A DNA stretch of 54,237 nucleotides, from the IMG/VR virus record IMGVR_UViG_3300030250_000026. One strand, written 5' to 3'. Made by a program: the position numbers and the translations under genes. Positions within the stretch are counted from its first letter, which is position 1; each line of letters begins with the position of its first letter. The notes under the pieces were generated by a model. That model was not told the origin of the DNA and made no database searches. It saw only the letters and a list, made by a program, of their open reading frames with translations. The stretch is from a virus. Positions 1-54,237 of the stretch are shown in pieces.

Positions 1-99
1 AGTAAAAACGACAAGAACCATAAAAGACAGTTCAAATGGAGAGATAATAACTGAAGTTGGAGGAAAAGAAACTACAAAAACGCATGACGAAAAAGCTGT
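1..99. repeat. Terminal overlap, identical to 54139-54237 (circular closure or terminal redundancy)
   Basis: Direct comparison of both ends: AGTAAAAACGACAAGAACC...GACGAAAAAGCTGT occurs at both. Confidence 0.95.
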
Positions 100-658
100 G
101 GTGACAAACGATAAAATCATTTTTGATACAACGATAGAAACGGTTACTAAAGATATTATGACGGGAAAGTCTGAAACGAAGCAGGAAACAGACCATCAAG
201 AGACGGACAAAGAAGTTTTTCCGAATTTTATGGAGGATTTCGAAGAAGCCGATATCAAGCGAGAAAGCGAGAGTGACCCTATCATAAAAGAGTATACAAA
301 AAAAGAATATGCCGTCTACGACTATTCATCAGACAATGTTGTTGAAACGCAGAAGGCTTACCTTATCACTCGTCCATTCAAGTTGGGTGAACCAGATGTG
401 CACAAGAGTTTGCAGGGTGTTATTCAGCGTGGTGTGTTCTGCAACAAGAATGATGTGAAGCAGTGCTTGTATGCGAGCAATGACTTGTACAGGTGGGTTC
501 CGGTGCATTCGAGTGACAGCATTTATATGCGTGGCATGAGGGGTACGGGTTATAAGTACTTTAGGGAGATATTGTTTTTGCCGGAGTTCAAGCAGGACGA
601 GGTGTTGCATGGTGCAACGGTGGAGTATGTGCCAAGAATGACGAACAAGATGAGATAA
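2..658 (+). CDS. C-terminal part of the wrap-around 1,033-aa ORF that begins at 51695 (large virion/tail-associated protein candidate)
   Basis: The frame of 51695.. continues through the 99-bp overlap into this frame and stops at 656-658. The GTG start at 98 in the ORF track is an artefact of window linearisation. Confidence 0.8.
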   Translation, partial: VKTTRTIKDSSNGEIITEVGGKETTKTHDEKAVVTNDKIIFDTTIETVTKDIMTGKSETKQETDHQETDKEVFPNFMEDFEEADIKRESESDPIIKEYTKKEYAVYDYSSDNVVETQKAYLITRPFKLGEPDVHKSLQGVIQRGVFCNKNDVKQCLYASNDLYRWVPVHSSDSIYMRGMRGTGYKYFREILFLPEFKQDEVLHGATVEYVPRMTNKMR

Positions 659-661
659 GGT

Positions 662-2797
662 GTGAGTGAGGTTGCGGACATATTGCGAGAGAATGAGCGG
701 CGCAATGCTGAGGTGTTTGCTCCCTTCAACCCTGTGACGGGTGAGGGGAGCATACTTGCGCGTGTGCGTGTGGAGGTGTCGGACTTTCCGATACGCGTGC
801 AGTGGCTGCCTGAGTGTATGCTTGATGTGCCGCTGGTGAAGCGCCTGGTTGAGGCTGGCAGTGTGGCTGCATTTTATGAGGGGCTTGGTGAGGAGCAGGC
901 TTATACGGAGGAGGTGTATCAGTATATAGTGCGCAAGTTTGTGCGTGTGAGGTGTATGTATGACTTTCCGTTTTGGGCTGTGATGTATGTGCTGATTAGC
1001 AACAAGACGGGTGGCGATGACATACATTTTAGCTTGAACAGGCCTCAGCGTTTGCTGGTGACGCGTTTTGAGGAGATGCGTATGAATGGTGAGCCAATCC
1101 GTCTGATATTGCTGAAGGCTCGCCAGTGGGGTGGTTCGACTGCTACGCAGATATATATGGCGTGGTTGCAGTTGGTGCATAAGACTGGTTTGAACTCGCT
1201 GATTGTGGGGCATGTGAAGGACGCATCGTATGAGGTGCGTGACATGTTTGACAAGATGATTGATGAGTACCCTGTGGAGTTGCTTCATGAGATTGGCGAG
1301 AGCTATGACCCTAATGAGGCGAAGATAGAGGGTGTGGGGAACAGTGGCAACATAAGGCGTATACCGCAGCGTAACTGCAAGATAAAGATTGGTTCGTATG
1401 AGAAGCCGGAGTCGGCGCGTGGTGGTGCTTACAGTTTGGTGCATTGTACGGAGGTGGGGCTGTGGAGTCCGACGGAAAACAAGAGTCCGGAGAAGGTTGT
1501 GCGTTCAGCTTGTGCTGGTATTACGCTGAAGCCGCTGACGATGATAGTGTATGAGAGTACGGCGAATGGTACGGGCAACTTTTTTGAGCGGGAGTATAAT
1601 GCGGCTAAGGAGAGTGATGCGCACATAAGGCGTGGTGAGGAGAGCACTTCGCAGTTCAGGTCGTTGTTTGTGGCATGGTATCAGATTGAGATATACAGGC
1701 GTGAGTTTGAGAGTGATGAGGCGAGGCGGTTGTTTGCCCTGGCGCTTGTAAGAAACAAGCATAATGCTTATACGCCGACGAACCGTGCGGAGGCCGGCCG
1801 CTACTTGTGGTACTTGTGGGAGTGTGGTGCGACGTTGGAGGCGATAGCGTGGTATGTGGAGGAGCGCAAGAAGTATACGGACCATGGTGACATGGCGAGC
1901 GAGTACCCGACAGATGACAATGAGGCGTTTGTGTATTCGGGTTGCAAGGTGTTTGACAAGATGCTTGTGGAGGCTTTCCGCCCTGCCTGCCGTGAGCCTC
2001 GGTATGTGGGTGACATTTATGCTGATGGCGACGAGGGCAAGGAGGCGATGCAGCATATAAGGTTTAAGGAGGACCGGACGGGGCTGCTGTGCGTGTGGGA
2101 GAAGCCCGACATAGATGATGCGGAGAAGGTGCGTGACCGTTACCTTGTGGTGGTGGATATTGGTGGGCGGTCGGCGAAGGCTGACTGGTCGGTGATATGT
2201 GTGATAGACCGCATGTATTTGATGAGTGGTGACAGGCCGGAGGTGGTGGCTCAGTGGTATGGGCACATAGACATGGACTTGCTGGCGTGGAAGGCGGCTC
2301 AGATAGCGAAGTGGTATGATGATGCGTTGCTTGTGATAGAGAGCAACACGCTGGAGACGAAGGACAGGGAACGCATGGTAGATGGTGACCAGTCGCAATT
2401 TATATTGTACAAGGTGAAAGACGTGTATGACAATTTGTATGCGCGCGAGCAGAGTGAGGACGAGATACGTGAGGGTGCTCCGAAGATGTATGGGTTCCAC
2501 ACTAATGTGAAGACGAAGCCGAAGATTATATCGGAACTTGTGAAGGTGGTGCGCGAGCACTTGTATACGGAACGTGACGGCCGCTGCCTTGATGAGTACT
2601 TGACGTATGAGCAGAAGCAGAATGGTGCTTATGGTGCGATAGCCGGCAAGCATGATGACTTGTTGATGACGCGGGCGATAGGTTTGTATATAGCCTATAA
2701 CTTTAAGGTTATGCCGCTGCCAAGTGTTGTGCCGCGCCGCCTTAAGAGGATTGAGCCGCGCAGCCATGTGGACCGGATAACGGAGGCGGTCATCTGA
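662..2797 (+). CDS. terL: Terminase large subunit
   Basis: 711 aa. Walker-A-like LLKARQWGGSTA, Walker-B-like SLVHCTEVG, and a C-terminal RNaseH-like nuclease segment LVVVDIGGRSAKADWSVICVID. Sits at the head of the head-gene block. Confidence 0.85.
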   Translation: MSEVADILRENERRNAEVFAPFNPVTGEGSILARVRVEVSDFPIRVQWLPECMLDVPLVKRLVEAGSVAAFYEGLGEEQAYTEEVYQYIVRKFVRVRCMYDFPFWAVMYVLISNKTGGDDIHFSLNRPQRLLVTRFEEMRMNGEPIRLILLKARQWGGSTATQIYMAWLQLVHKTGLNSLIVGHVKDASYEVRDMFDKMIDEYPVELLHEIGESYDPNEAKIEGVGNSGNIRRIPQRNCKIKIGSYEKPESARGGAYSLVHCTEVGLWSPTENKSPEKVVRSACAGITLKPLTMIVYESTANGTGNFFEREYNAAKESDAHIRRGEESTSQFRSLFVAWYQIEIYRREFESDEARRLFALALVRNKHNAYTPTNRAEAGRYLWYLWECGATLEAIAWYVEERKKYTDHGDMASEYPTDDNEAFVYSGCKVFDKMLVEAFRPACREPRYVGDIYADGDEGKEAMQHIRFKEDRTGLLCVWEKPDIDDAEKVRDRYLVVVDIGGRSAKADWSVICVIDRMYLMSGDRPEVVAQWYGHIDMDLLAWKAAQIAKWYDDALLVIESNTLETKDRERMVDGDQSQFILYKVKDVYDNLYAREQSEDEIREGAPKMYGFHTNVKTKPKIISELVKVVREHLYTERDGRCLDEYLTYEQKQNGAYGAIAGKHDDLLMTRAIGLYIAYNFKVMPLPSVVPRRLKRIEPRSHVDRITEAVI

Positions 2798-3206
2798 CTT
2801 GAATGGTGGTTCTGTTTTTACGTCGGAGGTTGTTGATGATGGCTTTGGCTTGTGATGCGGAGAGGTAGAACTTTGGTGCTGGTGCCGAAACTACTCTGCA
2901 TACAATTTGGCTCATGCTGAGAGATGGTGACTGGGATTTGAGGGCTTTGCAGCGTGTGAAGATTTCGTTGTACATTTCGCGTTTGCAGTGTGTGACGATG
3001 ACGGGCAGTCCGCGCATCATGCGGCCTATGACGATGGTGGCCCTTTCCTCGCTGACCCAAAAGCGTGAGCAAGGGTTCATGACTACTTGTTTGAATAGTT
3101 TTTCCATGTTGACGTGGCTGCACTCGTGCAGCAGTTGGCGGAAGGCGGTCATGAGTTCGCGTTCGCGTTGTTGCTTGTAGTAAGATGTAGACCCGATGTG
3201 TTTCAT
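2790..3206 (-). CDS. Hypothetical protein, opposite strand inside the late region
   Basis: 138-aa ORF convergent with terL (8-nt 3' overlap). No recognisable motif. Coding-like composition. Confidence 0.5.
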   Translation of the reverse strand: MKHIGSTSYYKQQRERELMTAFRQLLHECSHVNMEKLFKQVVMNPCSRFWVSEERATIVIGRMMRGLPVIVTHCKREMYNEIFTRCKALKSQSPSLSMSQIVCRVVSAPAPKFYLSASQAKAIINNLRRKNRTTIQVR

Positions 3207-3219
3207 GTGGTGCGGTATA

Positions 3220-3266
3220 AAAAGAAAAGCCCCATGCGCCTACTTGATAGTAGTTGCGCATGGGGC
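3220..3266 (-). terminator. Strong hairpin (11-bp stem GCCCCATGCGC/GCGCATGGGGC) with a T-run on the minus strand
   Basis: Perfect stem at 3229-3239/3256-3266, followed by TTTTCTTTT on the minus strand. It lies immediately upstream of the minus-strand gene start, so it may be a terminator or a leader structure. Confidence 0.4.
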
Positions 3267-3424
3267 GTAAATGTTCAGCCTTTAGTATGAGATGATGCAA
3301 AGTTACGGAAAATCAGTGATTTAGCATAAGAAATGTGTGATAGCTGTTATGTGTGGTTGGAAATAAAGCATCATCGCGTGTAAAATGAACGAAATTTGCT
3401 TATAGTAATATAAACTTAAAAGAG

Positions 3425-4201
3425 ATGGCAGAACAAGATAAGGTGCAGATGCCTGTGGAAACGGGTGCTGTGAATGAGGAGCCGAAGAAGTCGAAGCGTG
3501 ACATGTTGCGCGAACGCTTGTCGAAGAAGTACCCCGACAAGAATTTTGATGACGATGAGGCTTTTGCGGATCAGGTGAATGCAGATTATGATGATTATGA
3601 CAACAAGATAGCCGGTTACAAGAAGAGTGAGCAGGCGTTGTCGGACATGTTTGCGAGTGACCCGCGCTCGGCAAATTTCCTCATAGACTGGAAGGAGGGT
3701 TCGGACCCCGTGATTGCACTTGTGCGTAATTATGGCAGTGACATTGTGGCGGCTGTGGACGACCCCGAACGTCAAGAAGAGATGGCGGAGGCGAACAAGG
3801 CGTATATAGAGCGCATGAACCGCAACAAGGCCCTTGAAGAAGAGTATAAGGAGAACTTGAACCAGTCGTTGCAGATGATGCAGGAGGCGCAGGAGCAGAA
3901 TGGCTGGAGTGACGAGCAGGTAGATGCGGCATGGCAGCAGTTGTTCAAGATAGTAGATGATGCTGTGATGGGCAAGTTTGACCCCGAAACACTGAAGTTG
4001 CTGATGAATGGCAGCAACTATGACAAGGCTGTGGCGACAGCTCAGCAAGAGGGTGAGATAAAGGGCCGCAATGCGAAGATAGAGGAGAAGCTTAGAAAGC
4101 AGCAACAGAGTGACGGGACGGCCCACCTTAATGGTAAGAACGGACGTGCTCCGCGCCGTACTGCCGACCAAAGTATTTTTGCCCTGGCATCGCAAGCCTA
4201 A
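3425..4201 (+). CDS. Capsid scaffolding protein candidate
   Basis: 258 aa, very acidic, coiled-coil rich, with a basic C-terminus. Located directly upstream of the major capsid gene. Confidence 0.55.
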   Translation: MAEQDKVQMPVETGAVNEEPKKSKRDMLRERLSKKYPDKNFDDDEAFADQVNADYDDYDNKIAGYKKSEQALSDMFASDPRSANFLIDWKEGSDPVIALVRNYGSDIVAAVDDPERQEEMAEANKAYIERMNRNKALEEEYKENLNQSLQMMQEAQEQNGWSDEQVDAAWQQLFKIVDDAVMGKFDPETLKLLMNGSNYDKAVATAQQEGEIKGRNAKIEEKLRKQQQSDGTAHLNGKNGRAPRRTADQSIFALASQA

Positions 4202-4204
4202 GGC

Positions 4205-4405
4205 ATGCAGACTTATATAGAGATGAAAAATATTGAAGACGAAGAAACCATACAATTTCCTAAAGATGTTGTTAGAGCAGGGCGTGGCAGTGTGGGAGTG
4301 AGAAGTCAGGTGCCTGGCATTGCTACAACGGTGTCGGCTGTGGCTGAGGCTACTGGCGGGCTGCATGGTGGAAGTCTTTTTGTAAAAAGCAGAACAGAGA
4401 AATAA
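4205..4405 (+). CDS. Small ORF paralogous to the N-terminal arm of the major capsid protein
   Basis: GSVGVRSQVPGIATTVSAVAEATGGLHGG in this ORF versus GSVGLKTQVSGQATTVSAAADATGGVGAG in the next ORF. Confidence 0.5.
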   Translation: MQTYIEMKNIEDEETIQFPKDVVRAGRGSVGVRSQVPGIATTVSAVAEATGGLHGGSLFVKSRTEK

Positions 4406-4428
4406 ACCTTTTAATAATTTAGAGAACT

Positions 4429-5943
4429 ATGGCAGAGAACGTACAAGTAACTACGTCTAACGTAACCCCGCAGCCCGGCAGCGTGGGTTTGAAAACACAG
4501 GTGTCGGGACAGGCCACTACCGTGTCGGCAGCAGCAGATGCAACTGGCGGTGTGGGTGCAGGCAACTTTATAGAACAAGACCTTGATGCTGAACTTTTTG
4601 CCTTTAAGGGTGACGATACCCCGTTGATGCAGCTGATGCTGAAGGCCAAGACTGTGAATGTGAACTCTCCGGAGGTGGAGCATTACATGATAGACGAGCC
4701 TCGCAGTTCGGTGGTGACAGCGAATGCAGTGGAGAAGGACGACACGAAGAATGCCTTTGAACTGCCTCTTGCCTCGGAAGACCAGAACATACCTCAGGAA
4801 TATGGCACTTTGCTTGTGAAGGGTGTGAATGGTTATGCCGAAGATGGTCAGACCGAAACCCCTGGCAAGGACCTCATGCTGTTTGTGACCGGCCGTGCAA
4901 GCAATGGTAACCCGATTGTGCGTGCCACTAATGGCAAGAAGAAGTTGAAGACAGACCAGTTCTGCACGGTGCCAGCCATTCCTGCAAACTCTGAGATTGT
5001 GATTTTGTCGAATGCGCTTTATGAGACCCAGAAGGAAGTTGCCCCCGACTTGATTGTGCCTCAACCAACTACGGTGTACTTGCAGAAGCGAGGCATGAAC
5101 CAAATTGTGTCAGACTACTTTGAGAGTCAGCGAAAGCATATCCCATTCTCGCAAGCCTTGATTGCAGAGCAGGCAATTACCAACTTCAAGACCCGTTGCA
5201 ACCGCACACTTTGGGCGGGCAGAAAGAGCAAGTTTTCGGTTAATGTGCCGAAGCTTGGTGCGCAGACAGTTTACACGACTGAGGGTATTCGCTGGCAGTT
5301 CAAGCGTGAATTGCAGCACACTGGCAAGTGGACTGTGGAGAAGATTATAGCCCTGGCGAAGATGTTCTTCACTGGTGAAGATGTGCCCAAGACCGGTATT
5401 TTGCTTGCCGGCAAGAATTTGCTTGAACAGATTCAGTGTATAGACTATTCAAAGCACCCCGAAATTCAGATTACTACCAAGACAAACCCTGTGGGTTGGG
5501 TGGTGACAAACTTCCATACCGTATTTGGTGACATCGAAATAAAGCGTGAGCCTACTCTTGACAAACTTGGCTGGAGCAACAGTGGTGCGCTGATTGGTGA
5601 GAACCGTCTTGTGCACTACAAGCGTACGAGTGACCATGAGTTCAGCGACAAGGTGGAAGGTGAAGAGGCTACACGCAAGGGTATGATTGTGTGGGACGGC
5701 CTTGCTCTGAAGGGTGCTTGTCACATGTTCATAAACGGTGAGGGCGATGGTGCCAATCATGACTCTGTGGTATATATCCAGTGGGACAAGGAGACAGCTC
5801 CCGATGTGTCGTCGGCAGGCAATGTGGTATACTACTTGCTGAACGATTGCCCTGCATTGAGCCAGAGTGCCAAGGCCGGTACGATGTGGCGACACAACGG
5901 CACGGCATGGGAAGAGTATGCTGGTGAGATTGTGTTTGACTAA
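4429..5943 (+). CDS. Major capsid protein candidate
   Basis: 504 aa. Follows the scaffold-like gene, has a good RBS context, and its size is typical of large HK97-fold capsid proteins. No motif-level proof. Confidence 0.65.
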   Translation: MAENVQVTTSNVTPQPGSVGLKTQVSGQATTVSAAADATGGVGAGNFIEQDLDAELFAFKGDDTPLMQLMLKAKTVNVNSPEVEHYMIDEPRSSVVTANAVEKDDTKNAFELPLASEDQNIPQEYGTLLVKGVNGYAEDGQTETPGKDLMLFVTGRASNGNPIVRATNGKKKLKTDQFCTVPAIPANSEIVILSNALYETQKEVAPDLIVPQPTTVYLQKRGMNQIVSDYFESQRKHIPFSQALIAEQAITNFKTRCNRTLWAGRKSKFSVNVPKLGAQTVYTTEGIRWQFKRELQHTGKWTVEKIIALAKMFFTGEDVPKTGILLAGKNLLEQIQCIDYSKHPEIQITTKTNPVGWVVTNFHTVFGDIEIKREPTLDKLGWSNSGALIGENRLVHYKRTSDHEFSDKVEGEEATRKGMIVWDGLALKGACHMFINGEGDGANHDSVVYIQWDKETAPDVSSAGNVVYYLLNDCPALSQSAKAGTMWRHNGTAWEEYAGEIVFD

Positions 5944-6004
5944 CGATGTTACTAACATGAAGGTGCTGCCAAAGCAATAGGTGGCACCTTCGTATAAACT
6001 CTAA

Positions 6005-6433
6005 ATGATGAGAGAGATGAAAACTTATGGTGTTTATGGCCTTATGGACTGGCAGCCCATCATACGTGTTGGCCGTGCGAAGTTCTGCCCGCTGTTTACG
6101 GGCGGTGGTGCGACGGCATACGGGCAGACACCTGCAAAATATGCGACGTCGAATGAAGTGTGCCAGCGCATTATAGAGAACTCTGACTACTTTAAGTCGG
6201 GGCATATCAAGTTGCTTTACTCGAACGAGATTGAAGAGGCAAAGGATTTGGAGGTGTGTGCTGAGAGTCATGATGATGGTGCCGAATATGTGGAGAAGGT
6301 GTTCCCCTCTATGGGTGATGCCGCATCGTATGTGGCAGACAGTTTTGGTACTCCGAAGTCGAAGTTGCGTACACGCGATGCTATTGTGTCGGCAGGCAAG
6401 GCACATAATGTAAACATTAAAATAGCAGATTAG
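6005..6433 (+). CDS. Hypothetical head-module protein
   Basis: 142-aa ORF between the capsid and portal genes. Confidence 0.5.
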   Translation: MMREMKTYGVYGLMDWQPIIRVGRAKFCPLFTGGGATAYGQTPAKYATSNEVCQRIIENSDYFKSGHIKLLYSNEIEEAKDLEVCAESHDDGAEYVEKVFPSMGDAASYVADSFGTPKSKLRTRDAIVSAGKAHNVNIKIAD

Positions 6434-6444
6434 AGGGACTGAAT

Positions 6445-8445
6445 ATGGAATTGCACTCACTATCCAAGGTTAAGCCGGAGGAGGCTGACGGCATGGACTC
6501 TGTAAAGCGTGACAAGTTGCACAATTCGCAGCGTGCCTATGACGTGCTTGCCATGGCTCAGACATATTGGAGCAACATGGACGATTTCCGTCGTGAGCGT
6601 GAGCGCAACAAACGCTACACCTATGGCGACCAGTGGGACGACACAATCACTGTGGACGGGTGTCGCATGACTGAGGGGGAATATATCCAGAAGCAGGGCA
6701 ATGTGCCGTTGAAGAATAACTTGATACGCCGCCTGGTGCGCAACGTGATAGGTGTGTACCGCTCGCAGTCGAAGGAGCCGGTATGCAATGCGCGTGACCG
6801 CGATGAGCAGAAGCTTGGTGAGACGATGAGCACTGTGCTGCAATATAATATGCAGCTCAACCGCATGAATGAGTTGTATGCGCGCACGATGGAGGAATAT
6901 ATGGTGGGTGCGTTTGTTGTTCACCGCAAATGGTATGGTTGGCGTAATGACAAGTTGGACTGCTGGACGGACTATGTGAACCCAAACCGTTTCTTTGTTG
7001 ATACAAACATGCGCGACTTCAGAGGGTGGGACGTGACGTGTTGTGGCGAGATACATGACATATCGTTTGGCGACCTGCTTGGGCAGTTTGCTCAGACGCC
7101 GTCGGACTATGAACGTCTTGCCAACATATATCGTGCGGCCAACAATATGCGTGGTTTTGTGAGTGCGCGTGCAAGTTTTGGTGTGTCGACGCATAGGAAG
7201 GACATAGACTTTTTGTTGAACACCGACGAGTCGCTTTGCAGGGTGATAGAGGTGTGGCGCAAGGAGACGAAGCCCCGCTACCGATGTCACGATTACAACA
7301 ATGGTGACGTGTTCAAGATAGACGTGAATGACAAGAAGGCTCTTGTAGACGATGTGAACCAGCAACGTTTGGAACAAGGGTTGTCGTTGGGCATGGCTAA
7401 GGAGGACATTCCGTTGGTTAAGGCAGAGTGGTTTGTGGACAGTTATTGGTACTACTACTACCTTACCCCGTTTGGTGACATACTTGCTGAGGGTGAAACG
7501 CCTTATGCGCACAAAAGTCACCCCTATGTGTTCAAGGCATATCCGTTCATTGACGGCGAGATACATTCGTTTGTGAGTGATGTGATAGACCAGCAGCGTT
7601 ATGCTAACCGCCTTGTGACGCTGTATGACTGGATAATGCGTGCGAGTGCGAAGGGCGTGCTGTTGGTTCCGGACGAATGCCTTGGCGACCAGAGTCCTGA
7701 GGATTTTGCAGATGCGTGGACTCGATTTAATGGTGTGGTGTTGTATCATGCGAAGCCTGGTGTGCCTGCCCCGACACAGGTGGCAAACAATTCGACAAAC
7801 ATAGGTATTAGCGAGTTGCTTAACTTGCAGTTGAAGTTCTTTGAGGATATAAGCGGTGTGCATGGTGCGCTACAAGGACGTCAGGGTACTACTGGCACGA
7901 GTGGCACGTTGTATGCGCAGCAGGCGCAGAATGCAACGACTTCGTTGCTTGACTTGCTGGATTCGTTTTCGCAATTTGTGGTAGATGCCGCATACAAGGA
8001 CGTGAAGAACATTCAGCAGTTTTATGACCAGAAGCGTACCTTTAACATAGCCGGCCGCCAGGCCACGCAGATTGAGTATGACCCGGAAAAAATTCGTGAT
8101 ACCGAATTTGACTTGAGCATAGTGGAGAGCACGGCCACCCCCGTGTACAGACAGATTGCGAATGACTATCTTGTGCAGTTCTGGCAGTCGGGGCAGATTA
8201 CCTTGCAGCAGTTGCTTGAGGTGGGCGACTTTACGTTTGCGGACCAGTTGTTGCAGAGCATTAAGAGCCAGCAGCAACAGATGCAGCAGGGACAGACACC
8301 AGAAAGTGTGCCGCCAGAGCTGATGCAGCAGGCGCAGAATGGTGCTGACATGAATGCGGTGAACAAGCTGTATGGTGCGATGAAAGGCGAAGACAATGAT
8401 GAGGCCCAACAGTATGGAGGACCACAAACACCTAATGAGCAATGA
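6445..8445 (+). CDS. Portal protein
   Basis: 666 aa. Has the N-terminal pattern KRYTYGDQWDD...GNVPLKNNLIRRLVRNVIG typical of portal families, and a Q-rich acidic C-terminus. Confidence 0.7.
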   Translation: MELHSLSKVKPEEADGMDSVKRDKLHNSQRAYDVLAMAQTYWSNMDDFRRERERNKRYTYGDQWDDTITVDGCRMTEGEYIQKQGNVPLKNNLIRRLVRNVIGVYRSQSKEPVCNARDRDEQKLGETMSTVLQYNMQLNRMNELYARTMEEYMVGAFVVHRKWYGWRNDKLDCWTDYVNPNRFFVDTNMRDFRGWDVTCCGEIHDISFGDLLGQFAQTPSDYERLANIYRAANNMRGFVSARASFGVSTHRKDIDFLLNTDESLCRVIEVWRKETKPRYRCHDYNNGDVFKIDVNDKKALVDDVNQQRLEQGLSLGMAKEDIPLVKAEWFVDSYWYYYYLTPFGDILAEGETPYAHKSHPYVFKAYPFIDGEIHSFVSDVIDQQRYANRLVTLYDWIMRASAKGVLLVPDECLGDQSPEDFADAWTRFNGVVLYHAKPGVPAPTQVANNSTNIGISELLNLQLKFFEDISGVHGALQGRQGTTGTSGTLYAQQAQNATTSLLDLLDSFSQFVVDAAYKDVKNIQQFYDQKRTFNIAGRQATQIEYDPEKIRDTEFDLSIVESTATPVYRQIANDYLVQFWQSGQITLQQLLEVGDFTFADQLLQSIKSQQQQMQQGQTPESVPPELMQQAQNGADMNAVNKLYGAMKGEDNDEAQQYGGPQTPNEQ

Positions 8446-9167
8446 ACAGTTACTTGATAGATGAGATGGTGAAGGACGTGCGTATAGCAATAGACAACAA
8501 CACGGAGGATAAGGAGTTGTTGGAATTTGCTGATACTGACACGTTGATGCTGCAAGACATAGTGCGCGCCAAGGTGGTAGATGCTGCCAATATGATAGTG
8601 CGCGATGCGCCAGTGGATATGCTTGATGGTGGTGTGGTGGCGGACTTGAAGGGCATGGTGAAACTGAACAAGGTGTATGACACGGACACCATGCAGTATG
8701 CAGTGGTGAGGCTTGACAGAAGTTTTATGCGCCTGGTGAGTTTCAAAATGGCTGATTGGAATATGGCTGTGACGGAGGCCATCAGTCCCGACAGTGCTTT
8801 GTATGCCATGCAGCGCAGCAGAATAGAGGGTGTGCGTGGCAACAAGGAGCGTCCGGTGGTGGCTGTTGTTCCGTCGAATGTGTCGGGCGGGTATGACTTG
8901 GAGGCGTACTCTACGAAGTCGGACAATGCTTTAATGACTTATATGCCGTATGCAAGTTTGTCAAGCGATGGTGCGTCGATTGAGCTGCCCGTTCACTTGT
9001 ACAGTGCGATTGTGTATGCCACGGCCTATCTGACTGCTTTGGCCTTTGGTGCTGGCGAGCAAGCGGCCAATTTGCTACGTGTGGCACATGAACTGGCGCA
9101 TATCAGTGATGCGGCACCTGATTATGTGCAACAGCCGCAACAACCATTACAACAAGAAGAGCAATGA
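8442..9167 (+). CDS. Head-completion / adaptor-like structural protein
   Basis: 241 aa, start overlaps the portal stop (ATGA). Its C-terminal helical pattern resembles the three paralogues at 49490-51365. Confidence 0.4.
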   Translation: MNSYLIDEMVKDVRIAIDNNTEDKELLEFADTDTLMLQDIVRAKVVDAANMIVRDAPVDMLDGGVVADLKGMVKLNKVYDTDTMQYAVVRLDRSFMRLVSFKMADWNMAVTEAISPDSALYAMQRSRIEGVRGNKERPVVAVVPSNVSGGYDLEAYSTKSDNALMTYMPYASLSSDGASIELPVHLYSAIVYATAYLTALAFGAGEQAANLLRVAHELAHISDAAPDYVQQPQQPLQQEEQ

Positions 9168-9700
9168 AGAAAGATTGGAAAGACATAGAGGGCCATAAGT
9201 TCCGCATTGACGTGGGTTCAACATTAAGACAGGCCATGTCGGATGATATGCCTGCCGAGGTGTTGTGCTTTACTACTGACGGGCATATTGTGATGAATGG
9301 TTTGGAGTTTCCGGACCTTGATGCAGTGAAGACCGAGCTCAGACGTGAGTTGTTCAGCTACAAGATAGATGAGTCGGTGTTCGGTTTGACTGCTGATATG
9401 TCTCGCAATGAGGTGGAGAAGATTATGGATAAGCCGCTATTTGACGAGATAGTTGACGCGATAACCAATGGTAAGACTCTCTATGTTGGTGAAGGATATG
9501 TGGACGGCAGGTATAGTGTGGTGCATACTATTACTGGCAAGAACTTTAGGGAGCTGGACTTGACGTATAAGGACAACCGCGTGGTGTTGCGTAATTACGT
9601 TCCATTGAGTTCGGTTGAGGTGTACTATGGCGGCGGTTCCCGTTTGTTGAAGCTTGAAAACGATGTTGAAGAGTTGAAGGACCTCCTTACTATGGCTTAG
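9164..9700 (+). CDS. Fibre/appendage-like protein sharing an N-terminal module with the 10788 gene
   Basis: MKKDWKDIEGHKFRIDVGSTLRQAM...DGHIVMNG versus MAKKDWSEMEGLPWRLDVGSTLEEAM...DGQIVMNG. Confidence 0.45.
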   Translation: MKKDWKDIEGHKFRIDVGSTLRQAMSDDMPAEVLCFTTDGHIVMNGLEFPDLDAVKTELRRELFSYKIDESVFGLTADMSRNEVEKIMDKPLFDEIVDAITNGKTLYVGEGYVDGRYSVVHTITGKNFRELDLTYKDNRVVLRNYVPLSSVEVYYGGGSRLLKLENDVEELKDLLTMA

Positions 9701-9741
9701 ACAGAACCTAATTTTTATAAACAATTAAACTATTAACAGAG

Positions 9742-10710
9742 ATGGCAGAATTGAAAGAAATTGCCGCAGGAACGATGATTGGTTTCTCGGCGAACAAGAC
9801 GGTGAAAGAAGCGAAGGAAGATACAGCTACCAACCGCGTTGACATCTGTAAGACGAAGGAACTTTACCTGAATGGTGAGCGCGCTGGTGTTACGGACGTT
9901 GAGAAGAAATTCCTTGAAGAAAACTTGAACACTGATAGCACTGTGAAGGCTTCGAAGGTGAAGACTTCACTTGGCAGCGACATTGAGACTTATGTTAAGA
10001 ACAATGTGGCAGGTGCTTACAAGTACCAGGGCACGGTAGACAGCCTTGACGAAATCCTTGCAAAGAACTGCACGAAGGGCGATGTGTTCAACGTTCGTGT
10101 GAAATTTGTTCTTTCCGGAAGTGATGGAAATGATGGTATTTATGAGGCTGGCACCAATGTGGCTGTGAGAGAGACTTTTGCAGCAGGTAAAGGCAATAAA
10201 AGATTGCTTGACCCCTTGGGTGGTATCGTTAACGGCTATGCGACGAAAACTGATTTAGAGACCGGACTTGCGAAGAAGGCTGATAAGGCGATTGTGCTGC
10301 CGATTTCAAATTATGTGCCTGGAGGAAAGGTTGAAGAAATTGCAGATGTGTTTGGTTTTGATGTGAACACATCATCAGATACTATTGCCGCATATTTAAC
10401 TGGTGACCGCAGTTTTGACAAGTTGTTTAACGCCATTCAATCTGGTGTGAATATTTATGGTCAGTATCATCATTATGAAGCCCTTGTTGATATGTCTGAG
10501 GCTGGTATAGCTGAGGTATGCAACGTTAAGGCTTATGATTGGTCGGGACAAATAGGTTCTACTCAAAAACAAACGTATAAAGCCATAGAGATGGAACTGG
10601 AAGATGTAAAAATAATTATTCAACTTTCAGCTGGAAAATATAAGGCGATTAAAACGGAATCTATTTCGCGTCGTATCTTTAATCTTGAACGCCAGTTGAC
10701 CTTGGCCTAA
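9742..10710 (+). CDS. Structural protein (unknown role)
   Basis: 322-aa ORF in the structural block. No motif recognised. Confidence 0.45.
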   Translation: MAELKEIAAGTMIGFSANKTVKEAKEDTATNRVDICKTKELYLNGERAGVTDVEKKFLEENLNTDSTVKASKVKTSLGSDIETYVKNNVAGAYKYQGTVDSLDEILAKNCTKGDVFNVRVKFVLSGSDGNDGIYEAGTNVAVRETFAAGKGNKRLLDPLGGIVNGYATKTDLETGLAKKADKAIVLPISNYVPGGKVEEIADVFGFDVNTSSDTIAAYLTGDRSFDKLFNAIQSGVNIYGQYHHYEALVDMSEAGIAEVCNVKAYDWSGQIGSTQKQTYKAIEMELEDVKIIIQLSAGKYKAIKTESISRRIFNLERQLTLA

Positions 10711-10787
10711 GGCATTTTATCATAATTATATAACGAAGCCGCACTATGGCCGGTGTGTCATGGTGCGGCATTATTTTAGTATAGACT

Positions 10788-11927
10788 ATGGCAAAGAAAG
10801 ATTGGAGCGAGATGGAAGGATTGCCATGGCGGCTTGATGTAGGCTCGACATTGGAAGAGGCCATGCAGTCGGAGAACGGTCAGATGCTGTATGTAACGAA
10901 AGATGGCCAAATAGTGATGAATGGTGAGGTGATAGCCAATGATGCTGTACATTACCTTGGCAGTTATTCACTTTCTTCGGGAGGCGAAAATGCCGCAAAA
11001 CAGCTGTCGGTAAATTGCTTTACGAAGCCAATACTGCACTATACCATAACGGGCAATAATAATTTGACAGCGTTGGTGCGCCAGGTGCGTACGAACAATA
11101 CGAATGTGCGTCAGTGGCTGAGGCTCGGTGCTACGCTATACTACCGTGATGTGACGATGAACAACGACTTTAGTCAGGCTACATCATGCACATCGTGGAC
11201 GAGGTTGCCGGAGTATGACTCTACGGTGGACAGCCGCATCACCAAGAACCGTTCGGACATTGCTGACAACATACAGAAAGTCAATGCAAACACAAAACGT
11301 TTAGACGGTATAGATGGTGCGATAGAGTCATTTGGCGAGAGCATTACAGACCAAGCCTTGCGCATATATAACCTGGAGCACGGCAAACCATTGGCTACCC
11401 AATTGGCACCAGGCTTTATGAGCGCAGAAGACAAGGTAAAGGTGGACACGCTGAACGGTGGCATTGCGCAGCAGAAGGACGGCAGTTATAAGACATTGAC
11501 TGGCAAGGCCGTCATTGAGACGCACTCCGACGTGGTGGGAGAGGAGGTGAGTTTGACAGACTTTAATAACGCCCAAGCCACTACCTACAATAAAGGTGAT
11601 GTGATAAACCTATACTATACCAAGGGTGCCTATGGTGTGCTTGCGCAAAAGGATATGCTATGGTTCGGCCGTCGCGTGGTGAGCAACGACAGCAGCAACG
11701 GCACGCTCGTGAAGTATGACTTTAAGACTATTGCCGGTGTGGAGCCTAAAGATGCGTTTAACAGTGACATTACTCTGTACTTCTTGACACTCAAGGGTTA
11801 TACATCTGCCTTTAGGGGTAGTGCTGGTTATACATTGTACCCATTGAATGTAAGTGCAGTGCCCTACTTGCCATCAACAGCAGACAAGGTGCTGCTTGAA
11901 AAGATAAAACAGAAACTTGGATTATGA
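10788..11927 (+). CDS. Fibre/receptor-binding candidate (shared N-terminal module, distinct C-terminus)
   Basis: 379 aa. N-terminal ~50 aa are paralogous to the 9164 product. The rest is beta-rich and unrelated. Confidence 0.45.
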   Translation: MAKKDWSEMEGLPWRLDVGSTLEEAMQSENGQMLYVTKDGQIVMNGEVIANDAVHYLGSYSLSSGGENAAKQLSVNCFTKPILHYTITGNNNLTALVRQVRTNNTNVRQWLRLGATLYYRDVTMNNDFSQATSCTSWTRLPEYDSTVDSRITKNRSDIADNIQKVNANTKRLDGIDGAIESFGESITDQALRIYNLEHGKPLATQLAPGFMSAEDKVKVDTLNGGIAQQKDGSYKTLTGKAVIETHSDVVGEEVSLTDFNNAQATTYNKGDVINLYYTKGAYGVLAQKDMLWFGRRVVSNDSSNGTLVKYDFKTIAGVEPKDAFNSDITLYFLTLKGYTSAFRGSAGYTLYPLNVSAVPYLPSTADKVLLEKIKQKLGL

Positions 11928-12313
11928 CAGACCTGATACAGACTATCAGTTCTATTGTGACAGGTGTGGCGATACCGGTGCTCGGTGTATTCTTGTTCTA
12001 TGATGCGAAGAAACGTGAGGCTTCTGCCAGGGCCGGTAAGGCAGAGGCAGACAACATTACGCAGTATGCTGCCCAATGGCAGAAGTTGTATGAAGAGAAG
12101 GTGAAGCACGAAGAGGAACTGAATGAGAAGATTGATGCGCTATATGTGCAGCTTAATGAGCAACGCGATGAACTTGCGCGACTTAAAAAGGAGATGGCAG
12201 AACTGATGGTGAAGCAGCAGTATGCGGAGAGCCAGAAGTGTACGGTGTTTGGCTGCCCCAACCGCCAGCCGCCTCAACTTGTGTGTGCAAGTAGTAATCA
12301 CCCAGAACAATAG
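11924..12313 (+). CDS. N-terminal TM + coiled-coil protein (holin/i-spanin-like)
   Basis: TM segment LIQTISSIVTGVAIPVLGVFLFY followed by a long charged coiled coil. First gene of the lysis cassette. Confidence 0.45.
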   Translation: MTDLIQTISSIVTGVAIPVLGVFLFYDAKKREASARAGKAEADNITQYAAQWQKLYEEKVKHEEELNEKIDALYVQLNEQRDELARLKKEMAELMVKQQYAESQKCTVFGCPNRQPPQLVCASSNHPEQ

Positions 12314-12317
12314 GACT

Positions 12318-12590
12318 ATGAGATTGACGAGATATATCACGGAATTGATACGTGTGGACAGTGGGCATAGCAGCAAGGCGTTTTTCCTTGTGATGGTGAC
12401 GATTGTTGGCAGTGTGTTGCTTCTTTGCGCGGCGTTTGTGCTGGCATGGGAGGTTGTGAGCACTGGCACTATACATACGGATTTAGTGGGACTGAGCGCA
12501 TTTGTGGGCAGTGTGGCAAGTTTGTTTGCAACAGCTGGTATCACAAAGGTGTGCAGTGAACGGAAAGAAAAGAAATGCGAGTATGAATGA
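12318..12590 (+). CDS. Small two-TM membrane protein (holin candidate)
   Basis: ATG at 12318 (the ORF track extends upstream to 12222). Two hydrophobic segments, AFFLVMVTIVGSVLLLCAAFVLAW and LSAFVGSVASLFATAGI, plus a charged tail. Confidence 0.5.
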   Translation: MRLTRYITELIRVDSGHSSKAFFLVMVTIVGSVLLLCAAFVLAWEVVSTGTIHTDLVGLSAFVGSVASLFATAGITKVCSERKEKKCEYE

Positions 12591-13188
12591 TTGGATAGGT
12601 GGTTACAATTCTGTGTTCAAGTGTCTTGGCGGGAGAGGTCATGGGCAGGAGGAACGCGAGGTGAACGACTATTATGCGACAGACCCGATGGCGGTAGATT
12701 ATCTTGTTGAGAATAATTTGTTGCCAGATTGTATATGGGAATGTGCTTGTGGTGAAGGGCATCTGAGTAGAAGGCTTGAAGAAGAAGGATATGATGTGTA
12801 TAGTTCGGACTTGGTGGACCGTGGATATGGTGTAAGCGGGGTGGACTTTTTGAAGGCTGATGAGAAGCCTTCTGACAAGATAAAATGTATAGTTACCAAT
12901 CCACCCTATAAATATGCCACGGAGTTTGTGCTGCACGCAATAGACATTCTTAAGCCCGGCGACAAGATTTTCATGTTCCTTAAGACGACATTTCTTGAAG
13001 GCCGGAGAAGGAAAGAAATGCTTTTTGACCGTTTCCCGCCAAAGACAATCTACCAATTCAGCGGAAGAGTTGCCTGTGCAAAGAATGGAGATTTTGGAAA
13101 GATGAAGAAGATTGGAAGTGCTGTTGCTTATGCTTGGTACGAGTGGGAGATTGGTTCGTATGGCACGACAGCACTCAAATGGATATAA
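12583..13188 (+). CDS. Orphan N6-adenine DNA methyltransferase
   Basis: Motif I-like WECACGEGH and motif IV TNPPY. ATG at 12583 overlaps the upstream stop (ATGAATGA). No adjacent nuclease. Confidence 0.7.
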   Translation: MNDWIGGYNSVFKCLGGRGHGQEEREVNDYYATDPMAVDYLVENNLLPDCIWECACGEGHLSRRLEEEGYDVYSSDLVDRGYGVSGVDFLKADEKPSDKIKCIVTNPPYKYATEFVLHAIDILKPGDKIFMFLKTTFLEGRRRKEMLFDRFPPKTIYQFSGRVACAKNGDFGKMKKIGSAVAYAWYEWEIGSYGTTALKWI

Positions 13189-13203
13189 CACAATATAATA
13201 TAG

Positions 13204-13719
13204 ATGGAAAGTTGGAAAGAATTAGCGGCATTTGTGCTGGAGCGCGAGGGCGGCTATGTTAATAATAAGGCCGACAAGGGAGGACCTACGAACAAGGGCG
13301 TGACATTAGCGACCTACCGAAGTGTGTATGGACAGCACAAGACGGTTGAGGACTTGAAACGCATTACTGATGCGGAGTGGGAGTACATTTTTAAGAAATT
13401 CTACTGGTACAAGTGCAAGGCTGACTACATACAGGACAAGAGTGTGGCCTTTATTCTTGTGGACTGGGCCTATAACAGCGGAGTCAAGACGGCCGTAACG
13501 CACTTGCAGCGGATAGTTAAGACTACTGCCGACGGCATCATGGGCAAGCAGACCTTGCAGGCGGTAAATACGCGTAGTCCGCTGCCATTGTTCGGGGCGT
13601 TGAAGCAGGACAGAATAGCTTTTTACAAGGCAAGAGCTGCCAAGAATCCGAGTCAGAAGGTGTTCTTGAAGGGGTGGCTAAATCGGGTGAGCCATTTCGC
13701 GTATGGCAAGTTCGTTTGA
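13204..13719 (+). CDS. Endolysin, GH108-type muramidase with PG_binding_3-like C-terminus
   Basis: The N-terminal signature LEREGGYVNNKADKGGPTNKGVT matches the EGGY...D.GG.T..G motif of glycoside hydrolase family 108 lysins. Confidence 0.8.
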   Translation: MESWKELAAFVLEREGGYVNNKADKGGPTNKGVTLATYRSVYGQHKTVEDLKRITDAEWEYIFKKFYWYKCKADYIQDKSVAFILVDWAYNSGVKTAVTHLQRIVKTTADGIMGKQTLQAVNTRSPLPLFGALKQDRIAFYKARAAKNPSQKVFLKGWLNRVSHFAYGKFV

Positions 13720-13730
13720 ACAAAAACGAA

Positions 13731-13760
13731 ACTGCCACACGAAAAAACTCGTGCGGCAGT
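13731..13760 (+). terminator. Hairpin after the endolysin gene
   Basis: ACTGCCACACG / CGTGCGGCAGT stem (one mismatch). No clear T-run. Confidence 0.35.
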
Positions 13761-13835
13761 TAAGTGCTTCTTTTAGGATGTGCCCTTTTTATATATTAAT
13801 TAAACACTGCAAAGATAACAAATATAATCAAGAAT

Positions 13836-14312
13836 ATGCGTAGAATTAGTGGTTTTTTAATCGTAATTATCTGTGCAGTTGTCTTGCACAGCAGTTGCGC
13901 GCGCAAGGTGGTGCAGAGCATGGAGCGCACGCACGACGCGCTGATAGTGTATAAGACCGACAGTGTGATGGTGCGCGATACGATTGTGACAGTTTCCAAT
14001 TTGGAAACAGTGGACAGCGTGGCGGAGCGCATGACTACCTATGTGGTGGTGGACACAGCTGGCAAGGTGCTGACGAAGTATGTGTATCGCGACAGAAGCG
14101 TATACCACAACAAGGACGCTCTTAGTGCGAGCAGTCATGTGTCATGCCGCGCACACCGCACAAACAGCACAAGCCACAAGGCTACGGTGCGTGATGCGGT
14201 GACAAGGGTTGAGAAGCCTCCTGCAAGGTGGAAGCTTCGGGCCGTTGGCGGTCTGATTATCATAGTAATATGCGTGTTGTTATATTACAACATATATAGT
14301 AAGTATAAGTGA
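13836..14312 (+). CDS. Lipoprotein with C-terminal TM anchor (unimolecular-spanin candidate)
   Basis: Signal peptide plus lipobox (VVLHSSC) at the N-terminus and a TM segment LRAVGGLIIIVICVLLYY at the C-terminus. Adjacent to the endolysin. Confidence 0.5.
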   Translation: MRRISGFLIVIICAVVLHSSCARKVVQSMERTHDALIVYKTDSVMVRDTIVTVSNLETVDSVAERMTTYVVVDTAGKVLTKYVYRDRSVYHNKDALSASSHVSCRAHRTNSTSHKATVRDAVTRVEKPPARWKLRAVGGLIIIVICVLLYYNIYSKYK

Positions 14313-14332
14313 TTTTGTTGGGTTGTTTGTTT

Positions 14333-14385
14333 GGCAAGCATGGGCGCATGGTGATGTGTTCCGTGCTTGCCTTTGTGCTTATTTA
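14333..14385 (+). terminator. Intrinsic terminator
   Basis: GGCAAGCATGG / CCGTGCTTGCC stem (one G-U pair) followed by a T-rich run TTTGTGCTTATTTATTT. Confidence 0.6.
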
Positions 14386-14410
14386 TTTACAACGAAATTA
14401 CTTATGAACA

Positions 14411-14704
14411 ATGGAACAATTACAACAGATTTTTGATTGTGCAGTTGAAGCCGTGATGCAAGCCAGCGGCCTTGACTTTGATGCGCTTGCTAATTGTCGC
14501 TCGGAGCGGTGTGTGGTGGCGCGCGTGGTGCTTGTGGACGTGCTGATGGAGCTTGGTATGAGCGAAGGGGATATTGCATTCCTAAGCGGCATGAGTCAGC
14601 AGAGAGTTAACTCGCTTAAGAATAGTGCGAGGTACAGGCTAAAGGGACTGGCTGCACGGGTGATGAGGGAGGAGGTGAGGAAATCCGTTTCCTTGCCAAT
14701 ATGA
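14411..14704 (+). CDS. Small HTH DNA-binding protein (sigma-70 region-4 / DnaA-C-like)
   Basis: MSEGDIAFLSGMSQQRVNSLKNSARYRLKGL fits the region-4 type HTH pattern. 97 aa. Confidence 0.45.
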   Translation: MEQLQQIFDCAVEAVMQASGLDFDALANCRSERCVVARVVLVDVLMELGMSEGDIAFLSGMSQQRVNSLKNSARYRLKGLAARVMREEVRKSVSLPI

Positions 14705-14706
14705 GT

Positions 14707-14734
14707 AAAGGCCACCTGGATTTGGTGGCCTTTT
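14707..14734. terminator. Bidirectional terminator between convergent genes
   Basis: AAAGGCCACC-TGGATTT-GGTGGCCTTT, a perfect 10-bp stem flanked by A and T runs. Confidence 0.7.
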
Positions 14735-14736
14735 GC

Positions 14737-15048
14737 TTATGATTGGTTAATTGGTTGATAGTGTTGTATGTAATCCTTAAATCTGATTGCTTGACTTTTT
14801 AAGATGTTGGAAAAAGACAATGTTTCTCGCAGTTTGTCAAGCCCATAGTTGTCAATAAAACGTCCGACACAAGGGTTGAGCAGTAAAGATGGTATTGCTT
14901 CAACATCACTCATGTCTAATTTGACAGGCTCTCCTTGTTGTATTTTATCTATCATGATACAATACAACTCTTCTCCTGCTTTTCTGTAATCCTTTGTTCT
15001 CGCAAGGATTGTTGATACTTTAATTGTACACATAATATCAAAAATCAA
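14737..15048 (-). CDS. STAS-like (DUF4325-type) small protein, partner of the GHKL ATPase
   Basis: About 100 aa. Pattern PVKLDMSDVEAIPSLLLNPCVGRF resembles the STAS-like V.LDF.GV core. TTG start at 15048, or ATG at 15033 just 4 nt after the upstream stop. AT-rich. Confidence 0.5.
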   Translation of the reverse strand: MIFDIMCTIKVSTILARTKDYRKAGEELYCIMIDKIQQGEPVKLDMSDVEAIPSLLLNPCVGRFIDNYGLDKLRETLSFSNILKSQAIRFKDYIQHYQPINQS

Positions 15049-15895
15049 AGTCGGTTAATATATCTTCTTCTTCTAAATTTTGAGTATCAATGTCGAAATC
15101 AATAAGTGTTCCCGTAAAATTGAAGTCGGTTTGTGAGATATGCTGCATTCCGTCTATTTTTACGAGGCAAGCTCCCTTGCTAAATAGTCTTACATTATCT
15201 GAGTTTGTTAAGATATTGTCTAAGCCAAACCCTCTGTTGTTCTGTTGCGATTGAACAGTAAAGTTCTTCTTGATTGCAATTTCAAGTGCTTCTTTGTCAT
15301 TCGTTTCGTTTCCAAGAAATGCCCTTACAGAAGAAGGTATAGATATTCCGAAGTCACATATTGCTACATTTATCTTACCATTTTTCTGATTGTAATATAT
15401 AACACTAAAAGCATTGCCATTTGCTTGTGCATGGTCAAACACATTGTTATAGGCTTCAGCAAGGCACGTTGATATAGGCGTGTAGTCTTTATCCTTGCCT
15501 ATTGTGTTCTTAAAGTATTTAGTTACTTCACTCGCAAATATGTCTTTTTCGTCATCTTTTATTTTCCATAAACTAAAGATGTCTTTTTCAGTGCTTAATG
15601 CGTGTCTAAAACCTAATCTCCAATAGGTTGAGAAACCGCAAGTGTCGCAAACATACTGACACACATCTTTATTATCCCGAGAGATACTAACTGGGAAATT
15701 CTTGTCTACGAAGAATTGTACCAAACAAGCAAGCGAAGCTAAATGGAAAGGTTTAAGCTCGTGTGGAAGTATTTCGCTGGAGAAATCTATAACTACCTCT
15801 TCTCCAGAAGTGCTGTTACAATGCAAATTCACAAACGAAGCAATATTACGAACCCACCTAACTTTGTCCGCTTTGTCGAATAAGATATGAATCAT
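15038..15895 (-). CDS. GHKL-fold ATPase/kinase (SpoIIAB/RsbW-like) with an unknown N-terminal domain
   Basis: N-box AYNNVFDHAQAN, G1-like AICDFGISIP, G2 NRGFGLDN. Likely ATG at 15895 (the ORF track extends to 15988). AT-rich: 17/60 G+C at 15061-15120. Confidence 0.65.
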   Translation of the reverse strand: MIHILFDKADKVRWVRNIASFVNLHCNSTSGEEVVIDFSSEILPHELKPFHLASLACLVQFFVDKNFPVSISRDNKDVCQYVCDTCGFSTYWRLGFRHALSTEKDIFSLWKIKDDEKDIFASEVTKYFKNTIGKDKDYTPISTCLAEAYNNVFDHAQANGNAFSVIYYNQKNGKINVAICDFGISIPSSVRAFLGNETNDKEALEIAIKKNFTVQSQQNNRGFGLDNILTNSDNVRLFSKGACLVKIDGMQHISQTDFNFTGTLIDFDIDTQNLEEEDILTDFDF

Positions 15896-15961
15896 GTTGC
15901 AAAGGTACAACTGCAAGTTACATTTTCCAAATAAATTAACAATTATTGGTGCAGAGTTGGG

Positions 15962-16013
15962 CACAAGCAACTCACAAGCAACAAACAAAACTCACAAGCA
16001 ACTCACAAGCAAC
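15962..16013. repeat. Four copies of CACAAGCAAC in a divergent intergenic region
   Basis: Copies at 15962-71, 15973-82, 15993-16002 and 16004-13. Confidence 0.85.
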
Positions 16014-16073
16014 TTGTCATCACCTTTGCGCTATCGGGGGATATTCCCCGACCGACTTAATACATTCATAATT

Positions 16074-16907
16074 ATGGACAATGTAGAGAAAGTAATCTGT
16101 TGCGACAGAGGTAATGATGCGCTCGCTTATGCAGCAATGGCGAACAACAAGGGCAATGACCCTATGGCACTGGCTGCTATGATGAACGGCGGCCTTGGAG
16201 GTGCCAATCAGTGGTTGAACAATCCGTTTTTGTACCTTATTTTTCTTGCCATGTTCGGTGGCAATGGCTTCGGGTTTGGCAACAACCGCAATGGTCTGCA
16301 AGATGCCGAGATACAGAGCCAAATCCAATCTTTGCGCTCGCAGATGGCGGACAACCACAACTCCGACCTGTTAATGCAAGCTATCAAGGGCAATAACGAT
16401 GCATTGACTACATTGGGCGCAAACCTTAATTGCGACTTCAACCAGTTGCAGCAAGGCGTGTGTGCAGTTCGTTCCGCTATTGACAACGTAAGCGGCAAGG
16501 TAGGTTTCTCTGCCGAGCGCGTAATCAACGCAGCGGAGAAAGGTGATGCGGCAGTTATCCAGGCAATACAAAATTGCTGCTGCAACACACAAAACAACAT
16601 CACCAAGATGGGCTATGAGAACCAGCTCGCAATACAAGGACAGACCAACTCCTTGCAGCAGAGCCTCAACTTTGTCAACTCATCGGTGGAGCGCGGATTC
16701 AGCTCTGTTGGCTATCAGATGTCGCAGGACAAGTGCGATGTTATTCGTGCAGGACAGGACAACACGCAGCGCATAATTGATGCCTTGAACAACCATTGGT
16801 ATGCTGACATTGACCGCAAGTATCAAGACGCGAGATTGGAGCTGTCGCAGCAGAACCAGACTGCCGCACTGATTGCAGCTCTTGGCAAGACTACCGCCAC
16901 GGCATGA
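16074..16907 (+). CDS. Membrane-associated Q/N-rich coiled-coil protein (unknown function)
   Basis: ATG at 16074. Gly-rich hydrophobic segment FLYLIFLAMFGGNGFGFG followed by a long Q/N-rich helical region. The upstream part of the ORF-track ORF overlaps the repeat array. Confidence 0.5.
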   Translation: MDNVEKVICCDRGNDALAYAAMANNKGNDPMALAAMMNGGLGGANQWLNNPFLYLIFLAMFGGNGFGFGNNRNGLQDAEIQSQIQSLRSQMADNHNSDLLMQAIKGNNDALTTLGANLNCDFNQLQQGVCAVRSAIDNVSGKVGFSAERVINAAEKGDAAVIQAIQNCCCNTQNNITKMGYENQLAIQGQTNSLQQSLNFVNSSVERGFSSVGYQMSQDKCDVIRAGQDNTQRIIDALNNHWYADIDRKYQDARLELSQQNQTAALIAALGKTTATA

Positions 16908-17029
16908 AGAGGAGGTGTTTCCAAAACGGAAATAACCACTGATGACCATTCTATTGACGCCAACGAAAAGGTTGACAACAATACCTTTTTCGCGAGGTCT
17001 CGGAAGAGGTCGAAAGAGAAGTAATAACA

Positions 17030-17060
17030 AGCACGTGGGGAGGTGATTGCCCCACGTGCT
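17030..17060 (+). terminator. Perfect 11-bp hairpin AGCACGTGGGG/CCCCACGTGCT
   Basis: Seen directly. No T-run, so termination is uncertain. Confidence 0.35.
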
Positions 17061-17076
17061 ACTAACGATTGAAATC

Positions 17077-17559
17077 ATGCTATTCAAAGACGTAAAAATA
17101 GGCTACCCGATTTACTTTCTTGACAAGGAGGGCGCAAGATATTACCAAGGCAAAGCCGTGAGTGTTGCAGTTCCGCGCTACGACAATAGCCAAGCTAAGG
17201 CTTTTGGCGCGCAGCCGACTGGTCTTGTGGTAGACATAACCATAGAGGCAGATGGTGCGACCAAGACCTACACAATTCCAGAGACTGCAACAATAACGTA
17301 CGCAGGGCATCTTGTATTGTCAACAGACAATGAAGGAATACTAAGAGAGGTCGAAGCACTTAAGGCTGCAAGCGAGGAGGCATTGTCACAGGTTGAGCGA
17401 CACAAGCAGATGGTTACAAATTGTAGTCAACTGATGGAGGAGCTTAATCCAGCCTTTGCCGAAAAGCGCGCGCAAGACAAGCGGATTGAGGGCATTGAAA
17501 ACGAGGTGAAGAGCCTTGGGGCTGTCCTTCGTGATTTTATAAACGAGTTCAAAAAATGA
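17077..17559 (+). CDS. Hypothetical protein with C-terminal coiled coil
   Basis: ATG at 17077, after the hairpin. 160 aa. Confidence 0.5.
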   Translation: MLFKDVKIGYPIYFLDKEGARYYQGKAVSVAVPRYDNSQAKAFGAQPTGLVVDITIEADGATKTYTIPETATITYAGHLVLSTDNEGILREVEALKAASEEALSQVERHKQMVTNCSQLMEELNPAFAEKRAQDKRIEGIENEVKSLGAVLRDFINEFKK

Positions 17560-17912
17560 TGATTATGGGAAGATTATATATGGTGTTTTGCAAGGGTGGT
17601 GGCAAGTGCAAGCACTTCGACAAGGAGAGTGCAGAGAAGGCTGTCAGCCGCATATACTACACGACTAAGGACGGCACAGAGCATCACGGGCCGCACTGGA
17701 GCCTGGAGCAGGTGCTTGAAGCCACGAAAGGGTTGCAGTTTAAGCCTTGTGTGACGGATTACGACAAGTATGTAGCGTTTAACGCTGCTTATGCCGACTT
17801 GTGCAAGACGTTGACGCCAGACTTGATTATAGAGACAGGTCATGCGTTTTTCTTTGAAGATGAAGATGCGCCCTGCAATAAGATATGGATATACATGGAG
17901 AGTTTTGAGTAA
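17556..17912 (+). CDS. Hypothetical Cys-containing protein
   Basis: 118-aa ORF whose start overlaps the upstream stop. Confidence 0.5.
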   Translation: MMIMGRLYMVFCKGGGKCKHFDKESAEKAVSRIYYTTKDGTEHHGPHWSLEQVLEATKGLQFKPCVTDYDKYVAFNAAYADLCKTLTPDLIIETGHAFFFEDEDAPCNKIWIYMESFE

Positions 17913-17941
17913 AAAAAGCGTGACACATCGTCACGCTTTTT
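17911..17941 (+). terminator. Intrinsic terminator
   Basis: A7-GCGTGAC-ACATC-GTCACGC-T5. Confidence 0.75.
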
Positions 17942-18036
17942 GCTCTAATATAATGCCGTTCAGATATAAATTTATAAATTTGTTGCGTCTGTTAGGCATA
18001 GCGATATGTCCATTGCCTTGTAGTGAGTCTTTATCA

Positions 18037-19230
18037 CTACTTTTGGCTAAAAACATAATCCATCAATTTTTCATTTGCTTCGTTTATCAACGAGAAGTCC
18101 TTCTTTATGTATAGATTAGTGACTCTCATTCTCTCGTCGATATGGCATAGCATGTCATTGACTATATATAATGGTATGCGTACATCATTTGCTGCAATAG
18201 TTGCCATAGAATGCCTGGCAGAGTAAAATTGCAATTTCTCAATTCCGAGAGCATTGCCAATTATCTTCAATCCCTTGTTTAATGCAACGTTGAAATTGCT
18301 TGGCGTGCTGTATCTTTCGGAGAAATTAAACATAGTACCGGCATTCCCTTTTGACACGTATTTTTTCATTAGTGGCTTTATGTTCTCTGGTACAATTATT
18401 TCCATTAGCGCATTGTCGCTCCTTCGGTCGCGTGTTTTCGTCCTATTATACCTTATCCGTTGTCCATCATAATCCGTCACGCTGTATAGGTCTACTGCAT
18501 TCATGCCCATCAAACAGAATGATATGATAAAGCAGTCCCTTGCGATTATTTCTCTTTCAGATTTTCCAGTATAATTGTAAATGGCTCTTATCTGTTCAAC
18601 AGTCAAGGCCCTCTTTTCTGCTACGTTCTGTTTTTTCGGTTTATAGCTATGAAGTGTTTTCTTTATTTTAATGTCATCGTTGTCGTAATCATTGTAGAAC
18701 TCTCGCGCATCTTGGAAAATCTTCATGATGGAAGATGTGTATAGTGACATTGCACGTGGCTTATCGGAGAGTGACCGCTCCCACTCTCGCATCATCTGTT
18801 CGCTAAACTCACTGCAATATATAACTCGTCTACCGAAGAACTTGCATAGTGCATTTATTGCGGATTTGTAGTTGCGTATGCCTTTTAGGTCATTGTGTTC
18901 GTTTACCCATCTCTCGGCATACTTGATGAAGTTTATACTTTCTCCTTCATCTTTTTGTTTGAGTTTTTCCACAATCGTGTCAAAGGGTACATCATTCACT
19001 TCAAGATACAACCCTTCAATCTTTTTCCGTAGTTTGCTGATAATGTCATTACCACGTTCGAGTACGTTGTTGTTCTTTATTTTGAGGGAAGAGGTCAAAT
19101 CTTTTTTACCTACAATCATAGTTGTCGGTAAATAGACGGTCTTTCGATTGTGTGAGAACCGGATAAAAACGACATACGTTTTATCTTCTCTCTGTCTGTC
19201 CTTCCGGACCATTAGTTTGAATGTAGCCAT
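18037..19230 (-). CDS. int: Tyrosine integrase (Bacteroides-type, with N-terminal arm-binding domain)
   Basis: 397 aa. N-terminus MATFKLMVRKDRQREDKTYVVFIRFSHNRK. C-terminal catalytic region SARHSMAT...MLCHIDERMRVTNLY (R-H-R-Y type). Adjacent to the attP. Confidence 0.85.
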   Translation of the reverse strand: MATFKLMVRKDRQREDKTYVVFIRFSHNRKTVYLPTTMIVGKKDLTSSLKIKNNNVLERGNDIISKLRKKIEGLYLEVNDVPFDTIVEKLKQKDEGESINFIKYAERWVNEHNDLKGIRNYKSAINALCKFFGRRVIYCSEFSEQMMREWERSLSDKPRAMSLYTSSIMKIFQDAREFYNDYDNDDIKIKKTLHSYKPKKQNVAEKRALTVEQIRAIYNYTGKSEREIIARDCFIISFCLMGMNAVDLYSVTDYDGQRIRYNRTKTRDRRSDNALMEIIVPENIKPLMKKYVSKGNAGTMFNFSERYSTPSNFNVALNKGLKIIGNALGIEKLQFYSARHSMATIAANDVRIPLYIVNDMLCHIDERMRVTNLYIKKDFSLINEANEKLMDYVFSQK

Positions 19231-19272
19231 ATTGTCTGTTTGTTATGCCCGAAGGCAAAGTTAATAATGAAT

Positions 19273-19305
19273 TGGAAAACATTTGGAAAACATTTGGAAA
19301 ACATT
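19273..19305. repeat. Three tandem 11-mers TGGAAAACATT (arm-type integrase site candidates)
   Basis: Exact copies at 19273-83, 19284-94 and 19295-305. Confidence 0.8.
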
Positions 19306-19410
19306 TTCGTTTTACAATCATATTCCAAACGTCACTTGTAAGCAATCTATTTTCTTTGTCCAGATAGTTTAACCATGACTACACGTGTAGAAAACCATTG
19401 ATAATCAACG

Positions 19411-19449
19411 AAAAACAGAGGATTGCTCGTAATGAACAATCCTCTGTTT
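19411..19449 (-). terminator. Intrinsic terminator placed directly after the tRNA-His 3' fragment
   Basis: 13-bp perfect inverted repeat AAACAGAGGATTG / CAATCCTCTGTTT. On the minus strand it follows CCA by 2 nt and ends in a T-run. Confidence 0.65.
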
Positions 19450-19451
19450 GG

Positions 19452-19496
19452 TGGGGTGCTTAGTGGGATTCGAACCCACGACATTCAGAACCACAA
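19452..19496 (-). other. attP core candidate: 3' portion of tRNA-His(GTG), from anticodon loop to CCA
   Basis: The reverse complement reads TTGTGGT (loop, anticodon GTG), TCTGA, ATGTC, GTGGG-TTCGAAT-CCCAC, TAAGCAC, C, CCA. There is no matching 5' half, so this is a fragment. Confidence 0.7.
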
Positions 19497-19559
19497 ACTA
19501 ATTAAAGGATTGTTGAATGCGTTGATTGTCATACGTTTTCCACTCTGTGTAGTGATTGA

Positions 19560-19580
19560 TGGAAAACATTTGGAAAACAT
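19560..19580. repeat. Two further tandem TGGAAAACAT(T) copies on the other side of the core
   Basis: Copies at 19560-70 and 19571-80, in the same orientation as the left-hand triplet. Confidence 0.8.
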
Positions 19581-19642
19581 GTTGGGGTATGTTATTGGGT
19601 TTATGAGGTAGTTATAATCTGAATGCTTGGGTTTGAGGGCTC

Positions 19643-20245
19643 TTATAATCTGGGGGCTTGGGTGGTTATTTGATGGTGATTGTATAATGCTTTGTCGCTG
19701 TCTGTGCGGTACCATTTGAGACCACGGGAATTGTAAATTATATTTGCTTCGCTCAGAATGCTTATTGGATAATAGCAATAATTCAAACCTGTTGCGCGAA
19801 AGGCTAAATAGGAGTTGTCTGATGGGATTGTGTTGCTGTATGATGGGGGACTTAATACGTTTATTTGCTCTCCAGCTCTCGCAATGTGGTCAAATTCTAA
19901 AGATTTACCATTGATATAAACAATGTCACCGGTCTTTAGTAACTTGTGCAGGTTGTGGCAATAACCTGTCTTGGGGTATCTGCATTTCCATATCAGTAGT
20001 CTGATGGGTTCTAATATCAAGAAATTTAGCAGGCACAGAATTGTAAGTATAACGAGTAGGCCCGCTATTGCGAATAATGGGCGACCGACTATGTCTAATA
20101 TGGTTGGTGGGTTTTCAATGAGGTCTTTAATTAAATAGTAAACTGGATAAAGAAAAAATAATCCCAATAATCCAATAACAAATATGGCGAACAGCACACC
20201 GGAAATGGCGGATAGTGCGGTAAGGCATATTTTTTTTGCTTTCAT
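19643..20245 (-). CDS. Three-TM membrane protein downstream of the repressor (lysogen-expressed exclusion candidate)
   Basis: 200 aa. Hydrophobic segments in the first ~95 aa, then a soluble C-domain. AT-rich. Same strand as the repressor and immediately downstream of it. Confidence 0.5.
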   Translation of the reverse strand: MKAKKICLTALSAISGVLFAIFVIGLLGLFFLYPVYYLIKDLIENPPTILDIVGRPLFAIAGLLVILTILCLLNFLILEPIRLLIWKCRYPKTGYCHNLHKLLKTGDIVYINGKSLEFDHIARAGEQINVLSPPSYSNTIPSDNSYLAFRATGLNYCYYPISILSEANIIYNSRGLKWYRTDSDKALYNHHQITTQAPRL

Positions 20246-20282
20246 GCTTTATAGAAACTTGTTTGTCTGTTTGTATTTATTG

Positions 20283-20308
20283 TACCGCCCATCTGGTGAT
20301 GGGCGGTA
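20283..20308 (-). other. Perfect 11-bp hairpin between the repressor and membrane-protein genes
   Basis: TACCGCCCATC-TGGT-GATGGGCGGTA. Confidence 0.6.
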
Positions 20309-20314
20309 TAATAA

Positions 20315-21109
20315 TTATATACATGTGCGTATGAGGCCCATGACGCGGTATATGCGCAGTACATCGGACTTGGGGACGCGAAAGGTGACGTATCGCGCCT
20401 GGTTGTTGGTGGACTGGCATTCGTAGTGATTCTCGCGGTCGATGAGTATTCGTATGAACAGGCCGTGGTTGATGGTGTCTATGGCGTAGATGTTGCCATT
20501 GAGTATGTATGTGTTCTTTGACATTGCGCTTAAGGCCACCCGGTCGCCGACCTTGAAGTCGGGGAGCATAGCTTCGTCTTGTACTTCCATATATAACTGG
20601 TAGTCGGAGAAGCCTGGGAAGTATGGCACGAGCTCGACTCCATCTTTATGTTTTTCTACAAGTTTTTCGTACACGTCTAAGTTAGGTTGTTTGTACATGC
20701 TCATTGGTATGAGTGGCCTGACGTTTGTGGTGGCGGTCTTTATACCGAATGGGCGTGTTTGTTTGGTTGTTGGTTCTGTGTTATATGTTTGATGTACGTT
20801 TGTGGCGAACATGGTTGCACCAGGCGAGTTGTAGTTGCGCTGCTGCACGTTCGCCTGGTCCGCGGGTAACTTCACCTGCCTTTCTTGTATGGGGAGAATC
20901 ATGTCACCTTCTCCGGTGAGAAGCCATGTCATGTTGAGGTCGGGGCAAGCTTGTTCTATTTTTTTTAGCGTCTTGTCTGATATTCTCTGTTTGCCCTTAA
21001 TCATTTTGGATAGATTGGCTTGGTCTATCCCTATATGCTGTGCGAAGTAGTTCACTGAGAAACCTTTCAACTTTAGGTATGTACCTATATTATTTGCTAT
21101 ATTACACAT
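20315..21109 (-). CDS. CI/LexA-like repressor (XRE HTH + S24-like C-domain)
   Basis: N-terminal HTH NYFAQHIGIDQANLSKMIKGKQRIS. The C-terminal domain aligns by eye to the S24 fold, but reads DEAMLP where GxSMxP is expected and FIRIL where the catalytic Lys motif is expected. Confidence 0.7.
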   Translation of the reverse strand: MCNIANNIGTYLKLKGFSVNYFAQHIGIDQANLSKMIKGKQRISDKTLKKIEQACPDLNMTWLLTGEGDMILPIQERQVKLPADQANVQQRNYNSPGATMFATNVHQTYNTEPTTKQTRPFGIKTATTNVRPLIPMSMYKQPNLDVYEKLVEKHKDGVELVPYFPGFSDYQLYMEVQDEAMLPDFKVGDRVALSAMSKNTYILNGNIYAIDTINHGLFIRILIDRENHYECQSTNNQARYVTFRVPKSDVLRIYRVMGLIRTCI

Positions 21110-21142
21110 TACAATTCGTACTAATGAAAGTTAATATACTAA

Positions 21143-21190
21143 ATTACCTATCAATATATTTGGTATACCTAAGGTATTACCTTATCTTTG
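21143..21190 (+). promoter_or_regulatory. Rightward early promoter with three operator-like boxes
   Basis: TTTG (21159-62), a 20-nt spacer, then TATCTTTG (21183-90) matches the Bacteroidota TTTG/TAnnTTTG consensus. Boxes ATTACCTA, TATACCTA and ATTACCTTA lie at 21143, 21164 and 21176. Confidence 0.55.
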
Positions 21191-21262
21191 CAATCGAAAT
21201 CAACAATCACCCAACAGGTGGTTACTGCAAAGGTAGTGAGATTTGTTGGTGATTGCAACAAA

Positions 21263-21469
21263 ATGAAGGTTAGAGTTATGAGAAGAAACAAATACATAAT
21301 TCAAGTGCCTTATGGCGCGAAGACAGAGATTGCCAAGAAGATTGGCATCAGGAAGGAGTATGTGAGCCGTGCGTTGCGGTACGACAGTGAGACCGCTCCG
21401 AGCCAGATGCGTATTCGTGATATTGCGATGAAGGAGTTTGGCGGACGGTTGGTTAAGTTGGTTTACTAA
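21263..21469 (+). CDS. Cro-like small DNA-binding protein
   Basis: 68 aa, divergent from the repressor. HTH-like KTEIAKKIGIRKEYVSRAL. Confidence 0.5.
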   Translation: MKVRVMRRNKYIIQVPYGAKTEIAKKIGIRKEYVSRALRYDSETAPSQMRIRDIAMKEFGGRLVKLVY

Positions 21470-21481
21470 AGATAGAATGCC

Positions 21482-21787
21482 ATGACACTGAGTGAAGTAA
21501 ACAGATTGATAAAGGAGTCTGTGCAGATTGGTGTGATGCAGGCAATAAAGACTTACGAGCCTGCTCGTGATTGCATAAGGGCTTCGGAGTTGCGTGCCTG
21601 GCTTTCGTTGAACAAGATTGACTATGGCTTGTTCAGACGGTTGGAGGAGGCTGGCCTTGTGAAGAAGATGAAGCAGGGCAATGGCACGAACTCGCCGATG
21701 GTGTATTCGAAGGCTGAGGTGAAGCAGGCTGTTGCGACGAGCACGGTGTGCGGTTGGCTGGCTGATGGTAGTATAGATAAAAACTGA
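21482..21787 (+). CDS. Hypothetical early protein (possible excisionase/DNA-binding)
   Basis: 101 aa. The pattern IRASELRAWLSLNKIDYGLFRRLEEAGLV is loosely Xis/MerR-like. Confidence 0.35.
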   Translation: MTLSEVNRLIKESVQIGVMQAIKTYEPARDCIRASELRAWLSLNKIDYGLFRRLEEAGLVKKMKQGNGTNSPMVYSKAEVKQAVATSTVCGWLADGSIDKN

Positions 21788-21793
21788 TGGCGT

Positions 21794-22024
21794 ATGGACA
21801 AGATGGACAAGAAAGAGACAATGCGGATTAAGTCTATAGAGCGCAAGGCTTACGAGGTTTACAAGGAGGTTGATGCGCTGATAGACCATCTGCAGAGAGA
21901 GAATGTTGATTGGGAGATAATTGACGAATTGAAAAGTACTCGTGATGCCTCGTGTGATGTGGTTGACGCATTACAATATGTGAGGGAGGAGTATGGTGAT
22001 AATGAGTATTTGATATGGCTATGA
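21794..22024 (+). CDS. Hypothetical early protein
   Basis: 76-aa acidic ORF. Confidence 0.45.
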   Translation: MDKMDKKETMRIKSIERKAYEVYKEVDALIDHLQRENVDWEIIDELKSTRDASCDVVDALQYVREEYGDNEYLIWL

Positions 22025-22194
22025 CAGACAAAGATAAAGAGCTCGTGCGGTTGGCAAGGACGTACACGTACTTTGATGTTTGCAAGGTGGTTGACATGAA
22101 GAAGATTGCTGACACTGATGAGGCGAGAAGAGAATTGAGTATGATAGCATCTTCGTTGTATCACGAAGAAGAGTGGTACGCAGGATTGTTATAA
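22021..22194 (+). CDS. Hypothetical small protein (57 aa; absent from the ORF track)
   Basis: Translated by hand: MTDKDKELVRLARTYTYFDV...EEEWYAGLL. The ATG overlaps the upstream TGA (ATGA). Confidence 0.4.
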   Translation: MTDKDKELVRLARTYTYFDVCKVVDMKKIADTDEARRELSMIASSLYHEEEWYAGLL

Positions 22195-22217
22195 CACATA
22201 ATAAAAAGACTGGTAAG

Positions 22218-22421
22218 ATGAAGGATACGATTAAAGATGTGATAAAGGCACTTGTGTTTGGTGCTGTGATTATAGCTGGCCTGGTGTATGCTGGCCGCAG
22301 TGACTACCGCGATGCGGTGGTGACTGAAATGAAAAATAACGGTACGTACTACTCCATGCTGCATGAGCACCCTGACTGGACTGAGGGTCAGATGGTGGAG
22401 GCGTATGTTGACAAGAAATAA
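22218..22421 (+). CDS. Small single-TM protein
   Basis: ATG at 22218. TM segment VIKALVFGAVIIAGLVY. Confidence 0.45.
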   Translation: MKDTIKDVIKALVFGAVIIAGLVYAGRSDYRDAVVTEMKNNGTYYSMLHEHPDWTEGQMVEAYVDKK

Positions 22422-22535
22422 GTTTTAAGTTGAGGAGTTGATGAGTTGAAGAGTTGAGCGGTTAGTTTTAGAGGTCGACCCCGCAGAGGTAACTTCATAA
22501 ACTTTTCAACTTGTAAACTTGTCAACTTGAAATTC
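22421..22535 (+). repeat. AGTTGA-block palindromic element, copy A
   Basis: Left arm AAGTTGAGGAGTTGATGAGTTGAAGAGTTGAG. Conserved core CGCAGAGGTAACTTCATAAACTT. Right arm TTTTCAACTTGTAAACTTGTCAACTTGAA. Confidence 0.85.
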
Positions 22536-22559
22536 CCCAAATGATTGCTTAGTGAAATA

Positions 22560-22932
22560 ACTACTTTGTGTGTTACAACGTGTGGCCCGCTCAGTCTGTG
22601 AAGATATGGCGGTGCCGCGTACAAAGGCACAGTGCGGTTCGTGATGAATAGTGTGTGCCGTTCTGCCATGGCTTGATGTTTGGACATGGTTCGGCATGAT
22701 GCTGTGGCAGTGGTTGGATTTAAGTTGATTATCTATTACACAGAGGCGTTGTATGGTTCGTGATGAATAGTGCACGCCGCCCATGCAGGTGATAGGCCGT
22801 TAATCGGATAGGCGGCAAGGAGACAGTGCATTGGACTCGCCATCAGTAATGATGCTGGATAGCCTTGGTGACGAGTTTGGTTTTTGCGTGACATAGGACA
22901 TTATGGGGTTCGACTCCCCTCGCCTGCACGAC
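22560..22932 (+). ncRNA. Candidate structured non-coding RNA region (twin hairpins + tRNA/tmRNA-like 3' module)
   Basis: No credible ORF across ~400 nt. The exact 18-mer GGTTCGTGATGAATAGTG sits in two hairpin loops (22636-53 and 22755-72). GGGGTTCGACTCCCC + TCGCCTGCAC lies at 22905-29. Confidence 0.35.
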
Positions 22933-22963
22933 AACAAGATTACTAACAATTAAACGAAAGACA

Positions 22964-23833
22964 ATGGAACAACAGACAACTCAACAACAGGTGGTGGCTA
23001 TGGCCAGCCCTCAGGAACAAGAGATACAGCTGCTTAAGATAAAGCAGGACACCGAGTTTGCTGCCACTCCGGTGGGTCAGCAGGTGAAGCAGTTTGAGGC
23101 GACAATGCGTATTGCCAAGATGTATGCGATGTCGAGTTTTATCCCCGACTCGTATAAATACAAGAATCGTCAGCCTCTTGACATGAATAGTGTGATAGCT
23201 AACTGCACAATCGCCTTGGAGATGGCCACGCGAATGCAGGCCAATCCGCTAATGGTCATGCAAAACTTGTACATAGTGCATGGCCAGCCAGCCTTCAGCA
23301 GCAAGTTTTTGATAGCTTGCATCAATGCGAGCAAGCGTTTTTCTCCTCTCCGCTATGAGTTTAGGGGTGATGAAGGCACAGATGATTACGCCTGTCGTGT
23401 AGTGGCTTACGAGATAACCGACTTGAAGCACAAGGACCCTTTGTATGGTGACTGGATTAGCATGAAGATGGCCAAGGCCGAGGGTTGGATAGACAAGACT
23501 GGCAGCAAGTGGCTGACGATGCCGAGCCAGATGTTGCGATACAGAGCTGCCGCCTTCTGGCAGAGGACGTATTGCCCAGAGATAAGTATGGGCTTGATGA
23601 CTGCCGAGGAGGCTCAGGACAGTTATGTGCCTTATGAGGAGGTGAAGTTGCAGCCGGTGTCGTCGGTTCCGACAGACGAGATAGGGCGTCCTTCGCTGAC
23701 GGAGCTTGCCGCGCGCACTGCTCAGCAGCAGACTGGTGAGGCGCAAGTTGGTGCAGAGGCTACTGAGTCGAACCCTTGGGGCGATGCAGAGGAAACAGAT
23801 GTTGAAGGTGTAAAATCAGAAGGCAATGTATGA
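22964..23833 (+). CDS. recT: RecT-like single-strand annealing protein
   Basis: 289 aa. Central and C-terminal patterns (NPLMVMQNLYIVHGQPAFS...; KWLTMPSQMLRYRAAAFW) resemble the RecT family. Paired with an exonuclease gene. Confidence 0.6.
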   Translation: MEQQTTQQQVVAMASPQEQEIQLLKIKQDTEFAATPVGQQVKQFEATMRIAKMYAMSSFIPDSYKYKNRQPLDMNSVIANCTIALEMATRMQANPLMVMQNLYIVHGQPAFSSKFLIACINASKRFSPLRYEFRGDEGTDDYACRVVAYEITDLKHKDPLYGDWISMKMAKAEGWIDKTGSKWLTMPSQMLRYRAAAFWQRTYCPEISMGLMTAEEAQDSYVPYEEVKLQPVSSVPTDEIGRPSLTELAARTAQQQTGEAQVGAEATESNPWGDAEETDVEGVKSEGNV

Positions 23834-24581
23834 CAACAAGAATCAGAACACGTTAGAGTGGTTCCGCCAAAGGCTGGGTAATATTACTGGTTCGGCAGTG
23901 GGCAACTTGATGGTGAAGCCCATGGCGAAGGGCGAGACATGGAGCCAGACGGCTTTGTCGTACTTGAACCAGGTGGCTTTTGAACGTGCGATGAACCCTT
24001 TGGTGGTGGAAAATGATGACTTGTTTGCGCAGTATGTGGCGTTGAATGAGGTGAAGAGCAAGGCCATCACTTGGGGCCACGCGATGGAGGGCGAGGCCGC
24101 GCACCTGTTCGCGGTGATGTTCAAGAGTTTGTATGGCAGCACGAGTCATGCGCCTTATGAGCTTGAATTGATAGAGCCATCGTCGGTGGTGTGCAAGGAT
24201 TTGCCCCATTTTGCAAGTTCTCCAGACCGCATGTTTTTCAACCCCGAGACTGGCGAGGAGTGTGCTGTAGAGATAAAGTGTCCGCAAGGCCAGTCGTTTG
24301 CGAAGTTTGTGAATGGCGTGTTTTTGCAGTCGTCGCATGAGAGCCAGCTTGAAGGTTTGAAAAAATCAGATAGAAACTACTATTGGCAGTGTTATGCCCA
24401 CATGCTGGCGACTGGTGCGACAAAGACCTATTTTGTGGTGTACAACCCGTTTATGCAGAAGCCAATTTTTGCGCTTGAGATTGCTCGTGATGAGGCTGTG
24501 ATAGATGAATTGCGTGCGAAGATATGTGCTGGCAATGCGTATGTGGACGAGTTGGCAGGCCGCATAACCGGCAAGAGTTGA
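23826..24581 (+). CDS. YqaJ/lambda-Exo-like recombination exonuclease
   Basis: LEWFRQRLGNITGSAVGNL N-terminal signature, plus PD-(D/E)xK elements SSPDRMF...CAVEIKCP. Confidence 0.75.
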   Translation: MYDNKNQNTLEWFRQRLGNITGSAVGNLMVKPMAKGETWSQTALSYLNQVAFERAMNPLVVENDDLFAQYVALNEVKSKAITWGHAMEGEAAHLFAVMFKSLYGSTSHAPYELELIEPSSVVCKDLPHFASSPDRMFFNPETGEECAVEIKCPQGQSFAKFVNGVFLQSSHESQLEGLKKSDRNYYWQCYAHMLATGATKTYFVVYNPFMQKPIFALEIARDEAVIDELRAKICAGNAYVDELAGRITGKS

Positions 24582-24586
24582 AGTTG

Positions 24587-25030
24587 ATGTCAGAGTTATA
24601 CGTTCTTAGAGGTGCGGACGGTGGTTTGATGCCATGCTATGCGGAAGATGCCGCGCAGATAGAGCGTCTTGTCAGAGGGCGTGTGTACCTTGTAAGAGTG
24701 TATGAAGCCCGCAATGTTCGCCTTCACCGCAAGTACTTTGCGCTGATAAATGCAGCATGGGGAGCCTGTGGTGAGGTGTGGCGTAAGAAGTTCAGGAGCA
24801 AGGAGAACTTTAGGAAGAGTGTCACTCTGCTTGCCGGTTATACGGACCATGTGTATAACGCCCGCAGTGGTGAGTGGGTAGAGATGCCGCGAAGCATAGC
24901 CTTTGACCGTATGCGTGAAGATGAGTTTGAGCAGTTGTATGATGCGACGGTGAGGATTATCAGAGCGCAGTTTGCGCCAAGTGGCAAACTTGCGAGAGAG
25001 GCTTTTGAGGAGGAGATAAAGGAATTTTGA
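24587..25030 (+). CDS. DUF1367-like protein (NinB/Orf-position recombination accessory)
   Basis: ATG at 24587. The pattern ARNVRLHRKYFALINAAW...SIAFDRMREDEFEQLY is recalled from DUF1367-type phage proteins. Confidence 0.4.
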   Translation: MSELYVLRGADGGLMPCYAEDAAQIERLVRGRVYLVRVYEARNVRLHRKYFALINAAWGACGEVWRKKFRSKENFRKSVTLLAGYTDHVYNARSGEWVEMPRSIAFDRMREDEFEQLYDATVRIIRAQFAPSGKLAREAFEEEIKEF

Positions 25031-25132
25031 AAAAAAAGGAAGGAGGGCGCAGCCAGGAAGGTATGCAGCGGCGTATCACTCATATAAAAAAGACGATAGC
25101 GCATTTCGTCGGCCCTTCTTCCTTGATATATA

Positions 25133-25300
25133 AAAGTTGATGAGTTGAGGAGTTGGAGTTTTTAAGTTGAAGAGTTGAAGAGTTAAGAGGTCGGTTTAAG
25201 TGGTTGAACTCGCAGAGGTAACTTCATAAACTTGTAAACTCTTAAACTCTTAAACTCATCAACTTGAAGGTAAGCTCATAAACTTGTCAACTCGTCAACT
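25133..25300 (+). repeat. AGTTGA-block palindromic element, copy B
   Basis: Same architecture as the other copies. Core GGTCGGTTTAAGTGGTTGAACTCGCAGAGGTAACTTCATAAACTT. Confidence 0.85.
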
Positions 25301-25334
25301 AATAAAAAACAAGTGACTAATAAAATGAAGATAA

Positions 25335-25787
25335 ATGAGAGAGCAAAGCAGGCTGGACCAGATGAGGCGCCTGGCTAATGAGGGTGTTCCGCGCATGCGC
25401 CGCCACCCCCATGATGAGGAGCACCAGTTGCAGGTGGCCTGTGTGCGTTGGTTCCGGTTGCAATATCCGGAGTTGGCTTATGCGTTGTTTGCCGTGCCGA
25501 ATGGCGGGCGGCGAGATGCGACGACAGGTGCGAAGTTGAAGGCCGAGGGCGCGCTTGCGGGTGTGTCGGACCTGATACTGTTGAAGCGGAGCGGTGCGTA
25601 TGGCGCGCTGCTGATAGAAATGAAGACTCCCAATGGTCGCCAGAGCGATGCTCAACGCAGATGGGAGGAAGAGATTACAGCGTGTGGTGAGTACCGATAT
25701 GTAGTGTGCCGAACGTTCGAGGGGTTCAAGAATGAGGTAAGCGGCTACATCGGCATCTCACTACGAGAAAAAAATAAGAGTGAGTAA
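25335..25787 (+). CDS. VRR-NUC domain nuclease
   Basis: EEHQLQVACVRWFRLQYP...GVSDLILL...LLIEMKTPNGRQSDAQRRW matches the VRR-NUC PD-(D/E)xK layout. Confidence 0.75.
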   Translation: MREQSRLDQMRRLANEGVPRMRRHPHDEEHQLQVACVRWFRLQYPELAYALFAVPNGGRRDATTGAKLKAEGALAGVSDLILLKRSGAYGALLIEMKTPNGRQSDAQRRWEEEITACGEYRYVVCRTFEGFKNEVSGYIGISLREKNKSE

Positions 25788-25788
25788 T

Positions 25789-26679
25789 ATGGCAGAGAGT
25801 AAACGAACGGCCAGTTACTTCTCGCACGACAGCAATGCCAGGAACTCCGACCGATTGATAAAGGTGCGCATGAAATATGGCGCATTGGGTTACGGGGTTT
25901 ACTTCATGATACTGGAACGGTTACGCGATGACCCCAGATACATGAGTGTCAGAGATTATAATATGATAGCCTTTGACCTTCGTGTTGACTCATCGGTGAT
26001 TAAGTCCGTTGTTGAAGACTTTGGGTTATTTGTCTTCACCGAAGATGGTGAGTACTTCTACTCCGAAGGTTTCATGCGCAGAATGGACTTGAAGGATAAT
26101 GAGAGGCAGAAGCGGTCGGCAGCGGGCAAAAGGGCCATGGCTACCAGATGGGGCACTACAACTGATAAGAGTGTTATAACAGAGTTACCCGAAAATGATA
26201 AGAGTGTTATAAGAGTGTTATCGGAAAATGATAAGAGTGTTATAACAGAGTTACCCGAAAATGATAACAAGAAAAGTAAAGTAAAGGAAAGTAAAGTAAA
26301 AGATGATGGTGTAGGAGAAAAATCGCCATCGACGGCATCACCGGCAGAAGTTGATAATCTGGCAACGGACTTGAATGAATTGCGCAAAGAGAGTGGTTGG
26401 ATAAACCTTGTTGCCATGAAGTTTGGCATGTCAGTGGCCGATGTCGTAGGCATGATAGCAGACTTTGAGCTTGACTGCCGCGTGAACGGCAAGACGTATC
26501 ACCAGAACCTTGCTGATGTGAAGAGCCACTTTGCGAACTGGCTCCGCATACAGCGCAAACAAGAAACGAATCATGCAGGAAGTGAACAAGACCCCGCAGC
26601 AGCGGAAGCGAAACATACCCGACGTAGGGGAACTGATGTTGCAGCTACGTCGTCAGCGGATTACTCAACAAGGCTTTAG
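25789..26679 (+). CDS. Replication initiator candidate (DUF4373/Lin1244-like N-domain) containing internal iterons
   Basis: N-terminus SYFSHDSNARNSDRLIKVRMKYGALGYGVYFMILERL. The ATG at 25789 immediately follows the upstream stop. Confidence 0.6.
   Translation: MAESKRTASYFSHDSNARNSDRLIKVRMKYGALGYGVYFMILERLRDDPRYMSVRDYNMIAFDLRVDSSVIKSVVEDFGLFVFTEDGEYFYSEGFMRRMDLKDNERQKRSAAGKRAMATRWGTTTDKSVITELPENDKSVIRVLSENDKSVITELPENDNKKSKVKESKVKDDGVGEKSPSTASPAEVDNLATDLNELRKESGWINLVAMKFGMSVADVVGMIADFELDCRVNGKTYHQNLADVKSHFANWLRIQRKQETNHAGSEQDPAAAEAKHTRRRGTDVAATSSADYSTRL
26164..26268 (+). repeat. 3.2 tandem copies of a 33-bp unit (iteron-like; origin candidate)
   Basis: GATAAGAGTGTTATAACAGAGTTACCCGAAAAT at 26164, 26197 (variant) and 26230, with a partial copy at 26263. 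The 11-mer AAGAGTGTTAT occurs four times. Confidence 0.85.
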
Positions 26680-27268
26680 GTTGCCGCTTGGTGTGGAAGA
26701 TGCTTATGAGCTGCTGTACTCAGCCCTCCGTGTGGAGGTGGAGAGCAAGCATCGCAAGTTTGTGGCAGACGATGAGACAACTCGCATTGTGGCCACGCTG
26801 GCGAAGTATCTGACATCGAAGGACGTGCACTTGACTGGACTGATGTTCTGTGGTATGTGTGGCAATGGCAAGACGACGATGCTGTATGCCCTGCAGAATG
26901 CAGTGAACTGGCTGAAGGAGAATAACCGTTTTAGCAAGGAGCAGACGGAACGCGGTCTTGACCGGCTGAATGTGGTAGACGCTCGTACGATAGTGCGGCG
27001 CATGAAGTTGAAGCCGATGGAGCTGATAAAGACCCCGATGCTTGCCATAGAGGACATGGGTCGCGAACCTGCTGAGGTGCTTGATTATGGCAATGTGACA
27101 ACGCCTCTGACGGAGCTGCTTGAGTGCCGGTACGATGAGCGGTTGTTTACGGTAATCACTACGAACCTGACGGGGGAACAGATACGTGAGAAGTATGGCG
27201 TGAGGATAGCCGACCGCATCAACGAGATGATGGAGATTGTGGTGTTCAAGAACGGGTCGTACAGGTGA
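26573..27268 (+). CDS. DnaC/IstB-like AAA+ helicase loader
   Basis: Walker A CGMCGNGKTT and Walker B LAIEDMG. Start uncertain (26573 or 26636). Overlaps the initiator gene. Confidence 0.7.
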   Translation: MQEVNKTPQQRKRNIPDVGELMLQLRRQRITQQGFRLPLGVEDAYELLYSALRVEVESKHRKFVADDETTRIVATLAKYLTSKDVHLTGLMFCGMCGNGKTTMLYALQNAVNWLKENNRFSKEQTERGLDRLNVVDARTIVRRMKLKPMELIKTPMLAIEDMGREPAEVLDYGNVTTPLTELLECRYDERLFTVITTNLTGEQIREKYGVRIADRINEMMEIVVFKNGSYR

Positions 27269-27280
27269 GGAGGGGGATTG

Positions 27281-27458
27281 GTTTAAGTTGAAGAGTTGAG
27301 GAGTTGAAAAGTTGAGAAGTTAAGAGGTCGGAGTTTCTAAGTTGAAGAGTTAAGAGGTCGGTTTAAGTGGTTGAACTCGTAGAGGTTACTCCATAAACTT
27401 TTCAACTTATAAACTTATCAACTTGAAACTCCAACTCATCAACTTCTCAACTTAAAAG
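27281..27458 (+). repeat. AGTTGA-block palindromic element, copy C (longest; contains an internal duplication of AAGTTGAAGAGTTAAGAGGTCGG)
   Basis: Seen directly. Core GGTCGGTTTAAGTGGTTGAACTCGTAGAGGTTACTCCATAAACTT. Confidence 0.85.
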
Positions 27459-27566
27459 TAGCGGTTTTGCCGGACGGCAATAGTTTTGTAAGGTGGAAAT
27501 AAAGTGTGTGTGAATGGTTGTTGCACTAATTTCGTGCTATATATAATCAATTAAGAGAGAAAAACT

Positions 27567-28250
27567 ATGATTGGAGCTTTGATAGGTGCGGCGGTGTCGA
27601 TAGGCAGCCAGATATATGGCGGCATAAAGGCACGTAAGGCAGCACAGAAGCAGGCAGATGCCCTTGCAAGAGAGAAAGCGGAGAACACTGCTTGGTATAA
27701 CAGACGCATGAATGAAGATGTGACACAGCGCGCTGATGCCCAGCGTGTGTTGCGACTGGCGGAGGAGTCGATACGTCGGCGCAACAAGGAGGCTGCAGCG
27801 ACCCAGGCGGTAGTTGGTGGCACTGAGGAGAGTGTGGCGGCTACAAAGGAGGCTAACGCGAAGGCCCTTGCTGACGCGACGAGCCAGATAGCTGCTGCCG
27901 GTGAGGCTCGCAAGAACTCGATAGAGGATAGCTACCGCAACCAGCAGCATAATATTGCGCGCGAAGAGATTGGACTTGATGCTCAGAAGGCCCAGAACAC
28001 TGCTGAGGCTGTGAAGCAGATTGGTGCGACGGCGGGCAATTTGGCATCGGCAATAGATAGTGGTGATTCGGTGGGGAAGAGTTCGGCAAAAAAATCGAGT
28101 GGAACTTCCGTAACACCGGAGAACGTAACACCGGAATATGAAGCTGGAACGCCGGAGTATGGTGCCATGAAATCTATTGAAAAGGCAAGAGCACAAGCAC
28201 AGAAAAATGCGGAACGCCCTGATTATTCTACAATGACATATCATTTATGA
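27567..28250 (+). CDS. Gly-zipper N-terminus + coiled-coil protein (internal virion/ejection protein candidate)
   Basis: MIGALIGAAVSIGSQIYGG followed by an Ala/Glu/Lys-rich helical region. First gene of the block that ends in the giant ORF. Confidence 0.4.
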   Translation: MIGALIGAAVSIGSQIYGGIKARKAAQKQADALAREKAENTAWYNRRMNEDVTQRADAQRVLRLAEESIRRRNKEAAATQAVVGGTEESVAATKEANAKALADATSQIAAAGEARKNSIEDSYRNQQHNIAREEIGLDAQKAQNTAEAVKQIGATAGNLASAIDSGDSVGKSSAKKSSGTSVTPENVTPEYEAGTPEYGAMKSIEKARAQAQKNAERPDYSTMTYHL

Positions 28251-29266
28251 TGACAGATACAGACGATGACAAGAAAAAGGCTGTAGCCGTGCCAGCAGCA
28301 ACTCAGACGAAGCAGACTGGGCAGCCTGCAGGTGGTACGACAACGGAGGCTGGACAACAGGCAGCTGGTGGAGTGGCAGAGCCATCAGCACAGAATGCGG
28401 GCGGCAATGATGATTTGCCCCCTGCACAGACGTATAGATATACGCACAAGCCTCTGACTGATGATAAGTCGGAGGAGATGCGTGAGCGTGGTATGGCAGA
28501 GATGCTGGAGTTGCTTAAGAAGGGCCGTGCCAATTATGCTCCAGAGACAGAAGATGAGCGCAAGAAGCGTGTGAAACGCGAGCGTGCGAATGCTATAATT
28601 GCGGCATTGGGTGATGGCATATCTGCTATCAGTAATATGGTGACGTCGAGCAAGGGTGCGCCGAGCATGTATGAGGCTCAGAATGGTATGTTGCCGAAGT
28701 GGCGTGAGCGTTATGACAAGGCCAAGGCTGCACGTAAGGAGCGTGAGGACAATTACCTTAGCTATACAGCGAAGATGCAGGAACTTGCTAACCAGAACTC
28801 GGAATGGAAGCGCAAGATTGCGATAGACGAGGCGAACCAAGACCGACTTGATGCTGAATTGGCACGCAAGCAGGCACTTGCTGCTGCCCAGGCTGGCAGA
28901 ATTGCTGCCCAGAATGCGAAGGACGAGGTGATGACTGCATATTATAAGACAAAAGAAGAATATATAAGTCTTGGGTATGAGCTTGACAAGGCAGAGAGTG
29001 CAGCGAGGGTGGCTAAGAATAAGGCAATGGCCGAGAAGGCAAAGAAAAGCGGCAATGGCAAGTCTGGCAAGAAGGGCGGAGGCTCGAAGAGCTCTGCCGG
29101 TAAGGACTATACAGAGACAACGACAAGAGATTATGTTGACCAGTGGGGCACCCCAAGGCATACAACAACAACGAAGGTGAGAACGTATGCTGGGAACAAG
29201 AGCAAGAGTGGAAAAAAGAGCAAGGGAAAAAATAATGGTGGTTTTGCCGCAGGACTTAAATTGTAA
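28247..29266 (+). CDS. Coiled-coil protein with a Lys/Gly/Ser-rich basic tail
   Basis: 339 aa. C-terminus KKSGNGKSGKKGGGSKSS...KSKSGKKSKGKNNGG suggests nucleic-acid binding. Confidence 0.4.
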   Translation: MMTDTDDDKKKAVAVPAATQTKQTGQPAGGTTTEAGQQAAGGVAEPSAQNAGGNDDLPPAQTYRYTHKPLTDDKSEEMRERGMAEMLELLKKGRANYAPETEDERKKRVKRERANAIIAALGDGISAISNMVTSSKGAPSMYEAQNGMLPKWRERYDKAKAARKEREDNYLSYTAKMQELANQNSEWKRKIAIDEANQDRLDAELARKQALAAAQAGRIAAQNAKDEVMTAYYKTKEEYISLGYELDKAESAARVAKNKAMAEKAKKSGNGKSGKKGGGSKSSAGKDYTETTTRDYVDQWGTPRHTTTTKVRTYAGNKSKSGKKSKGKNNGGFAAGLKL

Positions 29267-29280
29267 TAAAGATAGAGATT

Positions 29281-32200
29281 ATGCCAATAAGTAAAAGCGC
29301 ACTGAAGAATATATATGCCACCTTGCAGAAGGGTGGATATACACAGGACTACGAAACTTTTGAAAAGGGTTTTACTGGTAATGAACACTATGCGAACCGC
29401 AAGAAGGTGTATGACTTGCTGACGGCGAACGGTGCTCAGATAGGCGACAGCTATGAGGATTTTATGCGGAGAATATATGTGGCTCCGGCTAAGCCCGCAG
29501 CGGCGCAGACTGCCCACCCTCAACAGACAGCACAGGCTGCAGCACCGGCACAGCATGCGCCAGCCGCGAAGCCGAAACCGCGTAATGGGCAGTTGACGGC
29601 GGCTCAGCGGCAGGCATATATAGCGAGGGCGCAACAGATGTCGCAACAGGTTGGCGCATCGGTGCAGCGCACAAATAACCGCATGGATTATGAGAGAGCC
29701 AGGGCCGGACTGAGGACACCGCGTGTGCAGCTTGGCAGCAAGGCCAGTGGCGGGGCGAAACTTGGCGAGAACAGCCGTGTGGTTGCTACGAAGCCGAAGT
29801 TTAACCCTGCGACGGGTAAGATGGAGCGGACTTACTTGACAGAGTCGGGTAATGAGTATACGAGCCGTGCTGCGGCTGACATGGAGCAGAATGAAATAGA
29901 CCAGGCGGTACAGCAGCAACTTTATCCTAGCTATAATAACTATAACGACAAGCAAGCGGTGGCTGCGCAAGCACCTGCTACTGCTGTTGCGGCCCAACTG
30001 TGGAAGGAAGCCCAAAATGCGTACGATGCTGATAGCAGAAGGTATGATGAGATGGATTCAAAAAATCCTTGGGCTGCCAATATGGGTGTTGCAAAAGCAC
30101 AAAACCTTGAGGTGTCGCGACTTAAGCACTTTGATTTGCAGAAGATGAGTGACAACGCCTGGGCGCGTGTGGGCAAGCAGATGACGACATCGTGCTATGC
30201 GCGCCTGAGAAAGATGTACCCGAATGCGTTGGAGAGACAGGTGCAGGCATCGGCGGAGAAGGAGGCACGTGCACTTGTGCAGAATGCAGTGTACAAGTAT
30301 GCGGTTAAGATGAATGCGCCCAAAAGTCAGTTGGAGTACTTTATTAAGAAAGCCGTTGATGCGAACATGTTGACAAGCGTGCTCAGAGGCATGGCGCGGA
30401 AACAGGCTGGCACGACAGGTGATATGGCGGCCTACGAAGAAGCCATGGACGAATATGGCAAGGACCACCGTTGGACTGGTGTGTTCGGTACGGGTGTGGG
30501 TATGGCGTTTGACCCGACGAACTGGCTTGGCGGTTATGTAGGTTCGCTTGCCGGTAAGGCTGCACTGAACATAGGCGGCCGCCTTGTGCTGAAGAGTGCT
30601 CCTGGTGTGGGTGCCCGTTTGTTTGGCAGCACGATGGCAGGCAAGCTTGTGACCGGTGCGGCAAGCGGCATGGGCATGATGGGCACCTACGAAGGCGTGA
30701 AGGAGGCCGAGAGACAGTGGGTGTATGGCGGACACGTGAACCCCGAGACTCGCGAGAATGAGGGCTATTCGGCAGGTGCTGTGGCTTTGTCGGCCCTGAA
30801 AGGTGCCGGACTTGGCGCGATGACCGGTATGGTGTCGCCGTTGGTGGGCAATGTAGCAGACAAAGTGGTGCAAACCACGACCAGCGCGACTGGCAAGGTG
30901 GTGACAAGACTTGGCGAGGTAGCGACATCAGCCGTGGCCGAAGGTACGATATTTGCCATGCCGGCAGTTATTTCTGGACAAGAGAGTTTTGTGGACGCGT
31001 GGACCGAAAGTATGGCAATGATTGTAGGCTTAAAGGGTCCGCACATGGTGAAGTCAGCTGGCCAGGTTATAGCCGGAATGCGCCCTGTGGCAAATCCGCG
31101 AACCATGGCGGAGCGCAACAAGAACCGCAGAGGTTTTGTGGAGAACTTGAAAAGGACCATGGACGCGGGTGCGAACAAGCAATGGAATGGCAATCAGCCA
31201 GACGTTAGGTTCACGAAGGAGGAACTTGCCGAGTTGAAGCAGATGGGTTATGGCAATCTTGCATCGCTGCTTACCCCCACCGAGAAGGTATTGCCGAAGA
31301 AGAAGCCCAGTCAGCCGAAACACCCCAAGAACACTGATGGCTTGACGGTATACTTTGATGTGGGAAGTGGCAAGAAAGAGGCAGAGGCCGACCCGAAAAT
31401 GAAGTGGTTGCAGCAGCACCCCGAGTTTGACGGTTATGCCACGATGGAGAAACTCATGCAAGACCCGAATGTGAGCCAGGCGGCAAGGGCGAAGGCTTAT
31501 TATATGTTGACGGGCCGTCTGTTGCCGATGGGTACTATTACCGGTTGGAACGTGGGTAAGGACGACAAGGGCAACATCTGGGTGAAGTCGGTGAATTCGG
31601 AAGGCGAGGTTGTAACGAGCAGACGTTTTACAGATGAGGCATCAGCCAAGAGAGAGGAAGCCAAAATCATACGCCAAGTAGAACTCAATACCGTTGACAT
31701 GGGCGAGCAATATAAGGAGATGCAGGCCAATGCCGCTGTGGTAGAGACTGCTATAAAGGCTGTGGCTCCGAATGCCGATGTGAATGAGGCCATGCGCGTG
31801 TACGGCGAGGTGAAGAAGGGCAACAAAGACTATGACAGTTATAAGGACCTTGCGAAATCGATAGACGAGGCTATTGCGTCGAACCCCGAAGCGGTGGAGA
31901 GGGCCAAGACGTTATTGCCGGAAAACATACGTAAGGATATTGCCGAACAGACTGGTGTGGAGGTGGACAAGGCTTTGGGCAAGCCAGAAGCAGAGCGCAC
32001 TGATGCAGAGAAGCAGGCTGTGCAAACCTATCTTGAAAGACTTTATGACAAATCGGCGTCAGATGGTGCGGCGACACCCCCCGATGCACAACTTCAGGGT
32101 CCGGAGCAATTTGCTGAAGCCTATGCCCAGCACCGTACGCACAAGGGCAGCGGACAGGTGGTGCCAGCCACGATGAAGGCTGGTGACAGAAAGGTGTATG

Positions 32201-35200
32201 TTATTGATGGCGATGTGGTGCAATATGCGGACAAGTCGGGCATAGATGTGGCGAAGTCGGACAAGAGTATTGTTGTGTGTGATGCTGAGACGGGCAAGTA
32301 TGAGTATACGAGTCCGGACCAGCTAATGAATGTTGGTGAGCCAGCGGACCCGAGCACACTGTCGGAGGCGTATATGGCGAACGAGCGTGCGAAGGAGGCT
32401 GCTGCCAATGGCGAGGGAACTGCCGAGGGTAATGCGGCTGCCGAGGGTAATGCGGCTGCCAATGGCGATGTGTCTGCTGATGGTGGCAAGGCGGAAGTTG
32501 TGGAACCTGCCTACACAGATGGCAGCCGTGTTGAGATAAATGGGCATGAGTATGACGTAAAGTCGGCAGGTGAGAAGACTGTGGTGCTTGTTGACGAGCA
32601 CGGGAAGGAACTTGCTTGGACCCGTAGTGCGCTTGATGCGAAGCTGGAGAGTGGTGATGCTGAGGTGCTTGAACCCAAGGCGGAGGCTGCTCCTGATGTA
32701 GCAACGGAGGGTTTGAAGGCTGGTGACGTGTTTGAAGACAGCGATGGTAATGCGCTGACCGTTAAGCGCGTTGATGGCGACAAGGTGGTTGCTGTTGGCG
32801 CAGACGGGAAGGCGCAGACGTATGAAGATGGCACGTTTGAGCAGATGGTGGAAAGCGGTGTGCTGAAGCGTGCGCAGAAAACAGAAGAACCTTCTGAAGC
32901 GAAAGTGGACCTGACTGACAATCAGGGTAACCCCGTTAATGATGATGGCACGCTTAAGGTAGAGGCTGTTCAGTCTGTAGATGAACTGACGGACGAGGAT
33001 TTCTCTGCTCCTACACGTAATGTGCAGTTGCCTGCTTTGCCTCAGAATGTGGACGCGGCATTAAATGCAAATGGTAAGCCAGTCATTATCAAGAAGAATA
33101 TTTTTAAGAAAAACTGGGGAGCGCATGAATTCTATTCTGATGAGAGCAGGGCTATACTTAAAGCTGCATTGTATAATACAGACTTGGTGGGTCAGAGACA
33201 ATCCAACGACAAACCTTTGCATTGGGTTGCTATTAGAATTGACGATGAAAGTCCTACCGTGGTACTTGAAGTAAACGAGAATAAGGATAATATAGAAATT
33301 GTCGACTGGTTTACGGTTGATGAACGAGAATCAAAAAGAATATACAGAATAAAAAAACAAGCCGAGAAGAACGGCGGGGAACTCGTTATGTTATCCCCGA
33401 AGGATAAGGTGGAAAGCCTTTCCACTCCTCAAACCGACTTGTCTGCTGAAAGCAAAGGTACGGAACAATCTTCGGGTGTGCAAGCGGAAGTGCCACAAGC
33501 TGAAGTGCAGGAAAATGCTCCTATGCCGATGCGTGTTGTTGGCAAGGGGAAGAATGCGGTGCAGGAGGAGGACTGGCTTGCGACGACTCCGAAGCGTGGT
33601 CATGACTATGTGTTCAAGGAGAGTGGTCTTGATGCTGAGGAGGCGAATGCTTTTGTGGAGAACAAGGTGGCTGAGGCTGAGAAGAATCTTGAAAAGGTTA
33701 AGGGCAAGGCTCCTAAGATGGGTACTAACATTGCGGCTTACAAGGAGGCTAAGGCAGACTATGAGGCTCGTGTGGCTGAGGCTCAGAAGGCTGTGGACTA
33801 CTGGCATGCGGTGAAGGCTGAGCGTGACAAGGTGTTGCTTGAGGAACGGCGTGCGCGCAAGGAGAAGGACAAGGCGTTGTATGACGATGCCGTGGCGCAG
33901 GAGGAGCAGCGCAAGGCTGAGATGGCGCAGAAGGCTGCCGAGCAGGAGGCTTTGGGCAGTAACGCTGTGGCTCCTGCCATTAAGGAGAAGTGGGAGAATG
34001 CTCCGAAGGTAGATGGTGGTGCAGATGAGATTACTTTGCCTAATGGTGAGGTGGTGACCGGTCATTATGTGCTGACGGAGAGTGGTGCGGCGAGTGCTTC
34101 GCACCAGGCTACGAACGGGTTTGCGGAGACTGAGGGTTACCCTGTGGACGTGAATGGTGAGACTGTGAATGACCGTGACTATAAGCGTGACGCTGAGGCC
34201 CAGCAGGTGACGCGTGGCATGGCTGCTGATTATGACAGCCGTGCGCTGCAAAGCCCTGTGGTGGTGAGTGGTGATGGTGTGGTGCTGTCGGGTAACGGCC
34301 GTACCATGGCTGGTGAAATTGCGGCTTTGAATGGTAGTGATGCGAAATATAATGCGTATCTTCGCGGGCATGCCGGCAAGTTTGGTTTTACGACGGAGCA
34401 GGTGGAAGGGTTTAAGCACCCTCGTGTGGTGTTTGTGCCTGATGGTGAGATGCCTTACACGTCGGAGACCTTTGCGAAGTTCAACCAGCGTGAGCAGAAG
34501 AGCCAGAGCCGTACTGAGATGGCTGTGAAGCTTGGAAAGGTGGTGGACGATGCTTTGTTTGGCCGTGTGATGGACGTGATAGGGCGTCATGAGTCGTTGG
34601 CAGAGTTTTATGCTGATGATGCTGCTACTGCTGCTGTGGTGAAGGAGTTGGCTGATGCTGGCGTGATACCTCAGACAGAGATGGCGCAGTTGTTTGACGG
34701 CGGCCGTTTGAGCGAGAGCGGTCAGGCTATGGTTGAGGGTGTGCTTGTGGGCAAGGTGTTCCAGGGCAGCCCTGATGCTGTGCGTCAGATTACTGAGGTG
34801 AAGAGTATGCGCAAGGCTGTGATGGCTGCTTTGCCTGAGGTGGTGGCTTGTCACCGCCTGGGTGGTGGCTATGACTTGTCGAAGGAGTTGGCTGCTGCTG
34901 TAGACTTGGTGTATAAGGCCCGCAAGGCTGGTTTTAAGCTTGGTCAGCATGTGAGCCAGCATGCGCGCCAGGGTAACTTGTTCCAGCTGGACGATGGTGC
35001 GACGGTGGCAGACTACAACAATGCTGCTGTGATGATGCTGGCAGACGTGATGAACGATGGGCGTGTGACGCAGCTGAAGAAGGTGCTGTCGTTTTATAAC
35101 ACGCAGGCGGCAGACTCTGCCCAGGGCATTGGTGACATGTTTGCCGGTGGTGTGAAGAGTAAGGGACAGATTATTAACGAGGTAAATGAGTTATTAAACA

Positions 35201-38200
35201 ATGGACAAGAATACGATAGAAGAACCCCGTCGGTTGCAGACGGACAAGGCGTCGGAGGCGAAGGCGGCGAACAAGGCGATGTTGCTGGCCCGAGCCATCA
35301 AGGCGGCGCGGGCAGCGAGCGTGGATTAAGTGAGGCTTTTGACGGCCTTGCAGCGCAGCTGAAGACTGCTGAGGGTGAGGAACGTAAGCGTGTGCTTGGT
35401 GAGATGCGTGATGGCATTGCGCGTTTTGCTGAGGAGAATGGTTACCCTGTGCCGGAGTTCTTGCTGACGCGTGAGGACTTTTTGGCGGCTGTGCCTGAGA
35501 AGGACAGGGCGAAGTATGTGGAGTGGCTTGATGATGGTGCGCACATGCCTGCCTATTATACTAAGGGCAAGGTGTATGTTTACGTGGAGGGTTGTGAGAC
35601 CTTTGACAAAGATGTGAATGAGACACTTGCCCATGAGTATACTCATGCTGATAATGCGGAGTTTCCCGAGAATGTGAATGCGTTGACGTATGCGTTGGAA
35701 GATACGCATGAAGTGACGCGTGACGAGCTTCGTGAAATATTGCGTGAAATGTCGCAAGGTGAGCATTACGACAGGGAGGCCGAGAGATTGGAGGCAGAGG
35801 GCAAGGACGTGAACAAGATGCTCGCCGATGAGGTTATAGCTCATGCAGTGGCACGCATGGTGGTGGAAGGTGAGCAAGTGCTTGACGGCATCACAAAGAA
35901 TCCTACGCTGCAATTTATAATTAAACGTGCATATAAAGCAAGAGAAAATGAACGACAATACAATATTCGTGCCCGTGAGAATGCCGAGCGGCATGACAAT
36001 GCGAGTGAGGGTGACAACAGAGGTGGCTCAAATAATGGAGCGAATGTTGAAGGAGAATCCGCAAATGGAGGAGTCGGACGCCCTGTCAATGGCTCTGAAG
36101 GAGGTGAAGTCTCGTCAGAGCGGGGACGCTCAACAGTAAGTGATGGCAAGGAAGTAGCGGCTCCTTCGTTGGAGGGTGCTAAAGTTGGTGTGACCGATGG
36201 TGAGAAATCGTCGGCCACTGGAGATGCTTTGCCTTCGGGTAAGGGTGACACCCCGTTGAGTGAGAAGATAGCCACCGCCTCAGCCGAAGTGAACACCGAA
36301 CCGACAGAGGCGCAGAAAGAAGCCGGCAACTATAAGAAGGGACATGTGCAAGTTGGCACGTTCGACATCACCATTGAGCAGCCGCAGGGCAGTGTGCGTA
36401 AAGGCACTGACGCTGACGGCAAGCAGTGGGAAAGCAAGATGAACAACACTTATGGCTACATTCGTGGTGCAGTTGGTGTTGATGGTGACCATATAGACGT
36501 GTTCCTCTCTAATGACATTGATGGTTGGAACGGACGCAGGGTGTTTGTAGTGGACCAGTACAACCCAGATGGCAGTTTTGACGAGCATAAGGTGATGCTT
36601 GGTTTCAACGATGCTGACGAAGCAAAGAACGACTATCTTGCTAACTATGAGAATGGTTGGGAGAATGGTCGTAGAATTGACGTGACTGCTGTGAACCTCG
36701 AAGACTTTGAGAAGTGGATTGCATCAAGCAAGCGCAAGACCAAGCCCTTTGGTGAGTACTCGTCGGTGAAGAATGGTGTTGTGCCTTCGGGTGAGGGTGA
36801 CACCCCGTTGCTTGACGTTGATGGCAAGCCTATAGTGGTGAAGGCAGACGATGGCAAGGTGGAGTTGAACCTACGTACTTGGCAAGATGAGAAGCAGCAG
36901 GTGCGTGATGCGCTGTTAGACGGCGGGCTGGAGCCGGAGGCTGTAGATGCGATGATGGCCCAGGCTGAAACTATTGCCAGTGGCATGAGTGGACTTGCTG
37001 ACAAATACCCGCTGTTTGGTGCATGGCAAAAGGTGGCAGCTACTAACCGCCCTATATTGAGAAACAATGCGGGAGGTTATTTGAGCTTTGACTATTCGTT
37101 CAACTGTGTGAAGAAAGATGCCTTGAATGCTGTGATGGAGGCACTTGTGGCTGAGGGCAAGGGTGGCCATTTGGGCGTGACCCAGGTTGAGGCTTTGAAG
37201 AAGGTGCTTCAGAAACATGGCTTTTTGACTCCTTGTGTGATGTGTTATGTTGAGGCCAAGCGCAAGGTGTACAAGCAGAGCAAGGAGATGGCTGCCAAGT
37301 GGAATGCTGTGGCCGAGGCTGCAGGCTTGACTGGCGAAGATATGGGTGCCGAACGCGAGCTTGGCGCAGAGCAGAGGAATGCTCTGGCGCAACTTGCCAA
37401 TGGTGAAAATCTTGGCTCGGTGAAGGGTTCTGCAGAAAATGGCAAATATGGTATAAAGAAGGATACTATTGTGAAGATAGCGAAGCTCATGCTTGACAGT
37501 GCGAAGCTGAGAGGGCGCATGAACTATGAATGGATGATGTCGCCGAGTTCGTACACTGAAATGTACAACAAGTTTGGTGATACGGGATTGATGGAGTTCA
37601 TGTCGCAGGGTCAGAGTCGTGGCAAGGCTTTGCTTGAAACCTCACCGTTTAGTTTTAAGTCTGTTCCAAGAGACCTCATGATGGGCATGTATAACCCTGT
37701 GGTTCTTGCGAATATGGGTGGTGTGCGTCAGTTCAGCTATGAGGACGCACGTGCGGTCATGTTCTTTGACTACTACACGCAGTTCCTTGTTATGCAGGGT
37801 GCGCGTGCTCCGGAGCACCTTTACACGAAGCGTCCGTTTATGCCGGAGATGTTTGGCCGTACTGGTGCCATGATGAACCAGAGCCTTATAGTGGATATAT
37901 GGCGTGGTGAAGAATGGCACAAGAAGGCCCTTGGCTTGTCGGACAAGGAGTATGATGCGTGGTTGACAGCGCATGCGGGATTTGTGCCAAGAGGTGCATT
38001 GCCCAAGGGCCATACTCTGTATGAGGCTGGCAGTACGGAGCTTGTTCCGAATTGGGGTGTTGAGAGTTTCCCCGTAGACATTGCGATGAAGAATGTGCAT
38101 AACAAGGATTATAAAGGCACTGTGGGCAATGTGGTGGTGGCCCCCAACCGCAAGTTTATATTATGGGCCTTGGATAACCCAGACATTCACATGGTGCTGG

Positions 38201-41200
38201 CTTATCATGCCAATGGTGCGAACCCGCTGGTGAAGTCGCTCACTGGTTATGACCGTGCAGAGGCTATGGACGATGGTTACCATACGCATGACGAGAATGG
38301 CAAGGTGGTAGATGAGTTGTCGGTGCCGGAAATAGGGCTTGAAATTCATGATGGTGACTTGCAATGGAATGTGTTGTTGCGCCGTAATGGTTATGATGCG
38401 CGGAAGGCTGCCCAGGTGTATCTTGACTATTGCAAGGAACATGGCCTGACGCCGATGTTCTGCTACGATGGTGTGGTGGACATGAGTGGTGAGCGTGCGA
38501 CTTCGCACCCGGAGTATTACAAGTTGCTGACGGATTTCAGAGTGTATGATGAAGATGGCAACAGCATTCGTCAGCGTGCGGTAAAGGCCCTTTTGCCGGA
38601 GAACTGGCAGGTGATACTTGACAAGTATTTGCAGCAGGAGAGTGCTTTGGGAAGCAAGGTTGGCCACATTGGGCTTGATGAGGGGCTGATGAAAGAAATC
38701 AATGCTGTAACGCGGTTTGCTTCGATAGAAAGTGGTGAGCGTGACACATTGACAAAGTTGCTGACTTCAATCTATGGCAAGGACAATGTGCAGGTGCTGG
38801 CTACGCGTGAGTTTGATGCGGCTCTTGATGAGGTGACTGAGCGTGGGCATGCTCAAATGTTGCGTGACAATGGTGGCACGGTGTATGGTTTTGCGGTTGG
38901 TGACAGGATTGTGCTGAATGAAGATTTGTTCAATGCCAACACGCCGATGCACGAGCATACGCATGTGTATATGAAGGTGCTGAAGGCGACGAACCCCCGT
39001 TTGTATAACCGTGGTATGGAGCTTTGGCGCGATACGCCATTGTGGAAGCAGGCTAAGCGTGGTCTTGAGGAGTTGGGTGAGGAACCTACAGATGAGCAGA
39101 TATTCAGTGAGTGCATGAGCCAGTTTACGGGTGTTGAGAATGAGAAGGTTATCAGTGAGGTGACTGGCATAACAGACAAGAACTGGCTGCAGAAGGCTAT
39201 GTCGTGGTTGAGCGAGATGTGGAAAGGTGTGAAGTCTGCTTTCAGTCGTTGGACGCAGAATGACCTTGATGGCTTGACCGCGGAGCAGTTTGGCCGTATG
39301 CCATTGCGTGCCGTATATGATGCGAAGGAGCGCAAGGCTTATGCTAAGATGGTTAAACAAGTGTTTGGTAATGGTGGTGCAGGTGAACATGGTGTTGAGA
39401 TGATGCATGAGCCGTCAAGAGAGGAGACGATACTTCGTGATGTGGTGATAGAGCACATGAAGGGCAGTGGCCTTGATGTGATTGGCACGGAAGAAGGGCA
39501 GCGTGTGCTTGACATGGCGAATGGAAGATATGTAAGGTTGGAGGCTAAACAAAAAAGAGCACTTGAAACCGCGACGATAGCAGAGCAATCCACTAATAAT
39601 GCCACAGTCGTTTCAAGTGCTGATGGTGCAAAGGTACAAAAGGTTCTTGAAACACTTGCCGATAATTATGAAAAACGTCCTAACAAGACGAGAGGCTTTA
39701 TAACTGATTTGTCAAGAAGTCTTGGTTTAGTACAGCATGAAGCGAGCCAATATGGTACATTCGAGACACGAAATGGTAAGTTGGTTACTATCCGTGTGAG
39801 CAATCACAATGCACGTGTTTCGTTCTTTGACGAAAATGGTGAGGAAGATGGAATAAGCATTGTTATATCAAGCCATAAGAACAAAGGGGTATTGAATGAT
39901 GGCAAGGCTCATTTAGTGGAATATTTCTATCCGAAGCAATCTCTTGAACGTTCGGGAGGTAAGCCTTTGGCTGATATAGTAAAGTGTGTATCTACGGTTT
40001 TGGAAAGTGGTAAGTTTGAGGATACGACAGGACTGGCTCAACGTCAGGAGGTGAATGCCCAACAAATTCGCGAGCACCGCGTGTATCATGGCAGTGGTGC
40101 TGAGTTTGACCACTTTGACCATAGCCACATGAGCGAGGGCGAAGGTTCGCAGGTTTATGGCTGGGGCACTTATGTGACTGAGGTGAAAGGTATTGCTGAA
40201 GGGTATGCGATACGTGCAAGGAATGGAATATCAAATATCAATGAGGAGTGGTATTTGAAACGTGGTGAACTTGAATCGAATATCTATCGTGCCAAGGAGC
40301 AGTTGCCTTTCCTTAAAGGGGAATATAAGGCAGAAATGGAAGCTCAAATCTCGGAATGGGAGAAACAGTTAAAGGAATATGATGGACCTAATAACCTCTA
40401 CACGGTAGAAATTCCCGATGACAATGGAAGCAACTATCTTGCATGGAATGAACCATTAAGTGTGGAAGATTCAGGTAGAATTATAAGTGGCCTGTTTGAT
40501 TTGCCTCCTTCGGATATTGAGGAGATGGCTAAACGTGATTATACGTTCAAACATATTTTGTATGACCTGATTAAAATTAATGATAAGGCGCAGTATGTTC
40601 CTGTCTTGGCTAAGGGCAATGTGCTAAGCAGGTCTACAATGTATGATGGTGGTAGAGAAATAAATGATTTTGGCGGAGTTTACAGAAGGTTGCAGGGCTG
40701 GTTCGGCAGTGCCAAGGCTGTATCGAAGTTTCTTTATTCTCTTGGCTATGCCGGCATTAAATATCCGGCAGACTATCGCAGTGGCGGCCGTGAGGACGAT
40801 GCGAAGAACTATGTTATCTTCAACGAGAATGATGCGGAGATAACTGACCATGTGCGCTTTTTCAAGACCAAGAATGGCGAGGCTTATGGCTTTACTGTTG
40901 GCGGCAAGATTTACTATGACCCGAGGATTGCGAATGCTGAGACACCTGTGCATGAGTATGCCCACTTGTGGGCGAGTGCGCTGAAGGCGAACAATGCGGA
41001 GGAGTGGAAGAATGTGGTTGACTTGATGAAGGGCACCAATGTTTGGGAGGAGGTGAAAAAGACCTATCCCGAACTTGAAACGGACGATGAGATTGCTGAC
41101 GAGGTGCTTGCCACGTATTCGGGCCGACGGGGTGCGGAGCGACTTCGTGAGGAGATGCGCAAGGCTGCTGCCGATGGTGATGGCGTGATGGGCAAGGCTG

Positions 41201-44200
41201 AGGCGGTGAGTGCGCTGCAGCGTGTGAAGCGTGCCATTGACAGGTTCTGGAAGGCTGTGGCAGACTTCCTTCACATTCACTACACGAGTGCCGAGGAGGT
41301 GGCTGACAGAGTGATGAAGGATTTGCTTGACGGTGTGGACCCGAGAAAGTTCATGGGGGATAAGGCGCAGAAGGAGAAGATGCGCTATCAATTCATGGGC
41401 GAGAAGGGTGCTGGCGAGAATGTGCGTGACGCGGAGGACTACACGGCATTTGCCAGCCGGTATGGTGTCAGCGAGGATATGGTGAAGGATTATGCGTTGG
41501 GCATAAAGACTGGCAACTTGCAAAAGGCTAATTTTGCCTTGACTGAAATACGCCGTACGATGCGTGTGGCAAACCGTGGCATGAAGCTTTCGGAGTTTGG
41601 CAAGTTGTTCCGCCCTGTGCAAAAGGAGCTGGCTGAACGTTATGGTGACATAGAGGTGTTGCGGCAGGAGTATATTGATGCTGAGATGCGTGAACGTGGC
41701 GTTATGGAGGCTGCCCGAAAGCGTGCCGAGGAGGAGGCGGCAAAACGTAAGGCTCGTGCTGATGAGTTGCGTTTGTTGCCGGAAGAGGAACTTGACAGGC
41801 GTTATTTTGAGGCGGTTGAGCGTGGTGACGATGCTGCTGCCCGCGAGATGCTTGACGAGGCTGCCCGCCGCAAGGGTTATGGCGATACTGAAAGTGAGTA
41901 CCAGGGTGTGGGTGCATGGGTGGCACCGTCGAACCCTGGTTATGAGACGGACGAAGCGAGACGTGACGCCGTTGGCGAAGACTCGCCTGACCTCAATGTG
42001 GAGGACATGGCGGCAGGCTACAGCAACCAACCAGAAGACATTTTTGTGCATCCTGATAAATACTCGCAAGGCTTGCCAACAAGCAAGGAGAGCGGCAAGG
42101 CGATACAGACGGCCATTGACGACATACGGAACGGTAAAAAGGAGGTAAAAATAAAGGTGTATCGCGCTGTGCCTACCTCAGTAAAGGAGAGCAAATTGCG
42201 CAATGGTGACTGGGTGACCCCCTCGAAGGAGTATGCAGAGATGCATGGCAACAACCGTTTGGAAGGTAAGTACCGCATCATTGAAGATGAGGTACCAGCT
42301 GGTGAACTTTGGTGGGACGGCAACGATGTCAACGAATGGGGCTTTGACGATGGCAAGGGCTACAAGTATAAGAATGTGGAGAACAGCCGCAAGTTGAATG
42401 ACCTTGTGACGCGTGATGATAATGGCGAGATTATTGCTCCTTCGAAGCGTTTTGACGAGAATGTGGAAGATGTGAGGTACCGCACAAGCGAAGAACTTGG
42501 TCAAGAATATGGCTCGCGTTGGATTGACGAACAGACTAATGAGGACGGACGTCATACGACGCAGGTGAAGAACACCATCAATTCGTACAAGAAATTTGGT
42601 GACTGGGTGAAGCGTGATTCAGGCGGACGCAATGTAGATGTGCTTGATGCGAGCAGCGGCCTTGGTCTTGGCACAGAGTGGTTGCGTGAGAATGGTATTA
42701 ACGTTGAAGACGTGGAGCCTTATCCGTCAGAGAACCGCACAGCCCCTACTTATATAAGTTATGGCGAAGTAAAGAAAAAGTATGACTACATTATTAGCAA
42801 TGCAGTCTTGAACGTGATACCCGATGACTGGCGGGCCAATGTGCTGCACAATATGGCGGAAAAATTGAAAGTTGGCGGCAAATTGGTTATCAATGTGCGT
42901 AGTGCTGAAAGTATTCGCAAACAAGGTAAGGAGGGTGAGACGCGTATAACTCTTGACGACCCGTCGGAGATACTTGTGTTACGCCCGAATGGTAGCATCA
43001 AGGCTTATCAGAAAGGATTTACAAAGGCTGAACTGAAAGAATGGTGTGAAAAGGAATTGGGCAAGGGTTATTCGGTAGAAATAGCGAATGACAAGAACGC
43101 TGGCGGCAGCTATGATACTGCTGTGGTGGTGACTAAAAATAACGAAAGCGGCACTATTGGTGTCGCTTCCGAGGCGGGCCGTCCACGCAGGAGTGCGCAG
43201 GCCTTGCCCAGTTCAAATGCAAAGTTAGACAATAATCAGAAATTTGCCAATAACTTATTGGTACTTTCTGAAAATTTGTCTGAAAGAGATATGGGAGCGC
43301 ATGAATTCTTGTTCAATGTGGCAAAGGCTTTTGGGCTTAATGGACAAAATTTGAATAAGTCTTTCTATCAAGATTTAAGCAATTCAGTTGGCATTCGCAT
43401 ATCAGACCATTCGGCAAATACTGATAACATTACAAACAGAAATGTGAACGATGATGTTTATGGTTTAGTTGTAAAACTCTCTAAGAATCGCTTTAAGTCA
43501 AGAAGCGATGCCAACTACCTTGAATACGTTTACTATCCCGACAAGTTGACTGGCGAGCGTCAGCGTGAGATTGTTGAAGGGTTGAATAAATTCTTGCAGA
43601 CTGGCGACTATATGCAACTGCCAGCACCAGACAGAGTGAACCGTTCGGGGAAGTTTGATGTGTTGATTGACGGAAGGGAAACTTCGCCAACGGCCAAGCA
43701 CCAGGCTGCCAATGACCTTGCGCGGCAGATGCACGTGGAGGGTGAAGTAGAGGTGGTGACAAGCACTGATGGCTTGACCGGCAGACAGGCGAAGGCTAAG
43801 GGCTGGTATGATGTGAGGACCGGACGTGTGACGATTGTGCTGCCTAATAACAAGAATGCGGCTGATGTGCGTGAGACGGTGTTCCACGAGGTGGTGGCGC
43901 ACAAGGGGCTACGTAACCTTGTGGGTGAAGAAAACTTTAACACCTTCCTTGATAACGTGTACAACAATGCTGAGGAGGGCATCAAGCAGACCATTGACGA
44001 GATGGCTGAGAAGAAGTATAATGGTGACAAGCGCAAGGCTACTGAGGAGTATATGGCGCACTTGGCCGAGGACGGTGAGTATGTGAAGCCGGAGAACCAG
44101 GGCTTCTTTGCGAAGGTGAGGGATTTCTTGACGGACTTGCTGAGGAAGGTTGGCATAAAGCTTGGCTTTAAGTTGACGGACAATGATTTGCGCTACATAT

Positions 44201-47200
44201 TGTGGCGTAGCTGGAAGGGGCTTGCTGAGCGTGACGGCGGTTCGGTGTTTGAGAAGGCTGAAGATGTGAAGATGCAGCATGAGCTTGGTCAGACTGACGA
44301 GGCTCGCTCGGCGAGTGGTGAGAATGGTATCATGTTCCGTGAGGGGAGTGATGAGCTGAAGGACGTTGTGGAGAAGATGAAGGCTGACGTTGAGCGGTTG
44401 CATGAGGGTGAGCTTGATGATTTGCGCTCGGGTGCGCGGGCTATTGGCGGGCGGCTGAGTGAGCTGAACAAGGCGATGCGCCTGCAGCGTGCTTATGACA
44501 TGAGCACTGTGGCGAGTGTGACGGAGCTGGCGAAGACGATGCTCAAGAATGGCTTGCTGAGTGAGATGAGTGACTATGATGTGCGCCGTTTGCTGTCGGT
44601 GGTGAATAATGTGCATGGCAAGGGTGACATCAGGCCTTATGTGCAGAAGGTTGTGGACATGATGGTTGGCAACCGGCTGCGTAATGTGTCGAAGGCGTTT
44701 GACAAGTTGCTTGCCATGCGTGGGAAGAAGGTTGATGCGCGTGGCGTGGAGGTGCAAGGTGAGCTTGACTTGGCCGGTCAGCGCATGGCAGATGTGGTGT
44801 GGAAGGGCATTGGCATGTCGGACGATGATGTGGCGGACATGTGTGCTGATGCCCAGGACCGCATGATGAGTGCGAATGGTGCGGAGGCAGCTGCTGCTGC
44901 GACGGACTATGCCGGGTGGCAGATTGTGATGCGTTACAATGAGACGATACGTGACAGCAAGAGTGAGGAGGTGCGGTTGCGCGAGGATTTGAAGCGTGCG
45001 AAGGAGGATTATGATGCCGGGCGTATGACGCGTGAGGCTTACATGGAGTTCAGGGAGAGCACGAATGACGCGATACGCGAGAACCGCATTGAGCGTGCTG
45101 AGGCTTATGAAGAGTTGTATGAGCAGCTTGGTGGTGCTTATGGGGAGAGCATTAAGCGTGCGGCTGACTTTAAGGCTGCCGAGAAGGCGCGTGTGCTGGA
45201 GATACAGCATAATGCCAACTCGGACATGGAGGGCCGCCCGGCGCGCTCATACAGAAAGGACACTGCTGTGGACAAGGTGCTGAACAGCTCGCCAGTGCAG
45301 TTGTTGTTTGCCCCGCTTGGTACGTTTGACCAGATGCTGCGTATGTTTGGCAGCAAGAATGTGAAGGGCGAGGGTTACTTGTGGAACCGGTACATGCGTG
45401 GTTGGCTGACTGCGACAGAGAATGAGTATACGGGTTATCGCGATGCTACTGCCGAGCTTGACGCGAAGGCTGCTGAGGTGCTTGGCAAGGGTAAGACTTG
45501 GGCTGACTTGTTTGCGCTTGAACGTAAGTTGCCGAAGGCTACGGTGCGTGTGTGGGACAATGGCGAGATGAGGGAACTTGAATTGCCCCAGGGTAACTTG
45601 CTTTACATCTACATGGTGGACAAGATGGCCGACGGCCGCATGAAGTTGCGCAAGATGGGTGTGACGGAAGATGATGTGGCTGCGATTGAGGATTTTCTGG
45701 ACCCGCGGCTGAAGGAGATTGGTGACTGGCTGCAGGAGGTGTATCTTGTGGAGAAGCGAGGCAAGTATAATGAGGTGCATGAGCGTATGTTTGGTGCTGC
45801 GATGGCTTCGATAGACAATTACTTCCCGCTGAAGATATTGAAGGACGCACGTGCTGAGAATGTGGACGTTGGTGTGGAGAAGCGTGAGTCGGAGATGGCA
45901 TCTACGATTACGGGCAGTGTTGTGAAGCGTACGCGTAATGCGCTGGCACTTGACTTGCTGAACTCTGATGCCTTTTCGGTGGTGCTTGACCACTTGCAGC
46001 AGATGGAGCATTGGAGTGCCTTTGCGGAGTGGAACAGGGACTTGAACACGCTGTTGTCGTACAAGCACTTCCGTAACCAGGTGAAGAATATGCGTAGTGC
46101 ATACGGTAGCGGTGAGCGGCTGTGGGAGGCTTTTGACAAGGTGGCGCGTATTGCTGCTGGCACTTATACTCCGCCCAAGGCTTTTGCTGACAAGCTGGCT
46201 GTAAATATAGCGAAGGGTGTTACTGCTGCGAAGATTAGCTTGCGTGTGTTTACTGCGCTCAAGCAGTTTACATCGTTCCCGGCGTACTTGTCGGACAGTA
46301 ATCCGGTGTATCTGCTGAAGGGTGTGGCTAACCCGTATGGTTCGTGGAAATGGTGCATGGAGAATTTGCCCCTGTTTGAGAAACGCTGGAAGAGCCGCAT
46401 GGCTGGTGACCCGAGGTTGCTGAAGAATGAGATGGACTGGGGCTTGTGGCGTGACAATGTGGTGCAGATGGCTGCGAAGTGGGGTATGACTCCGAATGGT
46501 TTTGTTGATGCGTTGACGGTGTGCATAGGCGCGAGGGCGATGTATGAGACGAGGCGCAGGAAGTATATTCGTTATGGTTATGGCCTGGAGGAGGCTGAGC
46601 GACGTGCGAAACAAGATGCTTCGATATTGTATAACCAGACTCAGCAGTCGAGCGAGGGTGCTTTTTTGTCGGCCTTGCAGGTAGACAGGTCGTGGTATTC
46701 GGTGTTGTTTACGGTGTTCAGGAACTCTTCGATGTCGTATACGCGTCAGTTGTATGCTGCATTGCGCAACACTGGCCGCAGGATAGCGGGTGGTGCGAAG
46801 TTTAAGGGCATTAGCGAGGCGTTTATGGCTAAGCAGATGGAGCGTGACGGGATAGACCCGGATAAGGCTTCGAAGAATGCTAAGGCGGAGTATCGCAAGA
46901 GTTGGATAAATGACTTTGTGCGTGCTGGTGTGTTTGGCTATGTGTTGCAGCTGGCTTGGAATTGTGGTCCGTATGCGCTATATATGTTGTTTGGCGACGA
47001 TGAGAAGAAGGGCAAGGAGATGTGGCATGATATATGGACGCACACTGCATTTGGCTCGGTGGAGGGCTTGACTGGTGGTGATGTGTGGAGCGCGGGCTTG
47101 CAGTCGCTGTGGAACCATTATATGAATGGTGAGGACTTTAATGCTAACAGCGTGAATAAGGATATGCCATTGACGAGTGACTTGCTTAAGGTGGTGAAGA

Positions 47201-47895
47201 AGGTTGGCAGTGACAATTATGGTGCGGTGAATGATGTGCTGAACTTGCTTGTGCAGGCTGGTTTTGGTGTGAACCCTCAGACTCTGACAGATGCGGCGGT
47301 GGCGATATATGACTATTGTGGCTCTGACGTTGAGACGACGAAGGAGTGTGCGTTGCTTGTGATGCGTGTGATGAACTGCCCTCAGAGCCAGATGGATAAT
47401 ATCTACTTTGATGAGATTGATGCTACTGGCGAGGAGGCGAAGGCGATGAGTGTGGAGGAGATTGCTGAACGCTATGCGAGGTATAAGGCTTTGCGGAGTG
47501 CCCCGTTGCGTGCGTTGAGCAGTGATGCCTTGAAGGCTGCTGAAAAGAAGCCTCGCGAGAGGGTGCTGACGGAGGCGAAGGAGCAGCTTGACGGCCGATT
47601 GATGACTGAGGAGGCTCAAAGGTATCTTGATGAGTATGAGGCGACGAAGAAGAAGGTGACGGAGACTCGTGCTTTGGCTGATACTGACCCGAAGGCTTTC
47701 ATGCAGCAGATGCCGGCCTTGGCGCGCTCGGGTGAGTTTAGGAGGTACAGGCGTGTCGGGCTGTACAAGAGTGAGGTTGACAAGCTGACGAAGAAGCTGC
47801 TCAGGACGAGTGACCCGGCAGAGCGTAGGGCGTTGTTTGGTAAGATGCTTGATGCTCGTGACAAGATGCTGAAGCAGGTGAGGGAGATGGAGTGA
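29281..47895 (+). CDS. Giant polyvalent protein (6,204 aa): multi-enzyme, probably virion-delivered effector
   Basis: One uninterrupted 18,615-nt ORF. Contains four HExxH modules, ParB-like, pyrophosphatase-like, ART-like and SAM-methyltransferase motifs, and a Gly-rich hydrophobic N-region (see the domain features below). Confidence 0.85.
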   Translation: MPISKSALKNIYATLQKGGYTQDYETFEKGFTGNEHYANRKKVYDLLTANGAQIGDSYEDFMRRIYVAPAKPAAAQTAHPQQTAQAAAPAQHAPAAKPKPRNGQLTAAQRQAYIARAQQMSQQVGASVQRTNNRMDYERARAGLRTPRVQLGSKASGGAKLGENSRVVATKPKFNPATGKMERTYLTESGNEYTSRAAADMEQNEIDQAVQQQLYPSYNNYNDKQAVAAQAPATAVAAQLWKEAQNAYDADSRRYDEMDSKNPWAANMGVAKAQNLEVSRLKHFDLQKMSDNAWARVGKQMTTSCYARLRKMYPNALERQVQASAEKEARALVQNAVYKYAVKMNAPKSQLEYFIKKAVDANMLTSVLRGMARKQAGTTGDMAAYEEAMDEYGKDHRWTGVFGTGVGMAFDPTNWLGGYVGSLAGKAALNIGGRLVLKSAPGVGARLFGSTMAGKLVTGAASGMGMMGTYEGVKEAERQWVYGGHVNPETRENEGYSAGAVALSALKGAGLGAMTGMVSPLVGNVADKVVQTTTSATGKVVTRLGEVATSAVAEGTIFAMPAVISGQESFVDAWTESMAMIVGLKGPHMVKSAGQVIAGMRPVANPRTMAERNKNRRGFVENLKRTMDAGANKQWNGNQPDVRFTKEELAELKQMGYGNLASLLTPTEKVLPKKKPSQPKHPKNTDGLTVYFDVGSGKKEAEADPKMKWLQQHPEFDGYATMEKLMQDPNVSQAARAKAYYMLTGRLLPMGTITGWNVGKDDKGNIWVKSVNSEGEVVTSRRFTDEASAKREEAKIIRQVELNTVDMGEQYKEMQANAAVVETAIKAVAPNADVNEAMRVYGEVKKGNKDYDSYKDLAKSIDEAIASNPEAVERAKTLLPENIRKDIAEQTGVEVDKALGKPEAERTDAEKQAVQTYLERLYDKSASDGAATPPDAQLQGPEQFAEAYAQHRTHKGSGQVVPATMKAGDRKVYVIDGDVVQYADKSGIDVAKSDKSIVVCDAETGKYEYTSPDQLMNVGEPADPSTLSEAYMANERAKEAAANGEGTAEGNAAAEGNAAANGDVSADGGKAEVVEPAYTDGSRVEINGHEYDVKSAGEKTVVLVDEHGKELAWTRSALDAKLESGDAEVLEPKAEAAPDVATEGLKAGDVFEDSDGNALTVKRVDGDKVVAVGADGKAQTYEDGTFEQMVESGVLKRAQKTEEPSEAKVDLTDNQGNPVNDDGTLKVEAVQSVDELTDEDFSAPTRNVQLPALPQNVDAALNANGKPVIIKKNIFKKNWGAHEFYSDESRAILKAALYNTDLVGQRQSNDKPLHWVAIRIDDESPTVVLEVNENKDNIEIVDWFTVDERESKRIYRIKKQAEKNGGELVMLSPKDKVESLSTPQTDLSAESKGTEQSSGVQAEVPQAEVQENAPMPMRVVGKGKNAVQEEDWLATTPKRGHDYVFKESGLDAEEANAFVENKVAEAEKNLEKVKGKAPKMGTNIAAYKEAKADYEARVAEAQKAVDYWHAVKAERDKVLLEERRARKEKDKALYDDAVAQEEQRKAEMAQKAAEQEALGSNAVAPAIKEKWENAPKVDGGADEITLPNGEVVTGHYVLTESGAASASHQATNGFAETEGYPVDVNGETVNDRDYKRDAEAQQVTRGMAADYDSRALQSPVVVSGDGVVLSGNGRTMAGEIAALNGSDAKYNAYLRGHAGKFGFTTEQVEGFKHPRVVFVPDGEMPYTSETFAKFNQREQKSQSRTEMAVKLGKVVDDALFGRVMDVIGRHESLAEFYADDAATAAVVKELADAGVIPQTEMAQLFDGGRLSESGQAMVEGVLVGKVFQGSPDAVRQITEVKSMRKAVMAALPEVVACHRLGGGYDLSKELAAAVDLVYKARKAGFKLGQHVSQHARQGNLFQLDDGATVADYNNAAVMMLADVMNDGRVTQLKKVLSFYNTQAADSAQGIGDMFAGGVKSKGQIINEVNELLNNGQEYDRRTPSVADGQGVGGEGGEQGDVAGPSHQGGAGSERGLSEAFDGLAAQLKTAEGEERKRVLGEMRDGIARFAEENGYPVPEFLLTREDFLAAVPEKDRAKYVEWLDDGAHMPAYYTKGKVYVYVEGCETFDKDVNETLAHEYTHADNAEFPENVNALTYALEDTHEVTRDELREILREMSQGEHYDREAERLEAEGKDVNKMLADEVIAHAVARMVVEGEQVLDGITKNPTLQFIIKRAYKARENERQYNIRARENAERHDNASEGDNRGGSNNGANVEGESANGGVGRPVNGSEGGEVSSERGRSTVSDGKEVAAPSLEGAKVGVTDGEKSSATGDALPSGKGDTPLSEKIATASAEVNTEPTEAQKEAGNYKKGHVQVGTFDITIEQPQGSVRKGTDADGKQWESKMNNTYGYIRGAVGVDGDHIDVFLSNDIDGWNGRRVFVVDQYNPDGSFDEHKVMLGFNDADEAKNDYLANYENGWENGRRIDVTAVNLEDFEKWIASSKRKTKPFGEYSSVKNGVVPSGEGDTPLLDVDGKPIVVKADDGKVELNLRTWQDEKQQVRDALLDGGLEPEAVDAMMAQAETIASGMSGLADKYPLFGAWQKVAATNRPILRNNAGGYLSFDYSFNCVKKDALNAVMEALVAEGKGGHLGVTQVEALKKVLQKHGFLTPCVMCYVEAKRKVYKQSKEMAAKWNAVAEAAGLTGEDMGAERELGAEQRNALAQLANGENLGSVKGSAENGKYGIKKDTIVKIAKLMLDSAKLRGRMNYEWMMSPSSYTEMYNKFGDTGLMEFMSQGQSRGKALLETSPFSFKSVPRDLMMGMYNPVVLANMGGVRQFSYEDARAVMFFDYYTQFLVMQGARAPEHLYTKRPFMPEMFGRTGAMMNQSLIVDIWRGEEWHKKALGLSDKEYDAWLTAHAGFVPRGALPKGHTLYEAGSTELVPNWGVESFPVDIAMKNVHNKDYKGTVGNVVVAPNRKFILWALDNPDIHMVLAYHANGANPLVKSLTGYDRAEAMDDGYHTHDENGKVVDELSVPEIGLEIHDGDLQWNVLLRRNGYDARKAAQVYLDYCKEHGLTPMFCYDGVVDMSGERATSHPEYYKLLTDFRVYDEDGNSIRQRAVKALLPENWQVILDKYLQQESALGSKVGHIGLDEGLMKEINAVTRFASIESGERDTLTKLLTSIYGKDNVQVLATREFDAALDEVTERGHAQMLRDNGGTVYGFAVGDRIVLNEDLFNANTPMHEHTHVYMKVLKATNPRLYNRGMELWRDTPLWKQAKRGLEELGEEPTDEQIFSECMSQFTGVENEKVISEVTGITDKNWLQKAMSWLSEMWKGVKSAFSRWTQNDLDGLTAEQFGRMPLRAVYDAKERKAYAKMVKQVFGNGGAGEHGVEMMHEPSREETILRDVVIEHMKGSGLDVIGTEEGQRVLDMANGRYVRLEAKQKRALETATIAEQSTNNATVVSSADGAKVQKVLETLADNYEKRPNKTRGFITDLSRSLGLVQHEASQYGTFETRNGKLVTIRVSNHNARVSFFDENGEEDGISIVISSHKNKGVLNDGKAHLVEYFYPKQSLERSGGKPLADIVKCVSTVLESGKFEDTTGLAQRQEVNAQQIREHRVYHGSGAEFDHFDHSHMSEGEGSQVYGWGTYVTEVKGIAEGYAIRARNGISNINEEWYLKRGELESNIYRAKEQLPFLKGEYKAEMEAQISEWEKQLKEYDGPNNLYTVEIPDDNGSNYLAWNEPLSVEDSGRIISGLFDLPPSDIEEMAKRDYTFKHILYDLIKINDKAQYVPVLAKGNVLSRSTMYDGGREINDFGGVYRRLQGWFGSAKAVSKFLYSLGYAGIKYPADYRSGGREDDAKNYVIFNENDAEITDHVRFFKTKNGEAYGFTVGGKIYYDPRIANAETPVHEYAHLWASALKANNAEEWKNVVDLMKGTNVWEEVKKTYPELETDDEIADEVLATYSGRRGAERLREEMRKAAADGDGVMGKAEAVSALQRVKRAIDRFWKAVADFLHIHYTSAEEVADRVMKDLLDGVDPRKFMGDKAQKEKMRYQFMGEKGAGENVRDAEDYTAFASRYGVSEDMVKDYALGIKTGNLQKANFALTEIRRTMRVANRGMKLSEFGKLFRPVQKELAERYGDIEVLRQEYIDAEMRERGVMEAARKRAEEEAAKRKARADELRLLPEEELDRRYFEAVERGDDAAAREMLDEAARRKGYGDTESEYQGVGAWVAPSNPGYETDEARRDAVGEDSPDLNVEDMAAGYSNQPEDIFVHPDKYSQGLPTSKESGKAIQTAIDDIRNGKKEVKIKVYRAVPTSVKESKLRNGDWVTPSKEYAEMHGNNRLEGKYRIIEDEVPAGELWWDGNDVNEWGFDDGKGYKYKNVENSRKLNDLVTRDDNGEIIAPSKRFDENVEDVRYRTSEELGQEYGSRWIDEQTNEDGRHTTQVKNTINSYKKFGDWVKRDSGGRNVDVLDASSGLGLGTEWLRENGINVEDVEPYPSENRTAPTYISYGEVKKKYDYIISNAVLNVIPDDWRANVLHNMAEKLKVGGKLVINVRSAESIRKQGKEGETRITLDDPSEILVLRPNGSIKAYQKGFTKAELKEWCEKELGKGYSVEIANDKNAGGSYDTAVVVTKNNESGTIGVASEAGRPRRSAQALPSSNAKLDNNQKFANNLLVLSENLSERDMGAHEFLFNVAKAFGLNGQNLNKSFYQDLSNSVGIRISDHSANTDNITNRNVNDDVYGLVVKLSKNRFKSRSDANYLEYVYYPDKLTGERQREIVEGLNKFLQTGDYMQLPAPDRVNRSGKFDVLIDGRETSPTAKHQAANDLARQMHVEGEVEVVTSTDGLTGRQAKAKGWYDVRTGRVTIVLPNNKNAADVRETVFHEVVAHKGLRNLVGEENFNTFLDNVYNNAEEGIKQTIDEMAEKKYNGDKRKATEEYMAHLAEDGEYVKPENQGFFAKVRDFLTDLLRKVGIKLGFKLTDNDLRYILWRSWKGLAERDGGSVFEKAEDVKMQHELGQTDEARSASGENGIMFREGSDELKDVVEKMKADVERLHEGELDDLRSGARAIGGRLSELNKAMRLQRAYDMSTVASVTELAKTMLKNGLLSEMSDYDVRRLLSVVNNVHGKGDIRPYVQKVVDMMVGNRLRNVSKAFDKLLAMRGKKVDARGVEVQGELDLAGQRMADVVWKGIGMSDDDVADMCADAQDRMMSANGAEAAAAATDYAGWQIVMRYNETIRDSKSEEVRLREDLKRAKEDYDAGRMTREAYMEFRESTNDAIRENRIERAEAYEELYEQLGGAYGESIKRAADFKAAEKARVLEIQHNANSDMEGRPARSYRKDTAVDKVLNSSPVQLLFAPLGTFDQMLRMFGSKNVKGEGYLWNRYMRGWLTATENEYTGYRDATAELDAKAAEVLGKGKTWADLFALERKLPKATVRVWDNGEMRELELPQGNLLYIYMVDKMADGRMKLRKMGVTEDDVAAIEDFLDPRLKEIGDWLQEVYLVEKRGKYNEVHERMFGAAMASIDNYFPLKILKDARAENVDVGVEKRESEMASTITGSVVKRTRNALALDLLNSDAFSVVLDHLQQMEHWSAFAEWNRDLNTLLSYKHFRNQVKNMRSAYGSGERLWEAFDKVARIAAGTYTPPKAFADKLAVNIAKGVTAAKISLRVFTALKQFTSFPAYLSDSNPVYLLKGVANPYGSWKWCMENLPLFEKRWKSRMAGDPRLLKNEMDWGLWRDNVVQMAAKWGMTPNGFVDALTVCIGARAMYETRRRKYIRYGYGLEEAERRAKQDASILYNQTQQSSEGAFLSALQVDRSWYSVLFTVFRNSSMSYTRQLYAALRNTGRRIAGGAKFKGISEAFMAKQMERDGIDPDKASKNAKAEYRKSWINDFVRAGVFGYVLQLAWNCGPYALYMLFGDDEKKGKEMWHDIWTHTAFGSVEGLTGGDVWSAGLQSLWNHYMNGEDFNANSVNKDMPLTSDLLKVVKKVGSDNYGAVNDVLNLLVQAGFGVNPQTLTDAAVAIYDYCGSDVETTKECALLVMRVMNCPQSQMDNIYFDEIDATGEEAKAMSVEEIAERYARYKALRSAPLRALSSDALKAAEKKPRERVLTEAKEQLDGRLMTEEAQRYLDEYEATKKKVTETRALADTDPKAFMQQMPALARSGEFRRYRRVGLYKSEVDKLTKKLLRTSDPAERRALFGKMLDARDKMLKQVREME
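30472..31085 (+). other. Domain: Gly/Ala-rich hydrophobic region (membrane-insertion or tape-measure-like)
   Basis: WTGVFGTGVGMAFDPTNWLGGYVGSLAGKAALNIGG...GAGLGAMTGMVSPLVGN... Confidence 0.5.
32170..32870 (+). other. Domain: three ~50-aa beta-rich repeats (SH3/Tudor-like by pattern)
   Basis: MKAGDRKVYVIDGDVVQY.., YTDGSRVEINGHEYDV.. and LKAGDVFEDSDGNALTV.. share a common periodic pattern. Confidence 0.4.
34060..34445 (+). other. Domain: ParB/Srx-superfamily-like (ddrB-ParB type of polyvalent proteins)
   Basis: SPVVVSGDGVVLSGNGRTMAGEIAAL has the GNGR-type motif recalled from ParB-like domains of polyvalent proteins. Confidence 0.5.
35551..35865 (+). other. Domain: zincin-like metallopeptidase module 1
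   Basis: KGKVYVYVEG...NETLAHEYTHADN with a downstream ADEVIAHAV (HExxH + Glu). Confidence 0.6.
36301..36745 (+). other. Domain: inorganic-pyrophosphatase-like
   Basis: GNYKKGH...ITIEQPQGSVRKG...YGYIRGAVGVDGDHIDVFL parallels the PPase YGYI...DGDPVDV metal-binding core. Confidence 0.6.
38875..39132 (+). other. Domain: zincin-like metallopeptidase module 2
   Basis: YGFAVGDRIVLNEDLFNANTPMHEHTHVYMKVL. Confidence 0.6.
39688..40025 (+). other. Domain: IR[IV]S[ND]H module, copy 1
   Basis: GFITDLSRSLGL...VTIRVSNHNARV...LVEYFYPK...VLESGKF. Paralogous to 43294-43612. Confidence 0.45.
40072..40850 (+). other. Domain: ADP-ribosyltransferase-like (H-Y-x, ART-PolyVal type)
   Basis: HRVYHGSGAEFDHF...QVYGWGTYVTE...AKNYVIFNEND fits the His / Tyr / third-strand layout of H-Y-E ARTs. 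Confidence 0.45.
40878..41125 (+). other. Domain: zincin-like metallopeptidase module 3
   Basis: YGFTVGGKIYYDPRIANAETPVHEYAHLWASAL...ADEVLATYSG. Confidence 0.6.
42553..43140 (+). other. Domain: class-I SAM-dependent methyltransferase
   Basis: Motif I VDVLDASSGLGLG, post-I VEDVEP, YDYIISNAVLNVIP, and GGKLVINV. Confidence 0.65.
43294..43612 (+). other. Domain: IR[IV]S[ND]H module, copy 2
   Basis: GAHEFLFNVAKAFGL...VGIRISDHSANT...YLEYVYYPD...FLQTGDY. Confidence 0.45.
43801..44076 (+). other. Domain: zincin-like metallopeptidase module 4
   Basis: GWYDVRTGRVTIVLPNNKNAADVRETVFHEVVAHKGLRNL...TEEYMAHLAEDG. Confidence 0.6.
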
Positions 47896-47904
47896 GGAGA
47901 TGGA

Positions 47905-48025
47905 TAGTTTTAAGTTGAGGAGTTGAAAAGTTTAGAAGTTAAGAGGAATGTTTTAGAGGGTGGACTCGCAGAGGTAACTTCATAAGCTTTTCAACTTGAG
48001 ACTCCAACTCCTCAACTTGTCAACT
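47905..48025 (+). repeat. AGTTGA-block palindromic element, copy D
   Basis: ATAGTTTTAAGTTGAGGAGTTGAAAAG...GGACTCGCAGAGGTAACTTCATAAGCTTTTCAACTTGAG...CTCAACTTGTCAACT. Confidence 0.85.
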
Positions 48026-48053
48026 AATACCTCTAATTGGTAGTGATAGAAAG

Positions 48054-48086
48054 AAAAAGCGTGGCAGATACACTGTCACGCTTTTT
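48054..48086. terminator. Bidirectional terminator between the giant ORF and the convergent RHH gene
   Basis: A5-GCGTGGCAG-ATACA-CTGTCACGC-T5. Confidence 0.75.
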
Positions 48087-48089
48087 CTG

Positions 48090-48260
48090 TTATAATCCGA
48101 GTTGTTTGATTAGGTAATCGCCAACAGCGAGGTTTTGCTCTTTGGCTGCGGTCTTTATTTCGTTCACGGCCTTTTGCGGCATTCGGCAGTATAGGACTGC
48201 ATCGCCTACTTTTTTGCGCCCTGAATTGGGACGTCTGCCGCCCCATGTGTTTTTATTCAT
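48090..48260 (-). CDS. Small RHH (Arc/CopG-like) DNA-binding protein, 56 aa (absent from the ORF track)
   Basis: Translated by hand: MNKNTWGGRRPNSGRKKVGDAVLYCRMPQKAVNEIKTAAKEQNLAVGDYLIKQLGL. Basic arm followed by a beta-alpha-alpha pattern. Confidence 0.55.
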   Translation of the reverse strand: MNKNTWGGRRPNSGRKKVGDAVLYCRMPQKAVNEIKTAAKEQNLAVGDYLIKQLGL

Positions 48261-48355
48261 AGATTATTCATGTTTTATTCATGCCTTTATGTCATCAATC
48301 TTAGTTGAGATATGCCATAGTAGATAATAAAAGAGTCGAGAATTAAATCTCGTGG

Positions 48356-48387
48356 TAAGCCCCACCCCGTGACGGTGGGGCTTTTTT
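48356..48387. terminator. Hairpin AAGCCCCACC/GGTGGGGCTT with a T6 run on the plus strand, at the 3' end of a minus-strand gene
   Basis: Seen directly. The orientation of the T-run is opposite to the adjacent gene. Confidence 0.45.
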
Positions 48388-48649
48388 AATATCTTACTTC
48401 GTGTACGTTAATCTGATACACGCGGTCCTCGGCTTGGGTGGTGAGGCCGATGAGCTTTGTGTAATACTCTTTGTAATGTGCGTAGATGTCGTACCCGAGT
48501 AGAACCGTTTCGGCAGTTGGGATAAACTCTTCTTCGCCATGTTCTTGCGTTATGCTGTCGGCCTCTATGGCGTTGAAAGCTGCTTCTTTCGTGGCGTAGA
48601 CACCTTCGATAAAGTTATCTTCAGTTGTCAATATATATACTTTATCCAT
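48386..48649 (-). CDS. Small acidic protein
   Basis: 87 aa, rich in Glu/Asp. Part of a minus-strand cassette. Confidence 0.55.
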   Translation of the reverse strand: MDKVYILTTEDNFIEGVYATKEAAFNAIEADSITQEHGEEEFIPTAETVLLGYDIYAHYKEYYTKLIGLTTQAEDRVYQINVHEVRY

Positions 48650-48721
48650 TTTGTTGCTCTTGCCGTGTTGAGCGTAGGGCTGGGGTTGTTATCATTTTAC
48701 TCGCCTACGACTCTGGTTAAT

Positions 48722-48931
48722 TTAGTTTCTAAAATTTCGCAAGCCTTTTTTAAGGGCCGATACGCTTTGTCTCAGATAGAGCATTTCGCCAACCGCATCG
48801 GCATCTTGCTCGCCATCGTGGCGAGGGTAAGCTAAATCTAACAGCGCAATCTCGTCACTCATAAGGTTGTTAATATCTTGATATGCAATGCCTGCGTTCT
48901 TCTCTACTTTCTGTATATCTGCTATTTTCAT
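48722..48931 (-). CDS. Small acidic protein
   Basis: 69-aa ORF in the same cassette. Confidence 0.5.
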   Translation of the reverse strand: MKIADIQKVEKNAGIAYQDINNLMSDEIALLDLAYPRHDGEQDADAVGEMLYLRQSVSALKKGLRNFRN

Positions 48932-48970
48932 AAATATGACTTAACCGTGATGTCGAGGGCTGTGGTTGTG

Positions 48971-49246
48971 TTAGTTAATGGGTTCGATTTCTACTGCCCA
49001 CGCTGGGGTGGTGTAGTCCTCGTTAGCGATGGCGTAGTAAGCATTGCCTACGCGAACGACTTCAAAATAGTAGTCGTTCTCGTGACTTTTCAGCCACTCT
49101 GCGTATTCTTCTGAGCCAAGCCCTTCAAGAAAGTCGTAAATGGCTCCTTGGTCATCTTGTTCGGAGATAGCCTCTGATTTCTCAAAATAGCGAGGTTCAA
49201 CGACCTCGTATAATTCTTCCTTCGCTTTTAAGTCTGTCGTAATCAT
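48971..49246 (-). CDS. Small, strongly acidic protein (anti-defence/DNA-mimic candidate)
   Basis: 91 aa, many Glu/Asp/Tyr residues. First gene after the leftward promoter. Confidence 0.55.
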   Translation of the reverse strand: MITTDLKAKEELYEVVEPRYFEKSEAISEQDDQGAIYDFLEGLGSEEYAEWLKSHENDYYFEVVRVGNAYYAIANEDYTTPAWAVEIEPIN

Positions 49247-49294
49247 AACACTGTTGGTTTAAGTTGTTTGTTACTTTGTTTCTTATTTACGTTG

Positions 49295-49302
49295 CAAAGA
49301 TA
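49295..49302 (-). promoter_or_regulatory. Leftward -7 box TATCTTTG (Bacteroidota TAnnTTTG)
   Basis: The reverse complement of CAAAGATA. An upstream TTTG lies about 24 nt away, which is a suboptimal spacing. Confidence 0.4.
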
Positions 49303-49342
49303 CGGCATTTGTTTTGAGAATGCAAGCAAAACCAAGATTATT

Positions 49343-49373
49343 TTTGCAATACATGTTGTAAAACATATTTTTG
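49343..49373 (+). promoter_or_regulatory. Rightward promoter TTTG-N19-TATTTTTG
   Basis: TTTG at 49343-46, a 19-nt spacer, and TATTTTTG at 49366-73. This is an exact fit to the Bacteroidota consensus. Confidence 0.6.
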
Positions 49374-49489
49374 GGTGTTGGAGGTGGCTTCTATTAGTAG
49401 ATAGAAGTAGATGTACGGTTGGGAATAAAGCGTGCTGCTTGGGTGTGGTGGTTAACTTTGCATTGGACGTGGTTTATGCGTCATGCTGA

Positions 49490-49987
49490 ATGATTATGGA
49501 TATAAGGTTGAACATATTGCGTGCTGATGTGCTTGGGAAGGTGCATGAGATGGCGGGTTACACTGGCGCCAAGATGGTGCAGGGTGATGATGGTGCGTAT
49601 GTGCGTGTGGCGACTACTGAGGCTGATGAGCGTTTGCTGTCGGAGTTTGTTGAACGGGCGAAGGCTGATGTGGTGATGGGGCTTGGCAGATATGGGGCGC
49701 GTGTGCTGGAGAATGAGGACACGGGTGTGATGGTGCTGGCGTTGGACATGCCGTCGAACTATGACACGCGGCTTAATGATGCGGTGTGTGAGGAGGTGGC
49801 GAATTGTATGTTGTATACTGCTGTGGGGTATTGGTTTATGCTGACGAACAAGCAGGAGGCTGGGGCGTATGTGCAGATGGCCCAGGGTAGTTTGGCTGCA
49901 GCGCGTCAGATGCTGTCGAAGCGTGTTGCTCCGGTGCGTGTTGTGCCGACGGTGAGTGATGAGGGAGATGGTGTTAGTTATGAGTGA
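49490..49987 (+). CDS. Paralogue 1 of a three-member family (head-tail connector/completion-like)
   Basis: Shared C-terminal pattern (hydrophobic-Y...W...A...L..R..P.R) and the ending VSYE. Confidence 0.45.
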   Translation: MIMDIRLNILRADVLGKVHEMAGYTGAKMVQGDDGAYVRVATTEADERLLSEFVERAKADVVMGLGRYGARVLENEDTGVMVLALDMPSNYDTRLNDAVCEEVANCMLYTAVGYWFMLTNKQEAGAYVQMAQGSLAAARQMLSKRVAPVRVVPTVSDEGDGVSYE

Positions 49988-49997
49988 GGAGGGAAGA

Positions 49998-50112
49998 TAG
50001 TTTTATAAGTTGAAAAGTTGAGGAGTTTAGGGGTTTATGTGGTCGCTTTTGAGAGTTGGACAAGCAGGGGTAACTTCTTAACTTTTCAACTCTTCAACTC
50101 ATCAACTTGAAA
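49998..50112 (+). repeat. AGTTGA-block palindromic element, copy E (most diverged)
   Basis: ATAGTTTTATAAGTTGAAAAGTTGAGGAG...CAGGGGTAACTTCTTAACTTTTCAACTCTTCAACTCATCAACTTGAAA. Confidence 0.8.
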
Positions 50113-50134
50113 ATGAATAGGAGGTTTTTGAATT

Positions 50135-50758
50135 ATGCCGAGGAGACAGACTTTGGAGGTTAGGTTGTATTTGAGTGAGCTGATGTATGATGTGCAGCAG
50201 AAGGCTTGGCGTACGGGTGAGAGTATGCGTGGTGGTGATGCTGCGTCGGAGGAGCAGGCGTCGAAGGTGGAGGAGTTGTCGGACGCTGGCAAGGACTTGG
50301 TGTTGCGTGCTTTTGGCAATGCTTATGGGGTGTTGCGTACGGAACTTGGTGAGTACATAGTGGAGGAGTGTGCGATGGCTGACAATTTGCTGCTGCCGGA
50401 GGTGCGGAAGAAAATTGTGCATGGCATTGTGATAGGTTATGGTGGTGCGCCTTCAAGGTCTGTGAGTGATGAGACGGAGGATAATACGCTGGTGGTGCTG
50501 CTGCGTGTGCCGATGAACTTTAACCTGGGTGTGCGCCAGGGTGTGGCTGCTGCGATGCACGCGTATATGGTGGATTGTGCGATGGCTGAATGGCTGATGG
50601 TGAGTGCGGCGGCTGGTGGTGCTGCTCAGTGGCTGGAGCGGGCGAAGGCTGACTTGCTGGCATTGCGTGTGGCGTTGAACAAGCGTATACGTCCGACTCG
50701 TGTGCATGAGCCGGCACGAACAGAACCTAAGACTAAAGATGATGTGCGTTATGAGTAG
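50135..50758 (+). CDS. Paralogue 2 of the three-member family
   Basis: AAAMHAYMVDCAMAEWLMVSAAAGGAAQWLERAKADLLALRVALNKRIRPTRV. Ends VRYE. Confidence 0.45.
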   Translation: MPRRQTLEVRLYLSELMYDVQQKAWRTGESMRGGDAASEEQASKVEELSDAGKDLVLRAFGNAYGVLRTELGEYIVEECAMADNLLLPEVRKKIVHGIVIGYGGAPSRSVSDETEDNTLVVLLRVPMNFNLGVRQGVAAAMHAYMVDCAMAEWLMVSAAAGGAAQWLERAKADLLALRVALNKRIRPTRVHEPARTEPKTKDDVRYE

Positions 50759-51365
50759 TGAGAATGCTGTGAAGATGGTTTATGGGCCTTATGGCTGGGT
50801 GATAGGTCCGGCAGACAAGGTGGCTGGGTATGGCAAGTGTTGTTGTGGCTCGGTGAGAGATGGTGGGAGCAGACGTGTGACGTTGTTGTTTGACCGTGAG
50901 GCGTTGTTGTATGACATTGCGAATGTGGCGTATGTGGAGGGTGATGTGATGCAGACTGATAATGCGCATGACCGCCACCAGGTGATGGATATAGCTGAGC
51001 AGGGTAATGTGGACAGGGTGACGCGTGTGCTTGACCTTGCGCATTCGGAGTGTGTTGAGGCTCTTTATCCGTTTACTAAGGTGGAGTGTGATGATGGTGC
51101 GGAGCTTGATGATTTGTTTGGTGAGTGTGCGTCGTATGTTATAGTGCTGATGGTTCCGGAGAGGTTTTCGGGGACTACTGCGAGGTTGCTTGAGCAGTTG
51201 ATACATGAGTATATGGTGGCTATGGTGTTGGCTGACTGGCTTGGGATAACGTGCCCTGCTGCGGCTGAGAAGTGGGCTGTGAAGGCTCAGGGTGCGCTTG
51301 ATGAGGTGAAACGTAAGTTGCATTGGCGCATGGGCGTGCTGACGCGCCCGTTGCGTCCGTTTTAA
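50751..51365 (+). CDS. Paralogue 3 of the three-member family
   Basis: ATG at 50751 overlaps the upstream stop (ATGAGTAG). LLEQLIHEYMVAMVLADWLGITCPAAAEKWAVKAQGALDEVKRKL. Confidence 0.45.
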   Translation: MSSENAVKMVYGPYGWVIGPADKVAGYGKCCCGSVRDGGSRRVTLLFDREALLYDIANVAYVEGDVMQTDNAHDRHQVMDIAEQGNVDRVTRVLDLAHSECVEALYPFTKVECDDGAELDDLFGECASYVIVLMVPERFSGTTARLLEQLIHEYMVAMVLADWLGITCPAAAEKWAVKAQGALDEVKRKLHWRMGVLTRPLRPF

Positions 51366-51379
51366 TTGTGTGTGGTGTT

Positions 51380-51688
51380 ATGGCGAGAGGTTATAAGACT
51401 GGTGGCAGGGTGAAGGGTACGCCGAACAAGCCTAAGCCTTACAAGCAGTTGATATATGGTTGTATTTCGGCTGGTGTGGGTGATTACTTTGAGAGTGGTT
51501 TGTTTGACAAGGATTTGCTTGCTCTTGACGCTAAGGACCGTATTTTGGTGATGGAGAAGCTTACCCAGTATGTTGTGCCGAAGCAGCAGAGCCAGAAGGT
51601 TGATGTGCAGGCGTCGGCGGAGGTGTCGGAGTCGTTGTCGGAGAAGTTGTCTGCGATGGCTATGGAGTATGAGTCAAAAGATGAGTAG
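51380..51688 (+). CDS. Small basic DNA-binding protein (small-terminase candidate)
   Basis: ATG at 51380. N-terminus MARGYKTGGRVKGTPNKPK, 102 aa. Lies upstream of the packaging region, but is not adjacent to terL. Confidence 0.3.
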   Translation: MARGYKTGGRVKGTPNKPKPYKQLIYGCISAGVGDYFESGLFDKDLLALDAKDRILVMEKLTQYVVPKQQSQKVDVQASAEVSESLSEKLSAMAMEYESKDE

Positions 51689-51694
51689 TGTGAT

Positions 51695-54237
51695 ATGGAG
51701 CAGAGAATAGAGTATAAGGGTATGACTTCGCAACCATCGGACTATGCGTGCGGTGATGGCGAGATGAAGCTTGCAGTGAATGCTGAGTATAGAGATGGTG
51801 GGTATCATGCTGTGAGGGTGCCGAAGGAGAATACTACGATTGATGGAGAGCCTATATATGTATTCCACGCGAGCGATGGCGAGAAAATATTGTATATTAA
51901 AGATGGAAGTTTGTATTATAATGATACGAGCATTACGACAATAACGAGTGTGACCGATATATGTAATATAGGTAATGTTATCGTCCTGTTGGATAATGGG
52001 AAGAAGAAATACATTAGATATATGTCGGATAATACGTTTAAGTATATAGGTGACGAAATTCCTAAAATTGAATTATCATTCAAAGCTGCTCAAGCACAAA
52101 TTGGATTTTCTACCATAGGCTTTGGTGAGGATTGGGAAGAAGGCTCAAATCTTTATGGTAGAGAAGATGTATTCTACGAGAGCAACTATCGTAATATGTT
52201 GCATGGTGTCAATACCTCATCTGGGTATACTATGCCTAAATTGAGTGCGTATACGCCATCTTTAGGAAAGGACTATCATAAGGAGACGTATCTTAAGAAA
52301 CAAGAAGCATGGGGAAAATTAGAAGAATTACTTGTGGGAGAATTGAATAAGAAGAGGACACAATATAACAAGAAGGACTATCTATTTTACCCACATTTGT
52401 TGAAATATGCCATAAAACTATATGATGGTTCATACGTTAACGTGTCAGAACCGATACCAACTTTGCTGTTAAATGATACTACGGGTATTATTTTTTCATT
52501 GGACAACGAAAACAAAATAAAGTCTTTATGGATAGAGTATACTTTGTATGATTTATGGCTGAGAGTAGAATCTGCTGATTTTTATAACGGTTTCTCGGAC
52601 ATTATAGATTCTATTGATATTTTTATGACGGAACCAATCTATACTTGCTATGACGAATTAGACTGCGATTTGTCAGATGACAGAGTGCCTGTTATCAATA
52701 AGTTGTATTTCAGACGGAAAAATATGTATGAAGGTGTGAAGAACGCAACAACATATCATAAACTATTTTCTATACCGTTTGAAAAAATAGCGTATTATAG
52801 CGTCTTTAGGAGAATGAAGAATAGTGAAGAAGGCATTTATGTGGATTATAAGGAAAAGGAAATCTTGGAAACGTCTACAACAATAGAAGCAGATTACACT
52901 ATAAGCAATATTTATTCGTACAACAATAGGTTGCTTGAGTCAAGAACGAACAAGAATAATAAATACACGATTTGTAATTCCTATTGCGGGTTAGATGTTA
53001 TAAAAAATAGTAATACGAGCTATTGTCGCGAGAATGATAGATTGATGTCTTCTGAGACTACTTTTTATAATTACAATATAAAATTGAAAAAAGATGACTG
53101 CATTCAATATTTGAAATATAAGGTTGGTGATAATGCGTATTGGAAGAAAATAGGAAATAAGCTGAATGGCAATACGCATATAATGTATGCTAAATCGTCT
53201 AAACCTATATCCTATGTCGTATTCAAAAAAAACGATTCTTCTTGGTATAGTGAGTACATATTTGATTTTGCTGAGACGTTAGATGCGAATGTGTACGTAT
53301 TAGCGAAACAAAAACTATTTGAATCGTTGAGTCCTGATGGTTTAGTTCAAGAACTACCAGAAGAATCAACACCGCCAGCAAGTACGGTTGATGATACGTT
53401 GAATTGTAGTGAGGCTAACAATCCTTTCTCTTTCAGCAATAAGAACGTTGTTGCAATTAGTGATGTAATAGCAATAAGAGCTGTGACGATGGAGACTTCA
53501 AGAGGGCAATTCGGACAATATCCCGTGTTCGTCTTTGCTAAAGATGCAACATACGCTGTCAATATAGGCAATGATGGAACGATGCAGTCTGTTGTGCCTT
53601 ACTCTTATGATATTCTTAATAATAAGCACTCTGTTGCTAATATGGGAAGGTCTGTAGTTTTTTGCTCGAAAAGAGGGGTCGTGTTATTCGATAATTCAGG
53701 CGAAAGTAAATTGTTGCTGAAATTGGACAAAACGCAAGACTATGCGTATGATAAATGCGAGAAGGAGCATCAGAAGCAGTTTGTGGAATCTTATTTAAGT
53801 GGCGACACGATGTCGTTCGGTGAAATTCCGGACTATAAAGATTTAAGCACCTATATGAATGGCGGAGCACGTTTTGCTTACGACTACTCACACGAACGTT
53901 TGATTGTGTATAATCCGCAGTACAACTATTCGTATATTATGGATTCTCAATCGGGATTTTGGAGTATTTTCAATCACGGCTTCAGTAATAATTTGTACAT
54001 AGATAATCAATGCTGCATGGCGAAAGTATCAAGTCGTAAAATTGTAACGGAAAAAACAGAAATAAAAAACGTGTATGTAAAGAAAGCAAAGAAAATATCT
54101 GAGAATGAAGCAAGAACAACGATAACTACTATTCTTACAGTAAAAACGACAAGAACCATAAAAGACAGTTCAAATGGAGAGATAATAACTGAAGTTGGAG
54201 GAAAAGAAACTACAAAAACGCATGACGAAAAAGCTGT
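51695..54237 (+). CDS. N-terminal part of the wrap-around 1,033-aa ORF (continues at 2-658). The central ~2.2 kb is AT-rich
   Basis: I translated every codon from the ATG at 51695 to 54237 and found no stop. The frame matches 2-658 through the overlap. 21/60 G+C at 52981-53040 versus 27/60 at 421-480. Confidence 0.8.
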   Translation, partial: MEQRIEYKGMTSQPSDYACGDGEMKLAVNAEYRDGGYHAVRVPKENTTIDGEPIYVFHASDGEKILYIKDGSLYYNDTSITTITSVTDICNIGNVIVLLDNGKKKYIRYMSDNTFKYIGDEIPKIELSFKAAQAQIGFSTIGFGEDWEEGSNLYGREDVFYESNYRNMLHGVNTSSGYTMPKLSAYTPSLGKDYHKETYLKKQEAWGKLEELLVGELNKKRTQYNKKDYLFYPHLLKYAIKLYDGSYVNVSEPIPTLLLNDTTGIIFSLDNENKIKSLWIEYTLYDLWLRVESADFYNGFSDIIDSIDIFMTEPIYTCYDELDCDLSDDRVPVINKLYFRRKNMYEGVKNATTYHKLFSIPFEKIAYYSVFRRMKNSEEGIYVDYKEKEILETSTTIEADYTISNIYSYNNRLLESRTNKNNKYTICNSYCGLDVIKNSNTSYCRENDRLMSSETTFYNYNIKLKKDDCIQYLKYKVGDNAYWKKIGNKLNGNTHIMYAKSSKPISYVVFKKNDSSWYSEYIFDFAETLDANVYVLAKQKLFESLSPDGLVQELPEESTPPASTVDDTLNCSEANNPFSFSNKNVVAISDVIAIRAVTMETSRGQFGQYPVFVFAKDATYAVNIGNDGTMQSVVPYSYDILNNKHSVANMGRSVVFCSKRGVVLFDNSGESKLLLKLDKTQDYAYDKCEKEHQKQFVESYLSGDTMSFGEIPDYKDLSTYMNGGARFAYDYSHERLIVYNPQYNYSYIMDSQSGFWSIFNHGFSNNLYIDNQCCMAKVSSRKIVTEKTEIKNVYVKKAKKISENEARTTITTILTVKTTRTIKDSSNGEIITEVGGKETTKTHDEKA
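54139..54237. repeat. Terminal overlap, identical to 1-99
   Basis: Same 99 bases as the window start. Confidence 0.95.

Follow-up and report, generated by a model that had tools for sequence, protein, structure and literature searches.

A GHKL kinase–STAS gene pair in a Bacteroidota phage hotspot: a candidate two-gene phospho-switch related to VapKSC and CapKS

A temperate phage of Bacteroidota carries, in a 1.26-kb AT-rich cassette, two coupled minus-strand genes that we call K and S. The two genes probably form a phospho-switch like those of CapKS and VapKSC, complete in itself but lacking a toxin, and serve as exchangeable conflict cargo in a phage hotspot. CapK/CapS and VapK/VapS/VapC were described in a recent paper that established that immune outputs can be coupled to the sensing of DNA damage by a GHKL kinase together with a STAS substrate (Chambers et al., EMBO J 2026; PMC13373217; VapS-VapC structure, PDB 9z7o). 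VapKSC consists of the kinase VapK, the STAS antitoxin VapS and the PIN toxin VapC, and protects E. coli against phage Bas42, while CapK/CapS, encoded directly upstream, control immune operons such as CBASS, Bub and Thoeris; in both cases the kinase is switched on by ssDNA, and phosphorylation falls on a conserved serine of the STAS protein, as directly shown for CapS (PMC13373217). The present locus shows that this core of sensor and substrate can also travel by itself, as two genes with no recognisable effector, and that it is carried by prophages, namely in gut Bacteroidota hotspots, in Streptococcus and Burkholderia temperate phages and, probably, in a Francisella phage. Once its output is found, the pair would add a candidate for defence or exclusion in the Bacteroidota, a phylum in which few such systems have been tested. 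Below, the window denotes the whole stretch of viral DNA that was analysed (IMGVR_UViG_3300030250_000026; 54,237 nucleotides), and the coordinates of its relevant features are collected in Table 1.

Table 1. Features of the K-S cassette and its surroundings, in window coordinates.
Feature	Position	Strand	Evidence
Convergent 97-aa gene	14411..14704	convergent to K-S pair	phage backbone
Entire cargo insert, from the terminator hairpin through the S and K genes to the promoter	14706..15961	-	blastn against empty-slot relatives; GC
Terminator hairpin, 10-bp stem, 7-nt loop, S-proximal cassette edge	14707..14733	.	inverted repeat I8; folding
S gene, 98 aa, single-domain DUF4325 STAS-like, putative K phospho-substrate	14737..15033	-	HMM; VapS profile match; synteny
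Codon of S Ser49, predicted phospho-acceptor	14887..14889	-	aligned with VapS S48 (chain residue 66)
K gene, 285 aa, VapK/CapK-like: N-domain, SpoIIAB-type GHKL kinase domain, acidic tail	15038..15895	-	HMM; AF2; hhalign
K C-terminal acidic tail with aromatic end, NLEEEDILTDFDF, predicted disordered	15041..15082	-	AF2 pLDDT; K alignment
K GHKL (Bergerat-fold) domain, residues 134-271	15083..15496	-	Foldseek; invariant motif residues
K N-terminal alpha/beta domain, residues 1-115	15551..15895	-	hhalign against VapK N-domain; AF2
Cassette promoter and 5' region	15896..15961	-	Bacteroidota-type consensus search; comparison with related-phage cassettes

The cassette and its place in the phage genome

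The borders of the insert are known exactly from two empty-slot relatives (L067 and L074), in which the sequences corresponding to window positions 14200-14705 and 15962-16399 are contiguous (blastn). The cassette has a GC content of 36.0%, as opposed to 48.5% and 48.7% in the flanks, and the local G+C counts that first drew attention to the region, 17/60 at 15061-15120 and 36/60 at 14461-14520, proved exact. These data support the view, put forward in the earlier note, that the cassette is an AT-rich moron of a temperate phage; it is horizontally acquired and has a promoter of its own, described below. The placement of the pair between a lysis gene and the integrase was likewise borne out: a GH108 endolysin gene (13204-13719) lies on one side and a tyrosine integrase gene (18037-19230) on the other, with three further genes separating the pair from the latter.

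Since a sigma-70 scan is uninformative for Bacteroidota, we searched for promoters with the pattern TTTG-N19-21-TAnnTTTG. This revealed a Bacteroidota-type promoter, TTTG-N20-TAccTTTG, at 15931..15900, 4 nt upstream of the K start codon; the full consensus has four matches in the window, where 0.59 would be expected. With the promoter ending so close to the K ATG, the K-S mRNA is predicted to be leaderless or nearly leaderless. The same promoter and 5' region is present in a Panacea cassette (L078) and a HEPN cassette (L093) of related phages. At the opposite edge, the hairpin had been read as a bidirectional terminator. It does fold on both strands (-24.1 kcal/mol, z -6.0, on the plus strand; -17.5 kcal/mol, z -3.5, on the minus strand), but only the plus strand has a good T-tract, and the hairpin was not called by a consensus terminator scanner. 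Resembling hairpins also border other cargo cassettes in three relatives (L081, L065, L070).

Two elements next to the cassette were considered as parts of the module and rejected. The divergent region had been described as filled with repeats, and 11-nt repeats (CACAAGCAACT) are indeed present at 15962-16024; they also occur upstream of p277 in empty-slot phages, however, and hence belong to the phage backbone rather than to the pair. The second is the convergent 97-aa gene, which had been taken for a sigma-region-4-like gene and thus for a possible sigma-like partner. Its product has no significant similarity to sigma region 4 and matches XRE/controller-type HTH proteins only non-significantly (E 0.13-1.2), and the gene is part of the backbone, being present in 65/73 related phage loci, 61 of which are without K-S.

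The cassette itself is carried by four of the 73 related phages. In relatives, the same slot, p97|p277, contains HigB/HigA-like cargo, with a HigB-like toxin next to an HTH-Peptidase_M78 protein (PD-Lambda-2_B/RmrA-like); proteins of the SocA/Panacea, HEPN and PDC-M64B-like (E 2.5e-46) types are among the other cargo. Prophage hotspots, for example those of P2/P4, carry defence or toxin-antitoxin cargo (morons). The slot studied here resembles them in its bounded insertions between conserved backbone genes, its deviant GC, its toxin-antitoxin- and defence-like alternative cargo, and in having promoter and terminator flanks that are common to the alternative cassettes. It is unlike them in belonging to a Bacteroidota siphophage-like metagenomic lineage; a megablast search with window positions 11000-20000 gave no match among deposited phages. 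A role as a sensor expressed in the lysogen, or in abortive infection or exclusion, as suggested at the outset, would fit such surroundings, and the slot offers a ready source of more candidate conflict genes.

Domains and relatives of K and S

The K gene starts with an ATG at 15895 and stops with a TGA at 15040-15038; after a gap of 4 nt (tatt), the S gene starts with an ATG at 15033 and extends to 14737, which confirms the coupled minus-strand pair. The GHKL motifs of K are intact, and their key residues are invariant in the K alignment (N-box E147 and N151; G1 D181 and G183; G2 G222 and G224). The motifs by which the pair had been recognised could be located exactly: the N-box AYNNVFDHAQAN at residues 148-159 (nt 15419-15454), the G1-like AICDFGISIP at residues 178-187, and the G2 motif NRGFGLDN at residues 220-227 of K, as well as the V.LD..DV core of S, VKLDMSDV, at residues 37-44. 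In database comparisons, K matches phrog_3364 (E 1.5e-27) and Pfam HATPase_c_2, the latter with a score of 22.9 bits (E 9.5e-5) that falls below the gathering score of 27.4. Searches of the PDB with the K sequence, singly or as a profile, gave nothing meaningful. An AF2 model of K (pLDDT 83.6, pTM 0.85) was more informative, as Foldseek aligned its C-domain with the SpoIIAB structures 1l0o, 1til, 1tid and 1thn (prob 1.00, TMt 0.68-0.72, rmsd 3.4-3.9).

It is highly improbable, in our judgement, that K is instead a non-kinase GHKL ATPase, chaperone-like or MORC/MutL-like, with a non-conflict role and an incidental link to mobile elements. The Foldseek matches with the best E-values are in fact N-domains of Hsp90/TRAP1, the Pfam kinase-type match is under threshold, and many chromosomal copies sit amid housekeeping genes. 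Nonetheless, the best compact superposition is with SpoIIAB (TMt ~0.7, compared with 0.13-0.3 for Hsp90), the partner to which K is obligately linked is a STAS protein whose phospho-site keeps a Ser/Thr, and VapK, the K homologue and kinase of VapKSC, is related to CapK, whose kinase activity has been demonstrated (PMC13373217). The patchy, cassette-like spread of the pair and its deviant GC also speak against this reading.

The N-terminal part of K had been described as an unassignable domain of ~150 aa. It is shorter, about 115-130 aa, and can be assigned: the hhalign alignment of K with VapK spans it, and it is thus homologous to the VapK N-domain, which was labelled STAS by its authors (PMC13373217). 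Our use of the STAS label for the K N-domain follows from this homology and from the published description of VapK. The isolated domain gave an AF2 model with a pLDDT of 85, for which Foldseek found no significant match in the PDB; the top match by TM was the STAS protein TM1081 (2ka5; TMq 0.51, prob 0.35), and an hhalign comparison of the domain with the S family was not significant. Residues W14, Y91, W92 and W110 of the domain are invariant in the alignment.

S matches Pfam DUF4325 above the gathering score (E 6.2e-9, 35.9 bits). Among its best 120 homologues listed, all are 87-119 aa long, and none has a fusion or a domain beyond DUF4325. The column of Ser49 has a serine in 38/42 and a threonine in 4/42 distinct S sequences. 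No sequence similarity of S to SpoIIAA or RsbV was detected, and a profile search of the PDB gave VapS only. Taken together, the profile match to DUF4325, the sub-threshold match to HATPase_c_2, the SpoIIAB fold and the profile homology to VapK substantiate the initial reading of the pair as an anti-sigma-kinase-like GHKL protein with a STAS-like partner.

The relation to VapKSC is the closest that we found. The K family aligned with seven VapK sequences in hhalign with 99.7% probability (E 3.1e-25) over 263 columns, i.e., homology is full-length, and K (285 aa) has the same order of two domains as VapK (298 aa). In the eight vapKSC loci that we recovered, the K profile matches VapK in all (8/8; E 1e-17 to 1e-23), and so does the S profile VapS (8/8). 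Like S, VapS belongs to DUF4325 (E 2.5e-17 for Rahnella VapS), and the S-family profile matches the crystallised VapS, 9z7o_A (E 9.7e-14), with the phospho-Ser aligned. The relation between S and VapS is detected by profiles only, as BLASTP of S against Rahnella VapS gave no alignment. Sequence comparison establishes S as a minimal STAS (DUF4325) protein and a VapS homologue that keeps the Ser/Thr phosphorylated in VapK/CapK systems. Both modules further have the order K then S with tight coupling, and both are standalone mobile modules with a link to phage conflict.

There are also clear differences. No VapC/PIN gene is present here; what comes after S is the terminator and the convergent backbone gene. 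S lacks the VapC-inhibiting C-terminal tail of VapS (116 aa): the helix that reaches into the VapC active site (residues 94-116) is absent, and the profile match stops at the STAS domain. K, in turn, has a conserved acidic, aromatic-ended C-tail for which VapK has no counterpart. Pairwise identity is only ~18-22%, and K-S is carried by phage and occurs mostly in Bacteroidota.

Distribution of the pair and the search for a third partner

K homologues form ~225 clusters at 50% identity with E<1e-30. An S homologue lies 3-84 nt after K in 52/54 loci and in 23/23 viral loci. The pair occurs mainly in Bacteroidota and is frequent in bacterial chromosomes. Streptococcus phages (LYGO9, Javan) and the Burkholderia phage vB_E188 have it too, and an adjacent 293-aa ORF and 112-aa DUF4325 ORF in the Francisella phage KIRK (PMC7924643) are probably a K-S pair as well. 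K-S is a coupled unit that is co-inherited across phyla. The pair is not always intact: we came across an orphan S in a Muricauda prophage, and a split K also exists.

The genes neighbouring K-S loci are heterogeneous. Clustering of the ±5 genes in 54 loci, and inspection of ~75 loci overall, revealed no conserved third gene, be it for a PIN toxin, a sigma factor, a phosphatase or a DNA-binding protein, and an HMM of VapC built from the eight vapKSC loci had no match in the window, the 54 K-S loci, the 23 viral K-S loci or the 73 related phage loci. Fusions of K are limited to occasional HTH domains. The earlier note called for a census of homologue neighbourhoods. No sigma family recurs among the top 25 neighbour families listed. 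In the PADLOC/Pfam census of chromosomal copies, only a minority have recognisable defence genes as neighbours and many lie among housekeeping genes, so that beyond phages there is little to suggest defence islands. The earlier note also knew of no named defence system with this exact pair. This holds in so far as no single system model in PADLOC v2.0.0 fits both K and S (for K there is one weak match, E 2.1e-5, to the N-terminal region of a DrmA model, and for S none), but in CapK/CapS and VapK/VapS/VapC the pair does have named relatives.

These results bear directly on the idea that the pair takes part in canonical partner switching or hijacks a sigma network. In the classical arrangement, K would act as an anti-sigma factor and sequester an HTH regulator (e.g., the 97-aa protein) or a sigma factor from either host or phage, a target that unphosphorylated S would free. 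The SpoIIAB/SpoIIAA/sigma-F and RsbW/RsbV/sigma-B modules do resemble K-S: SpoIIAB is the nearest structural match of the K C-domain (TMt ~0.7), the antagonist position of S, where helix 2 begins, is taken by a Ser that can be phosphorylated, and the top NCBIfam match of K is TIGR01925 (spIIAB), albeit non-significant (E 0.078). On the other hand, neither a sigma factor nor a PP2C (SpoIIE/RsbU-type) phosphatase is among the top 25 Pfam families listed for 260 neighbouring proteins, the ~75 loci have no third gene in common, and the 97-aa gene is equally at home in the 61 loci without K-S. Hosts as diverse as Bacteroidota, Streptococcus and Burkholderia argue against a lineage-specific sigma target, and K differs from SpoIIAB and RsbW in its acidic tail and in the extra ~115-aa N-domain, which is common to VapK and CapK. 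We therefore regard classical partner switching as unlikely.

With CapK/CapS, K-S has in common the switch formed by a GHKL kinase and a STAS substrate with a conserved serine, and some members of the K family carry a CapK-like N-terminal XRE HTH, fused in P0053 and encoded by a separate coupled upstream gene in L001 and L034. The K of the window, however, begins directly with the N-domain and has no HTH, whereas CapK has the architecture HTH-STAS-GHKL; CapS is a STAS protein with a winged-helix DNA-binding repressor part, whereas S is DUF4325 only; and no immune operon follows here, as the cassette ends at the hairpin and the convergent backbone gene comes next. One might still imagine that the pair is a CapKS-like sensor that detects DNA damage and controls neighbouring phage genes or prophage induction, with no action on other phages. 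CapK/CapS do so for adjacent operons (PMC13373217), and the XRE HTH of some K homologues and the repeat-rich promoter region that adjoins the cassette would fit this picture. Yet S, with 98 aa, has no wHTH, nor do its best 120 homologues listed contain anything but DUF4325; the cassette terminator faces the convergent gene; and cassette-free phages have kept the repeats as well as the genes on either side. In addition, with 4/73 relatives carrying the cassette, the pair is not core to the lysis-lysogeny switch. We find such a regulatory role improbable.

Possible mode of action

We favour a phospho-switch without a toxin, which may work as follows. The cassette would be expressed in the lysogen from its own promoter, and K would bind S and, once triggered, phosphorylate Ser49. 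By analogy with VapKSC and CapKS, the trigger could be ssDNA or DNA damage resulting from infection by another phage. In VapKSC, ssDNA acts on the kinase through a conserved aromatic residue where the N-domain meets the GHKL domain. The invariant Phe of VapK (Rahnella F49), which is probably the residue that stacks on ssDNA, aligns to the non-conserved E46 of K; distant members of the K family have Phe in this column, and the subfamily to which the K of the window belongs has a conserved F50-H51 nearby. As Phe is not conserved in the column of VapK F49, the trigger of K may differ. Phosphorylation of Ser49 would then alter the binding partners of S. No toxin or DNA-binding domain is encoded in cis, and thus the output would come either from K, set free from an S that served as antagonist or pseudosubstrate, or from a protein whose gene lies elsewhere; with no effector identifiable, this last step is a conjecture. 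The net role would most likely lie in inter-phage conflict, i.e., exclusion, abortive infection or toxin-antitoxin-like addiction.

A role in the opposite direction is also conceivable, in which phage-borne S and K act as counter-defence decoys: by mimicking the VapS/CapS substrates and kinases of the host, they would titrate or pre-empt immune switches of the CapKS/VapKSC kind and protect the prophage or lytic growth. Homology of the pair to immune-regulatory pairs, its presence in phages of several phyla and the orphan S of the Muricauda prophage would all be in line with this. We nevertheless deem it very unlikely, given that the pair is frequent in chromosomes, many copies having no recognisable phage or mobile-element genes nearby, and that its slot, promoter and terminator are shared with cargo of toxin-antitoxin/defence type and not with early anti-defence genes. 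Moreover, no CapKS or VapKSC is known from Bacteroidota hosts, of which PMC13373217 makes no mention.

Returning to the toxin-less phospho-switch, the acidic, aromatic-ended C-tail of K is the likeliest extra functional element, and could be an autoinhibitory mimic of ssDNA or a docking motif resembling the C-terminus of SSB. We consider less probable a more far-reaching version, in which the K-S family is a complete, effector-less kinase system of a novel type that occupies prophage hotspots in several phyla. Here, K would itself be the effector, phosphorylating phage or host proteins once it senses infection, or engaging the SSB interactome or ssDNA through its SSB-C-terminus-like tail (…EEEDILTDFDF), and S would be the antitoxin or pseudosubstrate that restrains K. 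If true, a kinase would here do the work of toxin-antitoxin or abortive infection, unlike in VapKSC, whose toxin is a PIN nuclease. The identity of the output, be it the kinase, the acidic tail or a distant target, would show how a minimal phospho-switch acts alone.

As to the tail itself, residues 280-285 of the K model have a pLDDT <50. A strongly acidic C-terminus is present in all but one of 48 distinct K proteins, the exception (L028) being apparently truncated, and the last residue is hydrophobic or aromatic in most K proteins. The acidic tail is also found in K of the Streptococcus and Burkholderia phages.

Homology of K and S to VapK and VapS

The kinase-like protein K and its STAS-like partner S are encoded by a coupled minus-strand gene pair, as the earlier note had described; all the motifs it quoted were located in the two proteins (see table), and its G+C counts (17/60 and 36/60) are exact. 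S belongs to Pfam DUF4325 ("STAS-like"; E 6.2e-9, above threshold), whereas the hit of K to HATPase_c_2 (the GHKL family of SpoIIAB/RsbW type; E 9.5e-5) is under the gathering score. Full-length K falls in phrog_3364 (PHROGs, E 1.5e-27), a family without assigned function, and an NCBIfam search gave nothing significant. AlphaFold2 models K with confidence (pLDDT 83.6, pTM 0.85): residues 1-115 form an alpha/beta N-domain, which is followed by a Bergerat-fold domain and a disordered tail. In a Foldseek search of the PDB, the best compact superposition was with SpoIIAB (1l0o, 1til, 1tid, 1thn; TMt 0.68-0.72), and Hsp90-family N-domains also scored. The catalytic-motif residues E147, N151, D181, G183, G222 and G224 are invariant in the homologue alignment.

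No PADLOC v2.0.0 model covers the pair; K alone has a weak match, to the N-terminal part of one DrmA (DISARM) model, PDLC02567, of which positions 135-274 (of 1,750) match the K GHKL domain at E 2.1e-5. The matching region is about as far from the N-terminus in the model as it is in K, so some DrmA helicases may carry a K-like N-terminal sensor module.

A PDB search with S returned a weak match to "Escherichia VapS" (9z7o). In VapKSC, phosphorylation of VapS (a STAS domain with a C-terminal tail) by VapK (STAS-GHKL) is inferred and would free the PIN toxin VapC, and the system is protective against phage Bas42; in CapK (HTH-STAS-GHKL)/CapS (STAS-wHTH), ssDNA activates the kinase, a conserved STAS serine is phosphorylated and the adjacent immune operon is de-repressed (Chambers et al., EMBO J 2026, PMC13373217). 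We recovered eight vapKSC operons from genomes, among them that of Rahnella bruchi (VapK 298 aa, VapS 116 aa, VapC-PIN 203 aa; L056), and in 8/8 the K HMM detects VapK and the S HMM detects VapS. The K-family profile, compared with a single VapK sequence as well as with a VapK alignment, matched the latter along 263 columns, the N-domain included (probability 99.7%, E 3.1e-25). The S-family profile matched VapS at E 9.7e-14, with Ser49 of the window in register with VapS Ser48; of 42 distinct S proteins, 38 have Ser and 4 have Thr in this predicted phospho-acceptor column. Judged by these profile matches, K and S are remotely homologous (~20% identity) to a kinase and substrate that have been characterised by experiment.

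Distribution and differences from known systems

S lies 3-84 nt after K in all but two of the loci compared (54 metagenomic or genomic and 23 viral), both exceptions being degraded, and no other conserved gene was found in them. The neighbours range from integrases, AbiEii-like ATPases, RhuM, NERD, methylases, PDC-S05, AriA and mad3 to rpoA/L17, TonB receptors and glycosidases. Neither sigma factors nor PP2C phosphatases are recurrent in this set, and the sigma link that had been proposed was thus not borne out. With the K profile, 5,772 representatives pass E<1e-3, of which 225 pass E<1e-30. Nearly all species-level genomes with close relatives belong to the Bacteroidota (Prevotella, Bacteroides, Alistipes, Flavobacteriia and Hymenobacter among them). 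The two-gene unit is also present in prophages of Streptococcus agalactiae and dysgalactiae, flanked by lysin and integrase, and in a P2-like Burkholderia phage, where it is flanked by the integrase and a BrnTA pair; in the table of Francisella phage KIRK, a 293-aa ORF precedes a 112-aa DUF4325 ORF near the integrase. A Muricauda oceani prophage has an orphan S without K (L162, 6001-6291) adjoining a RES-domain toxin and a patatin, and in a widespread chromosomal locus a split K (154-aa and 120-aa ORFs) lies upstream of an intact S (L163-L166, 5056-5934).

K–S is a new toxin-less, phage-borne variant within the CapKS/VapKSC kind, and falls outside the definitions of VapKSC, CapKS and sigma partner-switching modules. 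Whereas VapKSC has a PIN toxin gene, a VapC HMM found no match, and no PIN gene, in the window or in any K–S or related-phage locus searched. Unlike VapS with its tail, S ends where the STAS domain ends, and the best 120 S homologues listed (87-119 aa) have no domain besides DUF4325. K homologues are almost all of 280-300 aa; one of the rare longer ones, P0053, has an XRE HTH fused N-terminally, giving a CapK-like order of HTH, N-domain and GHKL. In one K lineage this HTH has a coupled gene of its own.

A strongly acidic C-terminal tail, in most cases with a hydrophobic or aromatic last residue, was found on 47 of 48 distinct K proteins, the exception being an apparently truncated copy. Its end is …NLEEEDILTDFDF in the window; Streptococcus phage LYGO9 has …EEEEEFEW there, and Burkholderia phage vB_E188 has …DELDEEFSW. 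VapK has no such tail, which is specific to the K family and resembles the C-terminal tips of SSB and T7 gp2.5, a likeness that serves as a lead. In the profile alignment, an invariant phenylalanine of VapK, probably the ssDNA-stacking residue, corresponds to a non-conserved Glu in the window K, and the trigger of K may thus differ from that of VapK.

The cassette and its insertion site

Window positions 14705 and 15962 are contiguous in relatives with an empty site, which defines the cassette. The hairpin and the repeats of the earlier note are both real, the former by its folding energy relative to shuffles. The Bacteroidota promoter consensus has 4 matches in the window (0.59 expected), one of them before K; two others lie just beyond the integrase (19715-19746, 21159-21190) and may mark a lysogeny-control region. 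The 66 bp upstream of K are common to Panacea and HEPN cassettes of related phages, and the terminator hairpin is common to other cassettes, so that cargo cassettes appear to be swapped between one shared promoter and one shared terminator.

Features of the window and of two related loci
Feature	Position	Strand	Remarks
K gene	ATG at 15895, TGA at 15040-15038	-	285 aa
K N-box	residues 148-159
K G1-like motif	residues 178-187
K G2 motif	residues 220-227
S gene	ATG at 15033, end at 14737	-	98 aa; start four nt after K stop
S VKLDMSDV	residues 37-44
XRE-type HTH gene before K	L001 7748-7999; L034 7733-7978		separate gene; stop 1 nt ahead of K start
Cassette	14706..15961		1,256 bp; 36.0% GC vs 48.5%
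Hairpin	14707-14733		-24.1 kcal/mol on + strand, -17.5 kcal/mol on - strand; shuffles reach neither value
K promoter, TTTG-N20-TAccTTTG	15931..15900		fits Bacteroidota consensus; end 4 nt before K ATG
Only other full TTTG-N19-21-TAnnTTTG matches	19715-19746, 21159-21190, 49343-49373	+
97-aa "HTH" gene	14411..14704		backbone; found in phages without K–S
277-aa gene (p277)	16074..16907		backbone; phrog_16490, no assigned function
Tandem 11-nt repeats, CACAAGCAACT and variants	15962-16024		upstream of p277

Among 73 related IMG/VR phage loci, the slot holds K–S in 4 and is empty in 8. In the rest, the cargo is a HigB-like toxin paired with an HTH-Peptidase_M78 protein (PD-Lambda-2_B/RmrA-like), a protein of the SocA/Panacea type, a HEPN-containing trio, a protein resembling PDC-M64B (E 2.5e-46), an HTH-M78 protein together with a 161-aa partner, or small genes without assigned function. 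The slot, flanked by the 97-aa and 277-aa genes (junction 14705|15962; L064-L136), is a hypervariable cargo hotspot with at least about 10 alternative gene sets.

The convergent 97-aa gene was rejected as a partner of K–S because it is backbone, occurring in K–S-free phages; its product showed XRE/controller-type similarity only, and this was non-significant. The 11-nt repeats were rejected as part of K–S on the same ground. They also precede p277 in L067, L070, L073 and L074, vary in copy number and sequence between phages, and could be an operator or UP-like element.

Putative mechanism and other phage genes

Homology of both proteins to VapK/VapS, intact ATP-binding motifs, a conserved phospho-acceptor and obligate pairing are established, as is an autonomous cassette with its own promoter in a conflict-cargo hotspot. 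A plausible mechanism would be that K phosphorylates Ser49 of S in response to a trigger, which is probably ssDNA or DNA damage arising in the course of infection, and that this would change the binding partner of S. We favour a reading in which the effector would be K itself or a factor encoded elsewhere; S would antagonise it, and the acidic tail would serve for autoinhibition or docking. Of the earlier interpretation, the logic of kinase plus STAS partner, the status as a moron and a likely role in conflict are retained, but not the sigma link or the convergent HTH gene as partner.

The phage is temperate and encodes an endolysin (GH108) and a tyrosine integrase of Bacteroidota type. Upstream of the endolysin, an ORF at 12580-13188 (+) contains CIVTNPPYKY, an NPPY motif, and the Gly-rich motif ACGEGHL, as is typical for DNA methyltransferases of the N6-adenine or N4-cytosine kind; it has no Pfam match at E<0.01. 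Lastly, a DUF7841 protein (17556-17912, +; E 6.3e-15) is encoded between hotspot and integrase and is conserved in the related phages L007 and L009.

Follow-up and report, generated by a model that had tools for sequence, protein, structure and literature searches.

Palindromic repeats between the genes of temperate Prevotellamassilia timonensis phages are probably MITE/REPIN-like mobile DNA

What are the five long imperfect palindromes that lie between genes of the virus record IMGVR_UViG_3300030250_000026, and why are they found at the borders of gene modules? A first-pass annotation of this 54,237-nt stretch of DNA (in its entirety, the window) had described a five-member family in a single orientation, and had offered regulated terminators, RNA-processing or stabiliser elements, arrays of protein-binding sites or a phage-resident MITE-like repeat as explanations. 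Sequence statistics confirmed the palindromes as real, far beyond chance. In the window, the motif AGTTGANNAGTTGA (at most one mismatch) has 33 matches against 0.4 expected, 32 of them inside the five elements, and the core GCAGAGGTAACTTCATAA (at most three mismatches) has 5 matches against 0.04 expected, all on the plus strand. We built a covariance model, R1, from 66 siphophage copies, with no window-type sequence included. It recovered exactly the five copies on the plus strand (57–81 bits, E values of 7e-11 to 2e-16); the minus strand gave half-score echoes only and otherwise nothing below E = 0.7. Recovery of all five by a siphophage-only model suggests that the copies are homologous across phage lineages. 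When folded as plus-strand RNA, every copy was more stable than its dinucleotide shuffles (z = −7.8, −8.7, −5.2, −4.3 and −4.0); DNA parameters gave z of −2.8 to −7.2, and both strands of the elements fold far better than shuffles.

Each element is a non-coding, hairpin-forming, interspersed repeat of about 90–225 bp (Table 1). Its 5' end is a T-run and the terminus TTTTAAGTTGA, followed by a left arm of 3–12 tandem 8-nt blocks of the form (A/G)GTTNNNN, mostly AGTTGANN. The right arm mirrors the left, (NNTCAACT)n, and ends in the terminus TCAACTTAAAA and an A-run. Between them lies a polar, asymmetric core of ~39 nt, comprising GAGGTC, a small apical stem-loop, GCAGAGGT as a 3'-side bulge and RACCTC. 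The octamer GCAGAGGT is ~99% conserved although the arms vary; one sub-family even uses other 8-mers, and there, too, GTT/AAC recurs every 8 nt. This conservation points to selection on the core, for which a purely selfish repeat spread by recombination would not account. Comparison with empty sites in relatives showed that the elements extend beyond the arms: copy D includes GGAGTGAGGAG and the stop codon of a giant open reading frame (ORF).

Table 1. Repeat copies A–E in the window, their cores and R1 matches, and two neighbouring structures.
Feature	Position	Strand	Description
Copy A	22422..22539	+	left terminus GTTTTAAGTTGA, 4 AGTTGA blocks, right arm, then GAAATTCCCCAA
Copy A core	22458-22496	+	octamer GCAGAGGT at 22483-22490
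Copy A, R1 match	22439-22521	+	74.1 bits
Stem-loop upstream of copy B	25036..25124	+	13-bp stem 25036-25048 / 25112-25124, 63-nt loop
Copy B	25129..25303	+	arms with internal GAGTTTTTA / GAAGGTAAGCTC irregularity; core octamer at 25212-25219
Copy B, R1 match	25168-25250	+	81.4 bits
Copy C	27270..27458	+	composite; G-rich leader GAGGGGGATTG, left arm, right arm
Copy C core octamer	27379-27386	+	variant GTAGAGGT
Copy C, R1 match	27335-27417	+	75.3 bits
Copy D	47889..48036	+	begins GGAGTGAGGAG…; core octamer at 47968-47975
Copy D, R1 match	47924-48005	+	57.5 bits
Canonical terminator after copy D	48054..48087	+	A-tract / GC stem / T-tract, aaaaagcgtggcagatacactgtcacgcttttt; not part of the element
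Copy E	49988..50113	+	G-rich leader GGAGGGAAGATAG, left arm, core, right arm
Copy E core octamer	50064-50071	+	variant GCAGGGGT
Copy E, R1 match	50019-50101	+	71.1 bits

The gene content on either side of the copies agrees with the module boundaries proposed earlier. Copy A follows the integrase, the repressor and a small early ORF (22173-22421), directly 3' of its TAA stop (22419-22421). RecT, YqaJ and NinB-like genes precede copy B, and the VRR-NUC gene, a replication initiator and a DnaC-like loader lie between copies B and C. Copy C, whose left half is duplicated (…AGTTAAGAGGTCGG occurs twice), is 3' of the TGA stop of the loader gene (27266-27268). A T7 gp14-like protein and a 6,204-aa giant ORF lead up to copy D, whose own sequence provides the final two codons of that ORF and its TGA stop (47893-47895). 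Copy E separates two phrog_19255 paralogues, directly after a TGA (49985-49987) and 21 nt before an ATG (50135). The claim that each copy starts just after a stop codon thus holds for A, C, D and E and fails for B, where the upstream ORF stops at 25030 and the arms begin near 25133.

Five is the right number for the window alone; in the wider family we found 132 elements in 50 loci, and over 100 of these are distinct. Two phage lineages carry the family: window-type phages, with the T7 gp14-like and giant-ORF genes and few, polymorphic copies, and an unrelated siphophage with 13–16 copies per 25–30 kb, one after almost every structural gene. One metagenome stretch holds 14 copies in 14 kb. The contigs that are dense in copies encode terminase, prohead protease, portal, capsid and tape measure proteins and represent a different tailed phage. 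Both lineages occur as prophages in the human-gut bacterium Prevotellamassilia timonensis Marseille-P2831T, the only carrier among 185,579 species representatives, with four loci, all prophage. The family is restricted to phage DNA, with no copy outside prophages in the one host genome examined. The source assemblies of the 36 metagenome stretches are almost all from human gut, and 35 of the 36 belong to the same two lineages. We note that the remaining stretch, L144, belongs to neither and carries no element. Rfam contains no match to the element.

The copies sit in the short gap between a stop and the next start, with median distances of 7.5 nt to the preceding stop and 22 nt to the following ATG, and at 22 of 58 junctions the stop codon is inside the element. 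All three frames are closed within 40 nt, from either side, in ~56% of elements, against 2.5% of random 40-mers; at one filled site the ORF ends …AAG AGT TGA. The 8-nt period puts the TGA of AGTTGA in all three frames on both sides, and a protein thereby loses no more than a few C-terminal residues to an insertion. Core polarity is ~85–100% uniform within siphophage genomes, irrespective of module, and this uniformity, despite cores that can flip, points to selection or a strand-specific mechanism.

Comparison of relatives revealed rapid turnover. Of the window's positions, A, C and D are unoccupied in some relatives that are 95–99% identical. Position A is empty in L009, L011, L013, L014 and L077 and filled in L017, L020 and L102, with a length of 147 or 221 nt depending on the number of blocks; in L102 a 9-bp duplication, AAGGAATAA, flanks the element. 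Position D is empty in L040, where the giant ORF ends …REIK-stop rather than …REME-stop, and L001 has copy D inverted and shortened. Position C is empty in L020. Elsewhere it is a cassette, in which a solo left arm is followed by extra genes, from a methyltransferase to a dUTPase-like gene, and then by a full element; we saw the solo arm and extra genes in L009, L011, L013, L014, L015, L017 and L077 and the full element 3' of the dUTPase-like gene in L008, L047, L066 and L079, and the window has the single composite. Positions B and E are filled in all relatives: the apex of B is swapped to A-type in L014 and D-type in L013, E has three apex types, and apex types are traded at positions A, B, D and E. 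Between genes for 361-aa and 447-aa proteins the core alone is flipped, the flanks and outer arms being identical. Elements make up 4.6% of sequence and coincide with 13.3% of homology breakpoints, a comparison confounded by phage mosaic joints, which coincide with gene boundaries anyway. Only one junction has a clean flanking duplication; in most filled/empty pairs the element replaces 12–30 nt, and some 'empty' sites may be deletions because they retain element-like ends. Many positions are kept across relatives that are 84–96% identical. In these comparisons, the copies are gained, lost, flipped and recombined quickly.

The palindromes are thus probably small hairpin-forming, MITE/REPIN-like repeats that circulate among temperate P. 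timonensis phages as selfish or semi-domesticated mobile DNA, and they also serve as recombination junctions. Of the explanations first offered, the MITE-like repeat is the best supported, by dispersed copies with terminal inverted repeats, presence/absence differences, the 9-bp duplication and occurrence in two unrelated phages. Copies settle exclusively in the short space between a stop and the following start, often supplying the stop. In polycistronic RNA the element would loop out as a hairpin and rejoin the upstream stop with the downstream start, which may be why it is tolerated inside tight operons. Arms gain and lose whole 8-nt blocks, as at position A. Recombination between copies swaps apexes between positions and between the two phage lineages, inverts a core between its own arms and deletes or inserts the genes between two copies, as the variants described above show. 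New copies could arise by transposition, of which the 9-bp duplication is the sole direct sign, or by recombination between co-resident prophages. The association with module boundaries is real and is better explained by recombination of the copies with one another.

The elements are not intrinsic terminators, and that they are terminators of any kind, intrinsic or regulated, marking operon ends is the least probable reading of all. Large stable hairpins at module boundaries, and copy D at the end of the giant ORF, speak for it, but no element contains a stem followed by a T-tract, and the flanks, with the T-run 5' and the A-run 3', are opposite to those of a terminator. Downstream of copy D lies a separate canonical terminator that is still present in L040 without the element, and termination after nearly every gene of the siphophage late operon, where elements follow from the capsid gene onward, would abolish expression. 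RNA processing or stabilisation is weakened rather than dismissed: we consider it possible, if somewhat doubtful, that the repeats are selected mRNA elements (RNase III sites, 3' stabilisers or translational couplers) that divide polycistronic transcripts into units of set stability, much as the RNase III sites between T7 genes do, a role that could coexist with mobility. Their placement exactly between cistrons, the folding of both strands, the retention of many positions and the predominance of the G-U type among one-sided helix changes are consistent with this. Against it, the helix shows no compensatory changes, with 85.4% paired cells compared with 86.1% for shuffles; close relatives do without several of the positions; and the better-folding strand tracks the core and not the mRNA: in the siphophage the stronger hairpin is antisense to the genes in 52 of 55 elements (−48.5 against −39.0 kcal/mol). 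Element polarity is, moreover, opposite in the homologous replication operons of the two phages.

The uniform core polarity could reflect single-stranded DNA, if the GCAGAGGT strand folded on the lagging-strand template or a rolling-circle tail and were recognised by an HUH/Y1 transposase (as in IS200/IS605 or REPIN–RAYT) or by a priming or recombination protein. IS608-type elements provide a precedent, being oriented with the lagging strand (PMC6006769). Genome-wide uniformity would then mirror the direction of replication, and the near-invariant core is displayed as a bulge beside an apical stem-loop that pairs on the GCAGAGGT strand only (one position is U-G in 60 of 66 copies). We nevertheless regard this as unlikely: no HUH/Y1 protein was found in either phage, a check of 71 proteins from both phage types plus a third phage yielded no transposase, DNA energy parameters almost remove the strand asymmetry, the replication modules are homologous yet element polarity relative to them is opposite, and the window-type phage dispenses with several copies. 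The one clean junction has a 9-bp duplication, and IS200/IS605 transposition makes no target duplication. Less likely still is an orientation-dependent protein-binding array on double-stranded DNA, whether a repressor site resembling stoperators or HU/IHF-type architectural sites along the periodic arms. The strict GTT/AAC period, the one-sided 8-nt arrays in other phages and the two HU-HIG proteins of the siphophage fit it, as does an asymmetric intergenic core with uniform orientation relative to transcription in a temperate phage. However, the window phage has no HU-like protein, we found no regulator or candidate binding protein common to both phages, the two lineages orient the element oppositely with respect to transcription, and no core without arms was found anywhere searched, lysogeny-region DNA included; an 8-bp period would also not keep sites on one face of B-DNA. 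An inverton, in which a recombinase flips the core between the inverted-repeat arms to toggle a function, is very improbable. Bacteroidales are rich in invertons and one junction has both core orientations, but only ~40 bp are flipped, no invertase gene was found adjoining a copy, pattern scans and reading by eye revealed no promoter motif in either orientation of the core, and polarity shows a strong bias instead of a mixture. Template switching or recombination within the palindrome could explain the flips without a dedicated enzyme.

Among known repeats, bacterial MITEs that can form long hairpins (Correia/NEMIS of Neisseria and ERIC of enterobacteria), and those catalogued in phage genomes (PMC11602168), are likewise small and non-coding, with terminal inverted repeats, many dispersed intergenic copies, insertions that differ between strains, and hairpins co-transcribed with neighbouring genes, and are common to one host's prophages. 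Unlike them, the present copies occur only in phage DNA of the one host genome examined, reach a density of one per gene, have arms of tandem 8-nt blocks with stop codons and an invariant polar core while the arms change, and come with no identified partner IS or transposase and with a target-site duplication at one junction only. As in REPINs and BIMEs, which are mobilised by RAYT (PMC3116915, PMC2817692), inverted unit pairs make a long imperfect hairpin, composite mosaics combine full and half units, evolution is concerted within the genome, and a single-stranded, strand-specific form is plausible; in contrast to those, our repeats lack a GTAG/CGTC tag, no RAYT was found, they are not chromosome-wide and their conserved motif occupies the apex instead of the foot of each unit. 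In T4-type phages, modular shuffling is mediated by PeSLs, cassettes of a promoter and a stem-loop (PMC2839356, PMC4122927). There, too, a repeated intergenic motif brackets variable genes, and insertions, deletions and replacements between close relatives end in it. However, PeSLs combine a promoter with a terminator stem-loop and have no long palindrome, whereas the present elements show neither pattern, occur throughout conserved structural operons as well as in hyperplastic regions, and are common to unrelated phages.

The intergenic RNase III sites of T7 are ~60 nt long, fixed in position and orientation, and not mobile. They resemble our elements as related imperfect hairpins with internal loops between the cistrons of long phage transcripts, which by analogy would leave protective 3' structures, but here orientation relative to transcription differs between lineages and copies are dispensable. 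In cluster A mycobacteriophages, a stoperator is a bare 13-bp repressor site, and one copy forms the operator. In both systems a temperate phage carries an asymmetric motif dozens of times, in a single orientation, in the short gaps between its genes, but the present motif never occurs without palindromic arms, and we know of no cognate repressor for it. The separate 13-bp stem noted before copy B is present, one base from where it had been placed; it consists of 12 Watson–Crick pairs and one G-T, is outside the repeat family, and is kept in all relatives that cover the site.

All five palindromic copies in the window proved to be genuine and to share one orientation, as the first-pass annotation had claimed. 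Paired AGTTGA blocks with an 8-nt period gave 33 matches in the window against 0.4 expected, 32 of them inside the five elements, and the 18-nt core, with at most 3 mismatches, matched 5 times against 0.04 expected, on the + strand every time. A covariance model (R1) trained on 66 copies, all from a phage lineage other than that of the window, recovered exactly these five copies on the + strand at 57–81 bits; nothing else was found beyond half-score echoes on the - strand, which are expected because the elements are palindromic. Every copy folded better than dinucleotide shuffles (z -4.0 to -8.7, + strand), so the earlier expectation on folding was borne out, and the gene modules around the copies had been described correctly. 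The elements reach past the arms, in copies C, D and E into a G-rich leader. Copy B departs from the proposed start directly after a stop codon: it lies ~100 nt past the upstream stop, behind a separate stem-loop. The 13-bp stem reported there is present, but its coordinates had been off by one base and are corrected in the table.

Core-anchored alignment yielded the consensus …TTTTAAGTTGA-(nnAGTTGA)n-AAGTTAAGAGGTC-GCTTTTAAGAGTTGGACAA-GCAGAGGT-AACCTCTTAACTT-(TTCAACTn)n-…TCAACTTAAAA, with a length of 91–224 bp from first to last block. The termini form inverted repeats (TTTTAAGTTGA … TCAACTTAAAA), as do the whole arms. Conservation of GCAGAGGT is ~99%; pairing of GAGGTC with GACCTC leaves AGAGGT as a 3'-side bulge next to a small apical stem-loop, of which at least four sequence variants exist. 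A sub-family combines the same core with arms of other 8-mers (GGTTATAA, GAGTTTTG, AGTTCTGA), and a GTT…/…AAC triplet every 8 nt is common to all arm types. Further phages contain sister hairpins in which similar arms enclose unrelated centres; one such centre is a 130-nt GC-rich insert that folds strongly and has no Rfam match. One-sided 8-nt arrays, for example (TATCAACT)x11, (CATCAACT)x8 and (CGAGTTGA)x10, occur in unrelated viral contigs from other samples, often G-poor and just upstream of a start codon, so the 8-nt AGTTGA/TCAACT periodicity recurs outside the hairpin family.

Coordinates of the elements and of other features in the window and in compared loci (L numbers)
Feature	Location	Description
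Copy A	window 22422-22539, + strand	
Copy B	window 25129-25303, + strand	
Copy C	window 27270-27458, + strand	
Copy D	window 47889-48036, + strand	
Copy E	window 49988-50113, + strand	
Stem-loop	window 25036-25124	13-bp stem (25036-25048 / 25112-25124), 63-nt loop; between NinB-like gene and copy B; kept in all relatives; outside repeat family
Giant ORF	window 29281-47895	one 6204-aa ORF, after T7 gp14-like internal virion protein gene
33-nt repeats	window 26163-26267	unit x3.2 (88% matches), inside replication-initiator gene 25780-26679
11-nt repeats	window 19272-19306	TTGGAAAACAT x3.2, perfect copies; ~2 more 250 nt away (19560-19585); adjoin integrase gene 18037-19230
Inverted repeat	window 20268-20323	26 nt, 85% complementary, 4-nt spacer; just upstream of repressor-like gene 20315-21109 (- strand), overlapping gene's 3' end
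Shine-Dalgarno-like AGGAGGT	window 50115-50137	strong; 8 nt upstream of ATG 50135
Short tandem repeat	window 15962-16014	CACAAGCAACT x5; in or near intergenic DNA
Short tandem repeat	window 48251-48283	TTTTATTCATG x3; in or near intergenic DNA
HU-HIG/HU-like gene pair	L078:5294-6106	two adjacent genes (130 and 136 aa), mid structural operon of siphophage
Sister hairpins, third phage	L042:7520-7820, L042:6300-6440, L048:1960-2050	8-9-nt blocks (GAGTTTAAT, CGAGTTGA), unrelated centres
One-sided 8-nt arrays	L060:2823-2910, L055:16-78, L090:5594-5664, L100:5315-5416, L110:4242-4296	unrelated viral contigs
Prophage loci, P. timonensis Marseille-P2831T	NZ_LT629841.1 8001-32000	L112, L124, L125
Prophage locus, P. 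timonensis Marseille-P2831T	NZ_LT629845.1 640001-648000	L121

To size the family, we used the core and the arm pattern as queries against viral contigs, which gave 132 elements in 50 loci, amounting to >100 distinct copies. Some lie in close relatives of the window phage and most in a siphophage, where an element follows almost every structural gene (13–16 copies per 25–30 kb). A single element among the 132 is inside a called ORF, and no ORF spans elements. Chance matches in unrelated coding DNA accounted for 8 of 24 viral 18-mer hits and 11 of 13 genome hits. With core and arms combined, one of 185,579 species representatives was positive, Prevotellamassilia timonensis, and every match in its reference genome lies within two prophages. 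They occupy four loci: three are contiguous with 88–96% identity to the siphophage, and the fourth belongs to a window-type prophage. Matches also came from 36 metagenome stretches, their source assemblies almost all human gut; all but one belong to the same two lineages at 82–100% identity, and the exception (L144) matches neither lineage and showed no element. This distribution indicates a family restricted to phages, with both carriers together in one strain.

The two carriers are unrelated tailed phages. The nearest relatives of the window are the ~64-kb temperate Bacteroides phages BKO1-TP3, BS-TP4 and BF1-TP2, which rules out the crAss-like context suggested by the 6204-aa ORF. Its terminase-like ORF is 61% identical to the BKO1-TP3 and BS-TP4 counterparts, and BKO1-TP3 has the same giant gene as well as an integrase; the giant-gene counterpart there is 5553 aa long and annotated 'DarB-like antirestriction'. 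The palindromic elements are absent from BKO1-TP3 and BF1-TP2, the two relatives examined. A stretch of the chromosome of P. timonensis Marseille-P2831T is 97% identical to the window at 44.6–48.3 kb, from which we take the window to be a temperate phage of P. timonensis or a close relative. The second carrier encodes its own terminase, prohead protease, portal, capsid, tail tube and tape measure, and both element-bearing prophages are present in this type strain, which makes it a ready system for experiments. Common to both phages are only VRR-NUC, the replication initiator, a DnaC-like loader and two structural-region proteins. An element-specific protein among these was rejected, as VRR-NUC, initiator and loader also occur in element-free relatives. 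HU-HIG proteins are confined to the siphophage and missing from the window phage; the HU-HIG/HU-like gene pair has orthologues in all siphophage contigs, and a C-rich tract, CCCCCTCCCCCTCCC, precedes these genes directly upstream of the ATG.

We then compared relatives that are 95–99% identical. Positions A, C and D are each empty in some of them, an insertion polymorphism, and more filled/empty pairs were found in the siphophage group. Five contigs lack an element at position A and four have one, with three or four different apexes within the same outer arms. In one of these contigs, L102, the element sits between two copies of the 9-bp AAGGAATAA, of which the empty site has one. At other junctions the element replaces 12–30 nt or the duplication is absent, and some 'empty' sites retain element-like ends; the direction of change is thus often ambiguous, and the evidence for transposition comes from the single junction in L102. 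Where position D is empty (L040), the giant ORF ends …REIK*, versus …REME* in the window, where the final codons and their TGA come from copy D. L020 lacks an element at position C; seven other contigs have a solo left arm there, followed by extra DNA with a cytosine-methyltransferase-like gene, and the four contigs that cover the right-hand side have a full element after a dUTPase-like gene. The window has a single composite element at this position, its left half duplicated, and none of the extra genes.

Exchange also takes place within elements. Apex types known from other positions and from the siphophage take the place of the usual ones at positions B and E. Between the 361-aa and 447-aa genes of the siphophage, two of five genomes carry the ~40-nt core as its reverse complement, with flanks and outer arms identical; copy D is inverted in L001. 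Homology breakpoints fall at elements about threefold more often than their share of sequence (13.3% vs 4.6%), a figure confounded by gene boundaries. The evidence best supports a MITE/REPIN-like hairpin repeat that is restricted to phages, with rapid turnover and with recombination both among copies and across two co-resident prophage lineages, by which it marks as well as creates module junctions.

The elements fit closely between stop and start codons. The first block begins a median 7.5 nt past the upstream stop, the stop codon is within the element at 22 of 58 junctions, and a median 22 nt separates the last block from the next ATG; at one filled site the ORF terminates …AAG AGT TGA within the first block. 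In ~56% of elements, 40 nt suffice to close all three frames, compared with 2.5% of random 40-mers. Because AGTTGA contains TGA and the period is 8 nt, three blocks stop all three frames, and the mirror-image arms do so from both sides. Together with a hairpin that would loop out and rejoin stop and start in the RNA, this design probably makes insertion into tight operons tolerable, even nearly harmless.

Polarity differs between the carriers. All five window copies are sense, and siphophage genomes are ~85–100% antisense (14:2, 11:3, 11:2, 6:0, 14:0 and so on) in all modules, including the replication module homologous to that of the window, where polarity is opposite. Since cores can flip, uniform polarity points to selection or a strand-specific mechanism. 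Of the two strands, the one with GCAGAGGT is the more stably folded in 52 of 55 antisense and 25 of 31 sense elements, so the asymmetry follows the element rather than the mRNA; it stems mostly from the apex and is nearly gone with DNA parameters. Arm wobble set against core or gene direction comprised just 9 sense-core cases and had no power. A directional octamer of the kind used as Chi or in evasion of Type III restriction was rejected, there being no strand bias outside elements (siphophage CAGAG 19:23, 12:14, 12:11); the bias of the octamer motif in the window fits a purine-rich coding strand.

Among known systems, MITEs come closest. Here, as there, the repeats are small, non-coding, dispersed in many copies, bounded by terminal inverted repeats and polymorphic for insertion, so the MITE-like option of the first-pass annotation passes on descriptive grounds. 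MITEs also have a target-site duplication of fixed length, which here is the 9-bp AAGGAATAA of L102 alone, and no transposase family matched among 71 phage proteins; support from target-site duplication and a partner transposase is lacking or thin. REP/RAYT repeats share the palindromic design, but REPIN units end in a GTAG or CGTC tetranucleotide, whereas these end in TTTTAAG and carry their conserved motif, GCAGAGGT, at the apex; REPIN copies are also spread over the host chromosome, unlike the P. timonensis matches within two prophages. REPIN systems have a single-copy RAYT (Y1 HUH) gene flanked by the repeats, and the 71 phage proteins gave no Y1_Tnp match. Integron attC sites likewise place a palindrome after each ORF, yet their core sites, RYYYAAC … GTTRRRY, are reversed here (GTTGARR left, YYTCAAC right) in blocks repeated many times, and attC needs IntI, whereas the phage has a phage-type tyrosine integrase only. 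PeSL of the T4 type put indel and replacement boundaries in a repeated motif, as seen here in the position C cassette and the breakpoints (confounded by gene boundaries), but that motif joins an early promoter to a terminator stem-loop, and neither pattern was found in the elements. A stoperator is a bare asymmetric repressor site with one copy forming the early-promoter operator; we found no armless cores, as periodic arms accompany every core-like match, one of which is a truncated half element. Both core orientations recall an inverton, although here they are seen between genomes, and neither an invertase among the 71 phage proteins nor an orientation-dependent promoter in the promoter scan was found. 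In a scan for sigma-70-like, not Bacteroidota-type, promoters, the one nearby match touches the right end of copy E and such matches are no commoner than in shuffles; no TAnnTTTG was seen by eye inside elements.

Regulated termination, another earlier proposal, is not supported. Intrinsic terminators combine a GC-rich stem-loop with a direct T-tract, but no element has such a stem and T-tract, the 5' flank is rich in T and the 3' flank in A, and a scan called no terminator-like site inside the five copies; copy D has its own terminator downstream, retained where the element is missing. REP/RAYT, attC, PeSL, stoperator and intrinsic terminator each fail on their defining features. An added role in RNA processing, stabilisation or coupling is possible: modelled as RNA, the hairpins would place >20 bp of imperfect double strand between cistrons, a precondition of a T7-type RNase III site, where cleavage falls at a defined internal loop. 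It draws no support from strand polarity or covariation. The first-pass annotation had asked for homologues and covariation elsewhere; homologues abound, but covariation is absent. Cells of the 21-bp inner helix pair at a rate of 85.4%, versus 86.1% after partners were exchanged between copies at random, and there is no excess of compensatory changes, so the helix pairs because its inverted-repeat sequence is conserved. Pairing in the apical helix is possible at 89%, with alternation between U-A and U-G (one position is U-G in 60 of 66 copies), which the control does not set apart from chance. RNAalifold returned 9 outer pairs only, because the apexes are too divergent, and a hand-drawn structure was used instead. 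Neither the window nor 127 kb of related loci had an Rfam match at gathering thresholds.

Phage genomes are compact, each insertion carries a cost, and transposable DNA is accordingly rare in them. This repeat fills nearly every intergenic gap of a phage structural operon and is common to an unrelated phage in the same cell; its density, its design and its polarity rule make it noteworthy. It offers a concrete, sequence-defined route to gene-by-gene mosaicism between unrelated phages, and a sharp host marker. A survey that lists, generically, MITE-like sequences in Prevotella phages puts MITEs in 0.2% of viruses (PMC11602168). In the literature we found no description of this hairpin architecture or behaviour. 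A bolder idea, which we consider unlikely, is that the uniform polarity and the invariant GCAGAGGT bulge reflect a phage-specific, strand-specific function, the element being a portable hairpin signal (on one strand of ssDNA or as antisense RNA) used genome-wide in replication, recombination or silencing, and that the element doubles as a universal recombination linker for single-gene exchange between unrelated phages of one host. The element would then be a domesticated gene-shuffling device and not junk. The polarity rule is directly testable, because Marseille-P2831T is cultured and carries both prophages.

The window holds further features of interest (table). Bacteroidota are in general not known to depend on Shine-Dalgarno pairing, and a strong Shine-Dalgarno-like site is present just after copy E. 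The 33-nt repeats resemble an origin of the iteron type lying within the initiator gene, an arrangement known from lambdoid phages. The TTGGAAAACAT repeats may be integrase arm-type sites of attP, and the inverted repeat near the repressor-like gene may serve as a bidirectional terminator or operator.

What the first reader, a model, noticed from the sequence alone, without database searches (positions are those of the whole stretch)
22540..22960. Roughly 400-nt ORF-free tract with twin hairpins sharing an exact 18-mer and a tRNA/tmRNA-like 3' module
In an otherwise tightly packed genome this tract has no credible ORF on the coding strand.

Two hairpins (stems GGCACA/TGTGCC at 22626-59 and GGCGT/ACGCC at 22745-78) present the identical loop sequence GGTTCGTGATGAATAGTG. 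That sequence contains an RUGAUGA, k-turn/C-box-like heptamer.

The tract ends in GGAC..GGGGTTCGACTCCCC-T-CGCCTGC-A. This resembles a T-arm plus acceptor 3' strand, close to the canonical tmRNA/tRNA terminus. A possible 5' acceptor partner, GCAGGTG, lies at 22785-91.

The tract directly follows palindromic element A, at the start of the recombination operon. One hypothesis is a cis-acting antitermination RNA (put-like, with two stem-loops) that lets RNAP read through the palindromic elements. The alternatives are a tRNA-like decoy, a relic second att core, or an origin.
Basis: partly seen in the sequence, partly recalled or inferred. Interest (0 to 1): 0.65.

Follow-up and report, generated by a model that had tools for sequence, protein, structure and literature searches.

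The report
Phage tRNA-like RNA lacking anticodon
The gene-free stretch in this gut-phage genome encodes a folded RNA that copies the top half of a transfer RNA but has no decoding arm, preceded by conserved hairpins. It belongs to a large family in related uncultured phages that I could not find described, and it is probably cut out of the early transcript by the host's tRNA-processing enzymes.

Summary
The tract has no credible ORF. The 18-mer occurs exactly twice, inside two hairpins. The 3' end is a T-arm plus acceptor strand that pairs with GCAGGTG at 22785-91.

What is there is a 144-nt tRNA-like gene (22785-22928). It has a 7-bp acceptor stem, a 4-bp D-like arm and a canonical T-arm. A long irregular helix replaces the anticodon arm.

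I found 122 distinct homologues in IMG/VR and gut-metagenome contigs, with 39 different acceptor strands and lengths of 73-227 nt. Covariation is near-perfect: 98.6% of cells are paired and 15 of 16 pairs show double-sided changes. The shortest members have no central arm, so these RNAs cannot decode. ARAGORN, the Rfam tRNA model and the Rfam tmRNA model do not call them.

The twin hairpins are leader hairpins. The "loop" is a 3-bp helix capped by GNRA(N), flanked by G.A and G.U. Such hairpins sit 1-10 nt upstream of both these modules and real tRNA genes in this phage group.

Best reading (inferred): RNase P and RNase Z excise the module from the early operon. The hairpin then caps the upstream mRNA. 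The released RNA may also act as a tRNA top-half mimic.

Put-like antitermination, a C-box/k-turn, an att relic and an origin are not supported.

The parts
22584..22616 (+). H0: hairpin with an 8-bp lower stem (one bulge) and the top AG-UCU-GUGA-AGA-UA. It is the same motif class as H1 and H2.
   Evidence: Read from the sequence. MFE -16.8 kcal/mol, z = -4.1. The same GG-UCU-GUGA-AGA-UAG top lies directly upstream of modules in L241 and L267.
22626..22659 (+). H1: leader-type hairpin. Outer stem GGCACA/UGUGCC, a bulged G, three inner pairs, then G.A and G.U, then UUC/GAA capped by GUGAU.
   Evidence: z = -2.2.
22663..22710 (+). 48-nt hairpin that starts 3 nt after H1. It has an acceptor-like stem CUGCCAU/GUGGCAG and an internal GGACAUGGUUCGG. 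It may be a degenerate minihelix remnant of a second module.
   Evidence: MFE -22.9 kcal/mol, z = -4.0. Its position is analogous to the 64-nt mini tRNA-like element that follows the hairpin in L034. The covariance model does NOT detect it, so this reading rests on resemblance only.
22745..22778 (+). H2: leader hairpin of the intact module. Stem GGCGU/ACGCC, a bulged U, GUAU/GUGC, then G.A and G.U, then UUC/GAA capped by GUGAU. It ends 6 nt before the module's 5' end.
   Evidence: z = -2.2.
22785..22928 (+). tRNA-like module of 144 nt.
   Evidence: Covariance model R1 scores it at 124.6 bits, E about 1e-33. Covariation is shown. It is 100% identical in six relatives whose recT gene is only 95-97% identical.
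22785..22791 (+). Acceptor 5' strand GCAGGUG. It pairs with 22921-22927.
   Evidence: All 7 pairs show changes on both sides across the family.
22792..22816 (+). Invariant AUAG connector (22792-95) followed by the D-like arm: GCCG (22796-99), a 13-nt loop UUAAUCGGAUAGG (22800-12), and CGGC (22813-16).
   Evidence: Alignments A1 and A2. The stem covaries.
22830..22881 (+). Central arm that replaces the anticodon arm. It is an irregular helix (22830-45 pairing with 22866-81) with the conserved apical sequence GAUGCUGGAUAGCC (22851-64).
   Evidence: RNAalifold on 8 long-form members predicts it, with compensatory pairs. It is absent from the 73-77-nt members.
22894..22903 (+). Conserved single-stranded UAGGACAUUA just 5' of the T-arm.
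   Evidence: Alignments A1 and A2.
22904..22920 (+). T-arm U/GGGG-UUCGACU-CCCC/U.
22921..22928 (+). Acceptor 3' strand CGCCUGC plus discriminator A. It is followed by CGA; position 74 is C in 30 of 39 acceptor classes.
22929..22963 (+). 35-nt A-rich leader before the recT start codon (22964).
   Evidence: A same-strand ORF starts 17-46 nt after the last module in 19 of 32 acceptor classes.

Best explanation
SHOWN. Bases 22785-22928 are a gene for a structured RNA with the upper half of a tRNA. It has a 7-bp acceptor stem, a 4-bp D-like arm with a GG-containing loop, and a canonical T-arm. A family-specific AUAG connector and a UAGGACAUUA linker are also present. There is no anticodon arm: here a long variable helix takes its place, and the shortest relatives have nothing there. 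The RNA belongs to a large family in uncultured phages, probably of gut Bacteroidales. H0, H1 and H2 are members of a conserved hairpin class: a variable lower stem, then G.A, G.U, 3 bp and a GNRA(N) cap. In this phage group such hairpins sit 1-10 nt upstream of tRNA-like modules and of real tRNA genes. The tract therefore looks like a short tRNA-cluster-like array with one intact unit and perhaps one decayed unit.

INFERRED. The tract has no Bacteroidota-type promoter box of its own, so it is transcribed as part of the early rightward operon. The host's tRNA-maturation enzymes recognise only the acceptor/T-arm/elbow. RNase P would cut at 22784/22785. RNase Z or exonucleases would cut after A22928 and CCA would be added. 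This cutting would split the early polycistronic mRNA. The GNRA-capped hairpin 6 nt upstream would become the exonuclease-resistant 3' end of the upstream message, and recT mRNA would start with a short A-rich leader. The arrangement parallels the MALAT1/mascRNA arrangement and mitochondrial tRNA punctuation. A stable small tRNA-like RNA would be released, and it may have a trans function of its own.
For: Structure:
- On an unbiased MAFFT alignment of 13 members, 98.6% of cells are paired. The figure is 64.9% in shuffles and 33-50% when partners are slid. 12 of 16 pairs change on both sides, including all 7 acceptor pairs.
- On 37 members, 15 of 16 pairs change on both sides, in 201 compensated cells.
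- RNAalifold independently recovers the same helices.
- G.U pairs occur in the plus-strand sense.

Family:
- 122 distinct sequences with 39 acceptor strands, 73-227 nt, found in 212 loci.
- 36 double and 6 triple arrays.
- All 80 metagenome loci kept were confirmed by the model.

Not a decoder:
- Members of 73-77 nt have only a 17-21-nt linker between the D-arm and the T-arm.

Constraint:
- The module is 100% identical in six relatives, and the 5' half of the tract is 99.2-100% identical. In the same relatives recT is 95-97% identical.

Processing logic:
- Exactly the parts that RNase P, RNase Z and the CCA-adding enzyme read are conserved, while acceptor sequence and central arm vary freely.
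- A stable hairpin ends within 8 nt of the 5' end in 26 of 39 classes, against 17% at random positions (p = 2e-11). It is GNRA-capped in 15 of 39, against 3% (p = 2e-12).
- Real tRNAs in the same phages have the same hairpins 1-4 nt upstream.
- Position 74 is C in 30 of 39 classes and CCA is encoded in 5, as in neighbouring true tRNA genes.
- The next same-strand gene starts 17-46 nt downstream in 19 of 32 classes.
- The only plus-strand TAnnTTTG boxes near the early operon are at 21155 and 21183, and there are none inside the tract.
Against: - There are no expression or cleavage data. Every processing step is inferred from established knowledge of what RNase P, RNase Z and the CCA-adding enzyme recognise.
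- A hairpin 1-6 nt from the cleavage site might hinder binding of the RNase P protein to the 5' leader.
- Punctuation needs only one module. Back-to-back arrays with no hairpins between modules (L128, L100) suggest the RNA product itself matters.
- So do the family-specific invariant AUAG, the D-loop and the conserved apical motif of the central arm.
- Single-sequence folding of the module is not better than shuffles (z = -0.39). The case rests on comparative data.
- The hairpin covariation count was made on hairpins that I selected by a pairing rule, so its paired percentage is partly circular.
Confidence: 0.55

Rival explanations
1. Trans-acting tRNA top-half mimic. The excised RNA is the point of the element. 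It would be a harmless, non-decoding decoy or sponge for host factors that read the acceptor/T-arm/CCA end, such as tRNA-targeting anti-phage toxins or tRNA-processing and tRNA-modifying enzymes. Alternatively it would be a tRNA scaffold that stabilises a variable 'cargo' arm.
For: - Modules occur in arrays of 2-3 with different acceptor stems.
- Family-specific invariant residues go beyond a generic tRNA elbow.
- The central arms carry conserved apical motifs: GCUGGAUAGCC, UAGUUAGCCGA, UAAUAGGCUGA.
- The module is more conserved than the flanking genes.
- Loss of the anticodon arm would keep such an RNA off the ribosome.
Against: - No partner protein gene recurs next to the modules.
- No antisense target for the apical motif was found in the phage.
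- Nothing was tested about stability, abundance or binding.
- The conservation pattern is equally explained by processing alone.
Confidence: 0.22
2. Cis-acting transcription antitermination signal. This would be either put-like RNA or nut/boxB-like hairpins bound by a phage N-type protein, modifying RNAP in the early operon.
For: - The tract lies in the early operon downstream of cro-like genes.
- The hairpin tops are conserved and capped by GNRA or GNRA+1, which recalls boxB.
- In some loci the same hairpin is followed by a U-tract (L008, L098, L066).
Against: - Element A lies upstream of the tract and is dispensable.
- In distant relatives the hairpins are swapped (a GAAAGA type replaces the GUGA type) while the tRNA-like module is kept.
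- The same hairpins precede ordinary tRNA genes at 1-4 nt.
- No match to an antitermination RNA family appeared in the Rfam scans.
- The pentaloop is GNRA plus a 3' extra base, not the GNR(N)A of boxB.
Confidence: 0.08
3. Decaying tRNA pseudogenes: remnants of a phage tRNA cluster with no present function.
For: - Related phages carry real tRNA genes at the same place.
- A possibly degenerate copy follows H1.
- Some phage tRNAs nearby have insertions in the anticodon loop.
Against: - 39 acceptor classes keep all helices through compensatory change.
- Family-specific residues are invariant.
- The module is more conserved than the flanking coding DNA.
- A model of the family does not hit true tRNAs, and the tRNA models do not hit the family.
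Confidence: 0.05
4. DNA-level element: a second or relic att core, an origin, or a small conserved protein gene.
For: - The T-arm plus acceptor 3' strand looks like the tRNA fragments found in att sites.
- The repeated 18-mer could be an iteron.
Against: - The 5' acceptor strand and the D stem covary with their partners, including G.U pairs, which indicates selection on a folded strand.
- A classical attP-like tRNA 3' fragment with arm repeats lies beside the integrase.
- The 18-mer is itself a helix with compensatory variants.
- No ORF is called and there is no Pfam match.
Confidence: 0.03

Closest known systems
MALAT1/NEAT1 3' ends with mascRNA/menRNA (mammals)
   Same: Both have a tRNA-like element that cannot decode, embedded in a longer transcript. 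Both have a stable protective structure immediately upstream of the presumed RNase P site. The known system releases a small CCA-tailed tRNA-like RNA, and I propose the same here.
   Different: - The upstream protector here is a GNRA-capped hairpin, not a triple helix.
- The host is bacterial and the module sits inside a polycistronic phage operon, followed by a gene.
- Cleavage is not demonstrated here.
- There is no sequence relationship; the resemblance is functional and comes from my own knowledge and the literature (PMC12016569, PMC13403906).
tRNA-like domain of tmRNA
   Same: The topology matches: acceptor stem, a D-loop region, a large insert where the anticodon arm would be, a T-arm, then the acceptor 3' strand. 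A GGAC motif lies 5' of the T-arm. Rfam's tmRNA model matches the T-loop.
   Different: - No G3.U70 pair (1 of 37 members).
- No tag reading frame and no pseudoknots; members can be as short as 73 nt.
- A real 4-bp D stem is present.
- ARAGORN finds no tmRNA even at a relaxed threshold.
Phage-encoded tRNA genes and tRNA clusters, including the small stable RNAs of unknown function in the T4 tRNA region (from my own knowledge)
   Same: The genomic setting is the same, with real tRNAs at the same position in relatives. The leader hairpins, the C74 trailer and the tandem arrays are also shared.
   Different: - No anticodon arm.
- A 4-nt connector and a 13-nt D-loop.
- Not recognised by ARAGORN or by Rfam RF00005.
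Bacterial Y RNA-like YrlA and viral 3' tRNA-like structures
   Same: All are non-coding RNAs that mimic the tRNA elbow and T-arm (PMC4201824, PMC5723415).
   Different: - YrlA has its ends in a Ro-binding stem, not in an acceptor stem, and lies next to rsr.
- Viral TLSs have pseudoknotted acceptor stems at genome 3' ends and are aminoacylated.
- Neither Rfam family matches here.
Candidate structured RNAs predicted in IMG/VR (PMC10690425)
   Same: That survey used the same data source and reports uncharacterised 'tRNA or tRNA-like' candidates in phages.
   Different: No sequences or supplements could be read. I cannot tell whether this family is among their 10,006 candidates. In any case no function or anatomy is described there.

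Membership tests
Canonical tRNA (Rfam RF00005 / ARAGORN) | 7-bp acceptor stem closed by a discriminator base | tested here: met
   All 7 pairs covary.
Canonical tRNA (Rfam RF00005 / ARAGORN) | T-arm: 5-bp stem and a 7-nt loop GTTCRANYC | tested here: met
   GG-TTCGAYT-CC is nearly invariant and the stem covaries. Some classes have 6 bp.
Canonical tRNA (Rfam RF00005 / ARAGORN) | Two-nucleotide connector (U8, N9) and a D-arm with a 7-11-nt loop | tested here: not met
   The connector is an invariant 4-nt AUAG. The D-like arm has a 4-bp stem with a 13-nt loop.
Canonical tRNA (Rfam RF00005 / ARAGORN) | Anticodon arm: 5-bp stem with a 7-nt loop | tested here: not met
   It is absent from the 73-77-nt members. 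In the window a helix of about 16 bp with an apical region of about 20 nt takes its place.
Canonical tRNA (Rfam RF00005 / ARAGORN) | Recognised by curated tRNA models | tested here: not met
   ARAGORN finds 0 genes at default settings. It makes only a forced call, at an 80% threshold with a 59-nt 'intron'. Rfam gives no match at the gathering threshold on the window or on 9 loci with modules.
tmRNA | G3.U70 alanine identity pair | tested here: not met
   At pair 3 the counts are AU 15, CG 9, GC 9, UA 3 and GU 1, out of 37.
tmRNA | mRNA-like domain with a tag reading frame, plus pseudoknots | tested here: not met
   Members as short as 73 nt leave no room for these. ARAGORN's tmRNA search is negative. 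Rfam's tmRNA model matches only 15 nt of the T-loop.
HK022 put / lambdoid nut antitermination RNA | Acts in cis on terminators downstream of it, and is conserved together with them | tested here: not met
   Element A is upstream of the tract. It is absent from 3 of 6 relatives whose tract is 99-100% identical. The hairpin type is exchangeable while the module is kept.
HK022 put / lambdoid nut antitermination RNA | Read-through of terminators by modified RNAP | not testable with these tools
   This needs reporter or in vitro transcription assays.
Box C/D (k-turn) RNA | Conserved C box RUGAUGA paired with a D box CUGA | tested here: not met
   The heptamer is not conserved in homologous hairpins (GUGAGAA, GCGAGAA, GUGAAUA and others). 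The residues involved form a 3-bp helix plus a GNRA loop, with compensatory variants.
tRNA-gene fragment in an att site | Only the 3' part of a tRNA gene is present, next to the integrase | tested here: not met
   A full fold is present, with a covarying 5' strand. The module lies 3.5 kb from the integrase, and a typical attP-like fragment is at about 19.44-19.50 kb.
RNase P/RNase Z-processed tRNA-like 'punctuation' element (works like mascRNA) | Acceptor/T-arm/elbow intact, with a protective structure just upstream of the 5' end | tested here: met
RNase P/RNase Z-processed tRNA-like 'punctuation' element (works like mascRNA) | Actual endonucleolytic cleavage at the module's ends, releasing a small RNA | not testable with these tools
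   No transcript data are available. See the next steps.

The most novel reading that the evidence does not exclude
Temperate phages of gut Bacteroidales make a dedicated class of anticodon-less 'top-half' tRNA mimics, often in arrays with different acceptor stems. These would act in trans in one of two ways. They could be translation-neutral decoys for host factors or anti-phage toxins that attack the acceptor/CCA end of tRNAs. Or they could be natural tRNA scaffolds that display variable functional arms. Their excision would at the same time punctuate the early mRNA.
Probability: 0.2. Interest if true: 0.85.

Novelty: new variant of a known kind. Interest (0 to 1): 0.62.

Why it matters
If the reading is right, this is a large family of bacterial-virus RNAs, common in gut metagenomes, that standard tRNA and Rfam annotation misses. 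In at least one deposited Bacteroides phage a protein-coding annotation lies over a related tRNA-type gene.

The family would be a natural experiment on what the tRNA top half does on its own: processing signal, mRNA end-maker, or decoy. It would also be a prokaryotic counterpart of the MALAT1/mascRNA arrangement.

The conserved GNRA-capped leader hairpin next to tRNA-type genes is a second feature I could not find described. It could explain how phages embed tRNA genes in operons without destabilising the upstream message.

The covariance model built here can be used directly to annotate these elements.

Tried and rejected
- Default ARAGORN and Rfam at the gathering threshold on the window found nothing. 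The low-scoring Rfam 'miRNA' hits at 22420-22535 only reflect the long palindrome of element A.
- blastn of the tract and of two modules against 50,697 deposited phage genomes gave no homologue, only T-arm matches to tRNAs.
It gave 4 hits with no hairpin context, which is chance level. With hindsight, the D-arm pattern would have been a better query. The host therefore remains inferred rather than shown.
- L010 (an IMG/VR single hit) has only a 4-bp stem and is probably a chance match.
- The model does not detect the 22663-22710 hairpin as a module, even with filters off.
- A search for an antisense target of the conserved apical motif in the phage gave chance-level results.
- Clustering of neighbouring genes found no recurrent tRNA-related or RNA-binding partner. 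The recurrent neighbours were a small membrane protein, an excisionase-like HTH protein, RecT and YqaJ.
- The cultured Bacteroides phage BS-TP4 has no module. BF1-TP2 has only a related hairpin plus a tRNA with an insertion.
- Four literature searches found no description of this family.
- The supplement of the IMG/VR structured-RNA survey is not held.
Full report
**1. The observation**

- The 18-mer GGTTCGTGATGAATAGTG occurs exactly twice in the window, at 22636 and 22755. Shuffles give 0.06 matches expected, even with up to three mismatches allowed.
- The two copies sit in a 40-nt repeat whose differences fall in the flanking stems.
- The plus strand has no ORF longer than 27 aa between 22540 and 22960.
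- Gene callers of six independent public assemblies that carry the identical recT leave the same gap uncalled.
- The four minus-strand ORFs have no Pfam match.
- ARAGORN and Rfam at curated thresholds report nothing in the window. A permissive Rfam scan gives only a 15-nt match of the T-loop to tmRNA.

**2. What is conserved**

Eight IMG/VR contigs carry a near-identical tract. In six of them:
- the module (22785-22928) is 100% identical;
- the 5' half of the tract is 99.2-100% identical;
- recT is 95-97% identical;
- palindromic element A (22423-22532) is absent in three, diverged in two (85-88% identical over these coordinates) and unchanged over them in one, L016, where one search shows an added repeat block.

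The tract is therefore under stronger constraint than the neighbouring genes and does not depend on element A.

Among 80 loci encoding RecT relatives, nhmmer finds only the last ~150 nt of the tract in phages whose RecT is 71-84% identical. In those sequences both strands of the presumed acceptor stem change together. Examples are GCAGGTG/CGCCTGC, GCAGGTG/CACCTGC, AGCGAGT/ACTCGCT and GATTGCG/CGCAATC. The T stem and a 4-bp stem near the 5' end behave the same way.

**3. The family**

I made two pattern scans of IMG/VR and one of metagenome contigs. The metagenome scan found 110 stretches, many labelled human gut metagenome. I then searched with a covariance model built here (R1).
- The model confirmed all 80 metagenome loci that were kept.
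- A script collected 122 distinct module sequences with 39 different acceptor 5' strands and lengths of 73-227 nt, in 212 loci (some loci are the same contig fetched twice). 36 loci have two modules and 6 have three.

Covariation:
- On a MAFFT alignment not fitted to any structure, 98.6% of cells pair. Shuffles give 64.9%, and sliding the partners gives 33-50%. 12 of 16 pairs change on both sides, including all seven acceptor pairs.
- On 37 model-aligned members, 15 of 16 pairs do so, in 201 compensated cells.
- RNAalifold on eight long members independently returns the acceptor, D-like and T helices, plus a long central helix.
- G.U pairs appear in the plus-strand sense. This fits an RNA made in the direction of the genes.

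**4. Anatomy**

From 5' to 3', the invariant or nearly invariant elements are:
- a 7-nt acceptor strand;
- AUAG;
- a 4-bp stem enclosing a loop of about 13 nt, YUAAWNGGAUAGR;
- a variable region;
- RCAUUA;
- a T-arm, GG-UUCGAYU-CC, with a 5-bp stem (6 bp in some classes);
- the acceptor 3' strand and a discriminator.

The variable region ranges from a 17-21-nt linker in the 73-77-nt members to about 150 nt. In between lie short hairpins with conserved 11-nt loops (UAGUUAGCCGA, UAAUAGGCUGA) and long irregular helices.

In the window the variable region is a helix, 22830-45 pairing with 22866-81, with the conserved apical sequence GAUGCUGGAUAGCC. Because the shortest members have no arm at all, the family cannot decode codons.

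The family is also distinct from real tRNAs in both directions:
- R1 does not hit the true tRNA genes in the same loci at E <= 1.
- The Rfam tRNA model does not reach its threshold on any module.

**5. The twin hairpins**

The '18-mer loop' is itself structured. The base before GG pairs with the G of UAG. Then come G.A and G.U, a 3-bp helix, and a GNRA tetraloop or GNRA plus one base.
- The 3-bp helix occurs as UUC/GAA, UCC/GGA, UAU/AUA, UGC/GCA, CCU/AGG and UCU/AGA.
- L105 and L152 differ only by the two compensating changes.
- The count gives 96% paired and 9 of 10 pairs changed on both sides. It is partly circular, because I selected those hairpins by a pairing rule.
- The C-box reading fails because RUGAUGA is not conserved.
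- A third hairpin of this class, H0 (22584-22616), is present.
- Classes B and C carry a different hairpin instead (GCUCG-GAAAGA-CGRGC) at the same place.

Position relative to modules, taking one representative per acceptor class:
- A hairpin with dG <= -10 kcal/mol ends within 8 nt of the module's 5' end in 26 of 39 classes, against 17% at random positions (p = 2e-11).
- It is GNRA-capped in 15 of 39, against 3% (p = 2e-12).

Real tRNA genes in these phages have stable hairpins 1-4 nt upstream as well. These include the same type I hairpin (tRNA-Arg in L149, L150 and L214; tRNA-Met in L267) and the same type II hairpin (tRNA-Arg in L050).

The hairpins are therefore leader elements of tRNA-type genes, not parts of a put-like device. 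In the window they are confined to the tract.

H1 is followed after 3 nt by a stable 48-nt hairpin with an acceptor-like stem. It may be a decayed second unit, but the model does not recognise it.

**6. Context**

- The window is a temperate phage genome. It has an integrase with Bacteroidota-type domains, a cI-like repressor, and then an early operon with RecT, YqaJ, NinB, VRR-NUC, DnaD-like and DnaC-like genes.
- The only cultured relatives of one structural protein are Bacteroides temperate phages.
- The plus-strand Bacteroidota -7 boxes nearest the early operon lie at 21155 and 21183, before its first gene. There are none in the tract.
- Modules are co-oriented with the genes. In 19 of 32 classes a same-strand ORF starts 17-46 nt after the last module; for recT the distance is 35 nt.
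- The module's place within the early region differs between related phages.
- No partner gene recurs beside it.

**7. Mechanism**

Shown: this is a conserved, folded, non-decoding tRNA-like RNA gene with a conserved leader hairpin.

Inferred from what is established about RNase P, RNase Z and the CCA-adding enzyme: all three read the acceptor/T-arm/elbow and ignore the anticodon arm. Those are exactly the parts that stay constant here, while the acceptor sequence and central arm vary freely. Position 74 is C in 30 of 39 classes and CCA is encoded in five, as beside the true tRNAs of these phages.

I therefore propose the following sequence of events:
- The module is excised from the early transcript.
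- The hairpin is left as a 3' cap on the upstream mRNA.
- recT mRNA starts with a short A-rich leader.
- A small tRNA-like RNA is released.

This works like MALAT1/mascRNA or mitochondrial tRNA punctuation. I give this about 0.55.

Three features argue that the RNA also acts in trans, as a decoy or a scaffold: the arrays, the family-specific invariant residues, and the conserved apical motifs. I give that about 0.2. The two readings are not exclusive.

I rate the remaining rivals low: antitermination about 0.08, dead pseudogenes 0.05, DNA-level roles 0.03. The reasons are given under the rival explanations.

**8. Comparison and novelty**

The closest known systems are the tmRNA tRNA-like domain (same topology; no G3.U70, no tag, no pseudoknots), mascRNA (same logic), phage tRNA clusters (same setting), and YrlA or viral TLSs (tRNA mimicry of another design).

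I found no prior description:
- The window and nine module-bearing loci match no Rfam family at gathering thresholds, and a permissive scan of the tract gives only chance-level hits.
- Three blastn queries (the tract, the window module and one short module) find no homologue in 50,697 deposited phage genomes.
- Four full-text searches find nothing.
- A 2023 survey predicted unnamed tRNA-like candidates in IMG/VR (PMC10690425). Its sequences could not be read, so overlap with that list cannot be excluded.

I class the finding as a new variant of a known kind (tRNA-like RNAs), with interest 0.62.

Noticed in passing
window 19268-19582, minus strand (core about 19440-19500): A 3' fragment of a tRNA gene (GTGGG-TTCGAAT-CCCAC, TAAGCAC, C, CCA) is followed by a terminator hairpin. 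It lies between the integrase gene and the next gene. Direct repeats of ATGTTTTCCA(A) flank it, three on one side and two on the other. This is probably the real attP core with its arm-type sites.
   Followed up: partly
window 22423-22532: Palindromic element A has 33-nt arms built from 8-nt periodic AGTTGAnG / AAACTTnT units. Among phages whose adjacent tract is 99-100% identical it is absent, present or expanded. Similar AAGTTGA-repeat elements lie just downstream of modules in L156 and L163. It behaves like a mobile or unstable insertion.
   Followed up: partly
window 29281-47895: A single 6204-aa ORF carries InPase, LPD13, ddrB-ParB, ART-PolyVal and methyltransferase domains. It is a 'polyvalent protein' of the kind linked to phage-host conflict.
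   Followed up: partly
L281 (Bacteroides phage BF1-TP2, PQ571263) 3790-3944; also L003 10672-10798 in the orientation (Rfam hit at stored coordinates 1225-1351, minus strand): A type-I-like hairpin (CCCCGC-CG-UCC-GUGA-GGA-UA-U-GCGGGG) is followed after 7 nt by a tRNA that scores 39.7 bits on Rfam tRNA. This tRNA has a 23-nt insertion in the anticodon loop and a long variable arm. ARAGORN misses it, and the record annotates the stretch as CDS gp8. L003 has a similar 127-nt tRNA (40.6 bits) followed by the hairpin.
   Followed up: partly
L118 841-935, L149 4104, L150 1618, L175 7547, L214 6832, L249 11024; L200 11842: ARAGORN calls 'tRNA-Pyl' (anticodon CUA; the L118 copy spans 95 nt) and 'tRNA-Stop' genes in related phage contigs. 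These may be suppressor tRNAs, which would hint at stop-codon recoding in part of this phage group.
   Followed up: no
L034 2595-2660 and L066 2300-2415: Further small tRNA-like elements (an acceptor-like stem plus a good T-arm, with no family D-arm) lie next to type I hairpins. Neither ARAGORN nor model R1 detects them.
   Followed up: no
L008 355-395; L098 5235-5275; L107 about 11135-11175: The same conserved hairpin top occurs away from any tRNA-like gene and is followed by a U-tract, for example between an upstream ORF and a GH19-type endolysin gene. There it looks like an intrinsic terminator.
   Followed up: no
window 52001-54237: G+C drops to 0.34-0.37 at the right end of the window, against 0.45-0.55 elsewhere.
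   Followed up: no

Follow-up and report, generated by a model that had tools for sequence, protein, structure and literature searches.

The locus and the giant open reading frame

The window, by which we mean the whole stretch of 54,237 nucleotides analysed here (IMG/VR record IMGVR_UViG_3300030250_000026), represents a circular genome whose ends overlap by 99 nt, giving a true length of 54,138 bp. Genes for TerL, a portal, an SU10-like capsid protein (MCP), an endolysin, an integrase and a repressor are found in this genome, which is that of a temperate phage of gut Bacteroidales. The region of interest is a block of three genes with a hairpin element at either end, arranged as follows.

27260..27456, + strand: composite hairpin element directly upstream of the trio, with 8-mer arrays followed by their complement (repeat families D1-D3)
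27567..28250, + strand: trio gene 1, encoding a 227-aa T7 gp14-like internal virion (ejection) protein (PF24072, T7_gp14)
28247..29266, + strand: trio gene 2, 339 aa, overlapping gene 1 by 4 nt
29281..47895, + strand: trio gene 3, the giant gene for a predicted polyvalent protein, 6,204 codons from an ATG start, 688.6 kDa
47879..48021, + strand: second hairpin copy, located by repeat search, which closes the trio block and overlaps the stop codon of the giant

The product of trio gene 1 begins with a Gly-rich hydrophobic segment and continues as a helical region. Its own match to PF24072 (E = 0.0022) scores 18.4 bits against a Pfam cut-off of 27, and the same profile matches three independent homologues of gene 1 at 4e-5 to 1e-4 and 34 of 77 members of the gene-1 family, the best at 4.7e-10; by this transitive homology, the gene belongs to the T7 gp14 family. 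The gene-1 family comprises 1,101 cluster representatives, and sequence and profile searches of the PDB with the gp14-like family returned no match. The homologues of gene 2 are 326-466 aa in length and include gp56 of the cultured phage BKO1-TP3 and genes at two further loci, L005 and L007; a profile of this five-member family found no match in Pfam or the PDB, and no similarity to T7 gp15 was seen. The initial annotation had described both upstream genes as coding for coiled-coil proteins, a description that can now be refined for the first, as a member of the T7 gp14 family, whilst the second is left without a Pfam or PDB match. The hairpin element is present in five copies in the genome; the copy at the end of the block is predicted to fold as RNA with -56 kcal/mol (z = -4.2), and a search of Rfam with the intergenic hairpins identified no family.

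What is new here is that, on sequence evidence, the giant comes third in a conserved trio whose first gene belongs to the T7 gp14 family, a block kept in hundreds of relatives. There are 392 gp14-like relatives in IMG/VR, and in 71 of 80 IMG/VR loci the third ORF is still open where the fetched DNA stops (64 running past 2,800 codons and 7 ended by the end of the contig).

The giant ORF occupies 34.4% of the 54,138-bp genome and its translation in the standard code contains one stop, the terminal one, as given by the ORF listing. Stop-codon recoding was considered as a source of its length and discarded: it is irrelevant because the frame is open in the standard code. There is also the possibility that the ORF is an artefact, arising from chimeric assembly over repeated modules or from genes joined by sequencing errors, as recurring modules (HExxH modules 2 and 3, M12 and M18, see below) might mislead an assembler, the gene is split by an in-frame TAG in one relative, and the homologues of the giant in the databases are all below 2,453 aa. 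We regard this as barely conceivable. Uninterrupted ORFs of 5,729-6,292 codons are found in eight of nine stitched IMG/VR relatives, which are close but independently assembled, and genes of 5,553 and 3,633 codons are present in the genomes of cultured phages. The GC content at the first, second and third codon positions is even along the ORF and the same as in TerL, portal and MCP, the chance of 6,204 codons without a stop is approximately 1e-160 from base composition, and the internal paralogues are only about 25% identical as proteins, too divergent for mis-assembly. The ORF is thus real and not an assembly artefact; the single uninterrupted frame first reported is borne out by the translation, by the relatives and by the counterparts in cultured phages. 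Its size, at first called extreme, is unexceptional within the clade, the giants of close relatives being of similar length; far from being a one-off, a gene of this size is what phages throughout this already sampled lineage ordinarily carry.

Modules of the giant protein

Approximately 20 modules can be distinguished in the giant, with nine low-complexity linkers between modules; those to which we refer are listed below.

29281..29475, + strand: N-terminal 'handle', aa 1-65, recognized by profile matches across the lineage
29638..32130, + strand: N-terminal core, aa 120-950, 18 homologues, without Pfam domains
32143..32880, + strand: three short beta-type repeats, aa ~955-1200, with Ala/Glu/Gly/Asn linkers between them
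32944..33348, + strand: LPD13 domain, aa 1222-1356 (PF18825, E = 1e-39, 136 bits)
34066..34422, + strand: ddrB-like ParB domain, aa 1596-1714 (PF18763, 36.4 bits vs a cut-off of 27.6)
35368..36060, + strand: HExxH module 1, aa 2030-2260, from its motif (HEYTH at 2118), weakly similar to POCJ13 gp71
36196..36813, + strand: InPase cassette (domain at aa 2343-2480; PF18823, 182.6 bits)
36799..38850, + strand: dark module 'M10', aa 2507-3190, with Cys2609, Cys2652 and Cys2655
38788..39420, + strand: HExxH module 2, aa 3170-3380 (HEHTH at 3224), paralogue of module 3
39520..40113, + strand: module 'M12', aa 3414-3611, with an 'RVSNHNA' motif, paralogue of M18 (BLAST)
40051..40860, + strand: ART-PolyVal-like module, aa 3591-3860 (PF18760), seemingly split by a helical insert
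40798..41460, + strand: HExxH module 3, aa 3840-4060 (HEYAH at 3891), paralogue of module 2
41848..42495, + strand: module 'M16', aa 4190-4405 (phrog_2579, 'ParB C-terminal domain', E = 3.6e-23)
42538..43140, + strand: class-I SAM methyltransferase, aa ~4420-4620 (PF13489, Methyltransf_23), motif I 'VLDASSGLG'
43240..43650, + strand: module M18, aa 4654-4790, paralogue of M12
43663..44340, + strand: HExxxH module, aa 4795-5020, HEVVAH at 4869-4874 and E4923 (phrog_14770, E = 3e-47)
44317..47892, + strand: C-terminal all-alpha module, aa 5013-6204

Profile searches in tiles, which the initial annotation had proposed, place four domains above their curated cut-offs: LPD13, ddrB-ParB, InPase and Methyltransf_23 (31.8 bits vs 27). 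Three features that had been read by eye, a ParB-like GNGR segment, a pyrophosphatase-like core and a class-I SAM methyltransferase, are thereby corroborated, the first also by the conservation of G1671, N1672 and R1674. A 66-nt direct repeat of family D8, encoding '..PSGxGDTPL..', lies on either side of the InPase (36198-36263 and 36750-36815). In a solved virion structure, the portal carries a C-terminal domain that the InPase matches (PDB 9b41_L, E = 3e-25). An ART-like segment, also noted at the outset, is borderline: PF18760 matches at E = 4.9e-7 but with 31.0 bits lies just under the cut-off of 31.2, and the alignment is limited to profile positions 8-60, about the initial third of its length. 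The same module matches DUF3990 (E = 6e-5), and homologues approximately 70% identical to it bear precomputed PF18760 assignments. Altogether, the above-threshold Pfam domains span about 489 residues (~8%), in keeping with the earlier remark that well over half of the protein carries no motif that can be named. The best PHROG match of the giant, 'DarB-like antirestriction', covers the InPase region only.

Of the four HExxH metallopeptidase modules originally proposed, three do carry HExxH but the fourth is an HExxxH module, and none of the four matches a curated peptidase model, PF18818 included. In each of the four, the H, E and H of the motif are invariant among homologues. Modules 2 and 3 are related to each other (phmmer E = 1.5e-18), and the H, E and H of their motifs are invariant in all 31 aligned homologues. 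In the HExxxH module, H4869, E4870, H4874 and E4923 are invariant among homologues; it is the most widespread module, contained by 121 of the proteins in the local set, and it matches BKO1-TP3 gp55 (6e-83) and POCJ13 gp71 (4e-26).

Phage polyvalent proteins usually associate with the head through a MuF or MuF_C domain. Neither Phage_Mu_F nor MuF_C was found in any Pfam tile of the giant, and a finely tiled Pfam scan (E <= 1) likewise gave no peptidase, LPD3, LPD23 or MuF_C. Where homologues carry LPD3, LPD23, MuF_C and peptidase domains, these fall in segments absent from the window giant; the MuF_C of relative P0001, for instance, lies at its aa 32-134, a stretch without counterpart here. An NCBIfam search of the giant added nothing further, and neither Pfam nor NCBIfam revealed a lytic transglycosylase or any other peptidoglycan hydrolase in it. 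No DExH helicase or N6-adenine methyltransferase was found either, the generic Methyltransf_23 being the sole methyltransferase.

The remaining regions are best described by their distribution and conservation. The handle is followed by a Pro/Ala/Gln linker (aa 66-119) and is the only segment common to the giants of the lineage, being found in 65 of 73 third genes from IMG/VR; its profile matches BKO1-TP3 gp55 (1e-30), the L004 giant (1e-18) and BF1-TP2 gp68 (5e-6), and Y12, G19, F27, R40, Y44, L47 and F61 are invariant in its alignment (A5). The Gly-rich hydrophobic N-region reported previously is indeed seen in the N-terminal core at aa ~400-600 (nt 30478-31080), where the Kyte-Doolittle profile peaks at 1.35-1.41. 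The three small beta repeats are plausible, their mutual similarity being weak (phmmer E = 0.002-0.04 in a three-sequence search) and their Pfam matches all sub-threshold. M10 is rare, with 6 homologues in 5.8 billion sequences and a presence in one of 73 related giants, and nothing matched it in Pfam, PHROG, NCBIfam or the PDB. In M12, R3505 and H3509 are conserved, and the residues of M16 are strongly conserved.

Structure prediction by segment, a further suggestion of the initial annotation, was of uneven yield: the AF2 model of the C-terminal module reached a pLDDT of 75 (pTM 0.67), that of the N-terminal core was poor (57.6, falling below 50 at aa 411-590), and no PDB match was obtained. 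For the N-terminal core, there was no PDB match by sequence and a Foldseek search of BFVD with the low-confidence model gave nothing significant; some tape-measure matches in BFVD were set aside as noise (E > 0.05, TM < 0.1). The C-terminal module had no PDB match by sequence, its best Foldseek match to the PDB being E = 0.058, and in BFVD its model has 85 matches (E < 1e-3), which fall in terminal segments of giant polyvalent proteins from phages. It is found at the C-terminus in every homologue that bears it. A role as a universal virion anchor was rejected for this module, as the giants of BKO1-TP3, BF1-TP2, L004 and POCJ13 are without it.

Phage lineage and exchange of the payload

The SU10-like capsid protein, the relationship of TerL to that of Stx podoviruses and the lack of matches to tail-tube or tape-measure genes suggest that the phage is probably short-tailed. 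No tail-tube, tail chaperone or tape-measure gene was found in the genome, as had been reported, but this absence is no anomaly, since it is expected in a podovirus-like phage. The giant itself was considered as a tape-measure protein and rejected, as it has no tape-measure match in Pfam or PHROG and the genome lacks tail-tube and chaperone genes.

Megablast of the first 25 kb returned no match among GenBank phages. The closest cultured comparison is with BKO1-TP3, which belongs to the same lineage (61% and 64% identity to the window phage in TerL and portal, respectively) and whose gp55 (5,553 aa, PQ571269) is annotated as 'DarB-like antirestriction'. A second, BF1-TP2, encodes gp68 (3,633 aa, PQ571263). 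Both isolates are from PMC12694917, in which the giant genes are not discussed and the morphology of the phages is unreported. Their trios encode proteins of 159, 371 and 5,553 aa and of 182, 441 and 3,633 aa, respectively. The handle, ParB, InPase and HExxxH modules are common to these giants and that of the window, whereas most of the payload differs, the C-terminal module, M10, ART and methyltransferase of the window giant being undetected in them by BLAST or profile.

Amongst the window giant and those of L003 and L004, modules are permuted in-frame, and at L001 and L002 split, shortened mosaic versions lie beside chromosomal host genes with no phage genes near. From these sequence comparisons we propose that the payload evolves via in-frame exchange of cassettes at the linkers. 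A single chain is evidently not obligatory, because the gene is split by TAG in one relative and is also split at L001 and L002.

Proposed packaging, ejection and function

The initial annotation had taken the ORF to encode a polyvalent multi-enzyme protein, and the presence of LPD13, ddrB-ParB, InPase, the methyltransferase and a near-threshold ART-PolyVal in a phage with terminase-portal packaging agrees with this; judged from its domains, the giant is a phage polyvalent protein. Like the phage-type polyvalent proteins described previously (PMC5512222), it carries many unrelated enzymatic domains on one chain, belongs to a terminase-portal phage and has orthologues of mosaic architecture. 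However, the reported proteins have 2-15 domains vs the ~20 modules here, and the window giant differs in having no detectable MuF, MuF-C or portal fusion, in being coupled to a T7 gp14-family gene, in its lineage-specific 65-residue handle, and in that more than 70% of it lies outside the described LPD and other Pfam families.

The giant is probably carried inside the capsid and delivered to the cell along with the DNA. The suggestion that it doubles as an ejection or internal-core protein is strengthened by the gp14-family gene, by the conserved block and by the finding, through proteomics, of a polyvalent protein in virions of a related podovirus group (bioRxiv 10.64898/2026.04.10.717836), although it is not proven. 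Fusions of InPase to the portal were noted by Iyer 2017 (PMC5512222), and the ejection proteins of cyanopodophage A4 exceed 1,700 aa and include a metallopeptidase domain (PMC12002296). The explanation that we favour overall, and consider likely, is that of an ejected phage polyvalent protein encoded as the third member of a late block of gp14-like, partner and giant genes. What is observed is the gene with its domains, the synteny kept among relatives and the shuffling of modules. In the proposed mechanism, the giant would enter the procapsid in a few copies alongside the gp14-like protein, with the ~65-residue handle as the likely signal for incorporation or docking. On infection, the giant would exit by way of the portal and short tail, either with the DNA or shortly before it, as the internal-core proteins of podoviruses do. 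The four zincin-like HExxH/HExxxH modules may then cut the chain at its low-complexity linkers, in the envelope or the cytoplasm, and the freed enzymes (a ParB-type nuclease/NTPase, an inorganic-pyrophosphatase-like hydrolase, an ADP-ribosyltransferase, a SAM methyltransferase and several unnamed modules) would act ahead of phage gene expression, blunting host defence and signalling.

It is possible, if doubtful, that the giant is the equivalent of gp16, the N-terminal core and/or the C-terminal helical module forming the inner portion of a trans-envelope DNA channel, with the enzymes as passengers of a structural protein that would be essential. Its place in a gp14-like/middle/large order is that of gp16 in T7 gp14-15-16, the genome has no other large internal-protein candidate, the conserved Gly-rich hydrophobic region is left unfolded by AF2, as for a membrane-refolding segment, and the authors of the phi24B study propose such a role for gp47. 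However, no similarity to T7 gp16 or to any solved ejection protein was found, either by sequence against the PDB or by Foldseek with the C-terminal model, the N-terminal model being too poor for a judgement, and the hydrophobicity peaks lie under typical transmembrane values. Neither module can be a universal channel former, because aa 230-620 of the N-terminal core are present in 21 of 73 giants and the C-terminal module is missing from relatives (BKO1-TP3, BF1-TP2 and L004). A serious alternative, although we lean against it, is that the giant is packaged cargo only, like P1 DarB/DdrB, carried in the head and shielding the DNA from restriction with no role as a conduit. The best PHROG match and the GenBank annotation of BKO1-TP3 gp55 point this way, as do the ddrB-type ParB and the methyltransferase, and the processing of P1 DdrB provides a precedent (Iyer 2017, PMC5512222); the N6-adenine methyltransferase and helicase that define DarB were not found, however, and the close linkage, conserved among relatives, with a gene of the gp14 family suggests something beyond passive cargo. 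This alternative departs from the explanation that we favour solely on the question of the channel.

Improbable, in our judgement, is that the giant is not packaged but acts in the cytoplasm as a multi-enzyme of infection or lysogeny, for example to exclude superinfection, to modify DNA or to counter rival elements. The mosaics beside chromosomal genes at L001 and L002 would fit the third, 'domesticated' context of Iyer (PMC5512222), but in the window and in cultured relatives the gene sits co-oriented in the structural/late block, tightly spaced with the gp14-family gene; the portal adjoins the trio in BKO1-TP3, and both InPase and polyvalent modules have precedents in virions.

Returning to the proposed ejected polyvalent protein, the known systems each resemble it in part. 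Among them are the giants of Stx-type podoviruses, whose TerL is distantly related to that of the window (~25% identity): gp47 of phi24B (2,811 aa, Sepvirinae) was found in virions by mass spectrometry and proposed as an ejection protein, and gp47 and POCJ13 gp71 likewise belong to temperate short-tailed phages and are preceded by small Gly-rich proteins and a protein of ~420 aa, gp71 also having the HExxxH module in common with the window giant. Unlike it, they are ~2,800 aa, under half its size, and bear LPD5, LPD1, LPD38 and MuF-C domains. No homology was found between Stx-phage gp67-gp70 and the upstream genes of the trio, nor was the handle or the C-terminal module found in the Stx giants. 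With T7, the likeness lies in three consecutive late genes that grow in size, the first in the same Pfam family, and ejection proteins of other podoviruses bear enzyme domains, among them a metallopeptidase in A4 gp28 (PMC12002296); the T7 comparison ends there, as gene 2 has no similarity to gp15 and the giant, without a lytic transglycosylase, is nearly five times the length of gp16. P1 DarB/DdrB and the N4 virion RNA polymerase are large head-packaged enzymes delivered with the DNA, as is proposed for the window giant, whose ParB is of the DdrB type, and DdrB and the N4 polymerase bear MPTase domains (Iyer 2017, PMC5512222). In contrast, the window giant has no RNA polymerase domain and no DarB-type N6-adenine methyltransferase or helicase, and P1, a myovirus, and N4, an N4-like podovirus, are phages of other types.

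We tentatively put forward, whilst thinking it rather unlikely, that this lineage has merged its DNA-ejection apparatus with an anti-defence arsenal, two functions kept apart elsewhere, a handle and swappable enzymes being threaded as one chain and then self-cleaved. The protein in the gp16 position would, in a proposal that is equally speculative, have become a delivery platform, the handle and gp14-like partner securing packaging and exit and the other 3,000-6,000 residues being cargo. If so, the giant would be the largest known protein moved through a phage portal, and the lineage would amount to a naturally occurring, programmable means of injecting proteins.

Polyvalent proteins are predicted to reach the host before any other phage weapon, and almost none have been studied experimentally. 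The trio and the handle provide testable hypotheses on how a capsid takes up and expels a protein of ~690 kDa, and the gp14-like gene together with the handle is a search key for such giants. In the variable payload lies a collection of candidate anti-defence enzymes, in which the large modules M10 and the C-terminal helical module are without known fold. The lineage is common in human gut viromes and now has cultured members, one of which, BS-TP4, is reported from 31% of 930 Chinese viromes (PMC12694917).

The giant gene and its phage

The open reading frame at 29281-47895 (+ strand), here called the giant, runs from an ATG through 6,204 codons to a single stop at its end, as the initial annotation had described, and encodes a protein with a calculated mass of 688.6 kDa. 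From base composition, the probability of 6,204 codons without a stop is ~1e-160, and the codon-position GC is even throughout and the same as in the terminase, portal and capsid genes. The initial 99 bases of the window are repeated at its terminus; the assembly is thus circular, with 54,138 bp, and the giant ORF occupies 34.4% of it. Unbroken ORFs of 6,129 and 5,551 codons were found in two IMG/VR contigs via an internal segment of the giant, and nine close-relative contigs were stitched by joining loci anchored on the gp14-like gene upstream of the giant to loci anchored on its HExxxH module, the overlaps being identical. Eight of these carried intact ORFs of 5,729, 5,960, 6,129, 6,292, 5,926, 6,216, 6,226 and 5,801 codons; the ninth (IMG/VR 3300045988_132150, L013 + L101) has a lone in-frame TAG at 13115-13117, which divides an otherwise collinear gene into 3,350 and 2,512 codons with the frame unchanged; nonsense mutation, sequencing error, read-through or a real two-gene variant could each explain it. 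These unbroken ORFs, together with counterparts in the cultured Bacteroides phages BKO1-TP3 (PQ571269; 5,553 codons) and BF1-TP2 (PQ571263; 3,633 codons), rule out an assembly artefact. The size, previously called extreme relative to the genome, is typical for the clade by the ORF lengths of the relatives, and longer genes occur there.

Each of the 120 homologues listed in the protein database is ≤2,453 aa, despite full genes of 5,500-6,300 aa in the same samples, and several contigs (L005, L007) stop within the giant gene; protein catalogues thus seem to fragment or under-represent such giants systematically.

PHROG and Pfam scans of ~35 further ORFs show the gene content of a temperate tailed phage.

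Phage genes of the window
662-2797, large terminase (TerL), packaging
4429-5943, major capsid protein, SU10-type, head
6445-8445, portal, packaging/head
18037-19230, - strand, integrase, lysogeny; a CI-like repressor is likewise present
Endolysin and DNA methyltransferase, lysis and modification
RecT/exonuclease/NinB, replication initiator with iterons and DnaC-like loader, recombination and replication

TerL is 47-61% identical to that of three cultured Bacteroides temperate phages and ~25% identical to that of the Stx-converting short-tailed phages (Sepvirinae). The TerL genes of BKO1-TP3 (37872-39986) and BF1-TP2 (40117-42144), 47-61% identical to that of the window, itself a terminase-PHROG match, are labelled "tail spike protein" in GenBank. 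No tail-tube or tape-measure gene had been recognised initially, and the PHROG/Pfam scans of the window ORFs bore this out genome-wide, with zero matches to tail tube, sheath, tape-measure or baseplate families. Such genes are not expected in podovirus-like virions, and their absence, combined with a gp14-family gene and an SU10-like capsid protein, fits a podovirus-like virion; the paper on the cultured relatives gives no virion morphology (PMC12694917).

Three iteron-like 42-nt tandem repeats with a spacing of 33 nt, at 26160-26267 within the replication-initiator gene, are probably the origin of replication. Immediately upstream of TerL, a gene of ~1,033 aa crosses the circular junction (51695-54138, then 1-658); it is homologous to BKO1-TP3 gp34, its GC (0.35) is far below that of the remainder of the genome (GC3 0.36 vs ~0.6), and it probably encodes a receptor-binding or tail-spike protein acquired by recent exchange. 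Three mutually paralogous genes of 165, 207 and 221 aa (phrog_35482 / phrog_19255) lie side by side at 49490-51365 and correspond to gp35-37 of BKO1-TP3, which are likewise arranged in tandem.

Domains and modular shuffling

Domains and motifs of the giant (residue numbers)
1222-1356, LPD13, 136 bits, exceeds cut-off
1596-1714, ddrB-ParB, 36.4 bits, exceeds cut-off; G1671, N1672 and R1674 conserved
2343-2480, InPase, 182.6 bits, exceeds cut-off; acidic residues conserved
from ~3600, ART-PolyVal, 31.0 bits against a cut-off of 31.2 (E = 4.9e-7), first third of profile alone aligned
~4450-4546, Methyltransf_23, 31.8 bits, exceeds cut-off
2118, 3224 and 3891, HExxH motifs (modules 1-3)
4869-4874, HExxxH motif

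The ParB-like GNGR segment, the pyrophosphatase-like core and the class-I SAM methyltransferase suggested by the initial annotation are thereby confirmed, whereas the ART-like segment falls just below its cut-off, although homologues of that region (~70% identity) carry a precomputed ART-PolyVal match. Three of the four supposed HExxH modules stand; the fourth is HExxxH, and both types of metallopeptidase have been described in polyvalent proteins (Iyer et al., 2017; PMC5512222). Modules 2 and 3 are paralogous (E = 1.5e-18) with H, E and H invariant in 31/31 aligned homologues, and the HExxxH family has invariant H4869, E4870, H4874 and E4923. Pfam scans, fine tiling included, matched none of these modules to a curated peptidase model, and we regard them as putative zincin-like metallopeptidases. 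At aa ~400-600 there is indeed a Gly-rich hydrophobic region, which is conserved, moderately hydrophobic and unstructured in the AlphaFold model, whilst the three "beta repeats" (aa ~955-1200) have some mutual similarity, but it is weak. An NCBIfam search added nothing beyond the Pfam domains, which above threshold cover ~8% of residues, in keeping with the earlier remark that well over half of the protein has no nameable motif.

The N-terminal AlphaFold model (pLDDT 57.6) had no significant structural match. The module at aa ~5013-6204 is C-terminal in every protein carrying it; its model is mainly helical (pLDDT 75, pTM 0.67) and has no counterpart among solved structures by PDB sequence/profile and Foldseek searches, and many giant phage proteins with polyvalent-domain annotation match it in their terminal segments (probability 1.0, TM ~0.5). 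It was not found in the giants of BKO1-TP3, BF1-TP2, L004 (a relative with shuffled modules) or POCJ13, and is thus a common yet optional terminus.

A profile of the N-terminal region reaches only the first ~65-230 residues of other giants (BKO1-TP3 gp55, 1e-30; L004, 1e-18; BF1-TP2 gp68, 5e-6). Alignment of seven giants defines a domain of ~65 residues, the handle, with invariant Y12, G19, F27, R40, Y44, L47 and F61, after which comes a Pro/Ala/Gln linker. Beyond it, module order is permuted in-frame among the window, L004 and a second shuffled relative, L003. Within the giant ORF, a 66-nt direct repeat (77% identity; 36198-36263 and 36750-36815), both copies of which encode "..SS..G..PSGxGDTPL..", exactly flanks the InPase module, which points to cassette exchange at linkers; the repeat resembles the edge of a cassette or the scar of a recombination event, and is possibly a cleavage site.

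Modules 96-99% identical to those of the window also occur in ENA ERZ28646258 scaffold_93 (L001) and GCA_963599345.1 CAVBXL010000011.1 (L002), in polyvalent genes that are shortened, mosaic and broken into several ORFs. Their direct neighbours are genes of the bacterial chromosome (a glycosyltransferase/SpoIID fusion, DNA pol III alpha), and phage genes are absent from the vicinity. The broken genes could be domesticated copies, remnants or contig-end effects.

The conserved trio

Of the new results, the most informative concerns gene context. The second gene upstream of the giant (27567-28250) encodes a 227-aa protein that matches PF24072, the family of T7 gp14 internal virion proteins, end to end but below threshold; PF24072 was again the top match of three independent orthologues (4e-5 to 1e-4). 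An exhaustive search gave 1,101 cluster representatives of this gp14-like family; T7_gp14 was matched by 34/77 sampled members (best 4.7e-10), with no other family recurring. The middle gene (339 aa; 326-466 aa in relatives) had no detectable family in Pfam and PDB profile searches. MAG contigs carry the same trio, as do BKO1-TP3 (159/371/5,553 aa, with the portal gene directly after) and BF1-TP2 (182/441/3,633 aa). IMG/VR yielded 392 gp14-like loci, and in 64 of the best 80 the third ORF is open for at least 2,800 codons up to the edge of the fetched DNA; in seven it ends with the contig, in two it is closed and short, and seven gave no call. The handle starts 65/73 third genes, and within the ~2,900 aa visible InPase occurs in 59/73, ddrB-ParB in 46/73, the N-terminal core in 21/73 and the dark module M10 (aa 2507-3190) in 1/73, M10 having six homologues among 5.8 billion sequences.

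The trio is bracketed by two of five copies of a composite intergenic element, which separate gene modules.

Copies of the intergenic element
22402-22536
25123-25312
27260-27456
47879-48021
50004-50119

Each consists of 8-mer arrays (GAGTTGAA/GAGTTGAG...), a spacer and complementary 8-mers (TCAACTT...), forming long hairpins (-56 kcal/mol, z = -4.2 by RNA fold for the copy following the giant). They have no Rfam match and may be terminators or regulatory/processing sites.

Precedents and a proposed role

By its sequence features the giant is a phage-type polyvalent protein, and both its class and its size have precedent. It does not qualify as DarB, as no N6-adenine methyltransferase or helicase was found in it, nor as a MuF-anchored effector, gp16 or a tape-measure protein. 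Close counterparts are already in GenBank (as "DarB-like antirestriction" or "hypothetical") and IMG/VR. The idea of a polyvalent protein as a podovirus ejection protein has likewise been advanced, for the 2,811-aa gp47 of phi24B, found in virions by proteomics (bioRxiv 10.64898/2026.04.10.717836). The TerL of the phi24B group is related to that of the window (~25% identity), and gp71 of POCJ13, the gp47 orthologue, shares the HExxxH module with the giant (4e-26). Ahead of gp71 lie small Gly-rich proteins and one of 421 aa, although these have no detectable homology to the upstream genes of the window's trio. New here are the connection with the T7 gp14 family, the trio and its conservation, the handle at the N-terminus and the lineage scale, and the giant is a striking object now open to experiment.

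Inside the T7 capsid, gp14, gp15 and gp16 form a stack on the portal and, once ejected, make the trans-envelope channel (PMC12002296). For the giant, packaging has indirect support beyond the phi24B precedent: the InPase module aligns with the C-terminal domain of the portal in the solved virion structure 9b41_L (E = 3e-25), and InPase-portal fusions have been noted (Iyer et al., 2017; PMC5512222). By rough estimate, each copy of the giant has a volume of ~830 nm3, equivalent to ~400 bp of packaged DNA, thus making a few copies per capsid physically plausible. The gene and its domains are established, as are the conservation of the trio, the common handle and modular shuffling. We propose that the giant would be made late and built into the procapsid via the handle and its gp14-like partner, and would leave through the portal along with the DNA. 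The zincin-like modules may then cleave their own chain at the nine low-complexity linkers present in it, and the freed enzymes could act early against host defence or signalling. The giant may also build the channel, as gp16 does, but each candidate structural module is missing from some of the giants, which argues for a handle plus cargo.
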